Positions 1 to 64,000 of a stretch of DNA of 64,000 nucleotides are shown here, piece by piece. The position numbers and the translations under genes are program-made. The notes under the pieces were generated by a model, which was not told where the DNA came from, did not search any database, and saw only the letters and a list, made by a program, of their open reading frames with translations. Location: contig CAWJCS010000004.1 in the NCBI GenBank assembly GCA_963841435.1, positions 512,001-576,000 on the forward strand. Direction: 5' to 3'. The DNA is from an uncultured delta proteobacterium. GTDB taxonomy: Bacteria; Myxococcota_A; Polyangia; Polyangiales; Polyangiaceae. Positions within the stretch are counted from its first letter, which is position 1; each line of letters begins with the position of its first letter.

Positions 1-281
1 CAGCGCACGTATCGATTCCCCCGAAATCCCCAGAAGATGCGCGCGCACACGCCGAGCGCGAGACAATAGCCGAGTAAGACGTGCGTCCTCATGATGGAGA
101 ACTTGGCGTCCTTTCCCGAGATGTGGAGGTCCGACATGAACATGAAGAGCAGGCCCATGCCGACCACGAAGAGCGCGAGCAGAGCATTGATCCAGTGCAA
201 CCAGCGCGTCGGGCGGTCCCAAACGGCGTAGGATGCCAACGGCGTCGGGGTGGTAGGCGAGGGATCGTTGCCGATCGACAT
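1..281 (-). CDS. Cytochrome b (Ni-hydrogenase cytochrome b / b561-like), runs off the window edge
   Basis: Own translation from ATG at 281: MSIGND...YAVWDRPTRWLHWINALL...RTHVLLGY...ARIFWGFRG. The VWD.PTR..HW motif and a second His-bearing TM helix are typical of the family. Confidence 0.75.
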   Translation of the reverse strand, partial: MSIGNDPSPTTPTPLASYAVWDRPTRWLHWINALLALFVVGMGLLFMFMSDLHISGKDAKFSIMRTHVLLGYCLALGVCARIFWGFRGNRYVR

Positions 282-379
282 GGCCCGACAAGTTATCACA
301 CTCGCGTCGCGCTCCGGAACGTCACGCTGGCGCGCGGGCAAGGCAAGCTCGCCCTCAGGCAAGGTTTTCGCGTCGTCGA

Positions 380-1012
380 TCAGGCGCCATCGCGGTAGTC
401 GATCCGCACCGTGGCGAAGCCGAGCGAGCGGACGAGGCTCCCTACCGTGCGCGCGACCGATTCGTCCGCCTTCTGCACGATGCCGGAGTCTTCCGCCGCG
501 GAGCGCAGTGTCTTCTCGGCAGCCCTCCGCGCCTCGGTTTCGAGTGACTCCTTGCGCTCGGCAAGCAGGTCGGTCCTCCGCGTGTGCACGACCGTGCGGT
601 CGTTGTCGAGGCGAGCGGAGAAGATCTCGGCGTGAGGCAGGCGAACCGTGACGTCGCGGCGATCGGGAGAGACCACGACGTCGTCGGCGGAGAGCTGGGC
701 GAGGTCGACACCCGCGACGACGTCGCCGCTGGCGACCAGCAGGATGGCGTCCTCCGCCTGGACGAGACCGAACAGCGCTTCCTGCTTGTCGCGCAGGTCA
801 ACCACGCGCTCCACGTGGTAGCTCACGCCCTCGAGCCGCGATAGCTCGCGGACCTGTGTCACGACGTCGGGCATTGGCGCCGGCTTCGGACCTTCGGCGA
901 ACCAGCGCGGCACGAAATGACCGATGGCGACGCCGGCCGCGAGGCACAGCCCTGCCCCGGCGACCAGGGCGCCGAGTCGAGAAGAGCCGCCGGGGCGCTC
1001 GCGTGCGACCAT
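380..1012 (-). CDS. DUF4230 domain-containing membrane-anchored protein
   Basis: C-terminal part of ORF 380..1864: N-terminal TM helix, then ILLVASGDVVAGVDLAQL and VTVRLPHAEI. Start placed at ATG 1012. Confidence 0.75.
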   Translation of the reverse strand: MVARERPGGSSRLGALVAGAGLCLAAGVAIGHFVPRWFAEGPKPAPMPDVVTQVRELSRLEGVSYHVERVVDLRDKQEALFGLVQAEDAILLVASGDVVAGVDLAQLSADDVVVSPDRRDVTVRLPHAEIFSARLDNDRTVVHTRRTDLLAERKESLETEARRAAEKTLRSAAEDSGIVQKADESVARTVGSLVRSLGFATVRIDYRDGA

Positions 1013-1062
1013 TCGTCGAAAGCTAGCACCGGCGGGCGAAAAGATTCGCGCTTCGCGCTGGG

Positions 1063-2073
1063 CTAGCCTCCCGCGTGCCGCAAGCGCTCGGCCGCGAGCT
1101 CCGGCGCTACAGGGTTGATGGCCATGCCCGTCGCGAGCTCGAAGCCGGCGGGCTGCGAAAGCCTCGGCAGGATTTCGATGTGCCAGACGAAGTCGGGCTC
1201 GTCGGCGTGCCTGCGCGGGGCGCTGTTGATGACGAGGTTGTAGGGCGGGTCGTCGAGCACGCGTCGCAAGCGCTCGAGCACATCGGTGAGCATGGCGGCA
1301 AGGGCCGGAAGGCTCGAGTGATCGGCGAGATCGAACGTCGGTGCGGGCTGCCGGGGCAGGATCCACGTCTCGTAGGCCGTGCGTGACGCGAACGGCGCGA
1401 AAGCAACGAACGCATCGTTCGCGGCGACGAGGCGTGTCTCGGCCTCGATCTCGGCCCGTGCGAGCTCGACGTAAACGCTTTCTCCGGTGACCTGATAGTG
1501 GTCGGCGGCCATCCCGAATTTGATGCGGACCTGGCGGGGGACGATGGGCGTTGCGATCAGCTGGAAGTGCGGGTGGGGGATGGACGAACCCGCGGCGGCC
1601 CCGTGATTCTTGAAGATCTGAACCACCTCGAGGCGTGAGTCCTTCGCCAGTGTGCCGCAGCGCCGGTAGAGGACCTCGAGGATCCGCGTGACCTGCTCGG
1701 TCGGTTGGTCGGCGAGCGACAAGCCGTGGTGCGGGGACTCGATCAGCACCTCGTGCCGACCATGGCCCTGCATTTCGCGAAACAGAGGTCCGAGCACGCG
1801 CCGGGTGCTCGGGACGTCCTTGCGGAGGGCGGGATATTTGTTGTCGCAGAGCCGAACGCTCCATCGCGTTGGGTCCGTCGGATCGGGCTCCTCGTCGATG
1901 GTTTCAGGAGTCTCGGCCTCGTTTCCCGGGCAAAAAGGACAGCCTGGATCGTAGGCGAGCGGCTCCACGCGCTCGGCCGCGCGTGACGTGCCCCAGCGGT
2001 CCGGTCGGTTGGCGCGCTCGCCCGCCATCGTCACCCAGTCGCCGGTCGTCACGTCGTAGCGAAGGGAAGCCAC
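1063..2073 (-). CDS. galT: Galactose-1-phosphate uridylyltransferase
   Basis: CPFCPGNE, NKYPAL, GRHEVLIESP and the catalytic GSSIPHPHFQ motif; C-terminal AGFELATG. Confidence 0.92.
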   Translation of the reverse strand: MASLRYDVTTGDWVTMAGERANRPDRWGTSRAAERVEPLAYDPGCPFCPGNEAETPETIDEEPDPTDPTRWSVRLCDNKYPALRKDVPSTRRVLGPLFREMQGHGRHEVLIESPHHGLSLADQPTEQVTRILEVLYRRCGTLAKDSRLEVVQIFKNHGAAAGSSIPHPHFQLIATPIVPRQVRIKFGMAADHYQVTGESVYVELARAEIEAETRLVAANDAFVAFAPFASRTAYETWILPRQPAPTFDLADHSSLPALAAMLTDVLERLRRVLDDPPYNLVINSAPRRHADEPDFVWHIEILPRLSQPAGFELATGMAINPVAPELAAERLRHAGG

Positions 2074-2107
2074 TGTCCGCGAATAGCATCATACCGTGGC
2101 GTTACCA

Positions 2108-2420
2108 TTACGGTCCCCCGCGCAACGATTGCGCGTCCGCGGTCCCCGGGGCGGCGATCTTCTCGTCGCAGCGCCGCACCGAGTCGCTTCTTCCTGCGCT
2201 ACTGGATCTCGGCAGCCGGGCGAACCGTGGGCTGCCGCAGACATCGCGATCGCTGACGAACGTGAGCTTGATTTCGGTATCGGCGGACAAGAGCACGACG
2301 GAGTCGGAGTTCTGATTGCCGACGACGAGCCGTGCCCCATCGCTCGATAGGCTGAATTGTCGGGGTGTGACGCCACGTGAGCCCACCTGCCCGACGAGCT
2401 CGAGCTGGCCGTTGCTCCAC
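2108..2420 (-). pseudogene. C-terminal remnant of a lactonase-family (6-phosphogluconolactonase-like) beta-propeller
   Basis: NGQLELVGQVGSRGVTPRQFSLSSDGARLVVGNQNSDSV resembles the last blade of Pgl/YbhE. There is no room for the N-terminal part. Confidence 0.55.
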
Positions 2421-2453
2421 GAGGGTCGAGCCGCCGAATGCGGCAGGCCCGCG

Positions 2454-3038
2454 CTACCGCGAAGTTGCGAGCAGGTGGAGGCCCATGCCCACGCGCGTCG
2501 AGAGACCCGTCGTCGAGGCGCTGACGGTTCCGTCGCCGTTCACGTAGTAGTTGGTGGGGAAGGCGTTCACGCCGTAGGCACTCAGGACCGCGCGATTGCC
2601 AAGCAGGACCGGGTACTCAATCTCGTGCTCTCGAACGAAGCGCCGGACGGCTTCCAGATCGTCCGCGTCTTGTACGATGGCGAGCAGTGTTTCGTCGTCG
2701 CCGAGGTTACCGAAGAGCCCGCGCAGCGAGGGGAGCTCGGCTTTGCACACACCGCACCAGGTGGCGAAAAAATGCAGGACGACCTTGCGGTGTCGGAAGT
2801 CGTGCAACGAGACCGCCTTCCCGTCGAGATCCACGAGCGTAAAGTCCGGAGCGGGCGCGTGATCCGAGACGTGGCGGCGCGTCTGGTAGGCGCCGATCAG
2901 CGCCCATGCCGCGACCACGAGCAGGGCGTCTCGGGCGAACCTCGCCCACCGGTTGCGAAGCAGAGTGCGCCACACGGATTTCAACCTAGCACCCTGCGCG
3001 GCTCGGTCCGCGCGCTCCGCACGGACCTCGGGCTCCAC
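2454..3038 (-). CDS. TlpA/ResA-family thiol-disulfide oxidoreductase
   Basis: TM anchor, APDFTLVDLDG, FFATWCGVC (CxxC) and YGVNAFPTNY. True start may be ~60 nt further in. Confidence 0.85.
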   Translation of the reverse strand: MEPEVRAERADRAAQGARLKSVWRTLLRNRWARFARDALLVVAAWALIGAYQTRRHVSDHAPAPDFTLVDLDGKAVSLHDFRHRKVVLHFFATWCGVCKAELPSLRGLFGNLGDDETLLAIVQDADDLEAVRRFVREHEIEYPVLLGNRAVLSAYGVNAFPTNYYVNGDGTVSASTTGLSTRVGMGLHLLATSR

Positions 3039-3074
3039 CCCGACCCCGTTCAGGCGCTGCCTCGACCACCGGGG

Positions 3075-3875
3075 TCAGCGCCAGCTCGTCGTCCGAAGCA
3101 CGGGTACCGCGGCGGCGAGCTCGCGCGTGTAGGGGTCCTCTGGCGCATCGAGCAGGACCTCCGGGCCGCCCTCCTCGACGACGCGGCCGGCGCGCATGAC
3201 GAGCGCACGATCGCAGAGCTCCGCGACGAGCGGCAGATCGTGCGAAATGAACAGGTAGGCTAGTCCGAGCGAGGCCTTGAGCGCCAAAAGAAGCTCGACG
3301 ACCTGCTGCTGGGTGGCGAGGTCCAGCGACGCGAGGGCTTCGTCGAGGATCACGACCTCGGGCTCGACGATGAGCGCCCTGGCAATCCCGACGCGCTGGG
3401 CCTGCCCACCCGAGAGCTCGTGCGGAAACCGGTCCGCGAAGAACGGCGCAAGACCAACCCGCTCCAGCGTTCGCACGACCGCGTCCTCGGTGGCGTCCGC
3501 GGGCTCGCTGACTTGGCAGCGTCGCGGGAGCGCCAGGCTATCGCGCACCGTGCGGCGGGGGTTCAACGCCGCGTGTGGGTCCTGGAAGACGAGCTGCACC
3601 GCGCGCCGGAAGCCCGGTGGCGCGCCGCCACGTGCTGGAAGTGGCTTGCCTCGAAACCGGACCTCACCCAACGTCGGCGTCAGAATGCCGGCGATCAGGC
3701 GCGCGAGCGTCAACTTGCCCGACCCGGATTCGCCGACGACCCCGAGCGTTTCGCCGGCCTCAAGGGCGATCGACACTCCGTCGAGCGCGCGATGCCGCGG
3801 CGCGCGGCGAAAGGGCGCCGTGGAGCGGCCCGCGAACTCGCGCACTAGGCTGCGACCCTCGAGCAATGGCGTCAT
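3075..3875 (-). CDS. Peptide ABC transporter ATP-binding subunit (DppF-like)
   Basis: Walker A GESGSGKLT, VFQDP, LSGGQAQR, ILDE and ISHDL. Confidence 0.9.
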   Translation of the reverse strand: MTPLLEGRSLVREFAGRSTAPFRRAPRHRALDGVSIALEAGETLGVVGESGSGKLTLARLIAGILTPTLGEVRFRGKPLPARGGAPPGFRRAVQLVFQDPHAALNPRRTVRDSLALPRRCQVSEPADATEDAVVRTLERVGLAPFFADRFPHELSGGQAQRVGIARALIVEPEVVILDEALASLDLATQQQVVELLLALKASLGLAYLFISHDLPLVAELCDRALVMRAGRVVEEGGPEVLLDAPEDPYTRELAAAVPVLRTTSWR

Positions 3876-5587
3876 GGTGAGACACTCCGCCGTCGTCCCT
3901 TGTGCCGCGCCGCGGCCAGAAGCTCCCGCGTGTACGGGTGCTGCGGCTCGTCGAAGACGCGCTCGATGGGCCCGTCCTCGACGATTCGGCCATGCTGCAT
4001 CACGAGCACCCGCTCGCAGAGCTCGCTCGCTACGGCAAGATCGTGGGTCACGAACAGGAGCGTCATCTTTCGGCTCTCGGTTTCCGTTCTCAAAAGCGCT
4101 AAAATTGCCCGCTGCGTCGTCGCGTCGAGGGCCGTCGTCGGCTCGTCCGCGACGAGTAGATCGGGACCGTGAGCGAGCGCCATGGCGATCGCGACTCGCT
4201 GGCGCATGCCGCCCGAAAGCTCATGTGGGAAGCTCCGGACGAGCGTCGCAGGATGAGGCAGCTCGACGGCCGTGAAGAGCTCGACGGCGCGGGCGCGCGC
4301 GGACTGGGCGGAAAGGTCATCGAGCGTCTCCACGGCCTGGTCGCCGACGCGGAAGAGCGGATGCAGGCTGCCGAGTGGATCCTGGGGCACGAGTGCGACG
4401 CGTCGCCCTCGCGCACGTTGGGCTGCTCGAGCGTCGTCGAGTAGCGAGGCGCCGGACAGCCTGACTTCTCCTTTGACCCCGCGCGCGCCGTTTGGCAGGA
4501 GTCCCAAGAGGGCGCGCGCCGTGATGCTCTTGCCCGAGCCCGACTCGCCCACGAGCGCGACGCGCTCGGCGCTCTGGAGCGAGAAGGAGACGCCCCGCAG
4601 CGGCTGCGCGTCAGCTAGCGTCAGAGCGAGCCCAACGACCTCGACGAGCGGCGTCGAGCGCGACGCCGCTTCGACGCTCTCGGCGTCCGATCCACTGTCG
4701 GTCGGCACTCGGAGAAGCGGCTCGCTCGGGAGCTTCGTCTGGCTGCGCTTCTGGGCATGACGGAGGCGCGGGTCGAGTGCGTCCCGCAGCGTGTCGCCGA
4801 GGAGATTGAGCGCGGCAACGACGACGAGAATCACCGCGCCCGGAATCAGCGAAACGTGCGGCGCTACGGCGAGGAGCCGGCGCCCCTCGCCGAGCATGCC
4901 CCCGAGGTCGGCGTCGGGTGGCTGTGCTCCGAGACCGAGGAAGGAAAGGCCCGCCGTCTCGAGCAAGACCCAGCCGATGGAGGCCGAAAACGCGACCGCG
5001 ATCGTCGGCAGGACATTCGGCAAGATTTCGTACCAGAGCATGCGCACGCCCGTGATGCCTGCGACGCGCGCTGCGGCCACGAACTCTGCCTCACGAAGCT
5101 CCAGTGTGACACCGCGCACCGTTCGCGCGAAGAACGGCACGTTCACGATGGCGATGGCGACCGCCGCGTTGCCTAGCCCCGGGCCGAGCGCGGCGACGAT
5201 CGCCAGGGCGAAAAGGAGGTACGGGAATGCGAGCAGCACGTCGAGCGCGCGCATCGCTAGGGCGTCGACCCAGCCGCCGCGATATCCTGCGATCATGCCG
5301 AGGGCGCTGCCGAGGAGCGCTGCGGTGACCGAGCCGGCGGCGGCGACCATGAGACTCAGGCGCGCTCCGAACAGAAGGCGGCTCAAGAGGTCGCGACCGA
5401 GCTGGTCCGTCCCGAGCAGGTGGCCGGTGCTGCCCGGTGCGAGCAGCCGCGCGGCAAGCTCGGTCCGTGCCGGGTCGGCGAGCGGCAAGACGGGCGCGAG
5501 AAAGGCCGCGGCGGCGAAGAGCGCGAGCGCAGCCACGCCGACGTGTGCTCGGCCGCCAAAGCGCGCGAGCGCGGCGGGCGGGCTCAC
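3872..5587 (-). CDS. Fused peptide ABC transporter permease + ATPase (DppC-DppD-like)
   Basis: HLLGTDQLGRDLLSR and EFVAAA permease motifs, then GESGSGKS, LSGGMRQR and VADEPT. The GTG start at 5587 overlaps the upstream stop. Confidence 0.88.
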   Translation of the reverse strand: MSPPAALARFGGRAHVGVAALALFAAAAFLAPVLPLADPARTELAARLLAPGSTGHLLGTDQLGRDLLSRLLFGARLSLMVAAAGSVTAALLGSALGMIAGYRGGWVDALAMRALDVLLAFPYLLFALAIVAALGPGLGNAAVAIAIVNVPFFARTVRGVTLELREAEFVAAARVAGITGVRMLWYEILPNVLPTIAVAFSASIGWVLLETAGLSFLGLGAQPPDADLGGMLGEGRRLLAVAPHVSLIPGAVILVVVAALNLLGDTLRDALDPRLRHAQKRSQTKLPSEPLLRVPTDSGSDAESVEAASRSTPLVEVVGLALTLADAQPLRGVSFSLQSAERVALVGESGSGKSITARALLGLLPNGARGVKGEVRLSGASLLDDARAAQRARGRRVALVPQDPLGSLHPLFRVGDQAVETLDDLSAQSARARAVELFTAVELPHPATLVRSFPHELSGGMRQRVAIAMALAHGPDLLVADEPTTALDATTQRAILALLRTETESRKMTLLFVTHDLAVASELCERVLVMQHGRIVEDGPIERVFDEPQHPYTRELLAAARHKGRRRSVSP

Positions 5588-6540
5588 GCACCCCCCACGC
5601 GCGGATCGATCGCGCGCTGAGCCACGTCGGACAGGAGCACGACGACGCTGTAGGCCGTGGCCATCACCAGCACTCCGCCCTGGACGAGCGGCAGGTCGCG
5701 AGCGGCCACTGCGTCGAGCAGCAAGCCGCCGAGTCCCGGCCACTGGAACACGGATTCGACGTAGACGGCGCCACCGAGGACGAACCCCGCCTGGAGGCCG
5801 ATGACGGGAACCACCCGCGCGAGCGCCGCGCGAAATGCATGGACCTCGACGACGCGCGCTTCGGCGACACCCTTTGCCCTCGCCATGGCCACGTAGCTCG
5901 ACGAGAGTGCCTCGATCATCTCGCCGCGCGTGAGGCGCGCGATGACGCCACAGGGAACCACCCCGAGCGCCAGCGCCGGCAGCGCCACGTGATGCAACAG
6001 ATCGAGCAAGCTGCCGCGCGCCGGCCCCGATGCGCTCTCGAGGCCGCTCACGGGGAACCAGTGGGCCTTCACGGCAAGCGAGAAAACGAGCAGCATCGCG
6101 AGCCAGAACGCCGGCACGCTGAGTCCGACGAGCGACGCGAGCGTCACGAGGCGGTCGGTCGCCGTGCCCCGATGCCGGGCGGCGACGACGCCGAGGTAGA
6201 GCCCCGCGACGGCGCCGAAAGCGAGCGCTGTCGAAGCAAGGAAGACCGTCGGCAGCAGGCGCTCCGACACCGCGTCGAGGACGGGTCGCCCCAGCGAGTA
6301 TGCGTAACCGAAATCGAGTCTCACGACGTGCGAGAGCCAGGAGGCGTAACGTACGGGCAGCGGTCGATCGAAGCCGAGGCTCCGCTCGAGCTCCGCGATG
6401 CGATCGGGAGTGGCGTAGGGGCCGAGCATCGCCGCCGCGGTGCTGCCCGGGACGTACGTCATGAGCAGGAACACGATGACGCTCATGCCGCCCAACACGA
6501 GGACGAGGCCCATGAGTCGCGCCGCGAGGAAGCGAGGCAA
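5584..6540 (-). CDS. Peptide ABC transporter permease (DppB-like)
   Basis: LGFDRPLPVRY, ARAKG, VESVFQWPGLG and RDLPLVQG. Confidence 0.92.
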   Translation of the reverse strand: MPRFLAARLMGLVLVLGGMSVIVFLLMTYVPGSTAAAMLGPYATPDRIAELERSLGFDRPLPVRYASWLSHVVRLDFGYAYSLGRPVLDAVSERLLPTVFLASTALAFGAVAGLYLGVVAARHRGTATDRLVTLASLVGLSVPAFWLAMLLVFSLAVKAHWFPVSGLESASGPARGSLLDLLHHVALPALALGVVPCGVIARLTRGEMIEALSSSYVAMARAKGVAEARVVEVHAFRAALARVVPVIGLQAGFVLGGAVYVESVFQWPGLGGLLLDAVAARDLPLVQGGVLVMATAYSVVVLLSDVAQRAIDPRVGGA

Positions 6541-6543
6541 CGC

Positions 6544-8130
6544 TCAGCCCTTTTCGACGCTCGAGAGGAGGAGAAAGAACGACGGCTCGGCTCGAAAGCC
6601 GCGCACCGCGGCGCGGGTCACCACGTTCTGCTTCCAGCTCGCCACGAAGGCCCACGGAGCGTCGTCGTGCACGATTCGGGAGAGGCGGCGATAGAGTGCT
6701 GCACGCTCGCTCTTCGAGGTCGTACGCCGGGCACGCGAGACGAGCTCGTCGACGACGGGGTTCGAATAGTGACCGGAATTGAAGCCTGCGGGAGGCTCGG
6801 CGTCGGCTCGCAGTGCGAGGTACGGCAGCGTGTCGGGGTCGTTCGTCATCCACGCCATCTCCGCCATCGCAACGTCGTCACCCAGTCCGGCGTTGACCTT
6901 CGTGAGGAAGGTCTGAAACTCGTAGGTCTGGACCTTGACGTGCAAGCCCACGCGCTCGAGGTCCGCCTGAATCGCTGTCGCCATCTCCACGGGTGCCAGC
7001 ATGCCGGAGCCGCCCTGCGGGGCGTAGAGCGTGATCGTCCGTCCCAAGTCGCCCGTTTCCTCGAGGAGCGCGCGCGCACGCTCCGGAGCATACGGATACG
7101 GGGCTTCGTTCGGATCCGTAGCCCAGGCGAACGCCTGGGAAATCGGGCCCACGGCGACGCTCGCCGTGCCTCCGAGCACACGCTCGACGATGCCGCGCTT
7201 GTCGATGGCGAGGTTGACGGCCCGCCGCGCGCGGACGTCGGAGAACGGCCCGATCCGCGTGTTCAGAATCAAGAACCAGAGGTGAGGGCCGATGCTCTCG
7301 TGGACGGTGTACGCCGGGTCGCGACGAAAGGCGGACAGCGCGTCGGCAGGAAGCTCCGGTACGAGATCGACGTTGCCCGCGCGGAGCTCGGCGAGACGCG
7401 TCATCTCGTCGCCGATGGCGCGGAAGACGACCCGCGGCGTGCGCGCCTTCGGTCCCCAGTAGTCGGGATTCTTTTCGAGCACGAGCGAACGGCCCGCTCG
7501 CCACTCGGCGAGCCGATAGGGGCCGGTCCCTGCGGGATGGCGGCCGAACGCCCGCCGGTAGCGACGCACGGCCGCAGGGGACACCATGAACCCGGTCGGG
7601 TAGGCGAGGTTGCCCAGCAGCGGCGCGAACGGCTGCGAAAGGACGAGCTCCACTTCGAGAGGTCCGAGCACCTCCACGGCGCGCACGCTCTCGAAGAAAA
7701 ACGCGAGAGGGAAGGGCCCGGTGTCTGCGTACGGATGATCCTTGTGTGTGAGACGCTCGAGGTTCCACTTGACCGCCCCCGCGTCGAACGGCGAGCCGTC
7801 GTGGAAACGAACCCCCGAGCGCAGCCGGAAGCGATAGCGGAGCCCGTCGTCCGAGATGGTCCACGATTCGGCGAGCGCCGGCTCGACCTCGAGGCTCTGC
7901 GAGCGGAAGCGCACGAGGCCCTCGTAGAGATTTTCCTGGACGCGAAAATCTCCGAGCGCGGTGGTGACGTGGGGGTCGAGCGACTTGGGCTCGCTCCCGA
8001 GCGCGACGACGAGCTCTCCATCCGGCGGCGGCGCGGCGCCAGGTCCTGCCGCGGCGAGCAGGGCGACGAGCACGACGAGCGCCACGAGCGCGACCCTCAT
8101 TGCCGCGACGGCGGAGGGCCCGCGCCTCAT
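6544..8130 (-). CDS. Peptide ABC transporter substrate-binding protein (family 5)
   Basis: Signal peptide, EPKSLDP, LAESW, FHDGSPF, GTGPY and NPDYWG. Confidence 0.92.
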   Translation of the reverse strand: MRRGPSAVAAMRVALVALVVLVALLAAAGPGAAPPPDGELVVALGSEPKSLDPHVTTALGDFRVQENLYEGLVRFRSQSLEVEPALAESWTISDDGLRYRFRLRSGVRFHDGSPFDAGAVKWNLERLTHKDHPYADTGPFPLAFFFESVRAVEVLGPLEVELVLSQPFAPLLGNLAYPTGFMVSPAAVRRYRRAFGRHPAGTGPYRLAEWRAGRSLVLEKNPDYWGPKARTPRVVFRAIGDEMTRLAELRAGNVDLVPELPADALSAFRRDPAYTVHESIGPHLWFLILNTRIGPFSDVRARRAVNLAIDKRGIVERVLGGTASVAVGPISQAFAWATDPNEAPYPYAPERARALLEETGDLGRTITLYAPQGGSGMLAPVEMATAIQADLERVGLHVKVQTYEFQTFLTKVNAGLGDDVAMAEMAWMTNDPDTLPYLALRADAEPPAGFNSGHYSNPVVDELVSRARRTTSKSERAALYRRLSRIVHDDAPWAFVASWKQNVVTRAAVRGFRAEPSFFLLLSSVEKG

Positions 8131-9254
8131 TCGGGCTGTGAGGGGAAGCCCTTGAGTGGACCGAGCGGATTTTGGTCGCGCCGGAAGGTGAGGCCGCTCT
8201 CGGCGTAGGTGATGAGCAGCTGGGTCAAACCGATGAGGCCGTCCGTGTGCGTGCGCTCGTAGCCGTGGGACGCGTCGGTGCCGAAGCCGAGCAAGGCGTA
8301 CCGGATGTCGTTGCCGGCCTCGACCGCCGATGCGGTGTCACTGCGGTAGTACTTGAAGACGTCCCGGTGATGAGCGATGCCGTGCCGTTTGCAGAGGTCG
8401 ATGAGCTTGTGGGAGAGATGGTAGTCGAATGGCCCGCTCGAATCCGCCATCGCGATCGTGACGCTGCGCTCTTGGGAGTTTTGCCCAGGCGCGGGCGTCG
8501 AGTTGTCGACGGCGATGAGCTCCGCGATGTCCGCCGGCAGCACCGCAGACCCGCCCGTGCCGACTTCCTCCGAGATCGTGAAGAGCATGTAGCAATCGAA
8601 CGGTAGCGGTTTGTGGGAGCTCCTGAGCGCCTTGATGGCCGTCAGCATGCAAGCAACGCCGGCGTTGTTGTCGAGGTAGCGCGAGTTGATGAAGCCGTTG
8701 CAAAGCTCTGTCTTCGGGTCCAGCGCGATGAAATCGCCGATCGAATAGCCTTCCGACTCGAGGGCTTCCGCGGTCGCACAAAAGTCGTCGGTCCTGACCT
8801 CGACGTTGTCCCAGCTCACGGGCTGCGTGTCGATCTCGTCGTTGTAGGTGTGCCCCGAGGCCTTGAGCGGCAGGATCGTGCCGCGCTTCGAGCCCGAGTC
8901 CGTGAAGATCGTGACGCGCGCGCCTTCCGCGAACCGAGCGGACCAGGTGCCGATGGGCACGATCTCGAGCCTGCCGTTCGGCTTGAGGTTCTTCACCATG
9001 GCGCCGAGCGTGTCGAGGTGGCTCATGATGGCGCGGGCGGGCGAGGTCGCGGCGCCTTCGAGCTTCACGCGCACGGCGCCGCGCCGCGTGAGCGCAAACG
9101 GCACGCCAAGCTGCTCGATCTCTTCCCCTACACGGTGCACGACCCGGTCCGTGTAGCCGCTCGGGCTCGGGATCTCGAGCAGCGTCAAGAGGGTCTTGAT
9201 GAGGTAGTCCTGATCGATCTCCGGTGGTGACTCGCGCTCTGACTCGGTCGTCAT
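8127..9254 (-). CDS. NAGGN-system M42-family peptidase
   Basis: IPSPSGYTD, SHLDTLGAMV, WSARFAEG, SEEVG and SHGYERTH. Lies directly downstream of ngg; ATG 9254 overlaps the ngg stop. Confidence 0.88.
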   Translation of the reverse strand: MTTESERESPPEIDQDYLIKTLLTLLEIPSPSGYTDRVVHRVGEEIEQLGVPFALTRRGAVRVKLEGAATSPARAIMSHLDTLGAMVKNLKPNGRLEIVPIGTWSARFAEGARVTIFTDSGSKRGTILPLKASGHTYNDEIDTQPVSWDNVEVRTDDFCATAEALESEGYSIGDFIALDPKTELCNGFINSRYLDNNAGVACMLTAIKALRSSHKPLPFDCYMLFTISEEVGTGGSAVLPADIAELIAVDNSTPAPGQNSQERSVTIAMADSSGPFDYHLSHKLIDLCKRHGIAHHRDVFKYYRSDTASAVEAGNDIRYALLGFGTDASHGYERTHTDGLIGLTQLLITYAESGLTFRRDQNPLGPLKGFPSQPE

Positions 9255-10941
9255 GGGCTCACGGTTTGGGGAAACAAGAGGTCGATGAAACGCTGGGCGG
9301 TCGGCTGGGGGTCGTGATTCGCGAGCCCCGGCCGCTCGTTCGCCTCGATGATGCTGTAGTCCGGCTGGTCCACCGCTTCCACGATGAAATCCAGGCCCAC
9401 GACCGGGATGTCCAGCGTTTCGGCGGCCCTTTCGGCGGCCTCGGCCAGGGCAGGGTGGAGCTCCGCCGTGACGTCGTGGATGGTGCCGCCCGTGTGAAGA
9501 TTCGCGGTTCGGCGCACGAGCACGCTCTGCTTCGGCTGAAGCACGCTGTCTAGCGTGAAGCCGTAGCTCGCGAGGCAACGCTCGGTTTCGACGTCGATGG
9601 GGATGAAGCTCTCTCCGCCCGTTGCGGCCATGCGGCGGCGGCTCTGCTTCTCGATGAGCTCGCGGATGCTGTGCTCGCCGGTCCCCGTGACCTGCGGTGG
9701 TCGCCTCACGGCTGCCGCGATCACGCTGAAATCGATCACGACGATACGCAGGTCCTCACCGCGTACGAGCTCTTCCAAGATGACATCCGAGCAGTGCTGG
9801 CGAGCCCGCTTCACCGCTTGTTCGAGCTCTGCTTCGCCCACGATGCCGACGCTCACGCCGGCTCCCTGCTCGCCGCGCGCCGGTTTGACGACGATCTCGC
9901 CGAAACGCCTCAAGAACTCGGCGTTGCGCGGGCGCGACTCCGCTTCTTGCTGGGCCGGCGTCCTGAGCCCCGCCGCCGTCAGCACGCGTCGCGTGACGCG
10001 CTTGTCGTCGCAGCGGCTCATGGCGACGGCTGTCGTGAGCTCCGACAGCGATTCGCGGCAGATCACCGCCCGGCCGCCGAAGCTCAGGCTGAAGTAGCCG
10101 GCTTCGGCGTCGAGCACATGGACGGCGATGCCGCGCCGACATGCCTCACGCACGATGATGCCGGCATACGGATTCAGCTCGGCCTCGGGGGGACTCGCGA
10201 CGAACAGCGGCTCGTTGATGGGATTCTTCCGCTTGACGCAAAACGTAGGGATACGCGTGAATCCGAGCTTTTCGTAGAGACGAATGGCCTGGTGATTGTC
10301 GTGCATCACCGACAGATCCAAAAATCTCTTCCCCTCTTCGCGTAGTAGGCAATGAGGTGCGTCACGAGCTCCTGCCCGACACCCGGTAGAGACGTTTGTG
10401 GATCCACCGCCAGGCTCCAGAGGCTCGCGCCGTTCTGAGGGTCCGCGAAGGCCTCGTGATGATCGATGCCCGTGACGGCACCGATGATGTCGCCGGTCTG
10501 CGCGTCTTCCGCCACGAAGAAGCTCAAGATGCGCGAGGCGCGCTGCGAGAGCACGAACTCCGGGTCGATCGTCACCATCTTGCGGCGCGCGTAGATGGCG
10601 TTGACGGCGACGGCGTCGGCCACGGACTCCACCCGACGGACCGTGAAGGCGCGGCCCCGGTTCGCGGAGGGCACGGGCGCAACCTCGTGGAGCGCGACCC
10701 GATACGTGTGCGAGGGATCCAGGAAGAAATCCTGCGGTCCTATCGCGAGCAGCACGTGCGGGTCGTCGATGTACAGGGCGATGTCGCGCTGCCCCGGTCC
10801 CTCCTCTCTGAGCGCCGCGCAGATGGCTTCGTTGCTGGCGAAGGTTTGCCCGAAGAGCAGGCGCCCCCAGCCGCAGTCGATGGTGACGCCCGGGTTTTCG
10901 ACCGGGGCAGGGTGGATGCTGGAAGCGGCGCTGGATTTCAC
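9251..10941 (-). CDS. ngg: N-acetylglutaminylglutamine synthetase (GNAT + ATP-grasp), one frameshift at ~10320
   Basis: IDCGWGRLLFGQTF and WSLAVDPQ are in ORF 10306..11004. DLSVMHDN..AIRLYEKLGF, VVKPARGEQG and IEANERPGLANH are in ORF 9251..11050. One extra base in the A5 run at 10320-10324 joins them. Confidence 0.88.
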
Positions 10942-10955
10942 GTGAGACCTCCGCG

Positions 10956-12728
10956 CTATAGCCCTTGTGCCTGGAACCACAGCTCGAGAAGCCCGAGCTG
11001 CCACAATTTCGATCCGCGGAGCGGCGTGACGTGCCCTTCCGGATCGGCAAACAACCGCTCGACGTAGCCCTGGCGGAAGACGCCGCGCTCGCGCGCGCGC
11101 CGCGAGGTCAACACGTCACGCACGAGCGACAGGTACGGCCCGCGCAGGTACTTGAGCGCCGGGACGGGGAAATACCCTTTCGGTCGATCGATGACCTCTG
11201 CGGGCACGAGGCGCCGGGCGACGGCCTTGAGCACGCCCTTGCCGCCGTCACGCACCTTCATTTCGGCGGGAACGCTCGCCGCCACCTCGACGAGCTCGTG
11301 ATCGAGGAACGGGACGCGCGCCTCGAGCCCGAACGCCATCGTCATGTTGTCGACGCGCTTGACCGGATCGTCGACGAGCATGATCTCGGTATCGAGGCGG
11401 AGTGCCTTGTCGATCACCCTGTCGGCGCCGGGCGTTGCGAAGTGTGCATCGAGTAGCGCCCGGCTGTGATCCGCGCCCAAGTAGGCGTCCTCGACGACCT
11501 CGCCCATTTCTTCGTGCGAGCGGTCGAAGAACACGCGCGCGTAGTCGGTGGCGCCGTCCTTTCTCTCGAGCAGCGGCGGGTACCAGTGATAGCCCGCGAA
11601 GACCTCGTCCGCGCCCTGGCCGCTCTGCACGACCTTCACGTGGCGGCTCACCTCCTCGGACAGCAGATAGAAGCCGACGGCGTCGTGGCTCACCATCGGC
11701 TCGCTCATCGCGGAGATGGCGCGCGGCAGGCTTTCGAGCGTGCGATCCGCGCCCGCGAAGATACGGTGGTGCCGGGTCTCGAAACGCTTGGCGATGATGT
11801 CGGAGTAGAAAAATTCGTTGCCTTCCTCGCCGCCCACGCTCTCGAAGCCGACCGAAAAGGTTTCGAGGCCCCTCTGGCCCTCCTCGGCAAGCAATGCGAC
11901 GAGCAGGCTCGAATCGAGACCGCCGGAAAGCAACACGCCGACCGGCACGTCCGCCACCAAGCGCCGCCGCACGGCAACCCTGAGCGCCTCGAGCACGCGC
12001 TCCTGTTCCTCCTCGAACGACGCCCCCGGCTTGCCGCGTTCGGGCTCGAAGCGGAGGGAGAAATAACGCCGCTCCTCGCTTCGGCCGTCGGGCTCGACCA
12101 TCAACGTGGTTGCAGGAGCGAGCTTTTGCACGCCGGCGAGGATGGTGTGTGGTGCGGGCACCACGGCGTGGAGCGTCAGGTAGTGGTGCAGGGCCACCGG
12201 ATCGATGCTCGTGTTGACGTCGCCGCCGGCGAGCAGCGCGGGCAGGGTGGAAGCGAAGCGGAGCGCTTTTGGCGTACGCGCGACGTAGAGCGGCTTGATG
12301 CCGAAGCGATCGCGCGCCAAAAACACGCGCCCCGAGTCGCGCTCGGCGATGGCGAACGCGAACATGCCGGACAGGCGTTCGACGGCGGCGGGACCGAACG
12401 CGTGGTACGCCTTGAGAATCACTTCGGTGTCGCCGCTCGAAAAGAAGCGATACCCGCGCTCCGTGAGCTCCTGCCGGAGCTCTGCGTAATTGTAGATGGC
12501 GCCGTTGTAGACAATGCTGAGCCCGAGCTCCGCGTCGACCATCGGTTGGCGCGCATGGACGCTGAGGTCGATGATGCTCAGGCGCCGGTGTCCGAGCCCG
12601 ATTCGATCGTGGAGGACGAGCCCCGACGAATCGGGCCCGCGTGGCGCCATGCTTGCGACCATCGCGGCAAGCGGCTCGGCGGCGACGCTCTTCCCGTCGA
12701 ATCGAACTTCACCGCAAATGCCGCACAT
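10956..12728 (-). CDS. asnO: N-acetylglutaminylglutamine amidotransferase (asparagine synthase-like)
   Basis: MCGICGE Ntn start, GHRRLSIID, LSGGLDSS, SGQGADEVFAGY and DDPVKRVDNMTMA. Sits upstream of ngg. Confidence 0.9.
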   Translation of the reverse strand: MCGICGEVRFDGKSVAAEPLAAMVASMAPRGPDSSGLVLHDRIGLGHRRLSIIDLSVHARQPMVDAELGLSIVYNGAIYNYAELRQELTERGYRFFSSGDTEVILKAYHAFGPAAVERLSGMFAFAIAERDSGRVFLARDRFGIKPLYVARTPKALRFASTLPALLAGGDVNTSIDPVALHHYLTLHAVVPAPHTILAGVQKLAPATTLMVEPDGRSEERRYFSLRFEPERGKPGASFEEEQERVLEALRVAVRRRLVADVPVGVLLSGGLDSSLLVALLAEEGQRGLETFSVGFESVGGEEGNEFFYSDIIAKRFETRHHRIFAGADRTLESLPRAISAMSEPMVSHDAVGFYLLSEEVSRHVKVVQSGQGADEVFAGYHWYPPLLERKDGATDYARVFFDRSHEEMGEVVEDAYLGADHSRALLDAHFATPGADRVIDKALRLDTEIMLVDDPVKRVDNMTMAFGLEARVPFLDHELVEVAASVPAEMKVRDGGKGVLKAVARRLVPAEVIDRPKGYFPVPALKYLRGPYLSLVRDVLTSRRARERGVFRQGYVERLFADPEGHVTPLRGSKLWQLGLLELWFQAQGL

Positions 12729-13233
12729 GTTGCTCCGTTTCGCTGCTGCGCGCGGCCGCCACCACCGCGTCGTCGACACGCGGCCGGCGGAGGAGGAGGC
12801 CCGGCGCGGGAACGCGTGGGAGGAAGGCCCACTTTTAACGCATCGGGTCGATACCGTCCAGAGATATTTGCCGCAGAATTCGTTGGGGATGAAACGTTTC
12901 TCGGAAGAATTGCTTTTGGCTCAGACCATTTTCTCGCTGCGAACGCGTGCGCGCTCGTCACAAGGTCGAGCTTCGACAACGTTTGTTTCGTGATTTTTCT
13001 CTCTCGCGCGCGCGGCAGGCGAGATGCGGGGGCCATGAGGAAGCCAGGCGGACGCTGGCACGAAACTCAGGGCCGCGGCGCGCTCGGGACGACGCCGCGT
13101 GCGTCGATGATCGTGGTCGTCGCTCCTGCGGGTCCGACGACCGAGAGCTCGGCGCCCCTCGCGGTCCCGACGAACCGGGCCACCGGCACGAGCATCGTCC
13201 GCGCGGTGCCCCAGGTCGAGCGGTGAGACCAGC

Positions 13234-14025
13234 TCAGCGCACCGGGGGCAGCCCGAACGACCGGACGCAGCGCACGAACGCTTCGACCTCGGTGACGGAA
13301 AGCTCGGGATGCGGGGGCATGGCCGCGCTCAAGCCGTGCCGCGCGCCGCCGTCGCGGATGATGGCTGCGAGCTCGTCGTCGTGGCGCTGCCGGCTCCAGC
13401 TTGCGTCGCTGAAATCGCGTGGACTCGGGACCAAGCTTGCTGCCGCGACGCCGTCGCCGCGTCCGCGTGCACCGTGACACACGGCACAGTTGCTCCCGTA
13501 GCCCGGTGGACAGGCTCGGAGCACGGCGGCGGCCGCGGCGGAAGTCGGGGTCGCCGGAACGCCCCGTGTGAGGGGGCGCCCGTGTCGGAGCCCAGGCCAG
13601 GGGATGCCCGAGGTGAACAGAGCGAGCGACGTGGCCGTCGAGACGGCGATGCGCCGGTACCGAAGCCGGGGCGTCGAGGCGCGCTTCGAGCGTGTCCGCC
13701 CGACGTGAACGACCGCCACGGCGAGAAGCATCGTCACGCCGTGCTCGAGACCGAAGAAACGAAGCACGTGATCGTGCACCGCATGCGCGACGTCGGCGCG
13801 GAAGGCGCGAGCGAGCGGGCTCAAGAACAGATAGAGGCCGAGCCCGAGCAGGAGCTGCGCGTCGACGATCCCGACGAAAGCGGCATGAAGGCGCTCGGCC
13901 TGACGGTCCCAATGCCTTCTACGCCACCCGCTTGCGACCGACGCTAAGAACAGGAGCAGGCCGGTCGCAAGGACGAGCCAGCGGACGGAAGAATGGAGAA
14001 AGAGGACGAGCGCGTACGCGGTCAC
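13234..14025 (-). CDS. Four-TM membrane protein fused to a C-terminal c-type cytochrome domain
   Basis: Hydrophobic N-terminal half with His residues (LHSSVRW, LEHG), then CAVCH and a distal AMPPH. Confidence 0.75.
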   Translation of the reverse strand: MTAYALVLFLHSSVRWLVLATGLLLFLASVASGWRRRHWDRQAERLHAAFVGIVDAQLLLGLGLYLFLSPLARAFRADVAHAVHDHVLRFFGLEHGVTMLLAVAVVHVGRTRSKRASTPRLRYRRIAVSTATSLALFTSGIPWPGLRHGRPLTRGVPATPTSAAAAAVLRACPPGYGSNCAVCHGARGRGDGVAAASLVPSPRDFSDASWSRQRHDDELAAIIRDGGARHGLSAAMPPHPELSVTEVEAFVRCVRSFGLPPVR

Positions 14026-14120
14026 GCCGGCCCCAGAACGGCTCGGCTCGCTGCCCGGGTCGGGGCGAGCGGCTCTTGGCGTGCCTCGCGTCCAGAACGC
14101 ACGGCGTCAGGGACGGGCGG

Positions 14121-14858
14121 TCAGGGCTCGGTGGGCGGCGCTGGCATCGGGTGTCCGCCCGGTGGGGGGCCTCCCATGCCTTGGCCCTGGGCCTGCTCCA
14201 TCTGTTTGAGCTGTTGGATGACCTCGTCGTAGTGGCCGAGCATCTCGTCACAGCGCTCGCGTGGGAAGGATGGAGTCCGCTCCTTGACCAGATCACACGC
14301 TGGAGAGCCCGGCGTCAGATCGCCGCATAGTTTGTTGACGAGCTTGTCGCACGTAGCGCGCTCGGCCTTGACCTTGGCGAGCGTCGCGGGAACGCTCCCG
14401 AGCGCAACCTCGCAGGCCGACGGCGTCAAAAGACTCGTCGCGCCCTTCGCCTGCGTGCATGCGAGCGAGCTCTCGCCGCTGCCGGAGCAAATCTTCTGTT
14501 CCCAGTTGCCGCAGGGCCCCTTCGCGGCGCCGCTGCCGGCTGGCATGGCCGCTGACTCGGCGCGAAATTTCGCCTTCGCCTGCGCATCGTGACCGAACCA
14601 ACCTGCCGCGGCTCCTGCCGCGAGCGCGGCGACCGCGACGAGCAAGGCGCGGGAGGTGAACGCGGAAACCGGCGTGGCGCGTTCCTCGCGTCGCGCTTTC
14701 GACCGTCGAGCACCGCGCTTCTTGCGTGGCCGTCCGTCGGGCGCGCTTCGCTCCTCGACCGTTCGCGTCGCCGCGTCGTCGGCGCCTTCGTCTGCTTCGG
14801 GGGCGCTCGGTCGTTCGGCTTCCTGCGTCTCGTCGCTCGAGTCGTCTTCGGTTGTCAC
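14121..14858 (-). CDS. Hypothetical single-TM protein with Cys-rich helical ectodomain
   Basis: Charged N-terminus, one TM helix, and two C-x6-C-x7-C repeats. GTG start at 14858 is assumed. Confidence 0.65.
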   Translation of the reverse strand: MTTEDDSSDETQEAERPSAPEADEGADDAATRTVEERSAPDGRPRKKRGARRSKARREERATPVSAFTSRALLVAVAALAAGAAAGWFGHDAQAKAKFRAESAAMPAGSGAAKGPCGNWEQKICSGSGESSLACTQAKGATSLLTPSACEVALGSVPATLAKVKAERATCDKLVNKLCGDLTPGSPACDLVKERTPSFPRERCDEMLGHYDEVIQQLKQMEQAQGQGMGGPPPGGHPMPAPPTEP

Positions 14859-15024
14859 GCGCGGGAGCTTACAGAGGCGCGCCCGGAACTGCCAGCGAAA
14901 GAAACCGCCGTCGACTCGGGTCTCCGCTGCCGTGCTCAATCCGGATCAGGCCACGCCTCGTCGGACGGTATTCCCATCTACGGAATCGCGCAGTGCCACT
15001 ACGATATTTCGACGGCCTGGTAGT

Positions 15025-15279
15025 TCACTTGCGCCGCTTGGCGGCGCCTTTTCGCAGCAGCTTGCATAGCTTGGCGTAAATGGCGTGCTGTTCGGGAGTC
15101 GGTGTCTGTACGGGAATCATCAACTCCTCGAAAGCAGTCGCGAGGACACGCTCGCGGCCGTCCTCGAACAGATAGTGACGCTTGCCGTCCATCTCACGCG
15201 CAAAAATGCCGAGCCCCCAGTCGGCGCGCAGCGCATGGGCGAATAGAGCCGGCACGGGGATGTCGCTCTCGGCAGGCAT
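15025..15279 (-). CDS. Small hypothetical protein
   Basis: Protein-like composition (DWGLGIF, RHYLFEDG); starts 1 nt after the stop of the upstream ORF. Confidence 0.55.
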   Translation of the reverse strand: MPAESDIPVPALFAHALRADWGLGIFAREMDGKRHYLFEDGRERVLATAFEELMIPVQTPTPEQHAIYAKLCKLLRKGAAKRRK

Positions 15280-15280
15280 G

Positions 15281-15592
15281 TCAGCCATCCCCGCGCTGTT
15301 CGCGACGGGCGCGCACCTTGGTGCTGCGTTCGATGACGAGCCACTGAGTCTTTGCACACGCGTACGTCGCGCAAGTCGCCGCATCGAGCTCTTCTCGACA
15401 CGGCGGCGGCAGGCCACGCCGGGCGAGCTCTTCGTGCAGGTGGCGTGCGATGCGGGCGCGCGCCTCGACGATCGTCCCGGGCCAGCCGCCGCTGATGGGC
15501 CGCCCCTCACTGGTCACGTTCGCGCACAGCGCATCGGCCCACGCGGCTCCGATCGCCGAAGGGCCTTCGCGGAGAATCGATCGGCGGATCAT
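15281..15592 (-). CDS. Small hypothetical protein
   Basis: 103-aa ORF (GAAWA, GGWPGT) abutting the next ORF. Confidence 0.55.
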   Translation of the reverse strand: MIRRSILREGPSAIGAAWADALCANVTSEGRPISGGWPGTIVEARARIARHLHEELARRGLPPPCREELDAATCATYACAKTQWLVIERSTKVRARREQRGDG

Positions 15593-15947
15593 GTCAGCCG
15601 GTCCAAGCTGACGACGCCGAAGGTTCGCGACGAGGACCGAGCCAGCACGGGCTTTGCGCTTCCTCGTGCCGCACGCGACGTGAGCCGCGGCCGTTCGCGC
15701 GTGCAGCCAGGGTAGGCGATTCGTCGTTGCACTAAGTTTCCTAGCCGTCGGACGCTGTCGAGGGGCCCGTCACGGTGGGCCCGAGGAGATCGGAGCAAGA
15801 CCGATCCGCACAACTGCCCGCCCAGCTGGAAAGCTCCAAAACGAAGCCACCGGCGCTGCGATCGTGTAGGCGCCTTTTACCACGTGCAACCGGGCGGATC
15901 CACGCGAAATATCGATGTGGGATTGAAACGACTGCCGCTTGCGAGCT

Positions 15948-16367
15948 TCACTTCGCAGGCGCGACGTCGCCGACGGCGGCTTCGCCGACGACGGCTTCGC
16001 CGGACGCCACTTCGCGAACCGGCGCTTCGCGGACTGCCACTTCGCGGACCGGTGCTTCGCGGATTGCCACTTCGCGGACCGGCGTTTGACGGACCGCCAC
16101 CTCGCGGACCGTGGCTTCGCCGACCGTGGCTTCGCCGACCGTGGCTTCGCCGACCGCGGCTTCGCCGACCGCGGCTTCGCCGACCGCGGCTTCGCCGACC
16201 GCGGCTTCGCCGACCGCAAACTCGTCGGTTGACTCGCCCGGCTCCCCGTCGGGTGTCGGGAGACCGCGCCGCAGCTTGCGCTCGTCCCGGCGGGAGTGCT
16301 TCTCCGCCTGGCGCTCCTTGCGCTGCATTTCCCTCTGTCGCTTGTTGACGCTCGGACGTGAAACCAT
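15948..16367 (-). CDS. Small protein with basic N-terminus and acidic pentapeptide-repeat tail
   Basis: RBS-like GGAG upstream; MVSRPSVNKRQREMQRKERQAEK followed by V(G/R)E(A/V)(A/T/P) repeats. Confidence 0.65.
   Translation of the reverse strand: MVSRPSVNKRQREMQRKERQAEKHSRRDERKLRRGLPTPDGEPGESTDEFAVGEAAVGEAAVGEAAVGEAAVGEATVGEATVGEATVREVAVRQTPVREVAIREAPVREVAVREAPVREVASGEAVVGEAAVGDVAPAK
15960..16216. repeat. 15-bp tandem repeat, about 17 units (GGCTTCGCCGACCGY and variants)
   Basis: Directly visible; units are near-perfect at 16112-16216 and more degenerate leftwards. Confidence 0.95.
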
Positions 16368-17442
16368 GCGAGTTCTCTCCGCAGCGCGCGAGGCGCGCTC
16401 AGCTCGAGTGCGGCCTCCTCGGTCGCACCCGGCGCAATCGTCGTTCTAGAAGCGGCAGCGAGCCTTGCGGCGACCGCCACCGTTGCCGGGCCGGAAGCCA
16501 CCTTCGAATCTGTCATTCATGGGGTGTCGTCTTCCGGGTCGCGGTCTGCTCGCGCCCGTCGGCGCCCGGGGTCAGCCGCGGTCGGGGACCGCGATCCCGA
16601 ACGTCGGCTCGCAGCGCGTGTCGCTGCCTCACAGGATCGCCGGCGAACGACTTTCCGCGAACGCCGTAGGGCGAGGGACAGCCAGGCGGTTACCGAAAAC
16701 GCTGTGAGTGCGACACGCTACCACTTCCCATTCAGCGACGCAACGCGCCGACCGGCCCGCTGCCCGAAGCAAAACGGTTCCGCGACGCTTGGCGCGGGCG
16801 TGGCCTTGCTCCACTGGCGCGGCGCGCGTCCCGAGGTCAACGCGACGCGCGACCACGAGGACAGGGCTCGACGATCGACAGATGGACAGATCATCGGCGT
16901 GCGGAGCAAGCCGCTAACCCTTCGGCGTGGGGCTCAGCGGCTCGTTGACTTTTGACTCCTCGCACGCGGGTGCGACTTGGACCTGCGGGCGCCACCCGCC
17001 TACGTGGTACAGCTGGCGCAGCTCCCGTTCTCGCGCTCGCGAACGTGGGTCTCTGCGCGCTCGCCGTCGCCCCAACGTCCTTGACCCTACGTCGGCGCTT
17101 GCGACGCGTTCACGGACGGAAAGCGTCCGGCGCGTCCGGGTGCTCCCGCGCGCGTTCGTGGGTTGCGCGAGCGGGAGGCTGGACGAGCGGGTGGCGATCA
17201 GCCGGTACGAAAGCGATCTCGCGGATCTCGACGCGACGACCTCCGCGCGTCGGCGTGCTCGCGGCCTCGGGCGCGGCGCTTCTGGTCCTTCGCAAGCGCC
17301 TATTCGCGTGAGCGGCCGCGGTGGCGGGGAGCCCCGCGGCCGGCTCTGGCGCCGCCCGCGGGCGCGAGCGGCCCGACGATTAGATGGCGTGTGGCGGCGT
17401 GGTCGCGCAACTGAGTGTCGAGCCATGGGTCACGCTTGCTCG

Positions 17443-18696
17443 ATGAGGCATGCCACCGTCGCGTTGATGCTGCTTGCCGCCGCCTCGGGGTGCGGCGGGG
17501 GCGGTGTGGCGCCGGGCGCGGGGAGCACGGGGGGTTCGGCCGGGGTCGCTGCCGGCCAGGCCGGCGACTCGGTGGCCGCTGGGAGCGGCGGCGTAGTCGG
17601 CGCGTCGGGTGTGGGCGGCGCACTCTCGCCCGCAGGCGGCAGCGGGGGTGCCGGCGCGGCGTCGGGCGGTGCCGGCGCGGCGTCGGGCGGCGCCGGCGCA
17701 GCGACGGGCGGCACTGGCGCAGCGATGGGCGGTGCCAGCGGTGCTGGGACGGCGGGCGCGGGCGGGTCGCTCGCAGGTGCGGGCACGGCTGGGGCGCCGG
17801 GAGGTGCCGGGGGCGCCGCCGGAGCCGGGCTTGGTGGCACGGCGGGGGCGGGGCTGTCGGCGGGAGGTCGCGGCGGCGATGGCGGTGCGTCGGCGGGGCT
17901 CGGTGGGGCACCGGTTGCTGGCGGCGCGGGCGCGTCCGGTGGCGGCGCCAGCGGCTCGCCGGGCTTCACGGTGTGCTCGGGCACGCCGCCCGCCGGCACG
18001 CGCGTCGCCAGCATTTACGTGATCGGCGACTCCACGGCGTCGGTCTACGCGAGCGACCTCTACCCGCGCACGGGTTGGGGGCAAGTGCTCGGCGACTCCT
18101 TCTCGTCGGCGTGCGCCGTCGTCAAAGACAAGGCGCTCTCGGGTAGGAGCTCGAAGAGCTTCTACGACGAGGGGGCGTGGACACCCGTTCGCGACGCGCT
18201 GACGAGCGGCGACTTCGTTCTGATCCAATTCGGGCACAACGACGAGAAGACCGATGACGCCGCGCGATACACCGACCCTCAAACCACGTACAAGCAGTAT
18301 CTGACGACGTACGTCAACGATTCGCGCGCGAAGCAGGCGATCCCCGTCCTTCTCACGCCCATCTGCCGCAACCAATGGAGCGGCGGGATGATCAAGGACT
18401 CGCACGGGGGTTACCCGCCCGCGGTGCGGGAGCTCGCCGCCGCCCTCGGCGTTCCGCTCGTCAACATGACCGTGCTCACCGAACTCTACTTCGAGCGTAT
18501 CGGCGAGAGCGCGACAACCGCGCTCTTCATGAACCTCGCGCCCGGCGAATCGCCGAACTACCCGCAGGGCAATTCGGACAATACGCACCTCAAGGAAACC
18601 GGCGCGCGCGCCGTCGCGTCGTTGTTCGTCAACGACGCGTACGTCCAGAAGCTCGACATCGCGCGGGACCTCGCCGCGATCCCGACGCCTCCCTGA
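17443..18696 (+). CDS. Rhamnogalacturonan acetylesterase-like SGNH/GDSL esterase (CE12) lipoprotein
   Basis: Lipobox ASGC, long Gly/Ala linker, then IGDST, GWGQ, SGRSSKSF, IQFGHND and DNTH. Confidence 0.88.
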   Translation: MRHATVALMLLAAASGCGGGGVAPGAGSTGGSAGVAAGQAGDSVAAGSGGVVGASGVGGALSPAGGSGGAGAASGGAGAASGGAGAATGGTGAAMGGASGAGTAGAGGSLAGAGTAGAPGGAGGAAGAGLGGTAGAGLSAGGRGGDGGASAGLGGAPVAGGAGASGGGASGSPGFTVCSGTPPAGTRVASIYVIGDSTASVYASDLYPRTGWGQVLGDSFSSACAVVKDKALSGRSSKSFYDEGAWTPVRDALTSGDFVLIQFGHNDEKTDDAARYTDPQTTYKQYLTTYVNDSRAKQAIPVLLTPICRNQWSGGMIKDSHGGYPPAVRELAAALGVPLVNMTVLTELYFERIGESATTALFMNLAPGESPNYPQGNSDNTHLKETGARAVASLFVNDAYVQKLDIARDLAAIPTPP

Positions 18697-18925
18697 CGGG
18701 CCCATCTGTTCAGCGCCTGCGATCGCTGCCTCTGCCGGCGTCGCCGCGTCCCCCGGGCAGGTAGTCAACGTCCTGATCGGTGGGAGGGGGCGCTTCCGGC
18801 ACTGTCGCCGAACCGGGCGTGGCCGTCGCCATGCTCGTCCAGGACGAGGCCGACGGCGTCGGTTCCAGCGCAGGAGACGCCGGCGATGGCGGCGGCGCAG
18901 TGCGTGGTCGCGTGTTCGGTGTCCG

Positions 18926-20836
18926 TCAGCCCGTGCTGTGCTTGGACAGCTCGGCGAGCGCCGCCGCGCGCACCATGTCGTTGGCGTCGTGCGTCCGGAT
19001 GCGCTCGAGAACCGCCCACAGCTCGGGGCGCTCCGCGGCCCACGCGCCCGAAAGGTGCACGGCCGCGCGGCGCACGCGCGCGTCATCGGCGTGCTCGGCT
19101 GCCGTCGCGAGTGCGCGCGCCAGCACGTCAGAGGCGCGCCGGGTCTTGAAGGCGTTCAGCGCCGCGAGCCGCACGTCGGCGCTTCTTTCCGAGCCGAGGT
19201 GCTCGGCGAGCACGCCGTCGATGCTCGGGTCGTCCATGTTGCGCAGCGCTTCGAGCGCGGCGCCGCGGATGGTCGTGTCTTCGGAAGAAAGCAGGGGCCG
19301 CACTGACGTGAGCGCAGGCGGGTAGCCGGAGTTCGCGATGCCACGTAGGGCACGGACGATAGGCTCGGTGCCCTTCGCGGCCTTCAAGCGCTCGGTCAAG
19401 CGTTCCCCGATGGCGTCGGCGCGCTGAGTGTTCCCCGCGCCGCGCAACCTGCGCGAAATCGTGCCAAGTCCGTAGGTCGCGTGCGTGGAAAGGAGCGGGT
19501 CGTCGAGCAGGCCGATCAAGGCGTTGACGGTGGGCTCGCTGGCCGAAGCCGTACGGATCAAGCGCGACGCAGCGGTGAGCCGATCCTGATCCCTTCGTCG
19601 TGGATCCTCCACGATCGTCACGAGCGCCGCCTGCGCCTGAGGCGTTCCCGCGGATGACAGCGCGCTTAGCAAGCGCCCGGAAGCGACCGACCTGCGGTCG
19701 ATGGCAGCAATGGCCTTGGGCACCGTCTCGGGTCGGAGGCGCAGCAACGCCACCATCGCGGCGAACGCGTCCGTCCGCTCGGTCACGCGCTCCTCGCGGT
19801 TCTCCAGCTCGTCCTGGTCGATAGGCTTTCCGTTCACCGAGCCCCACACCTTGTCCTTTTCGGGATCGCGCTCCTGCTCCTCGAGCGCCGCGAGCGCCTG
19901 CTCGAAGGTGAGCCCTGCAATGCGATCCTGATCGAGCGGGAGGCGCTCGGTCGGGCGTGGATCGATCAGATTCGCGCTGGTCGACTTGGTGTGAGCCCAG
20001 AGCGCGTCGAAGTCGGGCGCCGGGGTTGCCTCCGTGCCGCCGAGCCGATTGAGCGCGACGGTAGTTGCCGAGGCGATCGGCGCACCGGAGCCGAGCGCCA
20101 GGCTGAGCTTCTCGTCGCAGCGCACGCTCCGGAAACGGCCGTCGGCGACGCCGATGCTGCACGTGGCGTTCTCGACCTTCGGTGTCACGTCGAAAGCCGG
20201 CATGGCGGCCGAAGCCGGCGCTAGGGGGCGCGCGTCGTAGGCGAGCTTCACCTTCTGATACGTGCCGGGCGCTGGGCCCAGGCTGTAGCGCGCATGATAC
20301 TTGCCGGTGGTATCCGTTTCGTCGACCTCCCAGCTCGCGGCGGTGCCCTGTCGTGGTGCGAACTGGAGCGCCGCTCCCAGCGTCCGGTGGAGATTCGTGG
20401 CGAAGGGCGGATACCCGTCCGGCACGCGCACGTCCTCGAGCCGCCCCTCTGAATACCGGAGCATCACGGGACGCTCGAGGGCGGCACGCACCTGCTCGAG
20501 ATCCTTCTGGGTCTGTGCATCGGTGGTCTTCAGCGTTATGTGCGGGAACATCGCCTGAACTTGCAGGCTGCCGTCCGCCGCGCGCCGCGCCGTGAGCTCG
20601 AGCTCCCCCGCGAGGTCGACGTCGACGCGGCGCCCGTCGCCACCCGGGAGATCCACCTGACTGTTGAGCGTGGCCTGGTAAGTTGCGCGCTCGCCGGGCT
20701 CGAGGCTCGGCGTGCGGGCGCCCTCCACGCCCGCGCTCTTCGCGTCCGGCTGACCGCGCTCGGCCTTGCAGCCGAGCGCGAGCCCCACGGCGACGATCGC
20801 CATCCCGAGCGCGGCGCGCAGGCGTTGCCCCGTCAT
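18926..20836 (-). CDS. Lipoprotein with vitellogenin/MTP-like N-terminal beta domain and HEAT-like repeats
   Basis: Lipobox LALGC; LERPVMLRYSEG, NLHRTLGAALQF and ETDTTGKYHARY; helical repeats ALRGIANSG, IRGAALEAL and VRLAALNAF. ATGA overlap with the upstream gene. Confidence 0.7.
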   Translation of the reverse strand: MTGQRLRAALGMAIVAVGLALGCKAERGQPDAKSAGVEGARTPSLEPGERATYQATLNSQVDLPGGDGRRVDVDLAGELELTARRAADGSLQVQAMFPHITLKTTDAQTQKDLEQVRAALERPVMLRYSEGRLEDVRVPDGYPPFATNLHRTLGAALQFAPRQGTAASWEVDETDTTGKYHARYSLGPAPGTYQKVKLAYDARPLAPASAAMPAFDVTPKVENATCSIGVADGRFRSVRCDEKLSLALGSGAPIASATTVALNRLGGTEATPAPDFDALWAHTKSTSANLIDPRPTERLPLDQDRIAGLTFEQALAALEEQERDPEKDKVWGSVNGKPIDQDELENREERVTERTDAFAAMVALLRLRPETVPKAIAAIDRRSVASGRLLSALSSAGTPQAQAALVTIVEDPRRRDQDRLTAASRLIRTASASEPTVNALIGLLDDPLLSTHATYGLGTISRRLRGAGNTQRADAIGERLTERLKAAKGTEPIVRALRGIANSGYPPALTSVRPLLSSEDTTIRGAALEALRNMDDPSIDGVLAEHLGSERSADVRLAALNAFKTRRASDVLARALATAAEHADDARVRRAAVHLSGAWAAERPELWAVLERIRTHDANDMVRAAALAELSKHSTG

Positions 20837-23800
20837 GGTATGGGCGGGAAGCTGCAGACGCCCTGCGTCTCGCCCGGATTCTTGAGGCAGCCGCTGTAGC
20901 AACATTCCCAGTCGTTGAAGCAGGTCCCGCCTCCGTTCTGGCACCAGCAGCGGAAGCGCGGGTCACCCGAGAGATTGACGCACTGCAGGGGTTTGCCGCC
21001 CGGTCCGTTGCAGCAATCCGCGTCGCGCCCGCTGCAGCTCTCGTCGCGTGGCAAGCAGGGCACGCACTGGTTGTTCACGCACCCGCCGCTGCAGCAGTCC
21101 CGATCGTCGCTGCAGGACTGCCCGTCGGATTTGCAAGGCCCGCAGCGCCCGAGGCCGTCGCCGAACGGATCGATCAGGCAGTTCGGTGCCGAGGCGCAGC
21201 AGTCGTTGTTGTCGTTGCACGTTTCGCTGAGGGTGCGACAGGAGCTGCACACCGTGCCCGCCTTCATGGGATCGGGATCGGAGAAGCAGATCGGCACGTC
21301 GTCGCAGCAATCGGCGTTCCGATCGCAATGCTCGTCCTTCATCTTGCACGTGCACAGGTTGTCGTAGAAAAGCTCCTCCGCTTCGCTCGGAGAGTACGCG
21401 ACGGTTGGAGGTGATCCAACCGGGGGCGCCGTCGACGGCGGCGGCGGAATCGCGATCCTCACGAACGGCGACGGCATCTGGACGACGCCCCATTCCTCGA
21501 TGCCGACCGACGCTCCGCCCTCGCCGTCGCCCTCGAACAGCTTGAACTCCTTGGGCGGCAGGCCGTCGAAACCGATGATCTTCGCGCGCCAGGTCTTGCT
21601 GAAGAAGAAGAACTTGATCTTGACCTTGCCGTAGAACGCGCCCTCCAGGATCTGCGTGAGCTGGACCTTCGCGCCGTAGGTGTAGTTCAGGAAGAAACGG
21701 TATTGCTGGGCGCCGCCCGGTGGGAACACTACCTGCGTGCCGTACTCGTCCGCCTCGATGATCGGACGGTTGTCACGCTCGGCGAGCACGTCGATGCCGG
21801 CGCCCGCGTGGAGCGGGATCGTGAGGTTCGCGAGCGTGAGCTGACCTTCGATGCCGGCGTGTGCGGAGAAACCGTTGACGCCGAAGCCGGCGCCCACGAA
21901 AAGGCGGATCCTCGCGAAGGCGGTCGGCCCGGCGTTGGCCGTCACCTTGGCCACGGTCTGGCGCTGGTTTTGCGCGAGCAAGCCCGCCGGAGTGAACTGG
22001 AAATCGATGGCCCCCGTGATGCCGTAGCCGAGGATCGCCTCGACCTCGAGCTTCATCGGGATCGGGCCGATCGCGAACGGCACGTCGAGCAGCAGCGCGC
22101 TTTCCTCCGCCGGCGGGCCGCCCAGCGGGAACGAGCGAATCTCCTCGGGGAGTGCGCTCGAGGAGAGCAGCTTCCCTGGGAGCTCGTTTACGCTCGTGAT
22201 GAGCTTTTGGATCTGGTCGTTGTAGTACTGGACGAAGCGCTGAACCGTCTGCTCGGGGCTCTCGCTGCTGCAGTCACCGGCCGGGAAGTCGAGCGGCGGA
22301 TCGCCGGCGACCTGTTCGCAGAACCCGGTGGCGAATGTTTGCCCCTGGTCGCGCAGGTTCGTGTACTGCCGCACCAGCTCCTGGGCGTCGCGCAGGGCCT
22401 TCTTTGCGCGGTTGACCGTTTCCTCGAAGGTGGTGAGCGCTGTCGCGCAGGCGGTGCCGTCGAACACGTCGTTCGAGTCGATCGTCGCGCTCCGCCCCAG
22501 GATCTCGGGCAAGAAGTCTTGTCCGAACACCTCCAGCTTGGTTCCTGCCGTTGAGAAGTGGCATTGGTCGGCGACGACCTGCGCGGCCGCGTTCAGGATC
22601 TCGACGCGCGGGCTGATGCCCAGGAACGAGAACTGCGCCGCCGCCGAGAACGACGCCGTGGCGCCGAGGTCGAAGCGCGACAGCCCGAAGGGTAGGGGAG
22701 TCGTCGAGTAGTTGAGGTCGAGGTTCGGGTCGAAGTCGAACTTCAACACGCTGCCGCCGCCGCTGTGACCCTCCTTGCTCTCCGCGACGTCGCGAGGTGG
22801 CAGGGTGTCGTCGACGGGGTAGCTGCACCACGGGTGCGACTGACCGAGTGGCACGCACGGCGGCGACGGACACGGCGTCGGATCGCCGGGATACGTCGGC
22901 TGCGGATCCGGGGCGGGAGGACCCTGGAACATGTCATCCGGGACGAAGGGGCCTTCACCGAGATCGGTCGCGGGATCGTTCTCTGGATTGGAGTCACCCA
23001 CGACGCCGGGGGGGTACAGAGCTCGACCTGCCCGCAGGGATTCGTATCGGTGTCCGACACGGAGCACGAGCCGATGGGCGTGCCGCAGCGCTTGACGCCG
23101 AGGCACGTGTGCGGACAGTCGCCGTCGGTGTCGGGGTCGCACGCTGAGCAGTCGTAGTGCTCCCGGCAGATTTCGCCGGCCGCGCAGTCCGCGTCCGTCG
23201 TGCACTCGAAGGTCGTGTTGACGTTGATGAGATCGCAGAACGTCGCTTCGTCGGCGAGCACGGGACAGCCGTTGAGGTTCGGCTCGGCCGCCGCGCCGAC
23301 ACACGCGCTCGCACAGTCGTCCGTCGGGTCGTTGCAGCCCGCGAGGCAGTTGTCCACCTCGGTCTGGAACTGCGCGAAGTCGGCGGGAAGCTCGGAGTTT
23401 ACGTCAACGCAGTCCGGGGCGTCGCCCGAGGTCGGGCAGGGCGGCGCGCCGGGAATGAAGTTGCTGCAGATGGGCGGGAAGGGGGGCCCACCCGTGCTCG
23501 GGCGCGCGGGCTGCTCGCACACGTACGGCAGCGCGTTGGCGCAGGCGCGGTCCGTCCAGGTGCCACCCTGCGACGATGTCTGGATCGCTCCGCAGTCCTC
23601 GGGCCCGGGCGTCGCTCCGCCCCAGTTCGTGTACGCGAAGTCGACCGGTTGCCCTCCCGGGCCGCCGAGCCAGAAGGGCGCGCCGGCGGGGCCCACGGGC
23701 GTGCTCCAGCGCCAGTCACCTTCCGCGCCCTGATCGTTCGCGCCCATCCACGAAGTGCCGCTCGCGAACGCGGCCACGAAGCCATTCTCGAGCGCATCCT

Positions 23801-25751
23801 CGATGCTCACGAGGCGACGGCCCGGCAGGTTGTCGCACGCTTGTGCCGCCTGGCTCCAGGTTGCTGGCGGGCAGAACCAATACAGACTCTGCTGGAACGC
23901 ACGGAGCTGGCAGCCGGGCGCCGGGATGCACGAGTTCGGGTCGCCGCAGACGCCCGCGCCGTCGCAGCTCGATGCCGCGTCGCCGAATTGAGTCGGGCAT
24001 GCACCGTCCGTGCAGGGCGTGCCGGCGGGCCTCAGCGACGACAGGCCAACACACCCGCACTGGCCGGGGATAGCGTTGTTCTGGTCCGCCGTGCAGACCT
24101 CGATGCAGTCGGGCGAGCCGTCGTGGTCCGTGTCGGTCTCCGGCTTACCGCAGCCGCAGGCTCCGGGCGCGGTCTTCGCCGGATCGAGTGTGCAAAGATC
24201 GGTGCAGTCGTTGACCCCGTCGCCGTCGGTGTCACCGAGCGGGCAGAGGAAGGTCCAATCGAATGGCGTGCAGTGCACGGTGGCGTTCGAGACGACCTCG
24301 ATTTCCTTGGCGAAGAAGCTGCCGTCGTGCACGCCCACCGGATCGGGGCGGCGGAGCTCGATGCGGCCGTTCGGAGCCACGAGCGTGCCGAAGAACGGTG
24401 CCTGCAAGAAGATCGGCACGCTCGTGTCGCCGAGCACACCCACCAAAACGGCGCCAGCCGGCCCACCGTCGTCGACGAACGCGCCCTTGTACGTAAAGGT
24501 CGTCCGCACGTAGATGAAGATCGGCCCGTTCGACTTGTCGAGGTGGATCTCCGCCTGCGGCTCGGTGTTGAACGACTCGAAGAAGTACGTGCCGCTTGTC
24601 AGGTTCACGCGATTGCGCGAATGGATATTGAAGCTTCCGTACGCACCCGGGGCCACGTCGAGCACCGGGGTCGTTCCGCCGGGCGCGGCCGGCATGAAGA
24701 TGTCCCCGCCGTTCGAGAGCGGCCACGCAACGTTCCAGGTCGTGTCGGCGCCAGCGACGACTTGATTTTCGAGCTCGCTCCCGAGCACCATGGCGCCTGC
24801 CTGCTTGGTGATGGTGCCCCCCGTGTGGACGAAGCCCGTAACCTGGGCGTTCGACGCCAGGAACACCGAGCTCACGCTGGACAGGTTGCCCTCGAGATGT
24901 GTGCCGGCCGCGAGGCTCGTGCCGTTGCTGCCGAGGTTGCCCACTGCCACGAGCTGACCCGGCACGCCGAGCGTGGTGCGATCGTCGAACACGAGCTGGC
25001 TCGTGGCCGAAACGCATGTGTTTTCGAGCGGGGAGCCCGCCGGAATGCGCACGGTGAACGTCTCGCCACCGGCGCCGCTCACGCCGCCGGACCCCGAGCT
25101 GCCGGCGGTCCCGCCGGTGCCGGTCGAGCCACCGGTGGTGCTGCTGCCGCCGGTTCCGCCGGTTCCGCCGGTTCCGCCGCTGCCACCGGGCTCGCCGAGC
25201 ACGAGATTGTCGATGAGGTACGGCGCGCTCAGCCGCGGAGCGTTGACGACGACCTTGAGCGTCAGATCGGTGTACGAGCCTTCGAGCTTGGATTCGACCG
25301 CCGCCGGCAACGGAAAGCTCACCGTCTGGTAGCTGCCCGCGAGCATCCCGACGAGCGAACGGCTTCCGAGATCCTGCCAGGAGAGGCCGAGCGACGGCGA
25401 GACGAGGATCAGCCGCACCTCGCCCCAAGGGACGGAGGCCGGGAGGCGAACGGCATAGCTGGCGGTGCTCAGCACGGGGCCGAGCGAGCTCAGCGGAATG
25501 CTGTTGATCTCCGTCCAGCCGTTCGGGAGCACGCCGAGCGCGGCAGAGCCCTGTGCCACGATTGAGCTCTGACTGAGCGTGCCGGAGGGGGAGCTCCAGT
25601 CCTGCGTCGGGGCCTCGAAACCGAGCACCCGCTGCTGCGTCGCCGTGAGCGCCTCGTTCGCAACACCGACGTTTTCCCCTGGTTCCACGCCGCTGCAGGC
25701 GAGGAGCAGCAGCGCTCCACCACACCAAATCCGCCCGATGAGCTTCGTCAT
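20833..25751 (-). CDS. Large secreted multidomain lipoprotein (CBM-like, beta-solenoid, TSP3-like, C-type lectin, beta-sheet and Cys-rich domains), frameshift at ~23010
   Basis: Lipobox LLAC; DTDGDGVNDCTDLC; C-type lectin WMGAND..EGDWRW...DC...WTDRAC...YVCE. One extra base in the G7 run at 23008-23014 joins ORFs 22743..25862 and 20833..23304. Confidence 0.75.
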
Positions 25752-26228
25752 GATGACCCCTGACGTGAAGTGCCGCCCGACCTCGCGCTGCCGACCACCC
25801 GGCCCTGTCCACTTCGTGGCAGCTTCAAGCAACCCCTTACCGAAGGCGCGCCGCTCCGGCAATGAAAATTTTCGTCACGCAATTTCTGTCTTCCTTCGAG
25901 CGTTCGCAACCCGCACGACACATCGGGCGTGAGATAGCGCGAGACCGCGCGTCGCTTTGCGTAGCGTGCGCGAATAGCTTGCGCGATCGCGCGGTCTTCG
26001 GGGTCATGTCGGCCCGAGCGATCATCCTTCCCGTGCGACCGGAGCCCACTCCGCTTTCCCCCGCGTTTCGTCACGACGATCACGCGCGTTGCCGGGCGCG
26101 GCACGCGGGTCGCCCCTGGCGCTCGCTCCCGACGGCGTGCGTGCTACGGTGGAGCCTGATGGCGGCCCCGGGCGGGCCGAATTCGGAAGGGATTCTCGCG
26201 GCAGCGAGCGCGGGGTAAGGACGGCAGC

Positions 26229-26936
26229 ATGAAGTCAGGCTTCTGGGCGGTGGCTCTCGGGATCTCGTTCGTGGGGACGGGCTGCGGCAGCGGCGATGAC
26301 GACTCGGCAGGCGCGGGGAGCGGCGGTATGGCCGCGGGCGGCGGCACGGCCGGCGGCGGCGGCGCTGGAGGCAGCACGAGCGGGACGGGCGGCAGCAGTG
26401 GCACTTCTGCTGGCTCGAGCGGCGCCGGATCCGGCGGAGCATCCGGCGGCGGCACGGCGGGCGGCGGCGGCACGGCGGGTGGCGGCGGCACGGTCGGCGG
26501 CGGCGGCCGCAGCGGAGCCGGCGGCGCGAGCGGCAGCGGCGCGGCCGGCACGTCGGGCAGCGGCCTGCCACCGGGAAGCGTTGGCTCGGGCGAGGTCAAC
26601 TGCCGGTTCTTGCCCGGCACTTGCGAGGCCGGCAGCGTTTGCTGCCTCTACGAGTTCGGCGGCACCACCGAATGCGTCGGCGGCTTCGCGGCGTGCGTCT
26701 GCAACCAGCCTGGCAACTGCAATGCCATTGGCTGCGACGGCCCCGAGGACTGTCCGGGCCAGGTCTGCTGCGGCACCTTCAACGACAACCGCTCCGGGCC
26801 CGTGTTTTCGTACACGTCTTGCCGCGCTAGCTGTGACGACACACTGGAAGCGACGATCTGCAAGGCGAGCAGCGATTGCCCGACAGAAACCCCGGTCTGC
26901 GACGCGACGACGCTCGGCTACATGAGGTGTTTCTGA
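26229..26936 (+). CDS. Gly-linker, Cys-rich lipoprotein
   Basis: Lipobox GTGC, Gly/Ser/Ala linker, and CDGPEDCPGQVCC-type Cys-rich end. Confidence 0.75.
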   Translation: MKSGFWAVALGISFVGTGCGSGDDDSAGAGSGGMAAGGGTAGGGGAGGSTSGTGGSSGTSAGSSGAGSGGASGGGTAGGGGTAGGGGTVGGGGRSGAGGASGSGAAGTSGSGLPPGSVGSGEVNCRFLPGTCEAGSVCCLYEFGGTTECVGGFAACVCNQPGNCNAIGCDGPEDCPGQVCCGTFNDNRSGPVFSYTSCRASCDDTLEATICKASSDCPTETPVCDATTLGYMRCF

Positions 26937-27409
26937 TGAGCGCGCAAAGGCCGCGCCCGAGGGCGGAGCTCCCGATCTTCGTGCTGCTCGGCGCGGCGCA
27001 GCTCGCGTGCGCCCGCGATCCATCGCCCGGCCCCGCTGAAGAGGGGCGTGCCGCACTCGCCGCGTCCGCGCCTTCCGGCGCGGTCCACACTCCGTCTGCC
27101 GCGCAGGCGGCCGATCCGGCGTCCACCGCAGCCCCGCCGAGCGCCGACGCGCCGTGCCGCGCCGTCTGCGAGCAGGGGAAAGCGCTGCATTGCCCGCAAA
27201 GCGGCAGCTGTCTCGAAAAATGCCGCGCCATGCTCGCCGTTCCGGTGTGCCGGGGCGAGCTCGAGCACGCGCTCGCCTGTTTCGCCCGCCAGCCCGCCGA
27301 GCACTGGCAGTGTGACGAGGACGGTGACGCCGCGATCCGCGAGGGCTATTGCGACGCGGAGCAGGGTGCGTTCGCCGCCTGCCTCGGCAAGGCGCGGAAA
27401 GTACCCTAG
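26936..27409 (+). CDS. Cys-rich lipoprotein
   Basis: TGATG overlap with the previous gene; lipobox QLAC; 10 Cys in the C-terminal half. Confidence 0.7.
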   Translation: MSAQRPRPRAELPIFVLLGAAQLACARDPSPGPAEEGRAALAASAPSGAVHTPSAAQAADPASTAAPPSADAPCRAVCEQGKALHCPQSGSCLEKCRAMLAVPVCRGELEHALACFARQPAEHWQCDEDGDAAIREGYCDAEQGAFAACLGKARKVP

Positions 27410-27416
27410 GCTGCGC

Positions 27417-28415
27417 TCAGCGCTGCATCACCATCGCGGTGTAGACGTAGGGCGGCCCGCTCAAAGAGACGAAGTAGAGCGAACGGCAGTCGGCTGAGAT
27501 CGCGGGGGAGCCGTAGTTGAGCACCCCCGTAGTGTCCGTGAGCAGTGCCACCGGGGCGCCGAAGGCTCCTCCCGGGGCGCTCCGCGTCGCAACCTGGATC
27601 GACGAGAGGGTGCTCGCCGTGCGGGACGACCCGAACAGACTGCGATCATCGGACGATAGATCCGGGGTCACCAGGCTCTCGAGCCCCGTGAGCGCCGTGC
27701 CGTTCGAAAAAGGGCTGCTCGTGTCCGCGCGCGTGAATGCTAGCGGTGCACCAGTCTGCGCGTTGGTCGGGGAGGTGATGAGCAGGAGCTCGGTGCTGTC
27801 GACCGTCGGGCCCGAGCTCACCTGACCGTAGGTCGTCGCGTCGACCGCGAACGGGTCCGCGCGCGATGCCCGGCGCGCGACGTGCAGGTCGGTCGGCGCC
27901 GCATCCCCGCTCGCATAGCAAACGAAATAGTAGCTCAAGCCGTCGGCGCTGAGATCCCCCGAGCGGTAGAGTGCGTCGTCGCCGCAGGCGACGTTGAGAG
28001 AGGGGAGGGCATCGCCGGCCGGAAACATCGCCTGTTTGTTCGGACGCACGCTGTGAAAAAAGCTCCGCGCGCCTTGGTTTTCGGGGCCTGGACCGAGCGC
28101 ATAGACGAGCTCGAGCTCGTCGGCGCTGATGGAGAGGCTGCCGACCTCGTCCTCGGGAGCCGTCAGGATCGGGCGCGGATTGCCGAAGTCACCCTCGCAG
28201 TCGATGGTCGCGCCCGTGCCGCCGTTTCCGGCCCCAGCGCTGCTCGATCCGCCGCTACCGGTGGCGCCCGCCGTGCCGCTCGCGCCCGCGCCGCCGCTCG
28301 TTCCCGCGCGGCCACCGGCGGGGCTACCACCGCTGGCTCCTGCGTCGCCTGCTCCCGACTCGCCTCCGCAGGCGGCTAGCAGCAGCGCCAACGCGACCGC
28401 TTTCGACCAGCTCAC
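27417..28415 (-). CDS. Lipoprotein with PD40/WD40-like beta-propeller repeats
   Basis: Lipobox LAAC and Gly linker; repeats SISADELELVY, DLSADGLSYYF, PDLSSDDRSLF and PAISADCRSLYF. Confidence 0.75.
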   Translation of the reverse strand: MSWSKAVALALLLAACGGESGAGDAGASGGSPAGGRAGTSGGAGASGTAGATGSGGSSSAGAGNGGTGATIDCEGDFGNPRPILTAPEDEVGSLSISADELELVYALGPGPENQGARSFFHSVRPNKQAMFPAGDALPSLNVACGDDALYRSGDLSADGLSYYFVCYASGDAAPTDLHVARRASRADPFAVDATTYGQVSSGPTVDSTELLLITSPTNAQTGAPLAFTRADTSSPFSNGTALTGLESLVTPDLSSDDRSLFGSSRTASTLSSIQVATRSAPGGAFGAPVALLTDTTGVLNYGSPAISADCRSLYFVSLSGPPYVYTAMVMQR

Positions 28416-28823
28416 GCGCGGGAGGTTACGGCACCAGACGCCGTCTTTCAACGCCGTCCACCAGTGCCGTGCGGGTGGTCGCTCGGCGTCGGTCGATAGG
28501 CGGAGGCGGATCGCGAAGATGGCGTGCCCCGATTGAAGCCTCGGCGACGCGCGCAACAAACTCGTGGCCGACGAAATTTTGTCGGACGCGCCGGCGCGAT
28601 GCCATGTTATTGGAACTCGCATGCGGCTTGGAGCGGCCAAGCGGGGCAGCGGGCGCGCGGGCGTCTCTTCGTTCAAGAGGCGCGCCCGTCGATCCGGGAG
28701 AGCGAGCGGGCTCGCATGAGGAGTTGCCCGCTCATCTAGGACAGATCGCTTCGGGGCAGAGGTCAGTCGAGCCGAGCGCTTCGGCAGTATCGACGACGAC
28801 ATTCGAAAGAAAAAGGGAGGTGA

Positions 28824-31559
28824 ATGATGGCAAAATTCAGGAGAGTGCAGGTGGTCGGTCTGGGAGCCCTTTCGGTCCTGACGGGGGCCTGTGGCAACGG
28901 CGAAAGGCCGTCCGAGGATGCGGCTCGAGCGCGCGGCCCCATCGTCTGGGGCGCGCAATCTTGGAAAGAATACTCCGAGGGCACGCCGGGCGAGCAGGAG
29001 CTTGCTACGTCGGTCGGCTTGTTGGTCGCTTCCACCGATCTGACGGGCAACAGCACGAGCACGTTCACGCCCGCTTGCCAAGATCCGGCGGCGACGAGCT
29101 TCAACTGCACCGCGGTGCTGACGACCTACCCGAATGATCTCTGCAGCGACGACCCGTACGTCGGCGACTTCGCGCCTCAGCGGATCACCGACGCTGCTTG
29201 CACGGCGTTCATGATCCGGCCGGACACGTTCGCTACCGCCGCTCATTGCATCATGCCCGACGGCGTGGGCGACGCCCGCCTTCAGTGCTCGAATCGTAGC
29301 GTGGTGATGCGCTGGCGACCCTCACTGCCCAACTTCCCCGAAGGAAATCCCAACATCCTTTCTCAGCACATCTATCGCTGCGTGAGCCTCACGCGCGGCC
29401 CCGAGGATCCTCAGGTCGTCGGAGACCCTGGAGATTGGGCCGTGTTCACGGTGGACCGACCGGTGACCGGTGGCGGCACCACGGGCGGGCCCCTCACTCC
29501 CGAGCGCGAACCGCTTCCGGTCTCCAACGAGCCGCTGCTGGTTCCCTCGTCCGGAAATCTCGCGATCGGTCATCCGAACGGCATGCCGCTCAAGATCGAT
29601 CCCGAGGTGACGATTGCGCTCGAGCCCGCTCCGAACAGGCCGGGCGGAACGTTCGCCGTCGAGGCCGACGTCGAGGAGGGGCTCAGCGGCGGGCCCGTCA
29701 TCACGCCGGACGGCAGCGTCGTGGGGATCCTGAGCGGCGCCCTCGGCTTGCTCAGAGACAACAACAGGAACTGTTTCAACGAATGCTTTCCCGATTCGGA
29801 CCCGACGCCCCCGACGTGTCCCTCTCTGTTCGGTCAGTTTCGACCCATCGCCGTCAACATCTCGCAGATACCGAGCCAATATCGCACTACGGCCGAGCAC
29901 GTGATGATCCTGCTCGATCAGACCGGGACGATGACGTTGCCCGGCACCGCCGCGGGGCTCACACGCTGGGACGACGCCATCAACGCCGCGATACAGTGGG
30001 TTCAGCTCGACAAACTTTCCTCCGCGTTCGTCGAACGCGCCTACAGTATCTGGACGTTCAGGAACGACACGGTGATCGGCGGCACCCAAAATGGGGCGGT
30101 GCAAATCTGGCCCGGGGCGGGCAGCACGGACTGCCCGCAAATCGAGAGCGGCACTGGCTACTGCGTCCTACCCCGCGCAGCGTCACTGGAGCCGCCGGAG
30201 TATAACGCGCTGCAGGCTCGTCTCGAGGCGATCAGGACCTCTCACATGCCCGTCACCGGCCCGAACACACCGCTCGCGGGAAGCTTGTGCGAAGGCCTCG
30301 AGTCCATTCGGTCCATCGACGGATTGAAGCGCATCATCCTGGAGTCCGACGGTGACGAGAACGCCACCTCCGTGTCCAACTCCTGCTTCGGCGACCCGTC
30401 GGCGGACTTCGCCGACTGGAGCACCGATCTGTCCCTGCGTACCCTGGATGATTGGGGCATGACGGTCAACAGCTGGCAGGCCAAGGTGCTGCGCCGCGTC
30501 ACGCGGCTCGGGCTACCCATCGCGACGGCTGTCGCGTCACCACTTACGATCGACGACTGGTTCCCCTTCAACGTCGTCTGGCAGGTCAACCTCCACTATG
30601 CCCTGTCGGAAACGACGACCCTTGCCCCGTTGACGGCCACGAGGCAGCCCGCGCTTCCGGAGATCACAGACACGCCGACGCAGCAGGTGGCGTCGCGGGC
30701 ACTGGGGGCGCTTTTGGCTGCTGCCAGCCTCCCCCCGAGCGAGCTGAGCTTCTTCGACGACCTCGGTCGCGGCAACCTCAGATCCAATTTCGCCGCCTAC
30801 GTCCAGTCCGAGGACGAGCTCGGCGTGGACCATCCCGTGGCGGGCAACGTCAACAACGACGGCTGCGCCGATCGGGTCGATCTGTGCCTAGCAATGCAGA
30901 GCAACGTCTGGACGCATCGCGCCGTGCCACCGAACGACATCGCGGTTCAGGCAGACCTGAATCGGGATGGCTGGGTCAACGACGCTGATCTCGACACCCT
31001 GTTCGAAAACTGGGGCAACGGCTGCGCGAGCCCCGAGCCGGTACCCGAGCGCGATACGGCGATCGCGGCTTGCCGCGCCGACTACGGCCGACGCTGGACG
31101 AGCTTCGAAGACTCGAGCCGTCCCTGGACGGTTAACGTCGGCTCGGTCGAGCTCACCACGACGACGGAGGCAGCGACCCACATGCAGCACTCGCTCGTCA
31201 TCGACGGCTGCAACTACGCGTTCCTCGACAGTCCGCTCTTCGATACACGCGAGCTACCGGCTGGGACTCGGGTTGCCTTCGACGTGATGCTTCCCGTGGA
31301 GCAAGCGAACCCGTACTGGCTCGGCGACGCCCAGCTCTTCATCTCGATTCCGAGCGCAGGCATCTACAATGCCTGGCTCGGCTATCAGTCGTTTGCGGGG
31401 TTCACGACGGGTGCGTGGCACACCGTCACTTTCAGCTTGCCGAGCGGAGTCCGTGCGGCGCTGGCCGGCAGTCACGCTGACGCGCGGCTTGGAATCGCGT
31501 TCAACACCGGCAACTGCCTCGCCCCCGCGCTCATCGACTACTTGCGCGTTGTGCCGTAG
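28824..31559 (+). CDS. Trypsin-like serine protease lipoprotein with vWA-like, dockerin-like and CBM-like domains
   Basis: RBS GGAGG; lipobox TGAC; TAAHC, DWAVF and GLSGGP; ILLDQTGTM; GNVNNDG and DLNRDG pair. Confidence 0.85.
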   Translation: MMAKFRRVQVVGLGALSVLTGACGNGERPSEDAARARGPIVWGAQSWKEYSEGTPGEQELATSVGLLVASTDLTGNSTSTFTPACQDPAATSFNCTAVLTTYPNDLCSDDPYVGDFAPQRITDAACTAFMIRPDTFATAAHCIMPDGVGDARLQCSNRSVVMRWRPSLPNFPEGNPNILSQHIYRCVSLTRGPEDPQVVGDPGDWAVFTVDRPVTGGGTTGGPLTPEREPLPVSNEPLLVPSSGNLAIGHPNGMPLKIDPEVTIALEPAPNRPGGTFAVEADVEEGLSGGPVITPDGSVVGILSGALGLLRDNNRNCFNECFPDSDPTPPTCPSLFGQFRPIAVNISQIPSQYRTTAEHVMILLDQTGTMTLPGTAAGLTRWDDAINAAIQWVQLDKLSSAFVERAYSIWTFRNDTVIGGTQNGAVQIWPGAGSTDCPQIESGTGYCVLPRAASLEPPEYNALQARLEAIRTSHMPVTGPNTPLAGSLCEGLESIRSIDGLKRIILESDGDENATSVSNSCFGDPSADFADWSTDLSLRTLDDWGMTVNSWQAKVLRRVTRLGLPIATAVASPLTIDDWFPFNVVWQVNLHYALSETTTLAPLTATRQPALPEITDTPTQQVASRALGALLAAASLPPSELSFFDDLGRGNLRSNFAAYVQSEDELGVDHPVAGNVNNDGCADRVDLCLAMQSNVWTHRAVPPNDIAVQADLNRDGWVNDADLDTLFENWGNGCASPEPVPERDTAIAACRADYGRRWTSFEDSSRPWTVNVGSVELTTTTEAATHMQHSLVIDGCNYAFLDSPLFDTRELPAGTRVAFDVMLPVEQANPYWLGDAQLFISIPSAGIYNAWLGYQSFAGFTTGAWHTVTFSLPSGVRAALAGSHADARLGIAFNTGNCLAPALIDYLRVVP

Positions 31560-31629
31560 CCGGCGTGCTCGGTCGCCGATCGTTCGGAGGTACACCCCGA
31601 CCCGAACGATCGGCGGCCCCGCGCGACCT

Positions 31630-32253
31630 TCACTCCACGTGCCCCTTCGGCGGCTCACGTGGAGCCGCACCGGCGTCGGTGTCATCGACCTTGCGCAGCG
31701 TGTCCGATGCAAGGACGTATCGATAGTGACCCTCGGGGTCGAGGAACCTGCCGAGCCGCGCCGTGACCTCGTACGCTCGGCCCAGCTCGACCGCCGGGCA
31801 GGCCCACGCATCGCAGTGCCCGCGACACGCGAATTGGTCGTCTTCGAGCCCGACCGCCAGGGCATTCTGGCGGCGACCGGACTCCGCGGCACATCGCACC
31901 TGGACCCCGGAAGGCTGCTCGAAGGCGAGCGCCACGTGGCCCGTGCAGGGGCCCTCGGAAGGAGGAACCGTCCCGCATCTCAGCTTGATCCCCTCGCAAA
32001 GGTCGGGACAGACGCCGGCCCAGCCTCGAACCGTGACCATCCGGTCGAGGTAGGGCTCCGGCTCCGCCACGATGTTCGCCAAAGTCGCGCGTTCGTCCGA
32101 CCCAGGCGAGTCGCTTGCAGTCGAGCCTGGGGCCGGTGGCGAGGTGGGCAACGTCTCGTGGGGCATCATGCCGTTGCTCGGGGGCGCCGAAGCGGGAGGC
32201 CCCGCACAGGCAAGCACGAGCAGGGCGCACGGAATCGATGCTTTGCCAATCAC
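31630..32253 (-). CDS. Hypothetical lipoprotein
   Basis: Lipobox VLAC; EPEPYLDRMVTVRG (OB-fold-like); Cys-rich. Confidence 0.6.
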   Translation of the reverse strand: MIGKASIPCALLVLACAGPPASAPPSNGMMPHETLPTSPPAPGSTASDSPGSDERATLANIVAEPEPYLDRMVTVRGWAGVCPDLCEGIKLRCGTVPPSEGPCTGHVALAFEQPSGVQVRCAAESGRRQNALAVGLEDDQFACRGHCDAWACPAVELGRAYEVTARLGRFLDPEGHYRYVLASDTLRKVDDTDAGAAPREPPKGHVE

Positions 32254-32426
32254 GAAAACCTCACGTGGTCAACGCTACGGCACGATGCAACGTTTTTCAA
32301 CGCTGCCCGCCGTCATAGGCCGCGCGCGTGACCTCGGAGCCGGGTGGGTGCGGTCCGCGTCCGCCGCGGGCCTCGACATGATAGTCGCGGCCCGCGACGG
32401 CGACGCCTGACGACGCTTTCGCTGCG

Positions 32427-32797
32427 CTACTCGGGACAGGAAAACGCGGGGACGGGTGGTAACCCGAGCGGGTCGGGGACCGCGTTCGAGGTGAACGCCA
32501 GCTGGACGTGGCCGAGCTCCTTGGACTCGAACAGCGTGTTGAGCCGATCGACGTAGTTTGGATTCACCGCGGGGTCGTGGGGCGGAACCTCGAGCGCCTT
32601 GTCGGCAAACGCGTAGAGAGTGAACGTGTAACTGTCGGTGTTGCGCACGGGCACGGGCAGGTCACACTTTTGCGCGAGTGCGACCGGCCACGCGGGGCAA
32701 GGTGCAAAGTAGCGACCGATGCCGCGGGCCTGCACCTGCTGAGCCCCCTTCATGCCGTCGGGGAAGGGTACCGGATCGAACCCCACGCCCGTTACAG
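32427..32797 (-). pseudogene. 3' fragment of a YbhB/YbcL (PEBP)-like gene, cut at the mobile-element junction
   Basis: RYFAPCP...YTFTLYA motif; the 5' part is replaced by transposase sequence at 32798. Confidence 0.5.
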
Positions 32798-33967
32798 TAA
32801 ACGTCCATCTTCATGTTCTCGCCCTCGACGGCGTGTACGTCCGCGATACGGAGAGCGGCGCGCTCGTGTTCGAGGAGCTCGGCACGCCCAGCCACGTGGA
32901 GGTACTAGACGTCGCACGCCGCACCGCCGAGCGCATCGACAGGCTGCTCGGAAAGAGCGGCCGGAGCCTCGAGCGGGAAGGGGACGAGCCCGTGCCCGAG
33001 CTCCTCTCCGACGAGCCGAGCCTGGCCTCGTGCTATGCGGCCGCTGCCCAGGGCATCAGCGTGAGCGGCGAGCGAGCGGGAAAGCCCCAGCTCAGGCTCG
33101 TCCTCGGCACTGGCGCCACTGCCGAAGGAGCCGAGCTCAACCCGGACGAGCCCGTGGCCGAGCACCTCGGCGTCAACATCCACGCCAAGCAGTCGGTTGA
33201 ACGGGCGTGATCGCCGGCAGCTCGAGCGTTTGTGCCGTTACATCACGCGGCCTCCTGTTGCTCAGGAAAGACTCGAGCGGCTTGCCGACGGCCAGCTCGA
33301 GCTCCGACTCAAGCATGCGTGGAAGGACGGCACGCGCGCCGTCGTGCTCGAGCCCGACGACTTGCTGGTCCGGCTCGTCGCCGCGGTGCCCCCGCCACGC
33401 TGGCATTTACTTCGCTACTTCGGCGTCCTCTCGAGCCACTCACGGCTCCGCCGAGAAGTTGTTCCGCACCCGCCCGCTGATCCGAGTGCTACCGCGCCTC
33501 CGCCTGCTCCGGGCGATCAGCTCGAGCTCGACCTCGACGCTGACGCTGACGAGCCTGCTCCGAGAAAAAGATGGGCCTGGCTGCTCAGACATGTGTTCAA
33601 GGCAGATTTGGATATTTGTCCGCGCTGCGGTGGACCGATGCGCTGGCTCGAGGCGGCGGCTACCCGAGAGTCTGCTCGTGACCTGCTCGCTCGGCTCGGG
33701 CTCGGGCCCAGGCCGCCGCCGGCTCCACCCCGCACGCCGCTCGCGCAGCTCACGCTGCCGTTCGCGAGGTGAGCCGGCTTGCGCTGGTCGCTGCGCCAGG
33801 CGAGCGTCCGCGCGCGTTCTGGGTTCGGGGAGCTCTGGCACCTCAGAGCCTCCTTCCGCCTCGTCCACGACAGCACGTCCACCCCATAGGCGTGCGTTCT
33901 TACGGCCTCGCCGGCCTCGCCGTGGGCCCCGCCCGGGACCTTTTGCCAGATCGTTTCGCCTAGGCGC
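32798..33967 (+). mobile_element. 5'-truncated copy of the IS91/ISCR-like element
   Basis: Matches 39258..40426 except for a substitution plus 1-bp insertion near 33198, which shifts the frame. Confidence 0.92.
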
Positions 33968-34078
33968 CGCGGGCGTCGGGCGACCGCGAGTGCTTCGACT
34001 TCGACGCGGACGTGTCGATCGTCAGGGGAGAGTCCGTCCAGCTCATCGGGTCATTCAGGTCTTCGCCTGGTGAGGTTG

Positions 34079-35248
34079 TCATCGGCACGCGGCTCCGTGG
34101 TCATCGGCCCACGGGGTGCACGTCGCCGCGCATGCGCCGCACGGCGCCCGCGAGGGGGTACCTGATACGCAGGCGACGACCGTGTTGCCGTCGCAGCTTG
34201 CGAAGCTGCCCAGCCCGTTGCAGCTGTCTTCCGCGGGTGAGACACACCGGAAACCTCCGGCGGCGGAACTGAACCCGCACACGGAACCACGAGCCGGGCA
34301 GTCGTGGCTTCTTGGCGCCCCCGCGTCGCAAAAGAAAGCGCTCCCGCGCAGACAGCTTCCTTCGGAAGTGAGCCCGGAGCAGCCAGTGTCGGAGATGGCA
34401 GCGTGACTGAGAACGTGCTCGATGAACGGGGGCCAGTCCGCCAATCGATCGACGCGGGTGTAATGGTCTTGGCCGACGCAGCTCGAGTTCCCGTGGTCCA
34501 GCACGCCGATGATATTGACTTCCCCGCTATCCCCTCGCGCTAGGAGGGGTCCTCCGGAATCGCCCTCGCACGCTCCGCTGCGGCCAAAGCCGTCGACGAC
34601 GACGTGATCTTCGTCGATGCTCGCGATCTGTTCCACCACGAAGCGCAGTTGTCCGAGCTCACCCTGTTCCGTCAGTCCATACCCGGAAAGCTCGGCGGGC
34701 GAGCCCACCCAGGCCTCGGCCAGTGGCTCGCGTCTCGGCGAAAGAGGGCGCAACTCCGCTGCGGCAAGTCCGTCGGCTTCCAACAGGACGACGTCGAGAC
34801 CTTGGTGAAGCCAGGTACGCTCGATTGACGCGCTCTGGAAGGGCGGATTGCCGACTAGAATTAGGCCCGTCGGTGACCCTGAGTCAGTCGTTTCATCGAC
34901 CGCGCCGTCGAGGTCGCGATCAAAACAGTGCGCGGCCGACAGCACGAAACCCGGAGCAACGAGCACTCCGCTGCACAGGGTACGGGCCCCACCGCCCGCG
35001 GGGCTCGGCGAGGTGGGTAGGACCGCCACGATGGCGAGGGTCTGGCTGGCGTCGAGCGGCACGAGGCGCGCTGCTGGCGCGCCTCCGACGATGCCGGAGA
35101 CCCAGCACTCGGGGCGTTCGAGATCGTCGGATGAGCCGTTCGTGCACCCGGCAACGATGGATAGACCCGTCACGAACCAGATCAACGCCGCCGTCCGGTG
35201 CAGCGGGCAGGTGCGCGGCTTGCGTGGCCAGCTCTGACGGTGCCTCAC
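34079..35248 (-). CDS. Trypsin-like (S1) serine protease lipoprotein with Cys-rich tail
   Basis: Lipobox VAGC, IVGG, CSGVL, SAAHC, GDSGGP and YTRVD. GTGA overlap with the upstream gene. Confidence 0.88.
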   Translation of the reverse strand: MRHRQSWPRKPRTCPLHRTAALIWFVTGLSIVAGCTNGSSDDLERPECWVSGIVGGAPAARLVPLDASQTLAIVAVLPTSPSPAGGGARTLCSGVLVAPGFVLSAAHCFDRDLDGAVDETTDSGSPTGLILVGNPPFQSASIERTWLHQGLDVVLLEADGLAAAELRPLSPRREPLAEAWVGSPAELSGYGLTEQGELGQLRFVVEQIASIDEDHVVVDGFGRSGACEGDSGGPLLARGDSGEVNIIGVLDHGNSSCVGQDHYTRVDRLADWPPFIEHVLSHAAISDTGCSGLTSEGSCLRGSAFFCDAGAPRSHDCPARGSVCGFSSAAGGFRCVSPAEDSCNGLGSFASCDGNTVVACVSGTPSRAPCGACAATCTPWADDHGAACR

Positions 35249-35829
35249 CAAGGGGGGTTTGGTGCCGAGGCACCGTCCAGGTTCAGGTAGGCGTCGCGAC
35301 ACGTGGCCACTGGGTCCTCTGGCGGCACGGCAACCGCTTGGTAGCCGTCAACGGCGACGCTGTTGACCAACACGCTGCCATCCTTCGCCTGGATCGTGAG
35401 CGTAGCTCGATCGCCTGGGCCCAGCGCTGCGGCAAGCTCGGGCTCGTAGGTGAGCCACACCTTGAACGCCACCACGGGTCCGCTGGCGCCCATGGATACG
35501 CCGGCGTACACATCCGCGTGAAGCGCCCCATTAGCGTCGGCGACGTGCTCTTCGCAAACGTCGTTGTCGGTGCAGCCGGGTCGCGACCAGTCTTCCTCCA
35601 ATGGTAGCACCATGTCGTGGGTGCACACGTTGTCCTTCAAGCAGGCCCGGATGGTGAGGCTCGAGCTTTCAGCCGGAAGCTCCCCAACCCAGATGGTGTC
35701 GCACGGAAGCGGATTCGTGTGAGCCTTCTCGGCCGCCGAACTCCCACAGCTCGGCACAAGCAGCGACCCTGCTGTTGCGAGCACGAGGCCCCGCAATCCC
35801 TGCACCACGAACGTGACTTGGTCCTTCAA
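35245..35829 (-). CDS. Hypothetical lipoprotein, tandem paralog B
   Basis: Signal peptide ending VPSC; colinear with and highly similar to 35889..36476. Confidence 0.75.
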   Translation of the reverse strand: MKDQVTFVVQGLRGLVLATAGSLLVPSCGSSAAEKAHTNPLPCDTIWVGELPAESSSLTIRACLKDNVCTHDMVLPLEEDWSRPGCTDNDVCEEHVADANGALHADVYAGVSMGASGPVVAFKVWLTYEPELAAALGPGDRATLTIQAKDGSVLVNSVAVDGYQAVAVPPEDPVATCRDAYLNLDGASAPNPPW

Positions 35830-35888
35830 AGTTCCTCTCAGGGCAAGGCGTGTCGTAGCCGGGCTGCGGGGTCAGTTCGGACCGTGCC

Positions 35889-36476
35889 TCACCAAGGCGG
35901 GTCTGGTTGCGAGGAACCGTCCAGATTGAGGTAGGCGTTACGGCACATCGCCACCGGGTCCTCTGGTGGCACCGCGACCGTTTGATAGTCGTCCACGGCC
36001 GCGCTGTCAACCATCATGCTGCCGTCCTTCGCCTGGATCGTGAGTGTCGGTCGATCGCCGGGGGCGAACGTTGCCGCAAGCTCGGGATCGTAGTGGAGCC
36101 GCACGGCGAGCGCCACCACGGGGTCGCTGACACCCATGGATACGCCGGAATAGACATCCGCTTGAAGCGCCCCACTATCGTCCGCGACGTGGCGTTCGCA
36201 AACGTTGTCGTCGACGCAGCCGGGTCGCGACCAGTCATCCTCCAAGGGTAGCACCATGTCGTGGGTGCACACGTCGTCCTTCAAGCAGGCCCGGATGATG
36301 AGGCTTGCGCTTTGGGCTGGAAGCTCGCCAAACCAGGCGGTGTCGCACTGGAGCTCTGGATTCGAGTCACCCTTCTCGGGTGTCGAACCCCCGCAGCCCG
36401 CCGCAAGCAACGACCCTGCTGTCGCGAGCACGAGACGACGCAACACCTGCAACCCGAAAGTAACCTGGTCCTTCAT
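35889..36476 (-). CDS. Hypothetical lipoprotein, tandem paralog A
   Basis: Lipobox AAGC; ATG at 36476; paralog of the adjacent gene. Confidence 0.75.
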   Translation of the reverse strand: MKDQVTFGLQVLRRLVLATAGSLLAAGCGGSTPEKGDSNPELQCDTAWFGELPAQSASLIIRACLKDDVCTHDMVLPLEDDWSRPGCVDDNVCERHVADDSGALQADVYSGVSMGVSDPVVALAVRLHYDPELAATFAPGDRPTLTIQAKDGSMMVDSAAVDDYQTVAVPPEDPVAMCRNAYLNLDGSSQPDPPW

Positions 36477-36492
36477 GATTCGTCCCTTTCCC

Positions 36493-37737
36493 CTACCAGC
36501 AGCGAACATAGGCGTTTCCATTGCTCGTGCCGTGGTAACAGCCGCCCGGAAGCCACGATTCAATCCACGGTATCTTGTCACTCAGACGCGTGTAGTACTC
36601 CTCGTTCCCCGGCTCTGGGCAGATGTCCCCCGGCGGCTCGTGCCCCGACACCGTACCGAAAATCACGCCCGTAAATCGGGCGCCTTGCCAATCAAGCCGT
36701 AGTTCGTTGCTGGCCCTCCCGAGTCACCGGAGCATTCCCTGCCCCACCCTTGCGTGACATTGGCGTGCCAATGCGAGCTACCATTCCAGCCAACCGTTTC
36801 CCAGTGATTGCCGGAGCGTCCAATGCCCACGCCCGTCCCCGAGTCCTGATTTGCGCCGTAGCCTTCCATCCAGAACTGTTGACCGGTAACTGTCATCTGA
36901 TTCAGAATCCGCGACCACGCCGCCGAAAAGTCTGCGGGCCAAGCCCACGGAGCATCGGGGCTAATCAGCGCAAGGTCGTGATCCCTGTCGCCGCTTCCTA
37001 GATAACCGGGATAGCCGAAATAGAGCGCGTTGTCTCCGGGCGCACCACAATCCGAGACGCAAGGCCAAGGCTCCGTGATGCCATCATGTGCCCACCATGG
37101 ATAGGTGCCGAAATCGACATCCGCATGCACGCTTCCGAACAAACCAGGAACGCAGTGGCGCGCGGTCAGCATCCACTGTGGACCGATCAGAACACCGCTG
37201 CACGTTCCAATGCCGGAAATCCGGAGGCGAACCGCCCACGTGTCGAAGACAAACCCATCGGCGATCTTGTCGATGTCGCCGTTCAGGTCTTCCGTGTCCG
37301 GAGGCTCGTCACCCGCCGCGCGCGGAGAGGGCTCTGCAGATGGTAGGGACTCCAGGTAGTCGTTCCTGGCGGCCATGAACGACCTGGCGTCGTCGCACGT
37401 GGCGACGCTGCGGATGCCCCTAGCCTCTATGGCGCTTGCCGCTGCGTGGTCTTCGCCGGTGGTTTTCCCGGCCAGGATGTCGTTCATCCTCGGGATGTTG
37501 TAGAGTTCGCGTTCGACGACGTGTCGGCCACTATCCGGCTCGACACGTTCCCATTCCCCGCAAACAGTGAAGCCGTCGGCGTCTAGGTAGGGGTATCCCC
37601 GATCGACGAGTTGCCACTGATCCGCCAGGACGGCTTCCCCCCCCCCCCCCGGCGATGCCGTGGTTGTCACCGCAAGCGGTGGCCGTGAGGGCCAATATCG
37701 CTAGCCCATGTCCCCGTAACGCCCTTTTTGCTCCCAT
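36493..37737 (-). pseudogene. Trypsin-like serine protease lipoprotein with two frameshifts (G14 tract and ~36695)
   Basis: RBS plus MGAKR...ATAC signal in one frame; CSGVL, TARHC, DLAL and GDSGGP in a second; GVIFG...YTRLSDKIPWIES...VRCW* in a third. Could be intact in the organism. Confidence 0.75.
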
Positions 37738-37840
37738 AGCCCTCTCCTCTCTAATCGTTGGAACGCCAAGTTCCGAGTGGGTAGTTGCCACGCACCCTCT
37801 GCTTCGTCAAGTGAAGATCTGATGGAATTGAACAAGAAGC

Positions 37841-38120
37841 TGATCTTCCCCCGGTTTCGTGGACACCCCAGAAGGCGCGAGAATGCGCCGGGAGTGGACC
37901 ATGGAAAACAAGAAGCAACGAAGGAAGCGGCGCTCGTTCACGGCCGAGTTCAGGGCCGAAGCGGTTCGCCTGTGCAAGGTCGGCGACCGCAGCGTCACGC
38001 AGGTGGCCAAGGACCTCGACCTCACCGAGAACTCGCTGCGTGAGTGGGTCAAGCGCGCCGACATCGACGCCGGCAGTGGACCGCCAGGCGCGCTCACCAC
38101 AGCCGAGCGCGAGGAACTCG
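37841..38120 (+). mobile_element. IS3-family remnant: left end plus truncated orfA
   Basis: TGATCTTCCCCCGGTTTCGTGGACAC resembles IS3-group left ends. orfA from 37901 (RRSFTAEFRAEAVRL...QVAKDLDL..NSLREWV) breaks after EREEL. Confidence 0.82.
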
Positions 38121-38227
38121 AGCTTGAGCTCGAGCTGATCGCCAGGCGCCGGCGGCGGGACATGCGCGCTCGGATCAGCGGGCGGGTGTGGCACGACTTC
38201 TCGGCGGAGCCGCGAGTGGCTCGAGAG
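38117..38227 (-). mobile_element. Short inverted, diverged fragment of a related IS91/ISCR transposase
   Basis: Encodes LSSHSRLRREVVPHPPADPSAHVPPPAPGDQLEL, versus ...ADPSATAPPPAPGDQLEL in the full copy. Confidence 0.85.
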
Positions 38228-38686
38228 CAGGCCAGAGTCGAGCGTCTCGACAGCCGTTTGGCCGGCGGGCGTGAGGTCAGATATCGCGATGGAGGCGCCG
38301 GTCATTCCTCTGGGACGCGCGTCGCCGCGCGCCTCGAGCGGCCTACCCGGGAGCTCGGGCGGGCAGCCCTCGAACGCTCCTCTATGTGGCCTTGCTCCAG
38401 CTTTGCTGCCCACGCCCCGGCCTGCTCGGCGCGTGCTCGTGTGCTCAGGCGGGCGCGCCGCGCGCAGCGTTGACGATGGGGTCGTCGTGGCCCGCCTTGC
38501 GCGCACTGCGCGCGCTGCCTGCGCGGGCCTTGCCCCTCCCAAACTTGTGCTCGGCCGCGGGCCTGCGCGCAAGCGGGAGGGGCCCGCGACCGGCGGCCGC
38601 GTGGCGAGCCAGTGGCCGCCGGGCATCGAGCAAGCGCGATCTGGTGAGAGAGCGCATCGGCACGCGGCTGGCTCGAGCGCTCGAGC

Positions 38687-40231
38687 GTGGGCGATCCCGC
38701 GCACAGTCGGCAAACAGAGCACGGCACTACCCGTCGGGACGGCTACGCGCGAAGGCGACCGGAAGACGGCGTGCTCTACCAGACGGTGGCCGAGCGCTGG
38801 CCGGCGTTTCGCGAGCGGATGGAGGAGTCGGGCGGGCTGCCGAAGTTCGTGGTGAGGGAGTTCGAGGAGTTCTTGAAGTGCGGCATCATCGAGGAGGGTT
38901 GTCTCCACCTCGTGTGCCGTAGCTGCGGCTACTCCGAGGTCGTGGCGCTCTCCTGCAAGAAGCGAGGGTTCTGCCCCAGTTGCCTGGGGCGGCGGATGGC
39001 GGATACGGCGGTCCACTTGGAAGAGCGTGTGCTGCCGTGCGTGCGCATTCGGCATTGGATTTGTTCCTTGCCCTGGGGCCTCAGAGCCTTGCTCGGCTAC
39101 GACCGCGAGCTCTGCGCGAAGGTCGTGAGCGCGTTCGTCGGTGAGCTCAGCCGCTCGCTCAAGAAGAGAGCGAAAGGAGAGTTCGGCCTTGCGAGCGTCG
39201 AGGATGCGCACACCGGCGCCGTCTGCACCGTGCAGAGGACGGACGGGGCTTTGCGACTAAACGTCCATCTTCATGTTCTCGCCCTCGACGGCGTGTACGT
39301 CCGCGATACGGAGAGCGGCGCGCTCGTGTTCGAGGAGCTCGGCACGCCCAGCCACGTGGAGGTACTAGACGTCGCACGCCGCACCGCCGAGCGCATCGAC
39401 AGGCTGCTCGGAAAGAGCGGCCGGAGCCTCGAGCGGGAAGGGGACGAGCCCGTGCCCGAGCTCCTCTCCGACGAGCCGAGCCTGGCCTCGTGCTATGCGG
39501 CCGCTGCCCAGGGCATCAGCGTGAGCGGCGAGCGAGCGGGAAAGCCCCAGCTCAGGCTCGTCCTCGGCACTGGCGCCACTGCCGAAGGAGCCGAGCTCAA
39601 CCCGGACGAGCCCGTGGCCGAGCACCTCGGCGTCAACATCCACGCCAAGCAGTCGGTCGACGGGCGTGATCGCCGGCAGCTCGAGCGTTTGTGCCGTTAC
39701 ATCACGCGGCCTCCTGTTGCTCAGGAAAGACTCGAGCGGCTTGCCGACGGCCAGCTCGAGCTCCGACTCAAGCATGCGTGGAAGGACGGCACGCGCGCCG
39801 TCGTGCTCGAGCCCGACGACTTGCTGGTCCGGCTCGTCGCCGCGGTGCCCCCGCCACGCTGGCATTTACTTCGCTACTTCGGCGTCCTCTCGAGCCACTC
39901 ACGGCTCCGCCGAGAAGTTGTTCCGCACCCGCCCGCTGATCCGAGTGCTACCGCGCCTCCGCCTGCTCCGGGCGATCAGCTCGAGCTCGACCTCGACGCT
40001 GACGCTGACGAGCCTGCTCCGAGAAAAAGATGGGCCTGGCTGCTCAGACATGTGTTCAAGGCAGATTTGGATATTTGTCCGCGCTGCGGTGGACCGATGC
40101 GCTGGCTCGAGGCGGCGGCTACCCGAGAGTCTGCTCGTGACCTGCTCGCTCGGCTCGGGCTCGGGCCCAGGCCGCCGCCGGCTCCACCCCGCACGCCGCT
40201 CGCGCAGCTCACGCTGCCGTTCGCGAGGTGA
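38687..40231 (+). CDS. IS91/ISCR-family rolling-circle (HUH) transposase
   Basis: Zn-binding CRSC...SCKKRGFCPSC, HUH motif NVHLHVL, single-Tyr LCRYITRPP, LRYFGVL and C-terminal CPRCGG. Confidence 0.92.
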   Translation: MGDPAHSRQTEHGTTRRDGYARRRPEDGVLYQTVAERWPAFRERMEESGGLPKFVVREFEEFLKCGIIEEGCLHLVCRSCGYSEVVALSCKKRGFCPSCLGRRMADTAVHLEERVLPCVRIRHWICSLPWGLRALLGYDRELCAKVVSAFVGELSRSLKKRAKGEFGLASVEDAHTGAVCTVQRTDGALRLNVHLHVLALDGVYVRDTESGALVFEELGTPSHVEVLDVARRTAERIDRLLGKSGRSLEREGDEPVPELLSDEPSLASCYAAAAQGISVSGERAGKPQLRLVLGTGATAEGAELNPDEPVAEHLGVNIHAKQSVDGRDRRQLERLCRYITRPPVAQERLERLADGQLELRLKHAWKDGTRAVVLEPDDLLVRLVAAVPPPRWHLLRYFGVLSSHSRLRREVVPHPPADPSATAPPPAPGDQLELDLDADADEPAPRKRWAWLLRHVFKADLDICPRCGGPMRWLEAAATRESARDLLARLGLGPRPPPAPPRTPLAQLTLPFAR

Positions 40232-40426
40232 GCCGGCTTGCGCTGGTCGCTGCGCCAGGCGAGCGTCCGCGCGCGTTCTGGGTTCGGGGAGCTCTGGCAC
40301 CTCAGAGCCTCCTTCCGCCTCGTCCACGACAGCACGTCCACCCCATAGGCGTGCGTTCTTACGGCCTCGCCGGCCTCGCCGTGGGCCCCGCCCGGGACCT
40401 TTTGCCAGATCGTTTCGCCTAGGCGC
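38687..40426 (+). mobile_element. Full-length IS91/ISCR-like element; right (putative oriIS) end at 40426, left end undefined
   Basis: The 195 nt after the stop, ending ATCGTTTCGCCTAGGCGC, are shared by four copies. No terminal inverted repeats or target duplication seen. Confidence 0.85.
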
Positions 40427-40983
40427 TCAAGACGGCGAAGACCGACTACACCGAGCACGCCGACAAGCACGACGTCTCCAACATCGTGCGTGGCATCATG
40501 AAGGAGCAGCACCGCGCGATGTTCGCCGCTCTGCGCGCGGGCTCGCTCGACGCGGCGCTCGAACGAGCGATTGGTCCCCTGTCCGAAGTTCCCGCGAAAG
40601 GCCCTGCCAGCCGCCGTCCGGAAAGCGTGCGTCCCGCGCATCCGCGCGAGCAGAATAGCCCCCGCCGCGGCCCACCACAGAACCCCGCCCTGCAGGGCGT
40701 GTCGCCCTCCGTGTCGCCTCCTACCTCTGACGACTTCGACGCAGGCACACTGCGCGATCTCCCGCCCGCGTCGCTGTCGCAGCCAGCGCCGCGCTCGCGC
40801 AAGACCAACCAGCCGCCGCGCCGCAGTCGCCCCCCGTCGCCGCATCGCCCGGCGGCCCAATTCGCCGGGGCGCCGGAAGCCCGTGCCCGCTCCATCTTCG
40901 GTGACGAAGCGATCAGCGAGCAGACCTTGGACGAGGTCATCCTGAGCTATCTCGCCGAGGATCTCGACGACTCGGGCGAGTGA
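40427..40983 (+). pseudogene. 5'-truncated hypothetical gene of a type recalled from myxobacteria
   Basis: Frame is open from the element end: LKTAKTDY...MKEQHRAMF...TLDEVILSYLAEDL. The N-terminus is missing. Confidence 0.6.
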
Positions 40984-41146
40984 GCCGCGTCGCGCTCGCG
41001 GGGCGGCCTGTTGTGGGTGCGAGCTGCTCGATTCTTCCGGGCTCGTCGCGACGCGCAGTTCACCGCGCGCCGTTGACGCCCGGTGCGCACTGGGTTTATG
41101 CTCCTAGACGCGTGGGCGGCTGATCCGCGGCGCGCTGGAGGGTTCA

Positions 41147-43879
41147 TTGATGATGGGGCGAAAACCCGGGTGGTTGTTGTTTGGGGCGATCGCGTGTCTC
41201 ACCACGCTTGGTTGCGGGAACGTAAACGACGATGTGGGGGGGGGTGAGACAACATCCCACACGCGTGAAGCGCTAACTCAGAACTTCACTCTGCCGGTCC
41301 CGGTCGGCTTCACCCCGCAGGACATCGTTGTCGGTGCGATCGGTGTCGTGAACCTCAACGACAACGCCAAAATTCTCACGCACGCTCCGGGGCAGCTTTC
41401 CCAATACGGCAACGTGGCGGCGTTCGGCTCGCCAAGCACCACGAGCAACATAGGCGCCCTGAGGGCGGGCGTGGTCTGGTCACGTCCCAGCTTGCTTCTG
41501 CGCCAGCATAATCAAGGCGGCGCGAACATCGAATTTTACAAGACCGAGGGCACCGCGACCGAACAGTTAGGATTTGTCATCGCTCGGCCGGAGGAGAACA
41601 GAACTCAGGTCCAAATCCGACGAGATCCGATTTGGACCGTTCCGATGTCCGCGCCTGACGGAGGAATGGACCATAACGTGAACAGCGGCGAAACCGTTTC
41701 GCTCGGGTCCGGCAACTACGGTCGCTGGACGGTCAACTCCGGCGGAACGCTGATCCTCACGGGCTCGACCTATGGCTTTGTGGAGCTCAACCTCAACTCC
41801 GGCGGGACCGTGCAGCTTACTTCTTCGATACCACCGTGGATCTTCGTGCGGGATTCGCTGATCGTGCGCGCCACATTGAACAAGCCGGGCATGGTTGTTG
41901 GCTATCTCGGCACGAGCACGGTACCGGTCGAGTACCCCTTCTACGGCGACTTGCTTCTTGCTCCGAACGCGGACATCGAAGTCAAGTCCGGTAGCCAAGC
42001 GCACTTCTTCGGCAAAGACGTGACGGTCTTCGAAGCGGTTGTCGTCGATGGACCTCCCTTGTCGGAACGAACGCAGGGACTCGTGCGACCCCTCAGCAGC
42101 ATCGGGCTCCCCGCCGGTCTGATCGACGATGCCGTGGCGGCGGAGATCTCGTCGGCGGTACTCACGTCCCAGCTCGGCTGCGGAACAGCACACGCGTTCG
42201 TCAGCCACTACGGCAACGCCTTGATGGACAAGCTCGTTTCCGACATCGGCACCACCAATCCAGCCTCCTTCGCGACATTTCCCACGCCGGCTGCGCCGGG
42301 CTCCTGCACGTCGCTCGGCTGGTTGCCCGGTGAAACGCCGGCGTGGCCCGCGCTGGCGGGCGGTACGCCTTCGTACGACGACACGCTGACCGTGGCTGAT
42401 AACGCACTGGTGCGCATGAGCGGGGGCCGCCTGGCGCAGGCCGGGCTTGCCGGTCGAACCTGCGTCGATCCGAGCAATAACATCGCGCAAGGGCCAAACT
42501 GCCCGGGGTCGCAGCCCACGGCGGGCGATCCCTGCAATCCCAGCGGGCTCGACAACAAGGCCTGCATCTACGGCACGACCCAGTGCCAGTGCTTGCCGAC
42601 GGCGTGCAAAGGGCTCGAGGGGGCGAGCTGCTTCCAGCCGTTCGAGGCAAAGGACTGCTGCAGCGAGTCCTGTTCCGTTCAGTCGGGGAGCAACGTGGGG
42701 ACGTGTACGGCGCCGGATCCCATGCAGGTTCTGAACCCGACGTGGAGCTGCGGGCCGCTCGAGCGCGTGGAAACTGCCACGATGAGCGTTCGGATCGGGA
42801 CCAGCTGCGGCAGCCAGTGGACGAGCAAGAGCTTCGACCCGGTCGTGCTCGGCATGACGTTGAGCGACGGCATCCCGGTCCGCGACTTCGATCGGCAAGA
42901 GATGTACTGGGACAACTTCGACGATCGGCTCTACCTCAACGTCAACTCGTACGCCGGCTTTGGCGGTGGAGGTAGCCTCGTCAGCCAGAACTTCATCTAT
43001 TCGGCGTCAGCGGCGGGCATCAACAACGCCGTGAACCTCGCCTTTCAGCCCGTGTTGCCACAGAAGGTTGCCGGTGACGACGACGCCTCGGGCCCGCGCG
43101 TGATGACCACGGTCCTCGACGAAAAGGCGCGGCTCACCTCCAATCCCGTCACGTTCGGGCGCTACGTGCACCTCGTCACCGCGCGCTGCTTCGGCACGCG
43201 CCCGCAGGTGCAGATCTACACGCCGTTCGGGAGGAGGACGTGGGATCTGAATGAAGGGGATCCGGATGTAGCGGCACAATGCCGTAGCGCTGTCGTCCCG
43301 TACCCGCTTCTCACGCGGGGTCCAGGCATCGCCGCCGTGTCTTCCGTCCCGCCGCGCGTGCGCATCGCGTACACCGGCGTGGATGCGGAGGGCTCGATGG
43401 TCATCAACGTATACTCGGCGACGATCCTGAGCGGGAACGATTACGCCGACCGCCCGTTGATCGTACGCGAACACACGGTGCACGCGCCGTCGTCCGGTCG
43501 AGACACCGTCTGGCCGAACCTCATTGGCGTGGACGGCCTGGCCGGTTCCGATCGCCAGCTCGACTCCCCGATGGTGCTCCGCTGGCTAGAATTTGGCCCG
43601 AACGATATGGTCAGCGAGAAGTTCCAGGTGCTCTATTCGGGCCTTGCCGGTCCCGAGGCAACGCTCCAGAGCTGGACGCTCAGCGACCTGCCCGCGATGG
43701 GAAGCGACTACCGTTACGGGTCGTTCTTCGAGAAGTCGGGAGGCGAGCTCCGCTTCTTCACGCCTTGGACGGGCGTGAGCCGAACTTCCATGGGGCAATT
43801 GATCTGTCGCGACGGGAACAACACACCGATTCCCTGTGCGAGTGGAGGCTTCGTCGATGTCACGCCTAAGCTCTTATGA
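41147..43879 (+). CDS. Large secreted lipoprotein (beta-solenoid N-domain, Cys-rich middle, beta-rich C-domain)
   Basis: RBS GGAGG, lipobox TLGC and a 910-aa ORF. The N-domain resembles part of the 20833..25751 protein. Confidence 0.8.
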   Translation: MMMGRKPGWLLFGAIACLTTLGCGNVNDDVGGGETTSHTREALTQNFTLPVPVGFTPQDIVVGAIGVVNLNDNAKILTHAPGQLSQYGNVAAFGSPSTTSNIGALRAGVVWSRPSLLLRQHNQGGANIEFYKTEGTATEQLGFVIARPEENRTQVQIRRDPIWTVPMSAPDGGMDHNVNSGETVSLGSGNYGRWTVNSGGTLILTGSTYGFVELNLNSGGTVQLTSSIPPWIFVRDSLIVRATLNKPGMVVGYLGTSTVPVEYPFYGDLLLAPNADIEVKSGSQAHFFGKDVTVFEAVVVDGPPLSERTQGLVRPLSSIGLPAGLIDDAVAAEISSAVLTSQLGCGTAHAFVSHYGNALMDKLVSDIGTTNPASFATFPTPAAPGSCTSLGWLPGETPAWPALAGGTPSYDDTLTVADNALVRMSGGRLAQAGLAGRTCVDPSNNIAQGPNCPGSQPTAGDPCNPSGLDNKACIYGTTQCQCLPTACKGLEGASCFQPFEAKDCCSESCSVQSGSNVGTCTAPDPMQVLNPTWSCGPLERVETATMSVRIGTSCGSQWTSKSFDPVVLGMTLSDGIPVRDFDRQEMYWDNFDDRLYLNVNSYAGFGGGGSLVSQNFIYSASAAGINNAVNLAFQPVLPQKVAGDDDASGPRVMTTVLDEKARLTSNPVTFGRYVHLVTARCFGTRPQVQIYTPFGRRTWDLNEGDPDVAAQCRSAVVPYPLLTRGPGIAAVSSVPPRVRIAYTGVDAEGSMVINVYSATILSGNDYADRPLIVREHTVHAPSSGRDTVWPNLIGVDGLAGSDRQLDSPMVLRWLEFGPNDMVSEKFQVLYSGLAGPEATLQSWTLSDLPAMGSDYRYGSFFEKSGGELRFFTPWTGVSRTSMGQLICRDGNNTPIPCASGGFVDVTPKLL

Positions 43880-44561
43880 TCTCTGGATCCTCACGGCGCT
43901 CGTCGCGGTCGGCGCTTGCGGGCGCTCGACGCGCGAGCCACCGAGCGACGGAGGGCGGTCGGGAGTTGGCGGTGGCGGAACGAGCGGGGGTACGATCGGT
44001 GGAGTTGGTGCAGTAGGCGCTGCCGGCGTTTCTGCAGGAGGCTCTCAGGGAGGCACGGGGACAGGCGGTACGGGGACAGGCGGCGCGGCCGCGCGCGGAG
44101 GAGCGAGCGCCGGCACATCGGCGAGCGGAGGCGTGAGCCCGACTGGCGGCTCAGGAGCGGTGAGCGCCGGTGGTCAGGGCGAGGACAGTGGCGAAGGGGG
44201 CGCGCCGGCGGGCTCCGCGGGCCGCGGCGGCGACTCGGGCCGTGGCGGACAGAGCGCGGGGCGCGGGGGAACGGCTGGCACGAGCGGGGGGACCGGAGGC
44301 GACGCCTCGGGAGCGGCGGGAGCCACGAGCTGGCGAGACTTGCGGTGCGTGATAGCCGAGTCACAAGGATCCTGCCTCAAACAGGCGCCCAATACCGTGG
44401 TCGTCAACTGCAACGGAGCTGATGTCGTGGAGGCGATGGAAGCCGGCTGCAGTGGCTGCACCTATGGGCAGGCCTACTGCGAATATGGTGGCGGTCCCAT
44501 CCCACCCGACTGCGGAGGCCTGGGCCAAGCGTGCTGTCGGAGCTGCTGCTGTCCGCCGTGA
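43857..44561 (+). CDS. Gly-linker, Cys-rich lipoprotein (copy 1)
   Basis: Lipobox VGAC; overlaps the end of the upstream gene; ends CCRSCCCPP. Confidence 0.75.
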   Translation: MSRLSSYDLWILTALVAVGACGRSTREPPSDGGRSGVGGGGTSGGTIGGVGAVGAAGVSAGGSQGGTGTGGTGTGGAAARGGASAGTSASGGVSPTGGSGAVSAGGQGEDSGEGGAPAGSAGRGGDSGRGGQSAGRGGTAGTSGGTGGDASGAAGATSWRDLRCVIAESQGSCLKQAPNTVVVNCNGADVVEAMEAGCSGCTYGQAYCEYGGGPIPPDCGGLGQACCRSCCCPP

Positions 44562-45367
44562 GCGAGCGGGCATCGCGCGCTTTTTTCGCCCGCGTGAGCA
44601 CGACAAGTGGCGCGCTCCGCACCCGCTCCCGCGCCTTGCACCTCGGCCTGGCAGAGGCAGGGACGCAGCGACCCGTCTCGCTCGGACGGGCAGAGTGAGT
44701 CAGATGACAGGAGCATTGCACCCTGCCAGGTGCTGAGTGGAGGCTTCGTCGATGTCACGCCTAAGCTCTTATGATCTCTGGATCCTCACAGCGCTCGTCG
44801 CGGTCGGCGCTTGCGGGCGCTCGACGCGCGAGCCACCGAGCGACGGAGGGCGGTCGGGAGTTGGCGGTGGCGGAACGAGCGGGGGTACGATCGGTGGAGT
44901 TGGTGCAGTAGGCGCTGCCGGCGTTTCTGCAGGAGGCTCGCAGGGAGGCACGGGGACAGGCGGTACGGCGACAGGCGGCGCGGCCGCGCGCGGAGGAGCG
45001 AGCGCCGGCACATCGGCGAGCGGAGGCGTGAGCCCGACTGGCGGCTCAGGAGCGGTGAGCGCCGGTGGTCAGGGCGAGGACAGTGGCGAAGGGGGCGCGC
45101 CGGCGGGCTCCCCGGGCCGCGGCGGCGACTCGGGCCGTGGCGGACAGAGCGCGGGGCGCGGGGGAACGGCTGGCACGAGCGGGGGGACCGGAGGCGACGC
45201 CGCTGGAGCGGCGGGAGCCACGAGCTGGCGGGACTTGCGGTGCGTTGCGGCCGAACTGCAGAGATCATGCCTTAAGCAGGAACCCAATACCGTGGTCGTC
45301 AACTGCAACGTAACCGCTGCACGGACCCCATCTGTCGAGCACGCGCTGGTGCTGGCAGAAGTCGTGC

Positions 45368-45664
45368 ATGCGGAAGCGGTACACGGCTGAGCAGCGGGAG
45401 CGGTTGGTCGCTGAGGTAGCGGCGGGCGAGGCGGTGCCGGTGGTGGCGGCGCGGATGGGTGTGGGGGCCTCGGCGGCATACCTGTGGGTCAAGGAGGCAC
45501 GAGAGGGGAGCAAGCCGACGTTCGCGAAGCTGGTGCGGGCGTTAACGCCGGCGGCGTCATCGTCGATGGTGCTCGAAGTGGGACGAGCTCGAGTGCGCGT
45601 CGAAGCTGGCTTCGACGCCGAGCTGCTCAGGCGGGTCGTGTCGGCGCTGAGCGACGCATCGTGA
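45368..45664 (+). CDS. tnpA: IS66 TnpA (HTH accessory protein)
   Basis: RYTAEQR...VAARMGV..AYLW HTH; RVEAGFDAELLRRV. Confidence 0.85.
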   Translation: MRKRYTAEQRERLVAEVAAGEAVPVVAARMGVGASAAYLWVKEAREGSKPTFAKLVRALTPAASSSMVLEVGRARVRVEAGFDAELLRRVVSALSDAS

Positions 45665-46002
45665 TCGGGCAGGGGCTTCCGGTGTACGTGGCGCTCGAGC
45701 CGGTGGACATGCGGTTCGGATACGAGCGGCTCGGCGGGGTCGTGCGTGAGCGGATGCAGGCGGAGCCGAGGTCGAAGGCGCTGTTCGTTTTCGTCGGCAA
45801 ACGCGGGCACACGATGAAAGTGCTGACCTGGGACGGCTCGGGCACGATCGTGGTTCACAAGCGGCTCGACGCGGGGAAGTTCGAGCTGCCGAAGGCGACG
45901 CGAGTCGGCGATCAGCACGTGATCGTGAGCGACGCGATCTTCGAGGTGATCTACAAGGGCGTCGCAACGGCACCGAGGAAAGTTCGCCGGCGCGTGCACT
46001 GA
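45661..46002 (+). CDS. tnpB: IS66 TnpB accessory protein
   Basis: PVDMRFGYERL, LFVF, KVLTWDGSG and KRLDAGKF. GTG start overlaps the tnpA stop. Confidence 0.9.
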   Translation: MIGQGLPVYVALEPVDMRFGYERLGGVVRERMQAEPRSKALFVFVGKRGHTMKVLTWDGSGTIVVHKRLDAGKFELPKATRVGDQHVIVSDAIFEVIYKGVATAPRKVRRRVH

Positions 46003-46070
46003 GTCGGAGCTCGCAATTTTCTTACGCGCCCGCTTGAGAAATTCGATCGCGCTCATGTATAGAGGAGAGC

Positions 46071-47750
46071 GTGTCGAGCACGCGATCGGACGAAGCGAAA
46101 CCGCAGCTATCGCCGGACGAGCTCACCATGCTGCTCTCGACGCTCCAGGCCGAGGTCGTGGGGCTCAAGACGCGTTTCTCCGAGGCCGTGACGCGCAACG
46201 AGGCGCTCGAGGAAACGATCGTCAACCTGACGCACGAAAACGAGCTACTCAAGCGCCGCATCTACGGCAACAAAACGGAGCGGACCGGGACGAGCGAGCT
46301 TCAGCTGACGCTCGGCAACCTGCTCGACTCGGAAAAACAGCTTCAGAAGGAGCTCGACGCCGCCGTGGCCAAGGCGCGTGGCGATGACGACGTTCCTGCC
46401 GCCCCGCCCGCGGGCGCCTCGCGACCGAAGCCCAAGGGCCGGCGAGATTTGTTGGCGAGCGACCTGCCGCGCGTCCTGTTCGAGATCCGCGACGAGGAGC
46501 TCGAGAAGACGGGCAAGCTCATCGGCTGGGACTACGCGCCGCAGCTGATGTACCGCCGAGGCGGCTGGTCGGTCCTGGTCAAGCGCACGGCCAAGTACGA
46601 GATCCCCGGCAAGGACGGCCCGACGGTGCTCGGCGTCGAGACGCCGAAGACGTTGTTCCGGCGCGGTCTCCTGCATTCGTCGGTCGTGGCACACGTCTTG
46701 GCGCAGAAGTTCTCGCTCGGCGTGCCGCACTACCGACTCGAGCAGCACCTCGCCGGCCAGGGTGTCGACCTCGACCGCGGTCTCATGTGCCGCTACGTGG
46801 AAGAAGCGGGTAGCACGTGCGGAGCCACCATCGTCCACGCCATGTGGCAGGACGCGCTCGAGAGCGGCTCGGTGATCTCGACCGATGCAACGTCGGCGCT
46901 GATCCAGCCTGAAAAGAGCCAAAATGGCCAGCGGCAGGCCTGCAAGAAGGGCCACTTCTTCACCGCCGTCGTGGACACCGACCACGTGCTGTTCGCGTAC
47001 GCCGAGAAGCACACGCAAGACTTCGTGAAGAAGCTCTTCGGCGGCTTCACGGGATTTCTCCAGTCCGACGCCAGCAACGTCTACGACATCCTGGACCGGG
47101 GACCCCCCAGCGAAGATGACGAGACCGTCACCCTCGTCGGATGTTGGGCTCACTGCAGGCGCTATTTCTTCGAGGCCGCGATCTGCAAACACCAGATCGG
47201 CATCCAAGGCCTCTTGCGCATTCGCGCCATCTACGCTGCTGACGACGCGTTCCGGAAGCTGCCGCCCGCCAAACGCAAGGCGCTGCGCGATACGCACCTG
47301 CGCCCCCTCATGCTGAGCTTCTTCGAGTGGGTGAAGGCCACGCGCCTCACCACGCCCGGCCGCAGTCTCGCAACCAAAGCGCTCGGCTACGCGTTCAACC
47401 AGGAGAACGAGCTCTTGCGCGTGCTCGACGACGGCCGTCTGCCCCTCGACAACACGCGCTCCGAACGCTCGCTGCGAAAAATCGTCGTGGGTCGCAAAAA
47501 TTGGATGTTCTACGGCAGCGACACCCACGCCGAGAGCGCCGCCGCCATCTTCAGCCTGATCGCCTCCTGCCGGCTTCACCGGCTCGACGCCGAGCAGTAC
47601 CTCGACGAGATCCTCCGCGTCCTGCCCTACTGGCCCCCGACTCGCTACCTCGAGCTCGCTCCGAAGTTCTGGCCCGCCACCCGTGCCAAGCTTCGCGCCG
47701 AGGAACTCGACGCACCGCTGTGCCCGTTCACCATCCCGCCGGCGGCCTGA
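46071..47750 (+). CDS. tnpC: IS66 DDE transposase TnpC
   Basis: YGNKTER, GCWAHCRRYF, LDNTRSERSLR and GRKNWMF. Confidence 0.93.
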   Translation: MSSTRSDEAKPQLSPDELTMLLSTLQAEVVGLKTRFSEAVTRNEALEETIVNLTHENELLKRRIYGNKTERTGTSELQLTLGNLLDSEKQLQKELDAAVAKARGDDDVPAAPPAGASRPKPKGRRDLLASDLPRVLFEIRDEELEKTGKLIGWDYAPQLMYRRGGWSVLVKRTAKYEIPGKDGPTVLGVETPKTLFRRGLLHSSVVAHVLAQKFSLGVPHYRLEQHLAGQGVDLDRGLMCRYVEEAGSTCGATIVHAMWQDALESGSVISTDATSALIQPEKSQNGQRQACKKGHFFTAVVDTDHVLFAYAEKHTQDFVKKLFGGFTGFLQSDASNVYDILDRGPPSEDDETVTLVGCWAHCRRYFFEAAICKHQIGIQGLLRIRAIYAADDAFRKLPPAKRKALRDTHLRPLMLSFFEWVKATRLTTPGRSLATKALGYAFNQENELLRVLDDGRLPLDNTRSERSLRKIVVGRKNWMFYGSDTHAESAAAIFSLIASCRLHRLDAEQYLDEILRVLPYWPPTRYLELAPKFWPATRAKLRAEELDAPLCPFTIPPAA

Positions 47751-47942
47751 GCTCGGCGCGAGCGCGGCATCGCGACCCCCGGCCGAGCTGCCCTTTCAAG
47801 ATGGGGTCGGTGTAGCGGTTACACTGCAACGGAGCTGACGTGGTGGAGGCGATGGAAGCCGGCTGCACTGCCTGCACCTACGGGCAGGCGTACTGCGATT
47901 ATGGCGGCGGCCCCGTCCCACCCGATTGAGGCAGGTGGGTCG

Positions 47943-48413
47943 GGTCTAGAATGGATGCCATTTGGATTCGCTGGCGGTTTGTTCGATGCGCGGTCGGGAA
48001 CGATAAGGTTTGGGGCGCGCGACTATGATCCCGTGATCGGTCGATGGACCGCGAAGGATCCCTTGTTCTTTGCTTCGCGGACGACCAACCACTACGCCTA
48101 CGTGGGGAACGACCCAGTCAATGATCGCGATCCAACGGGTCTGCAGTTTCTGACCGGGTGCTCGCCGGTGAAGCCGGAGCAGGAGCTGAAAGAGAAGAAG
48201 GATGAGGAGGTCGATGAATGTAGCAAGATCCCGCGAGGCGGAAAAGGGAAACTGCTCGGCCCGAACGAGTCCTCTGACTCCGAACCGGACTACGCGGCGC
48301 AAGCCGCCAAGTGCCGGAAGAAGGAGCGGGAGTACAGCAAGGAGCAGAAGGACTACACTGAAGAAGAGTCGAACATTTTTCACAGGATCTTCTGTTGGTT
48401 TTTCGGCTGCTAG
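47943..48413 (+). CDS. Orphan RHS core tip with C-terminal extension (putative toxin domain)
   Basis: PFGFAGGLFD, FGARDYDP..GRWTAKDP and YAYVGNDPVNDRDPTGL, then ~90 aa. No upstream YD repeats. Confidence 0.85.
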   Translation, partial: GLEWMPFGFAGGLFDARSGTIRFGARDYDPVIGRWTAKDPLFFASRTTNHYAYVGNDPVNDRDPTGLQFLTGCSPVKPEQELKEKKDEEVDECSKIPRGGKGKLLGPNESSDSEPDYAAQAAKCRKKEREYSKEQKDYTEEESNIFHRIFCWFFGC

Positions 48414-48421
48414 GTCGCAGT

Positions 48422-49579
48422 GTGCCCGCTTGGGCGGTTCTCGCTCTCATCTCGGCAATGGGTCTCGCGGGGAGTGCGGTCGCCATGGCCATGATGCGGA
48501 TGTCGGAAAACCGACTGGGTGAGGCGCAGTCTCAGTCATTGAGACGGGCGCGGGCGGCGTACCGCGGCCACGCTTGGCGCCGTCCTGCTTGGCGACTTCC
48601 GGAGGCTTCCTGTAACGCACTAGAGAATGCAGCAAGCGCGCTGGCCCGAGACCGGTCCACGTGGAGCAATTGGTCAGAGACGTCCACGCAGGCGAAGGCG
48701 GACGCGTCCGATGCGTTCTACGAGTCGCTGCGTTGTTCATGGACTTTTGTTGGCGCACCGTTCCCCTCCGAGGCGACCGGCCGCCCGCTTGACTACGCAC
48801 TGCATGCGACCGCCGTTGAGCGGCTCCTAGCGGATGCGGCAAAGTCCGACGCCCCGCGGTGCCTGAGGACAGTGCTGCTAGTCATCGAGCTAGCGTTCGA
48901 TCTCATACCTGGGGGACGCGAACAGCAGGTCGGCTTTGCGAACACGGAGATCACAAAGGGTGCGCAGGTCGCCTTGGGGTGCGTACAAAGAGCACCCTTG
49001 GAAACGCTGGCCGAGCTGACCCATCCATTTCTGAGCGTCGCCTCGCAGCCCCCCCCGATTGCCTGGACGGTAGAGTACCACTTTCTACGCGATGCGGAGT
49101 ATGAGGAGACGCTGTTTCAGGGGCGGCCGCTCGTTCCTCGATTCTGGGACGGCGCGAGATACGAGCTGACTGATGGCGGGAGGATCCTGTCCCGCATGCG
49201 CAAGGCCCTCGACGCTGCACGTCGCGCCAGGGAATTGGGCGAGCTCGGACCAACTGCTGATGGCAAGCTGACAGCCTTGGTGTCGGACGTTCCGGCGTAT
49301 CTCGGGGCATCAGTCCGCAGAGCGCACACGGTCGGCGACAGTTTACGGTCATTCATTCGAGTCCGCGCGGTCGCATGCGGGATTTGGTGGCTGACCAAAG
49401 CAGATGGTTCTGCCATTCCCGCGGTTTGCTCGGCGCAGAACGCCGGGGGACCCCTGATCTTCTCGCCAACAGCAGAGAGCCTAAAAGTCTACGCATCCGG
49501 GCCGAACGGGCGCGACGATGGCGGCTCGGGAGACGACGAAGGGATCACGGTCACCATTCCGGGGTCGTACCGAAGGTGA
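48422..49579 (+). CDS. Hypothetical membrane-anchored protein downstream of the RHS tip
   Basis: N-terminal TM helix; C-terminal VYASGPNGRDDGGSGDD resembles pseudopilin GspG C-termini. Confidence 0.6.
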   Translation: MPAWAVLALISAMGLAGSAVAMAMMRMSENRLGEAQSQSLRRARAAYRGHAWRRPAWRLPEASCNALENAASALARDRSTWSNWSETSTQAKADASDAFYESLRCSWTFVGAPFPSEATGRPLDYALHATAVERLLADAAKSDAPRCLRTVLLVIELAFDLIPGGREQQVGFANTEITKGAQVALGCVQRAPLETLAELTHPFLSVASQPPPIAWTVEYHFLRDAEYEETLFQGRPLVPRFWDGARYELTDGGRILSRMRKALDAARRARELGELGPTADGKLTALVSDVPAYLGASVRRAHTVGDSLRSFIRVRAVACGIWWLTKADGSAIPAVCSAQNAGGPLIFSPTAESLKVYASGPNGRDDGGSGDDEGITVTIPGSYRR

Positions 49580-49773
49580 TGGGTTAGCGTCCGAGATGGA
49601 TTTGCCGTCCGCCGCGTCTCACCCGAGCGTCGAACCGTCGCGCCATCGCCGAACCCCGACCCGAGGTCAGTCGGACCGATCACTCCATCCGCGAAAGTAC
49701 CAGCCAAATCCAAAGCCGACGGCGAGCACGACGACGGTCACGACGTCGATTGCGAGGCTCGGGATCACGGAAC

Positions 49774-50490
49774 CCTCCTGTTGCTCAGGAAAGACTCGAG
49801 CGGCTTGCCGACGGCCAGCTCGAGCTCCGACTCAAGCATGCGTGGAAGGACGGCACGCGCGCCGTCGTGCTCGAGCCCGACGACTTGCTGGTCCGGCTCG
49901 TCGCCGCGGTGCCCCCGCCACGCTGGCATTTACTTCGCTACTTCGGCGTCCTCTCGAGCCACTCACGGCTCCGCCGAGAAGTTGTTCCGCACCCGCCCGC
50001 TGATCCGAGTGCTACCGCGCCTCCGCCTGCTCCGGGCGATCAGCTCGAGCTCGACCTCGACGCTGACGCTGACGAGCCTGCTCCGAGAAAAAGATGGGCC
50101 TGGCTGCTCAGACATGTGTTCAAGGCAGATTTGGATATTTGTCCGCGCTGCGGTGGACCGATGCGCTGGCTCGAGGCGGCGGCTACCCGAGAGTCTGCTC
50201 GTGACCTGCTCGCTCGGCTCGGGCTCGGGCCCAGGCCGCCGCCGGCTCCACCCCGCACGCCGCTCGCGCAGCTCACGCTGCCGTTCGCGAGGTGAGCCGG
50301 CTTGCGCTGGTCGCTGCGCCAGGCGAGCGTCCGCGCGCGTTCTGGGTTCGGGGAGCTCTGGCACCTCAGAGCCTCCTTCCGCCTCGTCCACGACAGCACG
50401 TCCACCCCATAGGCGTGCGTTCTTACGGCCTCGCCGGCCTCGCCGTGGGCCCCGCCCGGGACCTTTTGCCAGATCGTTTCGCCTAGGCGC
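49774..50490 (+). mobile_element. 5'-truncated copy of the IS91/ISCR-like element
   Basis: Matches 39710..40426. Confidence 0.93.
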
Positions 50491-50736
50491 ACCTCACCGC
50501 CCTGGGCCCCGCCTCCTCTAACGACCGCTTCGCCCGCCCAACGGCCCCGCCGTTTTCCCAGTTCGATTTTCCTTCGCGCCCACCCGTGAAAACGCCACGC
50601 CGGCGCCGCCAACGCCGAGCGTCTGGACTGCTTATGCCCAAACCTTGACAGCCGGCCCCCCGCGGGGTAGCCGCACCGGGTGAGCGGCGCCTCAGCAATG
50701 GGCGCCTCAGCAATGGGCGCGGGAAGGAGCAGCGCG

Positions 50737-52996
50737 ATGGGCGGTGCAATCGATGGGCAGTGGAGATGGGCTCGGAAGCATGCGTCGTGGCTCGGGCTTC
50801 GGGGGCCATGGGTGTACCAAGTACTGTGCGGTGCGGTCGCAGTCTGGGCCGTGGGATGTGCACCCAGCGAGGACACAGCTGAAGCCACGGACAACGACGC
50901 CGCTTCGTTGTCGTTGGAACCGCGGCCTTACAGGCATCCCCTCCTGAACGCACACGACGTTGGGAAGGCTGATGGCCTACCGGATGGCGTTCTGCCATTC
51001 GTCGACCTCAAAGATACTCCGCGTGGCGATCGCTACGCGATGTCCGAGGGGGTCGATGTAGATGAAGCCGGCTACACTCGCTCACATTCGGGCATCTCGG
51101 TGCTGCGGCGGGGGCCGGCCCCGACTGAACAGCCAGTGAAGGAGCCAAGGTCGCCCGGCCCGTCGCAGCCAGCACGCCTGGGGTCTGGTCTACAGCGCGC
51201 GCTCGCAGAGGCGAGCCCCGCCGAGTCGTTGGTCGTCGAAATCTCCATCGAACGGGTTTTCCCGCCCCTGACACGACTCATGCAGCGGGCCATTGCGGCA
51301 GGTCAGATCTTCGACGACGCTTCCCGCGAGGCTTGGCGCACGTCCGCGCTCACCCAGAAGGAGCTCGCAGTCCAAGCGGCGCAGGAGCCGATCGTCGCGC
51401 GTGTCCGCGATCTGGGGGGCAGCGTATTAGCACGCTACGAGAATCTGCACCAAATCGTCGCGTCCGTCCCTGCCAGTCGCGTGCTGGATTTGCTCGCCGA
51501 GCCGTCGGTGCAGCACCTCGATGCGGTCGAGACCCCGGCACTGGAATGGCCCGATGGTATTCCGCTCCGAACAGGCCAGCAGCTGGACCAATTTATCGAC
51601 GACGGATTCAATGGTGAGAGTGGTGGGAGCAGCGACGTTCTCTTTCGCCATTGCCGAAGGAGACGACAACGGCGCGATCGGGATCGACGAAGGCCTGTAT
51701 GCCTACAAAGAGGACTCATCCGGCACTAGAATTCGAGCGCTGTACGATTGTGGTTCGTCGAGTTGTACTAGCGCTTCCGAGTACTCCAATCCGAGCTGGC
51801 ACACCACGAAAGTGTCCGCGATCCTGTTCGGCGACCTGCAGGATGGCCAAGACCCGAACTACACCGGCTCGGATGACCGCAAGGCGCGATCCGGGTTCGC
51901 GACTGAAGCAAAGGGGTACTTCTACACATTGGGAAATTTCGGGGCGGCCGCGAATCATATAATCGGGATATCCACATACGAACCGGCTCTCGTGAACCTC
52001 TCCTGGGGTTTTGATGGTGGCGATTGCTCAGGGGAGGACGCGGGATCAGTCTCCGTTGACGAGATGTTTGAGGACGGAACGTTGACGTTCAAGTCGGCCG
52101 GGAATGACGGGCATTCAAGCAGTACCGACTGCAAGGTCACCGATCCTGGACCCGCGATGGGGGCGTTCGTCGTGGGCTCTTATGGGGATGTCAACTCGAG
52201 CACGCTTGACAACGTCCGAACCGACGAAATCTGCGCGAACTCGGCCCGCGGAGGCACCACGTCCGACGGCAAGGGTCGCTCCATGGTCAACCTGGTCGCG
52301 TACGCCCCGCGATCCAGGATCCCCCGCCCCGGCAACGTCTATAGCACCGTGGGCTGTGGAACGAGCTACGCGGCGCCAGCGGCGGCCGGCGCGGCCATCG
52401 ATTTCGCGGATCATTACTTCATGACATATGGGTCTCTGATCTTTGATCCCGGAATCCTCCACGCCGCGATGTTGCTCATGGGGGACAGGAGCAAAGAGGG
52501 CGGTGGAACGCAGTCCAATAAGTTCAACAACTTGTACGGCGCCGGGCGCATGCGAATGCGCCGCCTGGACGACACTGGGATGGACAATCCATGGGGGTTC
52601 GAAATGGGCTCCGTCTGCATCGACAATGGAGAGTGGTATCACCTAGACATCAACGGCGGGAACGCACTCAGCTCTGATGTCGATGTCATCAAGGCGGTCG
52701 CTTGGTGGTACGATCCTCGACTCGAGACGGGAACCCAAATCGATGATGTTGATCTTCAATTGGCGCGAAACGGAACGAGTGTGCAATACAGCACCAGTTC
52801 GGATGACGAGAAGGAACGAGTAAAATATACCACCGGTGGGACATCGGCGACATACGAGCTCATCTTTCACGGAGCGAGCGTTACCGCCGACAACGCCGGT
52901 TGCGGCACGAACTCCATGCTCGTCTACTATGCCTACTTCTACGAGGATTCGGACCGTGATGACGGTTCGGCGCTCGACGAGATTCTACCCGAGTAG
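50737..52996 (+). CDS. Subtilisin-like (S8) serine protease lipoprotein, frameshift at ~51644
   Basis: Lipobox AVGC and prodomain; WHTTKVSAIL, VNLSWG, SAGNDG and GTSYAAP. Removing one T from 51643-51645 joins the two ORFs. Start is approximate. Confidence 0.82.
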
Positions 52997-53027
52997 GACT
53001 CAGGTCAAAAAGAGGAGATACGAAGAC

Positions 53028-53600
53028 ATGAGATCCAAGATCCTGACTGGCTCCGTAGCAGTGGCATTGTGTGCCTACGCCTGTGGCTCGGACGACGAGC
53101 CCGACCATGCCGGTTCAGGAGGATCGGGTGGTCGCGGCGGCACAGGGCAGGGTGGCGCCTCCTCAGGCCAAGCGGGAGCAGGAGGCGTTTCCGGCCGGAG
53201 CGGCTCCGGCGGCCTCGCCGGCAGCTCCGGCGGCTCCGGTGGCGCAGGCGATTCCTCGATCGCGGGAATGGCAGGCGCGCCCGTGGCGGGCGATGCTGGG
53301 GCGGGAGGTGAGCGCTGCTGGGTGACCATCGCTCGGCCCATCGAGGCGGATGCCTGGTGCGTGGACTACTCGAGCGAGCTTCCTGTGACGGTGTGCTTAC
53401 CTCCTGGTACGCCCTGCAACGACTATTCGGGCTGCGCTCGTCGCCAGAGCGACGGTGCCCCCTTCTTCGTCACGAGTCCTTCCTGCTTCGTACGCGGGAC
53501 CGAAGGCTGGTACAATTGCACCCGGGAAGACAGCGAGCGGCCCCTCCCGTACTGCCCCGAGAACGCTGCGGGGGCTGGCGGCGAGGGCGGCGGTAGCTGA
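53028..53600 (+). CDS. Gly-linker, Cys-rich lipoprotein
   Basis: AGGAG upstream, lipobox AYAC, Gly linker and 8-Cys domain. Confidence 0.75.
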   Translation: MRSKILTGSVAVALCAYACGSDDEPDHAGSGGSGGRGGTGQGGASSGQAGAGGVSGRSGSGGLAGSSGGSGGAGDSSIAGMAGAPVAGDAGAGGERCWVTIARPIEADAWCVDYSSELPVTVCLPPGTPCNDYSGCARRQSDGAPFFVTSPSCFVRGTEGWYNCTREDSERPLPYCPENAAGAGGEGGGS

Positions 53601-53612
53601 AGAACGCGTCGC

Positions 53613-55310
53613 GTGCGTCCCGCGTCACGCGTGCGAACCCCCCAACCTCCGCGACACACTGTTTGGTTGCGGCTGTGGCACCGCCTCCGGTCGGCTCTCT
53701 TGCCTCGTGCGTCGCGCGTCACAATAGCGCTAAGTCTAGTCATCGCCGTTGCGGCGATTCCGCGACTTGCGGCGCTTTCTGCCGACCTTCCGCATATCCA
53801 CCACCCGGACGAGGCCAACAACTTGAACCGCGTCCAGAAGGTGTTGCGTACTGAGGACTGGAACCCTCACTTCTTTCGCTACCCCGCTCTTTCAATCTAC
53901 GCCGTGTCGGCCGTTCGCCGAATTCTCGGCTCGTTTGGCATACTGAATGGCCGGGTAGCGCAGGCGGACCTAAACAGTGTCGCCCTTGGCGTCGCGACGG
54001 CTCCTTCTACAGGAGTCGTCGTGGTTGCGCGGGGCGTGACGGCGCTATTGGGGATCGGGATGGCAGTGTGCGTATTTCTTCTTGGTCGCCAATTGACTGG
54101 TAGTCTAGCAGTTGCCGTGATCGCGGGTTCCCTTGTTGCGATATCCCCGACGGCAATCAGGTACGCACGGATCTTCTCGCCTGATACGTTTGCGGCGTTC
54201 TTTACATACCTTGCGGTCTTGGCTGCCCTCCCTCTTACAGAACGCAAGACAACGCTACGCTACGCTCTCGCGGGTGCGCTCGCGGGACTTGCAGCGGCTG
54301 GCAAGTACAACGCGGCCCTGGTCGTGATTGCGCCAGTTTCCGCCCATATTCTCTATTCTGACATGCGAGAGCTGAGATGTCTTCGGAGCCTCAAAGGCAT
54401 GGCGATACTCGGCGCAGCCGCAACGCTCGCATTTCTCGCACTGAATCCATTTATTCCGGTTGAATGGACCGCAGCTCTCGGCGACATCAAGGCCGAGCAG
54501 CGCCACTACACCGGTGGGCAAGCAGGTTCCGAGGGTGACACATTACTCTGGTACACGCGGTATCTCTGGAGCGTTGAAGGTGGTACCATTGTACTTGCGC
54601 TCTACGGCGTCATTCATGCTGTGCAGAGACACGTTAGGAACCTGCTCATCCCGGTGATCTTTACCTTTGTCTACTGCGCCGGAATTTCGATGTTTGCGGT
54701 CCGGAATGGACGTGCCCTTCTGCCCGTGCTTGGGCTAGTCGAGGTGCTCGCAGCGGTCGCATTGGTCGCCATGGCCGAGACAGCGCGGCGCTGGGTTCGG
54801 GCTGTCGCGGGTGTCGCGGCGGTTTGTCCCCTCATGATTCGCTCATATCCGGCATTGGAGCAGCTGACGCTCGCCCAGAAGATTGCATCCGATAATGCGG
54901 GGCTGTGGATTGAGCGGCACGTCCCTAGCAAGACGGTCATCGCCGTCGAGGCTGGAGGGCCAATACTTGACAGGCGACGCTATCGCATTGTCGCCGAGGA
55001 TTTTCTTCACGAAATGCCCATGCTGGGCTACAAGCGTGCAGGCGTTCTGATATTTGCCGTGTCGGCTGGCAATAGGTACCTCCGGGGGCCGAACCGCTAC
55101 CGGCGAAGGACGGCACTCTATCGCGAGATCGCGAGTCGGAATCGCCTAATCGGGCGGTTTCGATCGCCGCGACTGGTCGGACCTTATGCGGATCTGGTGG
55201 GGGTGATAAGCAACCCTCTACTTCAGCGCGCCTGGATTGGTTACGATGCGGTCGGTGCTGCTTCCTGTGCTCTGTACCGGGCGCCGTGGGCGGCCCCTGT
55301 GGCCCAATAG
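53613..55310 (+). CDS. GT-C fold membrane glycosyltransferase (PMT/ArnT, GT39/GT83-like)
   Basis: HPDE, WNPHFFRYP, many TM helices, AGLAAAGKYN. Visibly lower GC than its neighbours. Confidence 0.82.
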   Translation: MRPASRVRTPQPPRHTVWLRLWHRLRSALLPRASRVTIALSLVIAVAAIPRLAALSADLPHIHHPDEANNLNRVQKVLRTEDWNPHFFRYPALSIYAVSAVRRILGSFGILNGRVAQADLNSVALGVATAPSTGVVVVARGVTALLGIGMAVCVFLLGRQLTGSLAVAVIAGSLVAISPTAIRYARIFSPDTFAAFFTYLAVLAALPLTERKTTLRYALAGALAGLAAAGKYNAALVVIAPVSAHILYSDMRELRCLRSLKGMAILGAAATLAFLALNPFIPVEWTAALGDIKAEQRHYTGGQAGSEGDTLLWYTRYLWSVEGGTIVLALYGVIHAVQRHVRNLLIPVIFTFVYCAGISMFAVRNGRALLPVLGLVEVLAAVALVAMAETARRWVRAVAGVAAVCPLMIRSYPALEQLTLAQKIASDNAGLWIERHVPSKTVIAVEAGGPILDRRRYRIVAEDFLHEMPMLGYKRAGVLIFAVSAGNRYLRGPNRYRRRTALYREIASRNRLIGRFRSPRLVGPYADLVGVISNPLLQRAWIGYDAVGAASCALYRAPWAAPVAQ

Positions 55311-55479
55311 TCGCTGTGATGGTGCCGGAAAATCTGCTGCCAATCGTCCCGGAAAAATCTGCGGTCTCCCGGAAGGGAGGCCAGACATGATGGAATCGGC
55401 ATGATCCACAGCTGGATCTGCGCCAAGCTCTTGCTGCAGCTGGTCAGCGCGCGCATTGCAAGTAGGGCGCCCTCCACCT

Positions 55480-55615
55480 TACCGAGACTTGCTGCCGAAC
55501 GACCAAAGTGCCGCTCGAACCGCTGGATGCACCGCAGGTAAGTCACCCGCGTGTTGAGCGGTGTACCCGAGAGCTCGAGCTCCTCGGCAACCCTCTTTCT
55601 CAGTTGTTCCTTCAC
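55480..55615 (-). pseudogene. N-terminal SAM-like fragment of a tyrosine integrase
   Basis: RBS AGGAGG + GTG; EQLRKRVAEELELSG..NTRVTYLRCIQRFERHFGRSAASLG, after which similarity stops. Confidence 0.6.
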
Positions 55616-55759
55616 GGCGATCCTCCTGTCAACGGTGCTCGACGCGAGCACCGAGCCGTCCAGGATCTGGGCGTAACTCAAGCCGGAAACTTCGAGGGCT
55701 CCAACATCCCGACAATGCGCTCGAGCGAGCACCCAAAGGCGTCCGACATCAAGCTTTGG

Positions 55760-56249
55760 GACCGCTCCCGCCCGAAGCTCATGGACGCACGCCGTCGGCG
55801 ACCACAGCCGGCGTACGACCCCAAGATGGTCACCGCCTGGAATGGGCTTGCGATCGGAGCCCTGGCCCTGGGGTATCGAGTCTCCGGTGAGCAGCGCATC
55901 CGTGACGCTGCCGAGCGGGTCGCAGAGGCCATCTGGCGCTTGAACCATCACGCGGGCGGCGATCTCGCTCGAAGCTCGAACGGCAAGCAGGCCGGCAGCT
56001 CTGCCGTGCTCGACGACTTCGCCTTCCTCAGCAACGGGCTCGTCGAGCTGTTCGAGGCGACCGGCAACCCGGTGTACCTGGAGCACGCCACTACCCTGGC
56101 CACGCAGGCGATGGACCGATTCGCGAATCCAAGCGGCGGATGGTTCCTGACCTCCGGCACGGAGCAGGAGCCTTTGGGGCGGCGGATCGAGGTCTCCGAC
56201 GGCGTGGAGCCCTCCGGGAACGCTGCGATGCTCATGACGCTCGCGAAAC
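55760..56249 (+). pseudogene. Internal fragment of a YyaL/SSP411 thioredoxin-domain protein
   Basis: RPQPAYDPKMVTAWNGLAI, LDDFAFL..GLVELFEATG and DGVEPSGNA. Cut by the element at 56250. Confidence 0.75.
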
Positions 56250-56886
56250 CACGCGCGCCGTCGTGCTCGAGCCCGACGACTTGCTGGTCCGGCTCGTCGC
56301 CGCGGTGCCCCCGCCACGCTGGCATTTACTTCGCTACTTCGGCGTCCTCTCGAGCCACTCACGGCTCCGCCGAGAAGTTGTTCCGCACCCGCCCGCTGAT
56401 CCGAGTGCTACCGCGCCTCCGCCTGCTCCGGGCGATCAGCTCGAGCTCGACCTCGACGCTGACGCTGACGAGCCTGCTCCGAGAAAAAGATGGGCCTGGC
56501 TGCTCAGACATGTGTTCAAGGCAGATTTGGATATTTGTCCGCGCTGCGGTGGACCGATGCGCTGGCTCGAGGCGGCGGCTACCCGAGAGTCTGCTCGTGA
56601 CCTGCTCGCTCGGCTCGGGCTCGGGCCCAGGCCGCCGCCGGCTCCACCCCGCACGCCGCTCGCGCAGCTCACGCTGCCGTTCGCGAGGTGAGCCGGCTTG
56701 CGCTGGTCGCTGCGCCAGGCGAGCGTCCGCGCGCGTTCTGGGTTCGGGGAGCTCTGGCACCTCAGAGCCTCCTTCCGCCTCGTCCACGACAGCACGTCCA
56801 CCCCATAGGCGTGCGTTCTTACGGCCTCGCCGGCCTCGCCGTGGGCCCCGCCCGGGACCTTTTGCCAGATCGTTTCGCCTAGGCGC
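56250..56886 (+). mobile_element. 5'-truncated copy of the IS91/ISCR-like element
   Basis: Matches 39790..40426. Confidence 0.93.
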
Positions 56887-57376
56887 TCGACGCAAGACCG
56901 ACCAGTTCGTGATCGATAGGCTTCGAAAGACCCCGTTCGAAGTGGGTGCAGATCGGATCGCGCGTACGGCGCACGCGGCTCTGGGACTCTTGGCGAGTCT
57001 CCGTAACCAGTGCTGCGACCCCATCCCGCTCGCCTGGAGCCCTGGACGAGCTGCGGGTCGCCACTGTATCGAGGTCTACCCGGCGGCGACGCTTCTGGGC
57101 AGGGGTCTGCTGGCCAAGGGCTACAAGGGGAAGCGAACCGAACTTGCCAGCCGGGAAAAACGTCTCACGATACTCAAGGCGCTCTCCGCGGAAGTGCGTT
57201 TGGCGGGCGCCGTTGAACGGGACGCAGCCGCCGTAGACCACGTGCTCGATGCGGTGATCTGCGTGATTGCTGCTGCCGACTTCGTCAAGGGAACCGTAAT
57301 CGTCCCAGAAGACCCAACTGTTGCGAGGCGGGAGGGCTGGATCTGGTTCTCCGACCGGCGCTCCAACACGCCTTGA
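56887..57376 (+). pseudogene. 3' half of a DUF429-family (predicted RNase H-like nuclease) gene
   Basis: RRKTD, VGADRIA, IEVYPAATL, LDAVIC and EGWIW. The N-terminus is missing. Confidence 0.7.
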
Positions 57377-57472
57377 TGCCTTGCCACGCTGGGGCATGCG
57401 GCGAGGCGATGCCGAGCGGGGCCGCCTCTGGTCGTAGGTCAACGTCCCCGCCTCACGCGCCGTACCCCCTCC

Positions 57473-57721
57473 ATGGCCGCCACCCCTACCTCCCCTGCTG
57501 CCGATCACGAGAGCCACGAGCCCCCGAGCACGCCCGCCAACGGGACCCCGCGTGCCGAGACGAAGCCGATCACCGTGATGCTCCCCGACGACTTGCTCAA
57601 GAAGCTGAAGATCGTCGCCATCGTCCGCGAGACCAGTGTGAGCGAGCTGGTCGCCGAGGCCGCTGCCGGCGTGGTGCGGCGGGAGCTGAAGAAGGCGGTA
57701 GCGAAGATCTCGGGCGAGTAG
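57473..57721 (+). CDS. Ribbon-helix-helix (CopG-like) DNA-binding protein
   Basis: ITVMLPDDLLKKLKIVA...SVSELV strand-helix-helix pattern. Confidence 0.7.
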   Translation: MAATPTSPAADHESHEPPSTPANGTPRAETKPITVMLPDDLLKKLKIVAIVRETSVSELVAEAAAGVVRRELKKAVAKISGE

Positions 57722-57901
57722 TCATAGAACTCGTCGCCCGCTCCGACCCGGAGAGGGGCCTTTCTTAGTTGATCGTTTGGTCTGGGGGCACCTCGCGCCC
57801 CGCATGGAAGTCTGGACTTGACCTCACCAAACCAGCGGCGCACCATCACACCATCCAGGGCGGCGGCCCGGCGGGCGGGCGCCGAACTGGGGGAGATTCC
57901 C

Positions 57902-58513
57902 ATGCGGGTGTGGAAGATCGCGGCCGTCGGCGTAATTGCTCCAATCCTCTGGGGCGGAGCCGGTTGCGGTTCCAAGTCCTCCACGAACGGGGCGGCGGCC
58001 TCGGGTGGCAAGGGTGCCGCAGCGGGTACTGGCGGCGGCTCGGGCGGGACAGGAGGGGCTAGTGCGGGCGCCTCCGCGAGCGGCAGCACGGGGCGTGGCG
58101 GCGGAGCAGGAGAGACAGCCGCCTCGGGGTCCGGAGGCACGTCAGGTTCGAGTGCTGATGGAGGAGCCGGGGGTTCGGTGAGCGGAGCTGGCGGGGAATC
58201 GGGGCGCACGCAAGGTGGCTCTGGCGGGAAGAACGGTGGCGCGGGCGGGAAGGGCGGCACGGGCGGGAAGGGCGGAAGCGCAGGCGAAGGCGGCAGTGGG
58301 GGACCACCCTGCGGTAACGGCATTCCGGATGGGCCGTGTCCTGAGGGGCTCACGTGCCGGTGCTGTGAAGGCCCTGCCGCCGGGAGGTGCCTCTGCACGA
58401 CCGACTGCACAAACGCCGATTGCTCGGATGCTGAGAGGCCAGCCTGCGTGGGCTCTATGGGCGCCGGGTTCCCTTTCTGTGCACCGGATACGTTCTACTG
58501 CTTTACGCAGTGA
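57902..58513 (+). CDS. Gly-linker, Cys-rich lipoprotein
   Basis: GGAG RBS, lipobox GAGC, Gly linker and Cys-rich end. Confidence 0.75.
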
Positions 58514-58541
58514 GACCTCAACGTTCAAGGCGGAGGGTGGC

Positions 58542-61500
58542 ATGGCGAGTTCTTCAGCGCTGAAACGGTACCCGAGGTTCGCGAGCTTCGTGCTGGCAGC
58601 GGCTCTGCCGACCTGGGGATGCTCCGATCCAGGTGCTCGCGGTGACGGCCCCACTCACGTTTCTCGCGTCCAACAGGGTGTCGTCGAGCAAGCGGCAGGT
58701 GAATTCCAGCCGCTCATCCCGTTCGGAGGCCGCATCCAAGCGATGGCGATCGATCCTGCCAACCCCCAAACGGTGCTTGCCGCTGCGGACAACGGAGGCG
58801 TCTTCCGAAGCTCGCTTGGAGGGACGAGTTGGGAGCACGTCGAGACGTTGCGCCCCACCGAAATGAACGACATTCGTGTTTGTCCTTCGAACCCGCTGCT
58901 CGTCTTCCTCACTGCCTTCCCGAACACGCGACGCAGCAGCTCCCCTGGCTCGACCACGCCGGACAACGACGGCGGCATTTGGCGCAGCGATGACGGTGGT
59001 AGCACGTGGAAGAGACCGACCGGCCATGTGCCTCCAGGTCTTCCATCGGGGTCAACCAGCTACACGGGTTACGGGATCGCGTTCGGTCCCGGATGCCAGG
59101 ACGTATTCATCGGGACGACGGCGGGGCTCGCCGTGAGCCACGACGACGGCATGACCTTCACCCACGACGACATCAACGGGCCAGCCGATCCTCCGGAGCG
59201 CGCCATCTCAGTCGCGGCTCAGTCGGGCGGGAGCAACCCAACGATCGTGGACGTCTATACGGACTTTGGGCAGCGGAGGTCGACGACGGCGGGAGGTGGT
59301 TGGTCCGCGCCAACGGCGATCGCTTCCGGCGGTATTCCAGGTGCGCCGGATCAGGCTGCCGTCCACACGCTTGCGGCGTCACCGATCGAGAGCGATGTCC
59401 TCTTTGCCACGAGCTTCAATGTGACGATGTCGGGCGACGGCTTCCAGGCGTACGAGTCGGACGACGCTGGGTTGACGTGGACGTCCCTGGACGTCCCGAT
59501 CGTCGGACGGAACCGAATTCCGTTGATGTTCGCGACACCTTCGCGCTTCGGAGCGGGCGTGGACGTCTACTTCGGCAACGGGACCAACATCCTGCGGCAG
59601 ACCTGCGCGAATTCCACCGGCCTGCGATGCACACCGGGCGCCACGACAACTCCCAGCGACCCGACCTCGCCCGGGTGGCATGAAATCGATCTCATCGGCA
59701 ATCCGCACCCGGACGCCTCCGACATGGCCTTCGATCCCGGCACGAACTGCCCGCTCTACATCGCCTGCGATGGGGGCGTCCTCCGATCGACTCCAGCCGA
59801 CCCAGACGATCCGAAGGCTACCTGCGGCGACACTGGGACCTGGCAGATCACTCGGGGATCCGGCGGCGCGGACGGGTTGAACGCATTGCAGCTCTTCCAA
59901 ATGGCCGGCCAGGTCCACTCCGGGGCAGACACTGACTTGTACTTCGGGACGATGGACAACGGCCTTTGGGGCTCCACGAACGGTGGCATCTCGTGGCCGA
60001 CCAGCGGAGCCCCTGAGGGCCAGGGAATCGGCGTCGACCACTCGCCGACCGCGGGTGCGGGCAATCGCGTCGTGTACCTGGCTTGCGGCGGGTGCACGAA
60101 CTTCCAGGCTGGACCGGGACTGGCCAGCCCGGGGGCCTGGCCGAATCCCCCGTTTGGCAAGTCAGGTGCCCCGGACGCCTTCTTCCCGGCGTGCCCCGAC
60201 CTGAGCCCGACCGACAACATCTGCGACACGTGCGAAGACCGAAACGCGGATGACGGCACGTGCGATCCAGTCGGCCCTGGAGTTCCCGGCCTGTGCAACG
60301 ATGTCGCCCCGCAGGACGGCTTTTGCGACGGCACGAACTGCGTCGACAGCCAACCAAACGGATTCTGCGACCCACTGTTGTTCACCCTCGGGAGTGGGCC
60401 CGCCGGAGTCGCACTAACGCCAGTGCTGATCTCTGGGGACACATACGTGCAGTGGGACGGGGGCTACACGCCGCGCGGCGGCGGCATGCCCGTGCCAGCA
60501 CAGCTCTACCGGACCTTGGATGCTGGAATGAGCTATCAGCCAGTCGTCGGAGCAACGTTCCCGACCACCTCGAACCCTACGTTCCGCCTGTTTGATCTGG
60601 CACGGATCTCCGGCCCAAGCAGCACCCCGGTCCTGTTCCAGCCAGAGTGTCGGTCCGGGGTCGGATGTTCCGGAGGCAACGCGCCAGTGGGGCTGATCCG
60701 CGTGAGCGGCCTGCTCACTGGTACGGTCCAGGTGACCGAGCTTGGCCTCCCGAGCGGAGGCTCGCTCGGCTACTTCAATTTCGATCCGCACGGCACCTAT
60801 GGCGTGGACCCGTCGGATCCGAACAAGCTTCTGGCCGCGGACATCGTAAACGGCATGATGTTGCGAGGCGCTGGCACAGGGTCAGGCATCGCGTGGTCAA
60901 CCGATGCCGGTACGAGCCAGCTCACGACGCTGCTCACGCGGGGCGGTGAGTTCTCCTTCAACGCCGTGTACACAAACAACACAGGGCTCGCGCAAGTCGA
61001 GACAGTCCAGCACGACCCGACGAACACGCAGCGCATCCTCGTGGGAACACGGAACGTTGGCGTCGTTGCGTCCGAAGACGGGGGCAACAAATGGGCGCGC
61101 CTTTGCAGGTCAGAGCAGATTCCGCGCGTCACTTCTTTCTTCTTCGACGATGTCCACCCGATGGGCTCGTTCCCGACCGTCTACGCTTCCTCCTACGGGC
61201 GTGGGCTGTGGAAGCTGGACCTAGCACAGCGTCAGGAGCCAGTGTTCACGGTGCCGCCCACCAACGTTACCGCGTCGGACTGCTCGGCCGACATCGGGAC
61301 GGCAACCGCGATCGACGAATGTGAAGGCGTACAGGTTGACACCATCGCCGCGGAGGGTGTCCCGCCGACCGATCCTGCCTACGGGTGCAGCACAGGCGTT
61401 CGGCCGTGCGGCAACTTCCCGCTGAACACCCCGACGAACGTGACGTGGACCGCGAGAGACATCTACGGTGACACGACCACCACGACCCAGGTCGTGACGG

Positions 61501-62699
61501 TGACGGACACCACCAAACCGGTCTTCACGCTCGTACCTCCCGACATCACGACGACGACCTGCACGGGCCTCGTGCTTCAGCAGCCGACCGGGCAAGACGG
61601 CTGCGGCGGCACGGTCACCTTCACGAACGACGCCCCCTCGAAATATCCGCTTGGGACGACGGTGGTCACGTGGACGGCGCACGACGCACGCGGCAACATG
61701 AGCACGGCGACTCAGCGGGTTACCGTGCTGCTCGGGGACAACGCGACTTGCTGCCCGGCCGGCACGCACATCATCCAGGGCACGCCGAACAACGACATGC
61801 TGAACGGCACGAGCGGCTCGGATTGCATCCTCGGCAAGGGCGGGCAGGACACGATCAACGGCCTCGGCGGCAACGACTTCATCTCCGGGGGCGACGGGGA
61901 CGACGTGATCACCGGCGGGCTCGGGAACGACGTGATCTTCGGCGGCTCCGGCCAGGACATCATCAACGGCAACGACGGCAACGACACGCTGTACGGCGGC
62001 GACGGCGACGATACCGTGATCGGCGGCTCCGGTGACGACATCCTGCACGGCGGCCAGGGGCAGGACACGCTCCAAGGCCAGGACGGCAACGACCAGCTCT
62101 TCGGCGACGACGGCTACGACACCCTGCAAGGTGGCAACGGCGACGATGTGCTCGCGGGCGGCGGTGGCGAGGATCACTGCACGGACACGGTCGGGGCGAA
62201 CGTCTTCGAGCAGTGCGAGTTCGGTGCGCCCAACTCTTGTGCCGACCTCACGCAGAACGGGACGGAGACGGCGGTCGATTGCGGTGGCGGTTGTCCCGCC
62301 TGCGACGAGACGCTCTCGTGCTTAGCGGGTAGCGACTGCTTGAGCAACGTCTGCTCGTCGGGGGTCTGCCAGTTGCCCGCGGGCGGCATCACCATCACCC
62401 CCGTGGTCGACGCGGATTGGGGCGGAGGCTATTGCGTCCACCTTAACGTCACCAACGACAAGGACGTCCCGACCACGACCTGGACGGCGAGCATCAACAC
62501 CAACCAGTTGACCATCTACACGAGCTGGAAGGGCAACTTCATGGGCAGCTCCGGCGTGGTGACCGTGACGCCGTCACTGCCGAGCAACCAAGCCATCGGC
62601 CCGGACCTTACAGACGGGTCGATTGGGTTCTGCGCGAACCGGAACGTCTCCGGGAGCGGCGTGTTGCCATTCGTGGTGAGCGCGACGGGCTCGTACTAG
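58542..62699 (+). CDS. Large secreted protein: Asp-box beta-propeller, HYR-like, RTX Ca-binding repeats, C-terminal CBM2
   Basis: Repeated S.D.G..W motifs; [22 protein letters not shown]; more than 10 GGxGxD nonamers; DWGGGYC...W...GFC CBM2 pattern. Confidence 0.85.
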
Positions 62700-62808
62700 C
62701 CCCAGGGGGATTTCGAGTCTCGCCGCGCGGTGGCGCGGTCGTCACCTCGAAGGGGACGAACCCCAAGCGGCTTTGCCTCCGTGACGTCCGCGGCAGTACG
62801 ATGCTTTC

Positions 62809-63678
62809 GTGACGCCGCCAACCATCGCAGACGAGATCGAGCGGTACCTCCGCACCGGCGACACGGATCCATATGCTTCAGCCTGGCCAGGCGGCGTCAT
62901 GGAGGGTGGGCGCCGAGCCCACGCGGACCTCCGGGGGGCACTCGCCCGAGAGGTGAAACGCCTCGCCGCAGGTCACGCTCACGGGACGGTACCGCAGGCC
63001 GACCTCGTGTCGCTGACGAGAGACAAGGTCGAGCCGATGGTCCGCGGCCTTTTCCCCCGTGCCGAGCAAGAACCGGTGCTCGCCGCGTTGGAGAGGTCCG
63101 TCGTGGTGATCACCGGCGAGAACATCGAGTCCATCATCCTCGCTCATGACCACGACGGATCGGCATGGACGCTGGGGAACCTCTACCTGGCGAGCATCGA
63201 CGCCGAGCTACTGGCAGACGACGTCGAGCCCCTCGTCGGACTGAGCGAGGAGACCACCTGCTACGTCACGCACGAAGCGTTCGACGAGGAGCCTTTCGCC
63301 GACTTTATCGTCCACGAGGCGGCGCATGTTTTCCACAACTGCAAGCGCAAGACGATCGGCCTCAAGGAGACGCGAACCAAAGAGTGGTTGCTCGACATCG
63401 ACTACCGGAAGCGCGAGACATTCGCCTACTCCTGCGAAGCGTACTCTCGCATCGTCGCACGGACGAAGAACGGAGCTGAACGACGGGCGCTGGCGGAGGA
63501 GTACGGTCGGAAGGTTCGAATCTCCGAGGAGCGGGTGGACCCCGATGAGATCGCGAGCATCGTCTTGGAGGCAGCGTCGGCGAGGAACCGGTGGAAGGTA
63601 GTCCTCGCGCGGTGCGCACCGGAGAGACGGGCGAGGCGCGGCCCCATGACGGCGGCCGACGGTGCTGAAGCGAGCTAA
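62809..63678 (+). CDS. Hypothetical protein with an HExxH-like motif
   Basis: 289-aa ORF with normal codon pattern; VHEAAHVFH followed by RETFAYSCE. Confidence 0.7.
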   Translation: MTPPTIADEIERYLRTGDTDPYASAWPGGVMEGGRRAHADLRGALAREVKRLAAGHAHGTVPQADLVSLTRDKVEPMVRGLFPRAEQEPVLAALERSVVVITGENIESIILAHDHDGSAWTLGNLYLASIDAELLADDVEPLVGLSEETTCYVTHEAFDEEPFADFIVHEAAHVFHNCKRKTIGLKETRTKEWLLDIDYRKRETFAYSCEAYSRIVARTKNGAERRALAEEYGRKVRISEERVDPDEIASIVLEAASARNRWKVVLARCAPERRARRGPMTAADGAEAS

Positions 63679-64000
63679 TCGGGGGGTGACGTGGGGCGAG
63701 CGTTCGGTACTCGACTACCCCTCTGGTGCTGAGCCCGTCGCGGGCAATGCAGAAATCGGGGCGCGAATCCGCACAGATCCGGATCCGCCAAGAGTAGTGG
63801 AGCGTGAAGGGGGGAAGGCCACCGCCGACCAGCCTCCGGCGGTGGGCAGAGGTGCCCGGCCTTCTGAGCCAGCGCTCGCGTCAGGTCGAGGGCAAGCGGT
63901 CCGGTTCCTGCCCGTTGCAACGGCCTTGCGTTCAGCTGCGGGCCCGTCGCGCGAGAAATGTTCATTTTCACCCCCGAAATAGGCACGCCCGGCTTTCGCC

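Follow-up and report, generated by a model that had tools for sequence, protein, structure and literature searches.

Closest described systems

Among described mobile elements, the closest to the repeat analysed here are the ISCR elements, which are the 'common regions' of resistance plasmids, and IS91, IS801 and IS1294. As far as the account in PMC13181058 goes, elements of the IS91 family start transposition at oriIS and end it at terIS without duplicating the target, and termination fails in 1-14% of events, with the result that adjacent DNA is carried along. Our element resembles IS91, IS801 and IS1294, as portrayed there, in its two unlike ends, in the lack of a target duplication, in the apparent carriage of adjacent DNA upon failed termination, and in a subterminal palindrome, which in those elements stands beside the left-end cleavage site. 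For ISCR1, PMC6218425 describes a non-coding tail of ~200 nt that runs to a fixed base, variable DNA beyond it on the oriIS side, and outward promoters in the right-end region, and in the description given by PMC7722449 unrelated cargo is flanked by intact and partial ISCR copies; a tail and an arrangement of this kind were also found at our locus.

An ISCR-like element and its copies

The window, by which we mean the whole stretch of 64,000 nucleotides that was analysed, belongs to a Polyangiaceae-like myxobacterial genome, and the element that it contains is chromosomal, unlike the ISCR elements of resistance plasmids. An 18-nt end, ATCGTTTCGCCTAGGCGC, occurs four times, always on the + strand, ending at 33967, 40426, 50490 and 56886, and had no match in shuffled sequences (0/100). 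The earlier note had described four same-strand copies with this common end base, three of them 5'-truncated inside the transposase with 1170, 717 and 637 bp kept, and self-blastn agrees with that description:

32798..33967, + strand: copy 1, 5'-truncated, 1170 bp, equivalent to 39258-40426 of the full copy (99.83% identity, 1 mismatch and 1 indel)
38233..40426, + strand: copy 2, the full element, 2,194 bp
38687..40231, + strand: transposase gene of copy 2, 514 aa, with Zn_Tnp_IS91 and Y2_Tnp domains
49774..50490, + strand: copy 3, 5'-truncated, 717 bp, 100% identical to 39710-40426 of the full copy
56250..56886, + strand: copy 4, 5'-truncated, 637 bp, 100% identical to 39790-40426 of the full copy

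The truncation points of copies 1, 3 and 4 all fall inside the transposase ORF, and comparison of the junction sequences disclosed no clear signal common to them. The 1-bp indel of copy 1 shifts the transposase frame. For copies 3 and 4, identity of 100% over 637-717 bp is compatible with a very recent origin or with the age of copy 1, and cannot separate the two.

The transposase contains an N-terminal zinc-binding domain (Zn_Tnp_IS91, PF14319, E 5.4e-15) and an HUH nuclease domain (Y2_Tnp, PF04986, E 1.1e-22), and can be aligned end to end with the transposases of ISCR1 (35.4%, E 3e-74) and ISVsa3/ISCR2 (36.2%, E 4e-70), in both cases over about 455 aa and with the same HUH, single-tyrosine and CxxC features. 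The HUH motif VHLHV aligns with VHYHM in ISCR1 and VHFHM in ISCR2, with H194 and H196 invariant; of the CxxC pairs (C77/C80, C96/C99 and C464/C467), C77, C80, C96 and C99 are invariant in the alignment. The catalytic tyrosine, Y338, is invariant in all four aligned sequences and lies in the motif RLCRYI(T/S)RP, which holds a single tyrosine here, as it does in both ISCR transposases aligned. IS91 itself, in contrast, has two catalytic-motif tyrosines. With the NCBIfam model for ISCR clade Ia (NF052416), the transposase scored 260.4 bits, far below the cut-off of 925, which makes it, by this profile, a relative of that clade and not a member; the IS91 equivalog, too, was matched weakly, with 93.6 bits where the cut-off is 125. 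The Pfam domains, the ISCR1/ISCR2 alignment and the invariant residues thus bear out the IS91/ISCR HUH type proposed earlier, and the repeat is, judged by its sequence, an ISCR-like member of the IS91 superfamily that had not been described before, namely a rolling-circle element with a single-tyrosine HUH transposase. It clearly adds one more example to a known class of gene-shuffling elements and does not represent a new kind of system.

The two ends of the element

The ends of the element differ in sequence, and neither is an inverted repeat of the other. They comprise the following features:

38233..38294, + strand: left terminal (terIS-like) module, with a 6-bp-stem hairpin and the motif GCGGGCGTGAGG
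38300..38417, - strand: RNase P RNA gene fragment (Rfam RF00010, 57.7 bits, E 4.4e-17)
38405..38686, + strand: conserved leader, starting (C)TGCCCAC, a second, inner left boundary
40406..40426, + strand: right terminal motif CAGATCGTTTCGCCTAGGCGC, also present at 33947-33967, 50470-50490 and 56866-56886 (copies 1, 3 and 4)

The position of the left end, 38233, follows from comparison with C5:896869-897894, where the 5' part occurs a second time beside a different flank. Its hairpin, GTCGAG-CGT-CTCGAC, lies 4 nt from the end, and the GCGGGCGTGAGG motif also occurs at the left end of subfamily b; a recognisable left end with a subterminal hairpin sets this element apart from the ISCR elements. 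The inner boundary was found in leader-only remnants at C4:705443, C3:1542961 and C6:177226, which all start there and all have different flanks, and the available sequence of a metagenome relative (79% identity), which starts at 38407, can be aligned from there onwards. Between the outer left end, known from two copies, and the inner left end, known from the three leader remnants, lies a piece of rnpB: the native gene at C4:576063-576167 matches 38296-38400 with 97% identity. Host DNA has evidently been captured by the element at least once, and the position of the rnpB piece between two left-end-like boundaries may well be the footprint of read-through capture.

At the other end, a non-coding tail extends from the transposase gene to the fixed end base; it measures 195 nt, compared with 232 nt in ISCR1, and the two elements differ in their terminal sequence. 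The right-end consensus, CAGWTCGWWTnnCCTnGGCGC, is common to at least three subfamilies. When 14 tails, again drawn from three or more subfamilies, were aligned, 13 of them reached ...CCTnGGCGC and then diverged at once. At no more than 1 mismatch the motif has 30 instances genome-wide, compared with 2 in a shuffled-genome control at up to 2 mismatches. The fixed oriIS-side end that had been proposed is therefore both precise and conserved across subfamilies, and is a fixed site of the kind expected for a transposase nick and the start of strand displacement. Among the 15 flanks read, no consistent target tetranucleotide was found beside the right end (they began with CGCG in four cases, CGAC in three, TCGA and CACC in two each, and CGCC, CTCG, TCAA and ACCT in one each), and the GTTC or CTTG target of IS91, IS801 and IS1294 was absent from these junctions on both strands. 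Folding of the end regions was no better than that of shuffled sequence (z -0.3 to +1.1).

Genomic setting and intervening genes

The whole window corresponds to an insertion of ~66 kb adjacent to rnpB; three congeners do not have it, and insertions there are therefore probably tolerated. No empty site was found in 30 relatives. The clustering of copies, which had been set against an even scatter, was borne out by the genome-wide count: four of the six near-identical pieces in 7.78 Mb fall within this 24 kb, and 27 of the 30 right ends of the family lie in five clusters. The junctions and the blocks between the copies contain the following:

37851..38119, + strand: HTH_Tnp_1 fragment, from the accessory/OrfA gene of another IS, 97% identical to C5:871623-871891
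38118..38233, - strand: related IS91-like transposase fragment, 116 nt, inverted, 84% identical to 39881-39996
40427..40983, + strand: RomY-like paralogue, 5'-truncated, 72% identical in amino acids to C2:978290-979015
45310..47822, + strand: IS66-family element between copies 2 and 3 (TnpB 45484-46002, transposase 46071-47750)
47901..48413, + strand: orphan RHS core-end and tip fragment (TIGR03696, E 4e-18)
50491..50579, + strand: third-subfamily tail remnant, 89 nt, with its own right end CAGTTCGATTTTCCTTCGCGC, directly after copy 3
56888..57376, + strand: DUF429 gene without about 55 N-terminal profile positions, beginning at the right end of copy 4

No target duplication, nor any direct repeat of flanking bases, was seen in the junction sequences of the four copies, copy 2 being the sole copy with both ends, and this claim of the earlier note stands. 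The inverted 116-nt fragment adjoins the left end of the full copy, and the truncated RomY-like gene begins at the first base past its right end; the N-terminal part of that gene was not found anywhere in the genome. For three of the four copies the flanks are not the two halves of a single interrupted sequence, the indication being weak for copy 1. The copies do separate unrelated blocks, as had been noticed: these are 4-9 kb in size, encode S1 and S8 proteases, predicted lipoproteins, an RHS core-end tip and a PMT-type glycosyltransferase, and include cut genes and other insertion sequences. The cargo differs from that of ISCR elements. Pfam named no resistance family among the 113 ORFs with a minimum length of about 110 aa between position 27.4 kb and the end of the window.

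Origin of the array

We regard one-ended rolling-circle transposition as the best explanation of the array, and give it about an even chance of being correct. Read-through of the left terminator would carry flanking DNA with the element, and right-end-only partial copies would arise during such events or soon after them. These copies could then be mobilised by the transposase of the intact copy, taking upstream DNA along, which they would have to do because they have no terminator. Incoming DNA would land preferentially in or beside resident copies, and repeated events of this kind would stack blocks in the ~66-kb variable island next to rnpB. Helitrons, which are eukaryotic HUH rolling-circle elements, also acquire pieces of host genes when an end signal is bypassed, and encode a Rep-helicase fusion, unlike this element. 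Of the rolling-circle capture proposed in the earlier note, what holds is the capture itself, in the form of the host rnpB piece in the leader; the explanation of the truncations by imprecise rolling-circle termination was not supported, for two reasons. Firstly, copy 1 breaks at the same base (39258) at which the C5:896869-897894 fragment stops, and the two pieces are complementary, so that they would be the halves of one full copy split by rearrangement, which suggests that the truncation of copy 1 is not a transposition product. Secondly, 5'-truncated copies are not in excess at related loci in other genomes, with 17 of them against 24 3'-truncated ones among 78 copies, counted where the locus edge did not cut the copy and in a sample that favoured N-terminal fragments.

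Both of these observations would be expected if the array were the product of decay, in which separate insertions brought full-length elements into a hypervariable, dispensable island adjacent to rnpB, and unrelated deletions, other insertions and rearrangements afterwards removed their 5' parts along with neighbouring DNA, the intervening genes being plain island DNA and the co-orientation a matter of chance. We consider this possible, if on the unlikely side. The IS66 element, the HTH_Tnp_1 fragment and the inverted IS91-like fragment could have caused such deletions, further elements occur in the other clusters, leader-only remnants show that 3'-truncation also took place, and the 66 kb are missing in the three congeners. 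The co-orientation pointed out in the earlier note found no support as a rule beyond the window: adjacent right ends within 25 kb have the same orientation in 12 cases and opposite orientations in 9 genome-wide, and in 8 and 9, respectively, outside the window, so that the co-orientation seen here could be chance (about 1 in 16). On the other hand, all five near-identical copies that have a right end are base-exact there, four of them without the 5' part, and by tblastn this genome has about 11 loci that lack only the 5' part compared with 3 of the reverse kind. In subfamily c, remnants that consist of the tail alone (89-320 nt) recur, and the right end of each is intact; a 124-nt subfamily-b tail with an intact right end (C5:367373-367496) follows a full subfamily-c copy. 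At two loci of one Polyangiaceae-type metagenome-assembled genome, 5'-truncated copies in the same orientation stand 43-63 nt beyond a full copy, and the rnpB piece between two left ends would be hard to produce by decay alone.

A more speculative idea, which we consider improbable, is that the array works like an integron, with the right end as a recombination site and the segments between co-oriented right ends excised by the single-tyrosine HUH transposase as single-stranded circles and returned to the junction of a different right end. If this were true, right-end-only stubs would be working parts of a transposase-driven, gene-collecting array, and secreted predation factors would be collected and reshuffled beside rnpB in Polyangiaceae. 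As in integrons, unrelated blocks are split by one repeated, co-oriented sequence, here five right ends (four of subfamily a and one of subfamily c), with genes often reading away from it. Genes following the right ends point away from them in three of four cases, which may be compared with the outward promoters that PMC6218425 describes for ISCR1. A right end is directly followed by a truncated element with its own right end at 50491-50579 and at C5:367373-367496, and at one locus (L029) a unit of 63 nt and a truncated copy stands twice in tandem directly after the right end of the full copy, an arrangement that could equally come from unequal crossing-over after a single insertion. However, the integron-like working claimed earlier received no backing, as no block was found elsewhere as an excised, duplicated or moved unit. 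The repeated unit is a transposon end and not attC, no integrase family was named among 157 ORFs scanned across the window (a SAM-like match on 55241-56230 was sub-threshold, E 0.027), the multi-gene blocks with their cut genes and other insertion sequences are unlike selected cassettes, and orientations in the other clusters are mixed.

Finally, it is scarcely credible that repeat misjoins or chimeric reads made the truncated copies and their junctions: although three public soil-metagenome runs show the region only as low-depth, short contigs, none of which bridges a junction and one of which continues along the longer copy at 49774, misjoins switch within a repeat and leave full-length copies, not unique cuts with unique flanks, and an exact right end with a variable 5' cut was seen on other contigs of this assembly, whose contigs are 0.4-1.9 Mb long, in other subfamilies, and in independent assemblies of other genomes.

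The element and its transposase

The ATCGTTTCGCCTAGGCGC motif occurs four times in the window, always on the + strand and ending at 33967, 40426, 50490 and 56886, and a match was obtained in 0 of 100 shuffles. Self-blastn showed these motifs to be the ends of one repeat, and a scan of the whole genome (G000; 7.78 Mb in 6 contigs, 68.5-68.9% G+C, with the window at C4:512001-576000) found two further near-identical pieces, on contigs C6 and C5.

Copies of the element in the window and elsewhere in G000
32798-33967, + strand: copy 1, 5'-truncated, 1170 bp at 99.83% identity with one mismatch and one one-base indel (self-blastn)
38233-40426, + strand: copy 2, the longest of the four (self-blastn)
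38687-40231, + strand: open reading frame of the transposase P0001, 514 aa
49774-50490, + strand: copy 3, 5'-truncated, 717 bp at 100% identity (self-blastn)
56250-56886, + strand: copy 4, 5'-truncated, 637 bp at 100% identity (self-blastn)
C6:170190-171591: fifth 5'-truncated copy, with the same right end as the window copies
C5:896869-897894, opposite strand: fragment equal to 38233-39258

Because the C5 piece and copy 2 have different left flanks, the left end was placed at 38233, giving an element of 2,194 bp. No repeated flank bases, as a target duplication would leave, were found at any copy. The earlier note had described four same-strand copies with a common end base, truncations and no duplications, and this was borne out in every detail.

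P0001 contains the Pfam domains Zn_Tnp_IS91 and Y2_Tnp. Its nearest annotated relatives in a plasmid search were ISCR1 (35.4% identity over residues 15-474, E 3e-74) and ISVsa3/ISCR2 (36.2% over 20-474, E 4e-70). When P0001, ISCR1, ISCR2 and one Polyangiaceae homologue were aligned, H194 and H196 of the HUH motif, Y338 in RLCRYI(T/S)RP and three CxxC pairs were invariant. The element falls in the wider group of ISCR1 and ISCR2 and would work as they do, although its transposase fails both curated cut-offs: the top NCBIfam model, ISCR clade Ia, scored 260 bits and missed its cut-off of 925 by far, and the IS91 equivalog scored 93.6 bits, under its cut-off of 125. Homologues at 55-80% identity come almost solely from Polyangiaceae, Polyangiales or Myxococcales MAGs, and relatives at 31-43% from Alteromonas and other Gammaproteobacteria. 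This distribution, together with a RomY-like fragment in the window that points to Myxococcota, suggests that the host is probably a Polyangiaceae-type myxobacterium.

A conserved right end

The tails of 14 IS91-like loci of G000, drawn from three or more subfamilies with 75-85% identity between their genes, were aligned. A shared terminal motif was reached by 13 of the 14 tails, with divergence straight after ...GGCGC, and the consensus CAGWTCGWWTnnCCTnGGCGC had 37 matches at ≤2 mismatches in G000 (30 of them with ≤1) versus 2 in the shuffled genome, which argues that the right end, reading ...CCTAGGCGC/N with the slash at the boundary, is a real and conserved functional boundary. The IS91-type target GTTC/CTTG was not seen beside the right end in the flanks read in G000, and folding of both element ends gave no stability above that of shuffled sequence. 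In a metagenome scan, the exact 21-nt end had 0 matches and the degenerate motif matched 119 stretches, of which 80 were fetched. Since transposase homology lay upstream in just 2 of the 81 motif instances in the fetched stretches, nearly all of these matches are attributed to chance; one of the two, at the related locus L151, was informative for the leader.

Two left ends and a captured rnpB fragment

A hairpin with a 6-bp stem lies 4 nt from the outer left terminus at 38233, together with a GCGGGCGTGAGG motif that is also present near the left end of the related subfamily b. The published terIS is a subterminal palindrome beside the cleavage site (PMC13181058), and the left end of the element fits this description. 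Just inside it, at 38300-38417 on the - strand, is an RNase P RNA match (RF00010, 57.7 bits, E 4.4e-17); the native rnpB gene (C4:576007-576390, 286 bits), seven bases past the window end, is 97% identical to 38296-38400. The leader starts with (C)TGCCCAC at 38405-38407, directly to the right of the rnpB fragment. Since three leader-only remnants (C4:705443, C3:1542961 and C6:177226), whose left flanks all differ, start at this same point, the element has an inner left boundary here and an outer one 172 nt further out, with the rnpB piece between them. On the bottom strand, the two left ends read ...CTCGACTCTG/ and ...GTGGGCAG/. The alignment to a metagenome relative with 79% identity starts at 38407, the point at which the available DNA of that relative begins.

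A second rnpB-derived pseudo-fragment, including the RNA 3' end, was found at C6:177059-177252 (80.5 bits), where it lies within another IS91-like cluster and directly abuts an element leader remnant. It resembles the layout expected for the ancestor of the captured piece. An ancestor of the element may have stood beside rnpB-derived sequence, a position that the C6 remnant retains; replication past its own terminator, halting at the next terminator-like module, would then have enclosed the rnpB piece. Such terminator read-through is the simplest reading of an rnpB piece between two left ends. The enlarged unit must have made one or more moves since then, given that copy 2 and the C5 copy have a common outer end and different flanks. 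This inferred read-through capture gives the strongest individual footprint of one-ended transposition in the analysis.

Cargo, junctions and mode of spread

Genes and repeats upstream of and between the copies
28824-31559: trypsin-like protease, upstream of the copies
34079-35302 and 36663-37670: trypsin-like proteases
35217-35828 and 35862-36475: two adjacent paralogous predicted lipoprotein genes, 82% identical, between two trypsin-like protease genes
43836-44415 and 44730-45310: duplicated start of a predicted lipoprotein gene, a 583-bp tandem duplication at 96%
Also between the copies: 910-aa predicted lipoprotein; IS66-family element; RHS core-end tip (TIGR03696, E 4e-18); S8 protease; PMT-type glycosyltransferase

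A 113-bp repeat (88%) lies on each side of the IS66-family element, at 44407-44518 and 47823-47935, the arrangement that would result if the IS66-family element had inserted into a third copy of the lipoprotein-gene module, beside the RHS tip.

At three of the four copies (2, 3 and 4), the flanking sequences do not join up into a single sequence that the element has interrupted. The right end of copy 2 abuts a RomY-like paralogue lacking about 47 N-terminal residues, and the missing part was not found anywhere in G000. Similarly, the right end of copy 4 abuts a DUF429 gene lacking about 55 profile positions; inspection by eye of the C5 left flank, whose three-frame translations are stop-interrupted, did not reveal the absent DUF429 N-terminal part. 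Immediately after copy 3 comes an 89-nt tail from another subfamily (c), which has its own right end.

According to the literature, IS91-family transposition proceeds from oriIS to terIS and only one single-stranded circle form inserts (PMC13181058, PMC6218425, PMC13393415); the terminator fails in 1-14% of events, with adjacent DNA then taken along, and no target duplication is made (PMC13181058). The oriIS-side DNA of ISCR1 is variable (PMC6218425), and a 2026 paper states that the ISCR transposition mechanism is still not experimentally proven (PMC13393415). On this basis, we consider a one-ended account, to which we give about an even chance. The intact copy would serve as the transposase source, the right-end-only stubs would have to carry upstream DNA each time transposase acts on them, because they have no terminator, and insertions would tend to fall within or next to copies already present. 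Such a process explains why the right ends are exact, why genes are cut where they meet a right end, why tails are nested and how the rnpB piece was captured, but leaves copy 1 unexplained. Since the breaks of copy 1 and the C5 fragment coincide to the base, this pair is best read as a single full copy split by rearrangement. The left flank of copy 1 has only a sub-threshold PEBP-like match (PBP, E 0.096); joined in silico to the flank of the C5 fragment, it gives an open frame through the joint, past which no PEBP-like homology continues.

A tblastn search of G000 gave 44 matches, and a reading of the tblastn table placed 3 loci as full length, about 11 with the 3' end but without the 5' part, 3 with the 5' part but without the 3' end, and about a dozen cut at both ends. 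Subfamily c has three tail-only remnants with an intact right end, of 89 nt (window) and about 310-320 nt (C5), and a 124-nt tail of subfamily b sits after a full subfamily-c copy. In a Polyangiaceae-type MAG, two loci have a full copy followed, 43-63 nt on, by co-oriented 5'-truncated copies, which at one locus are two in tandem, repeating every 1,180 bp. Among the copies not cut by a locus edge in 74 related loci from other genomes, sampled in a way that favours N-terminal fragments, 23 were full, 17 5'-truncated and 24 3'-truncated, and 14 were missing both ends, which speaks against 5' truncation as a general rule. The one-ended account gives no signal for truncation positions, and ordinary decay of copies in a tolerated island is a possible, though less probable, origin of the truncations.

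The clustering of copies, which the earlier note had asked to be tested, is seen genome-wide: the right ends are not evenly spread, and five clusters, with a combined span of roughly 160 kb, contain 27 of the 30. Co-orientation does not hold as a general rule, since adjacent right ends outside the window have the same orientation in 8 cases versus the opposite in 9. We regard a true cassette platform, in which blocks between right ends would be cut out and re-inserted, as improbable. Right ends point along the contig + strand in 23 versus 7 cases (n=30, all G000 contigs). GC skew, considered as a sign of replication-strand bias, does not explain the + excess: it is weak, with C5 negative and C2, C4 and C6 positive, yet the + orientation prevails on all four.

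We regard an assembly artefact as very improbable. A run search gave three soil-metagenome runs, in which the fractions of sampled words present were 0.18, 0.05 and 0.00, and the stretch 45400-56240, chosen because it holds only one copy (copy 3, whose junctions alone it covers), was represented there by short low-depth contigs, none across 49773/49774 or 50490/50491.

The spread of many resistance genes is attributed to ISCR elements. On resistance plasmids, cargo is known to be surrounded by arrays of intact and partial ISCR copies (PMC7722449), and ISCR28 has been linked to sul4 in a Myxococcota MAG (PMC12772301); a limited open-access text search found no account of arrays of this kind from Polyangiaceae that carry cargo other than resistance genes. 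The element is a remote relative of ISCR from a soil myxobacterium, where antibiotic selection is absent, and its intact gene, both ends, near-identical full and partial copies and captured RNA-gene piece would represent natural footprints of terminator read-through. If the family is shown to be active, it would offer a complete element, with both ends and transposase, for testing ISCR-type start, stop and pick-up. The locus also illustrates how elements of this type can shape Polyangiaceae accessory islands that carry genes for secreted proteins.

In one Polyangiaceae MAG, a related transposase gene has three copies (loci L044, L046 and L049), each interrupted at residue ~104-108 by one and the same insert of ~2.6 kb, with residues 1-108 at 7102-7416 and the remainder from 10001. 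The insert may be a nested element or an intron travelling with the transposon.

An island beside rnpB

In three congeners (G003, G004 and G007), genes homologous to C4:~492-510 kb sit 0.2-6.4 kb from the rnpB 3' end; the corresponding distance in G000 is about 66-70 kb. Because of this spacing, and because positions 1-20000 had no syntenic match in five congeners, the whole window (C4:~510,000-576,007) is a ~66-kb lineage-specific insertion at a variable site adjoining rnpB. No empty site or syntenic cargo emerged when 28000-47900 and 47900-64000 were searched as DNA against 30 relatives and 1-20000 against 5 congeners, the matches being insertion-sequence, rnpB-like and scattered paralogous only. 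Neither an integrase nor an rnpB-derived direct repeat was found at the island edges, and a tRNA scan of the window found none.

Two further features of the island were noted. A 930-bp stretch (57710-58639), overlapping the start of the gene for a 1494-aa RTX-repeat/CBM2 protein, has an inverted counterpart with 98.4% identity at C2:28846-29775, which abuts a 99%-identical fragment of the window's IS66-family element; the match is a sign of recent exchange between the two clusters. In addition, a 15-nt unit resembling GGCTTCGCCGACCGC is repeated head to tail at least 16 times at 15945-16254, inside a - strand ORF (15948-16367), a predicted pentapeptide-period repeat.
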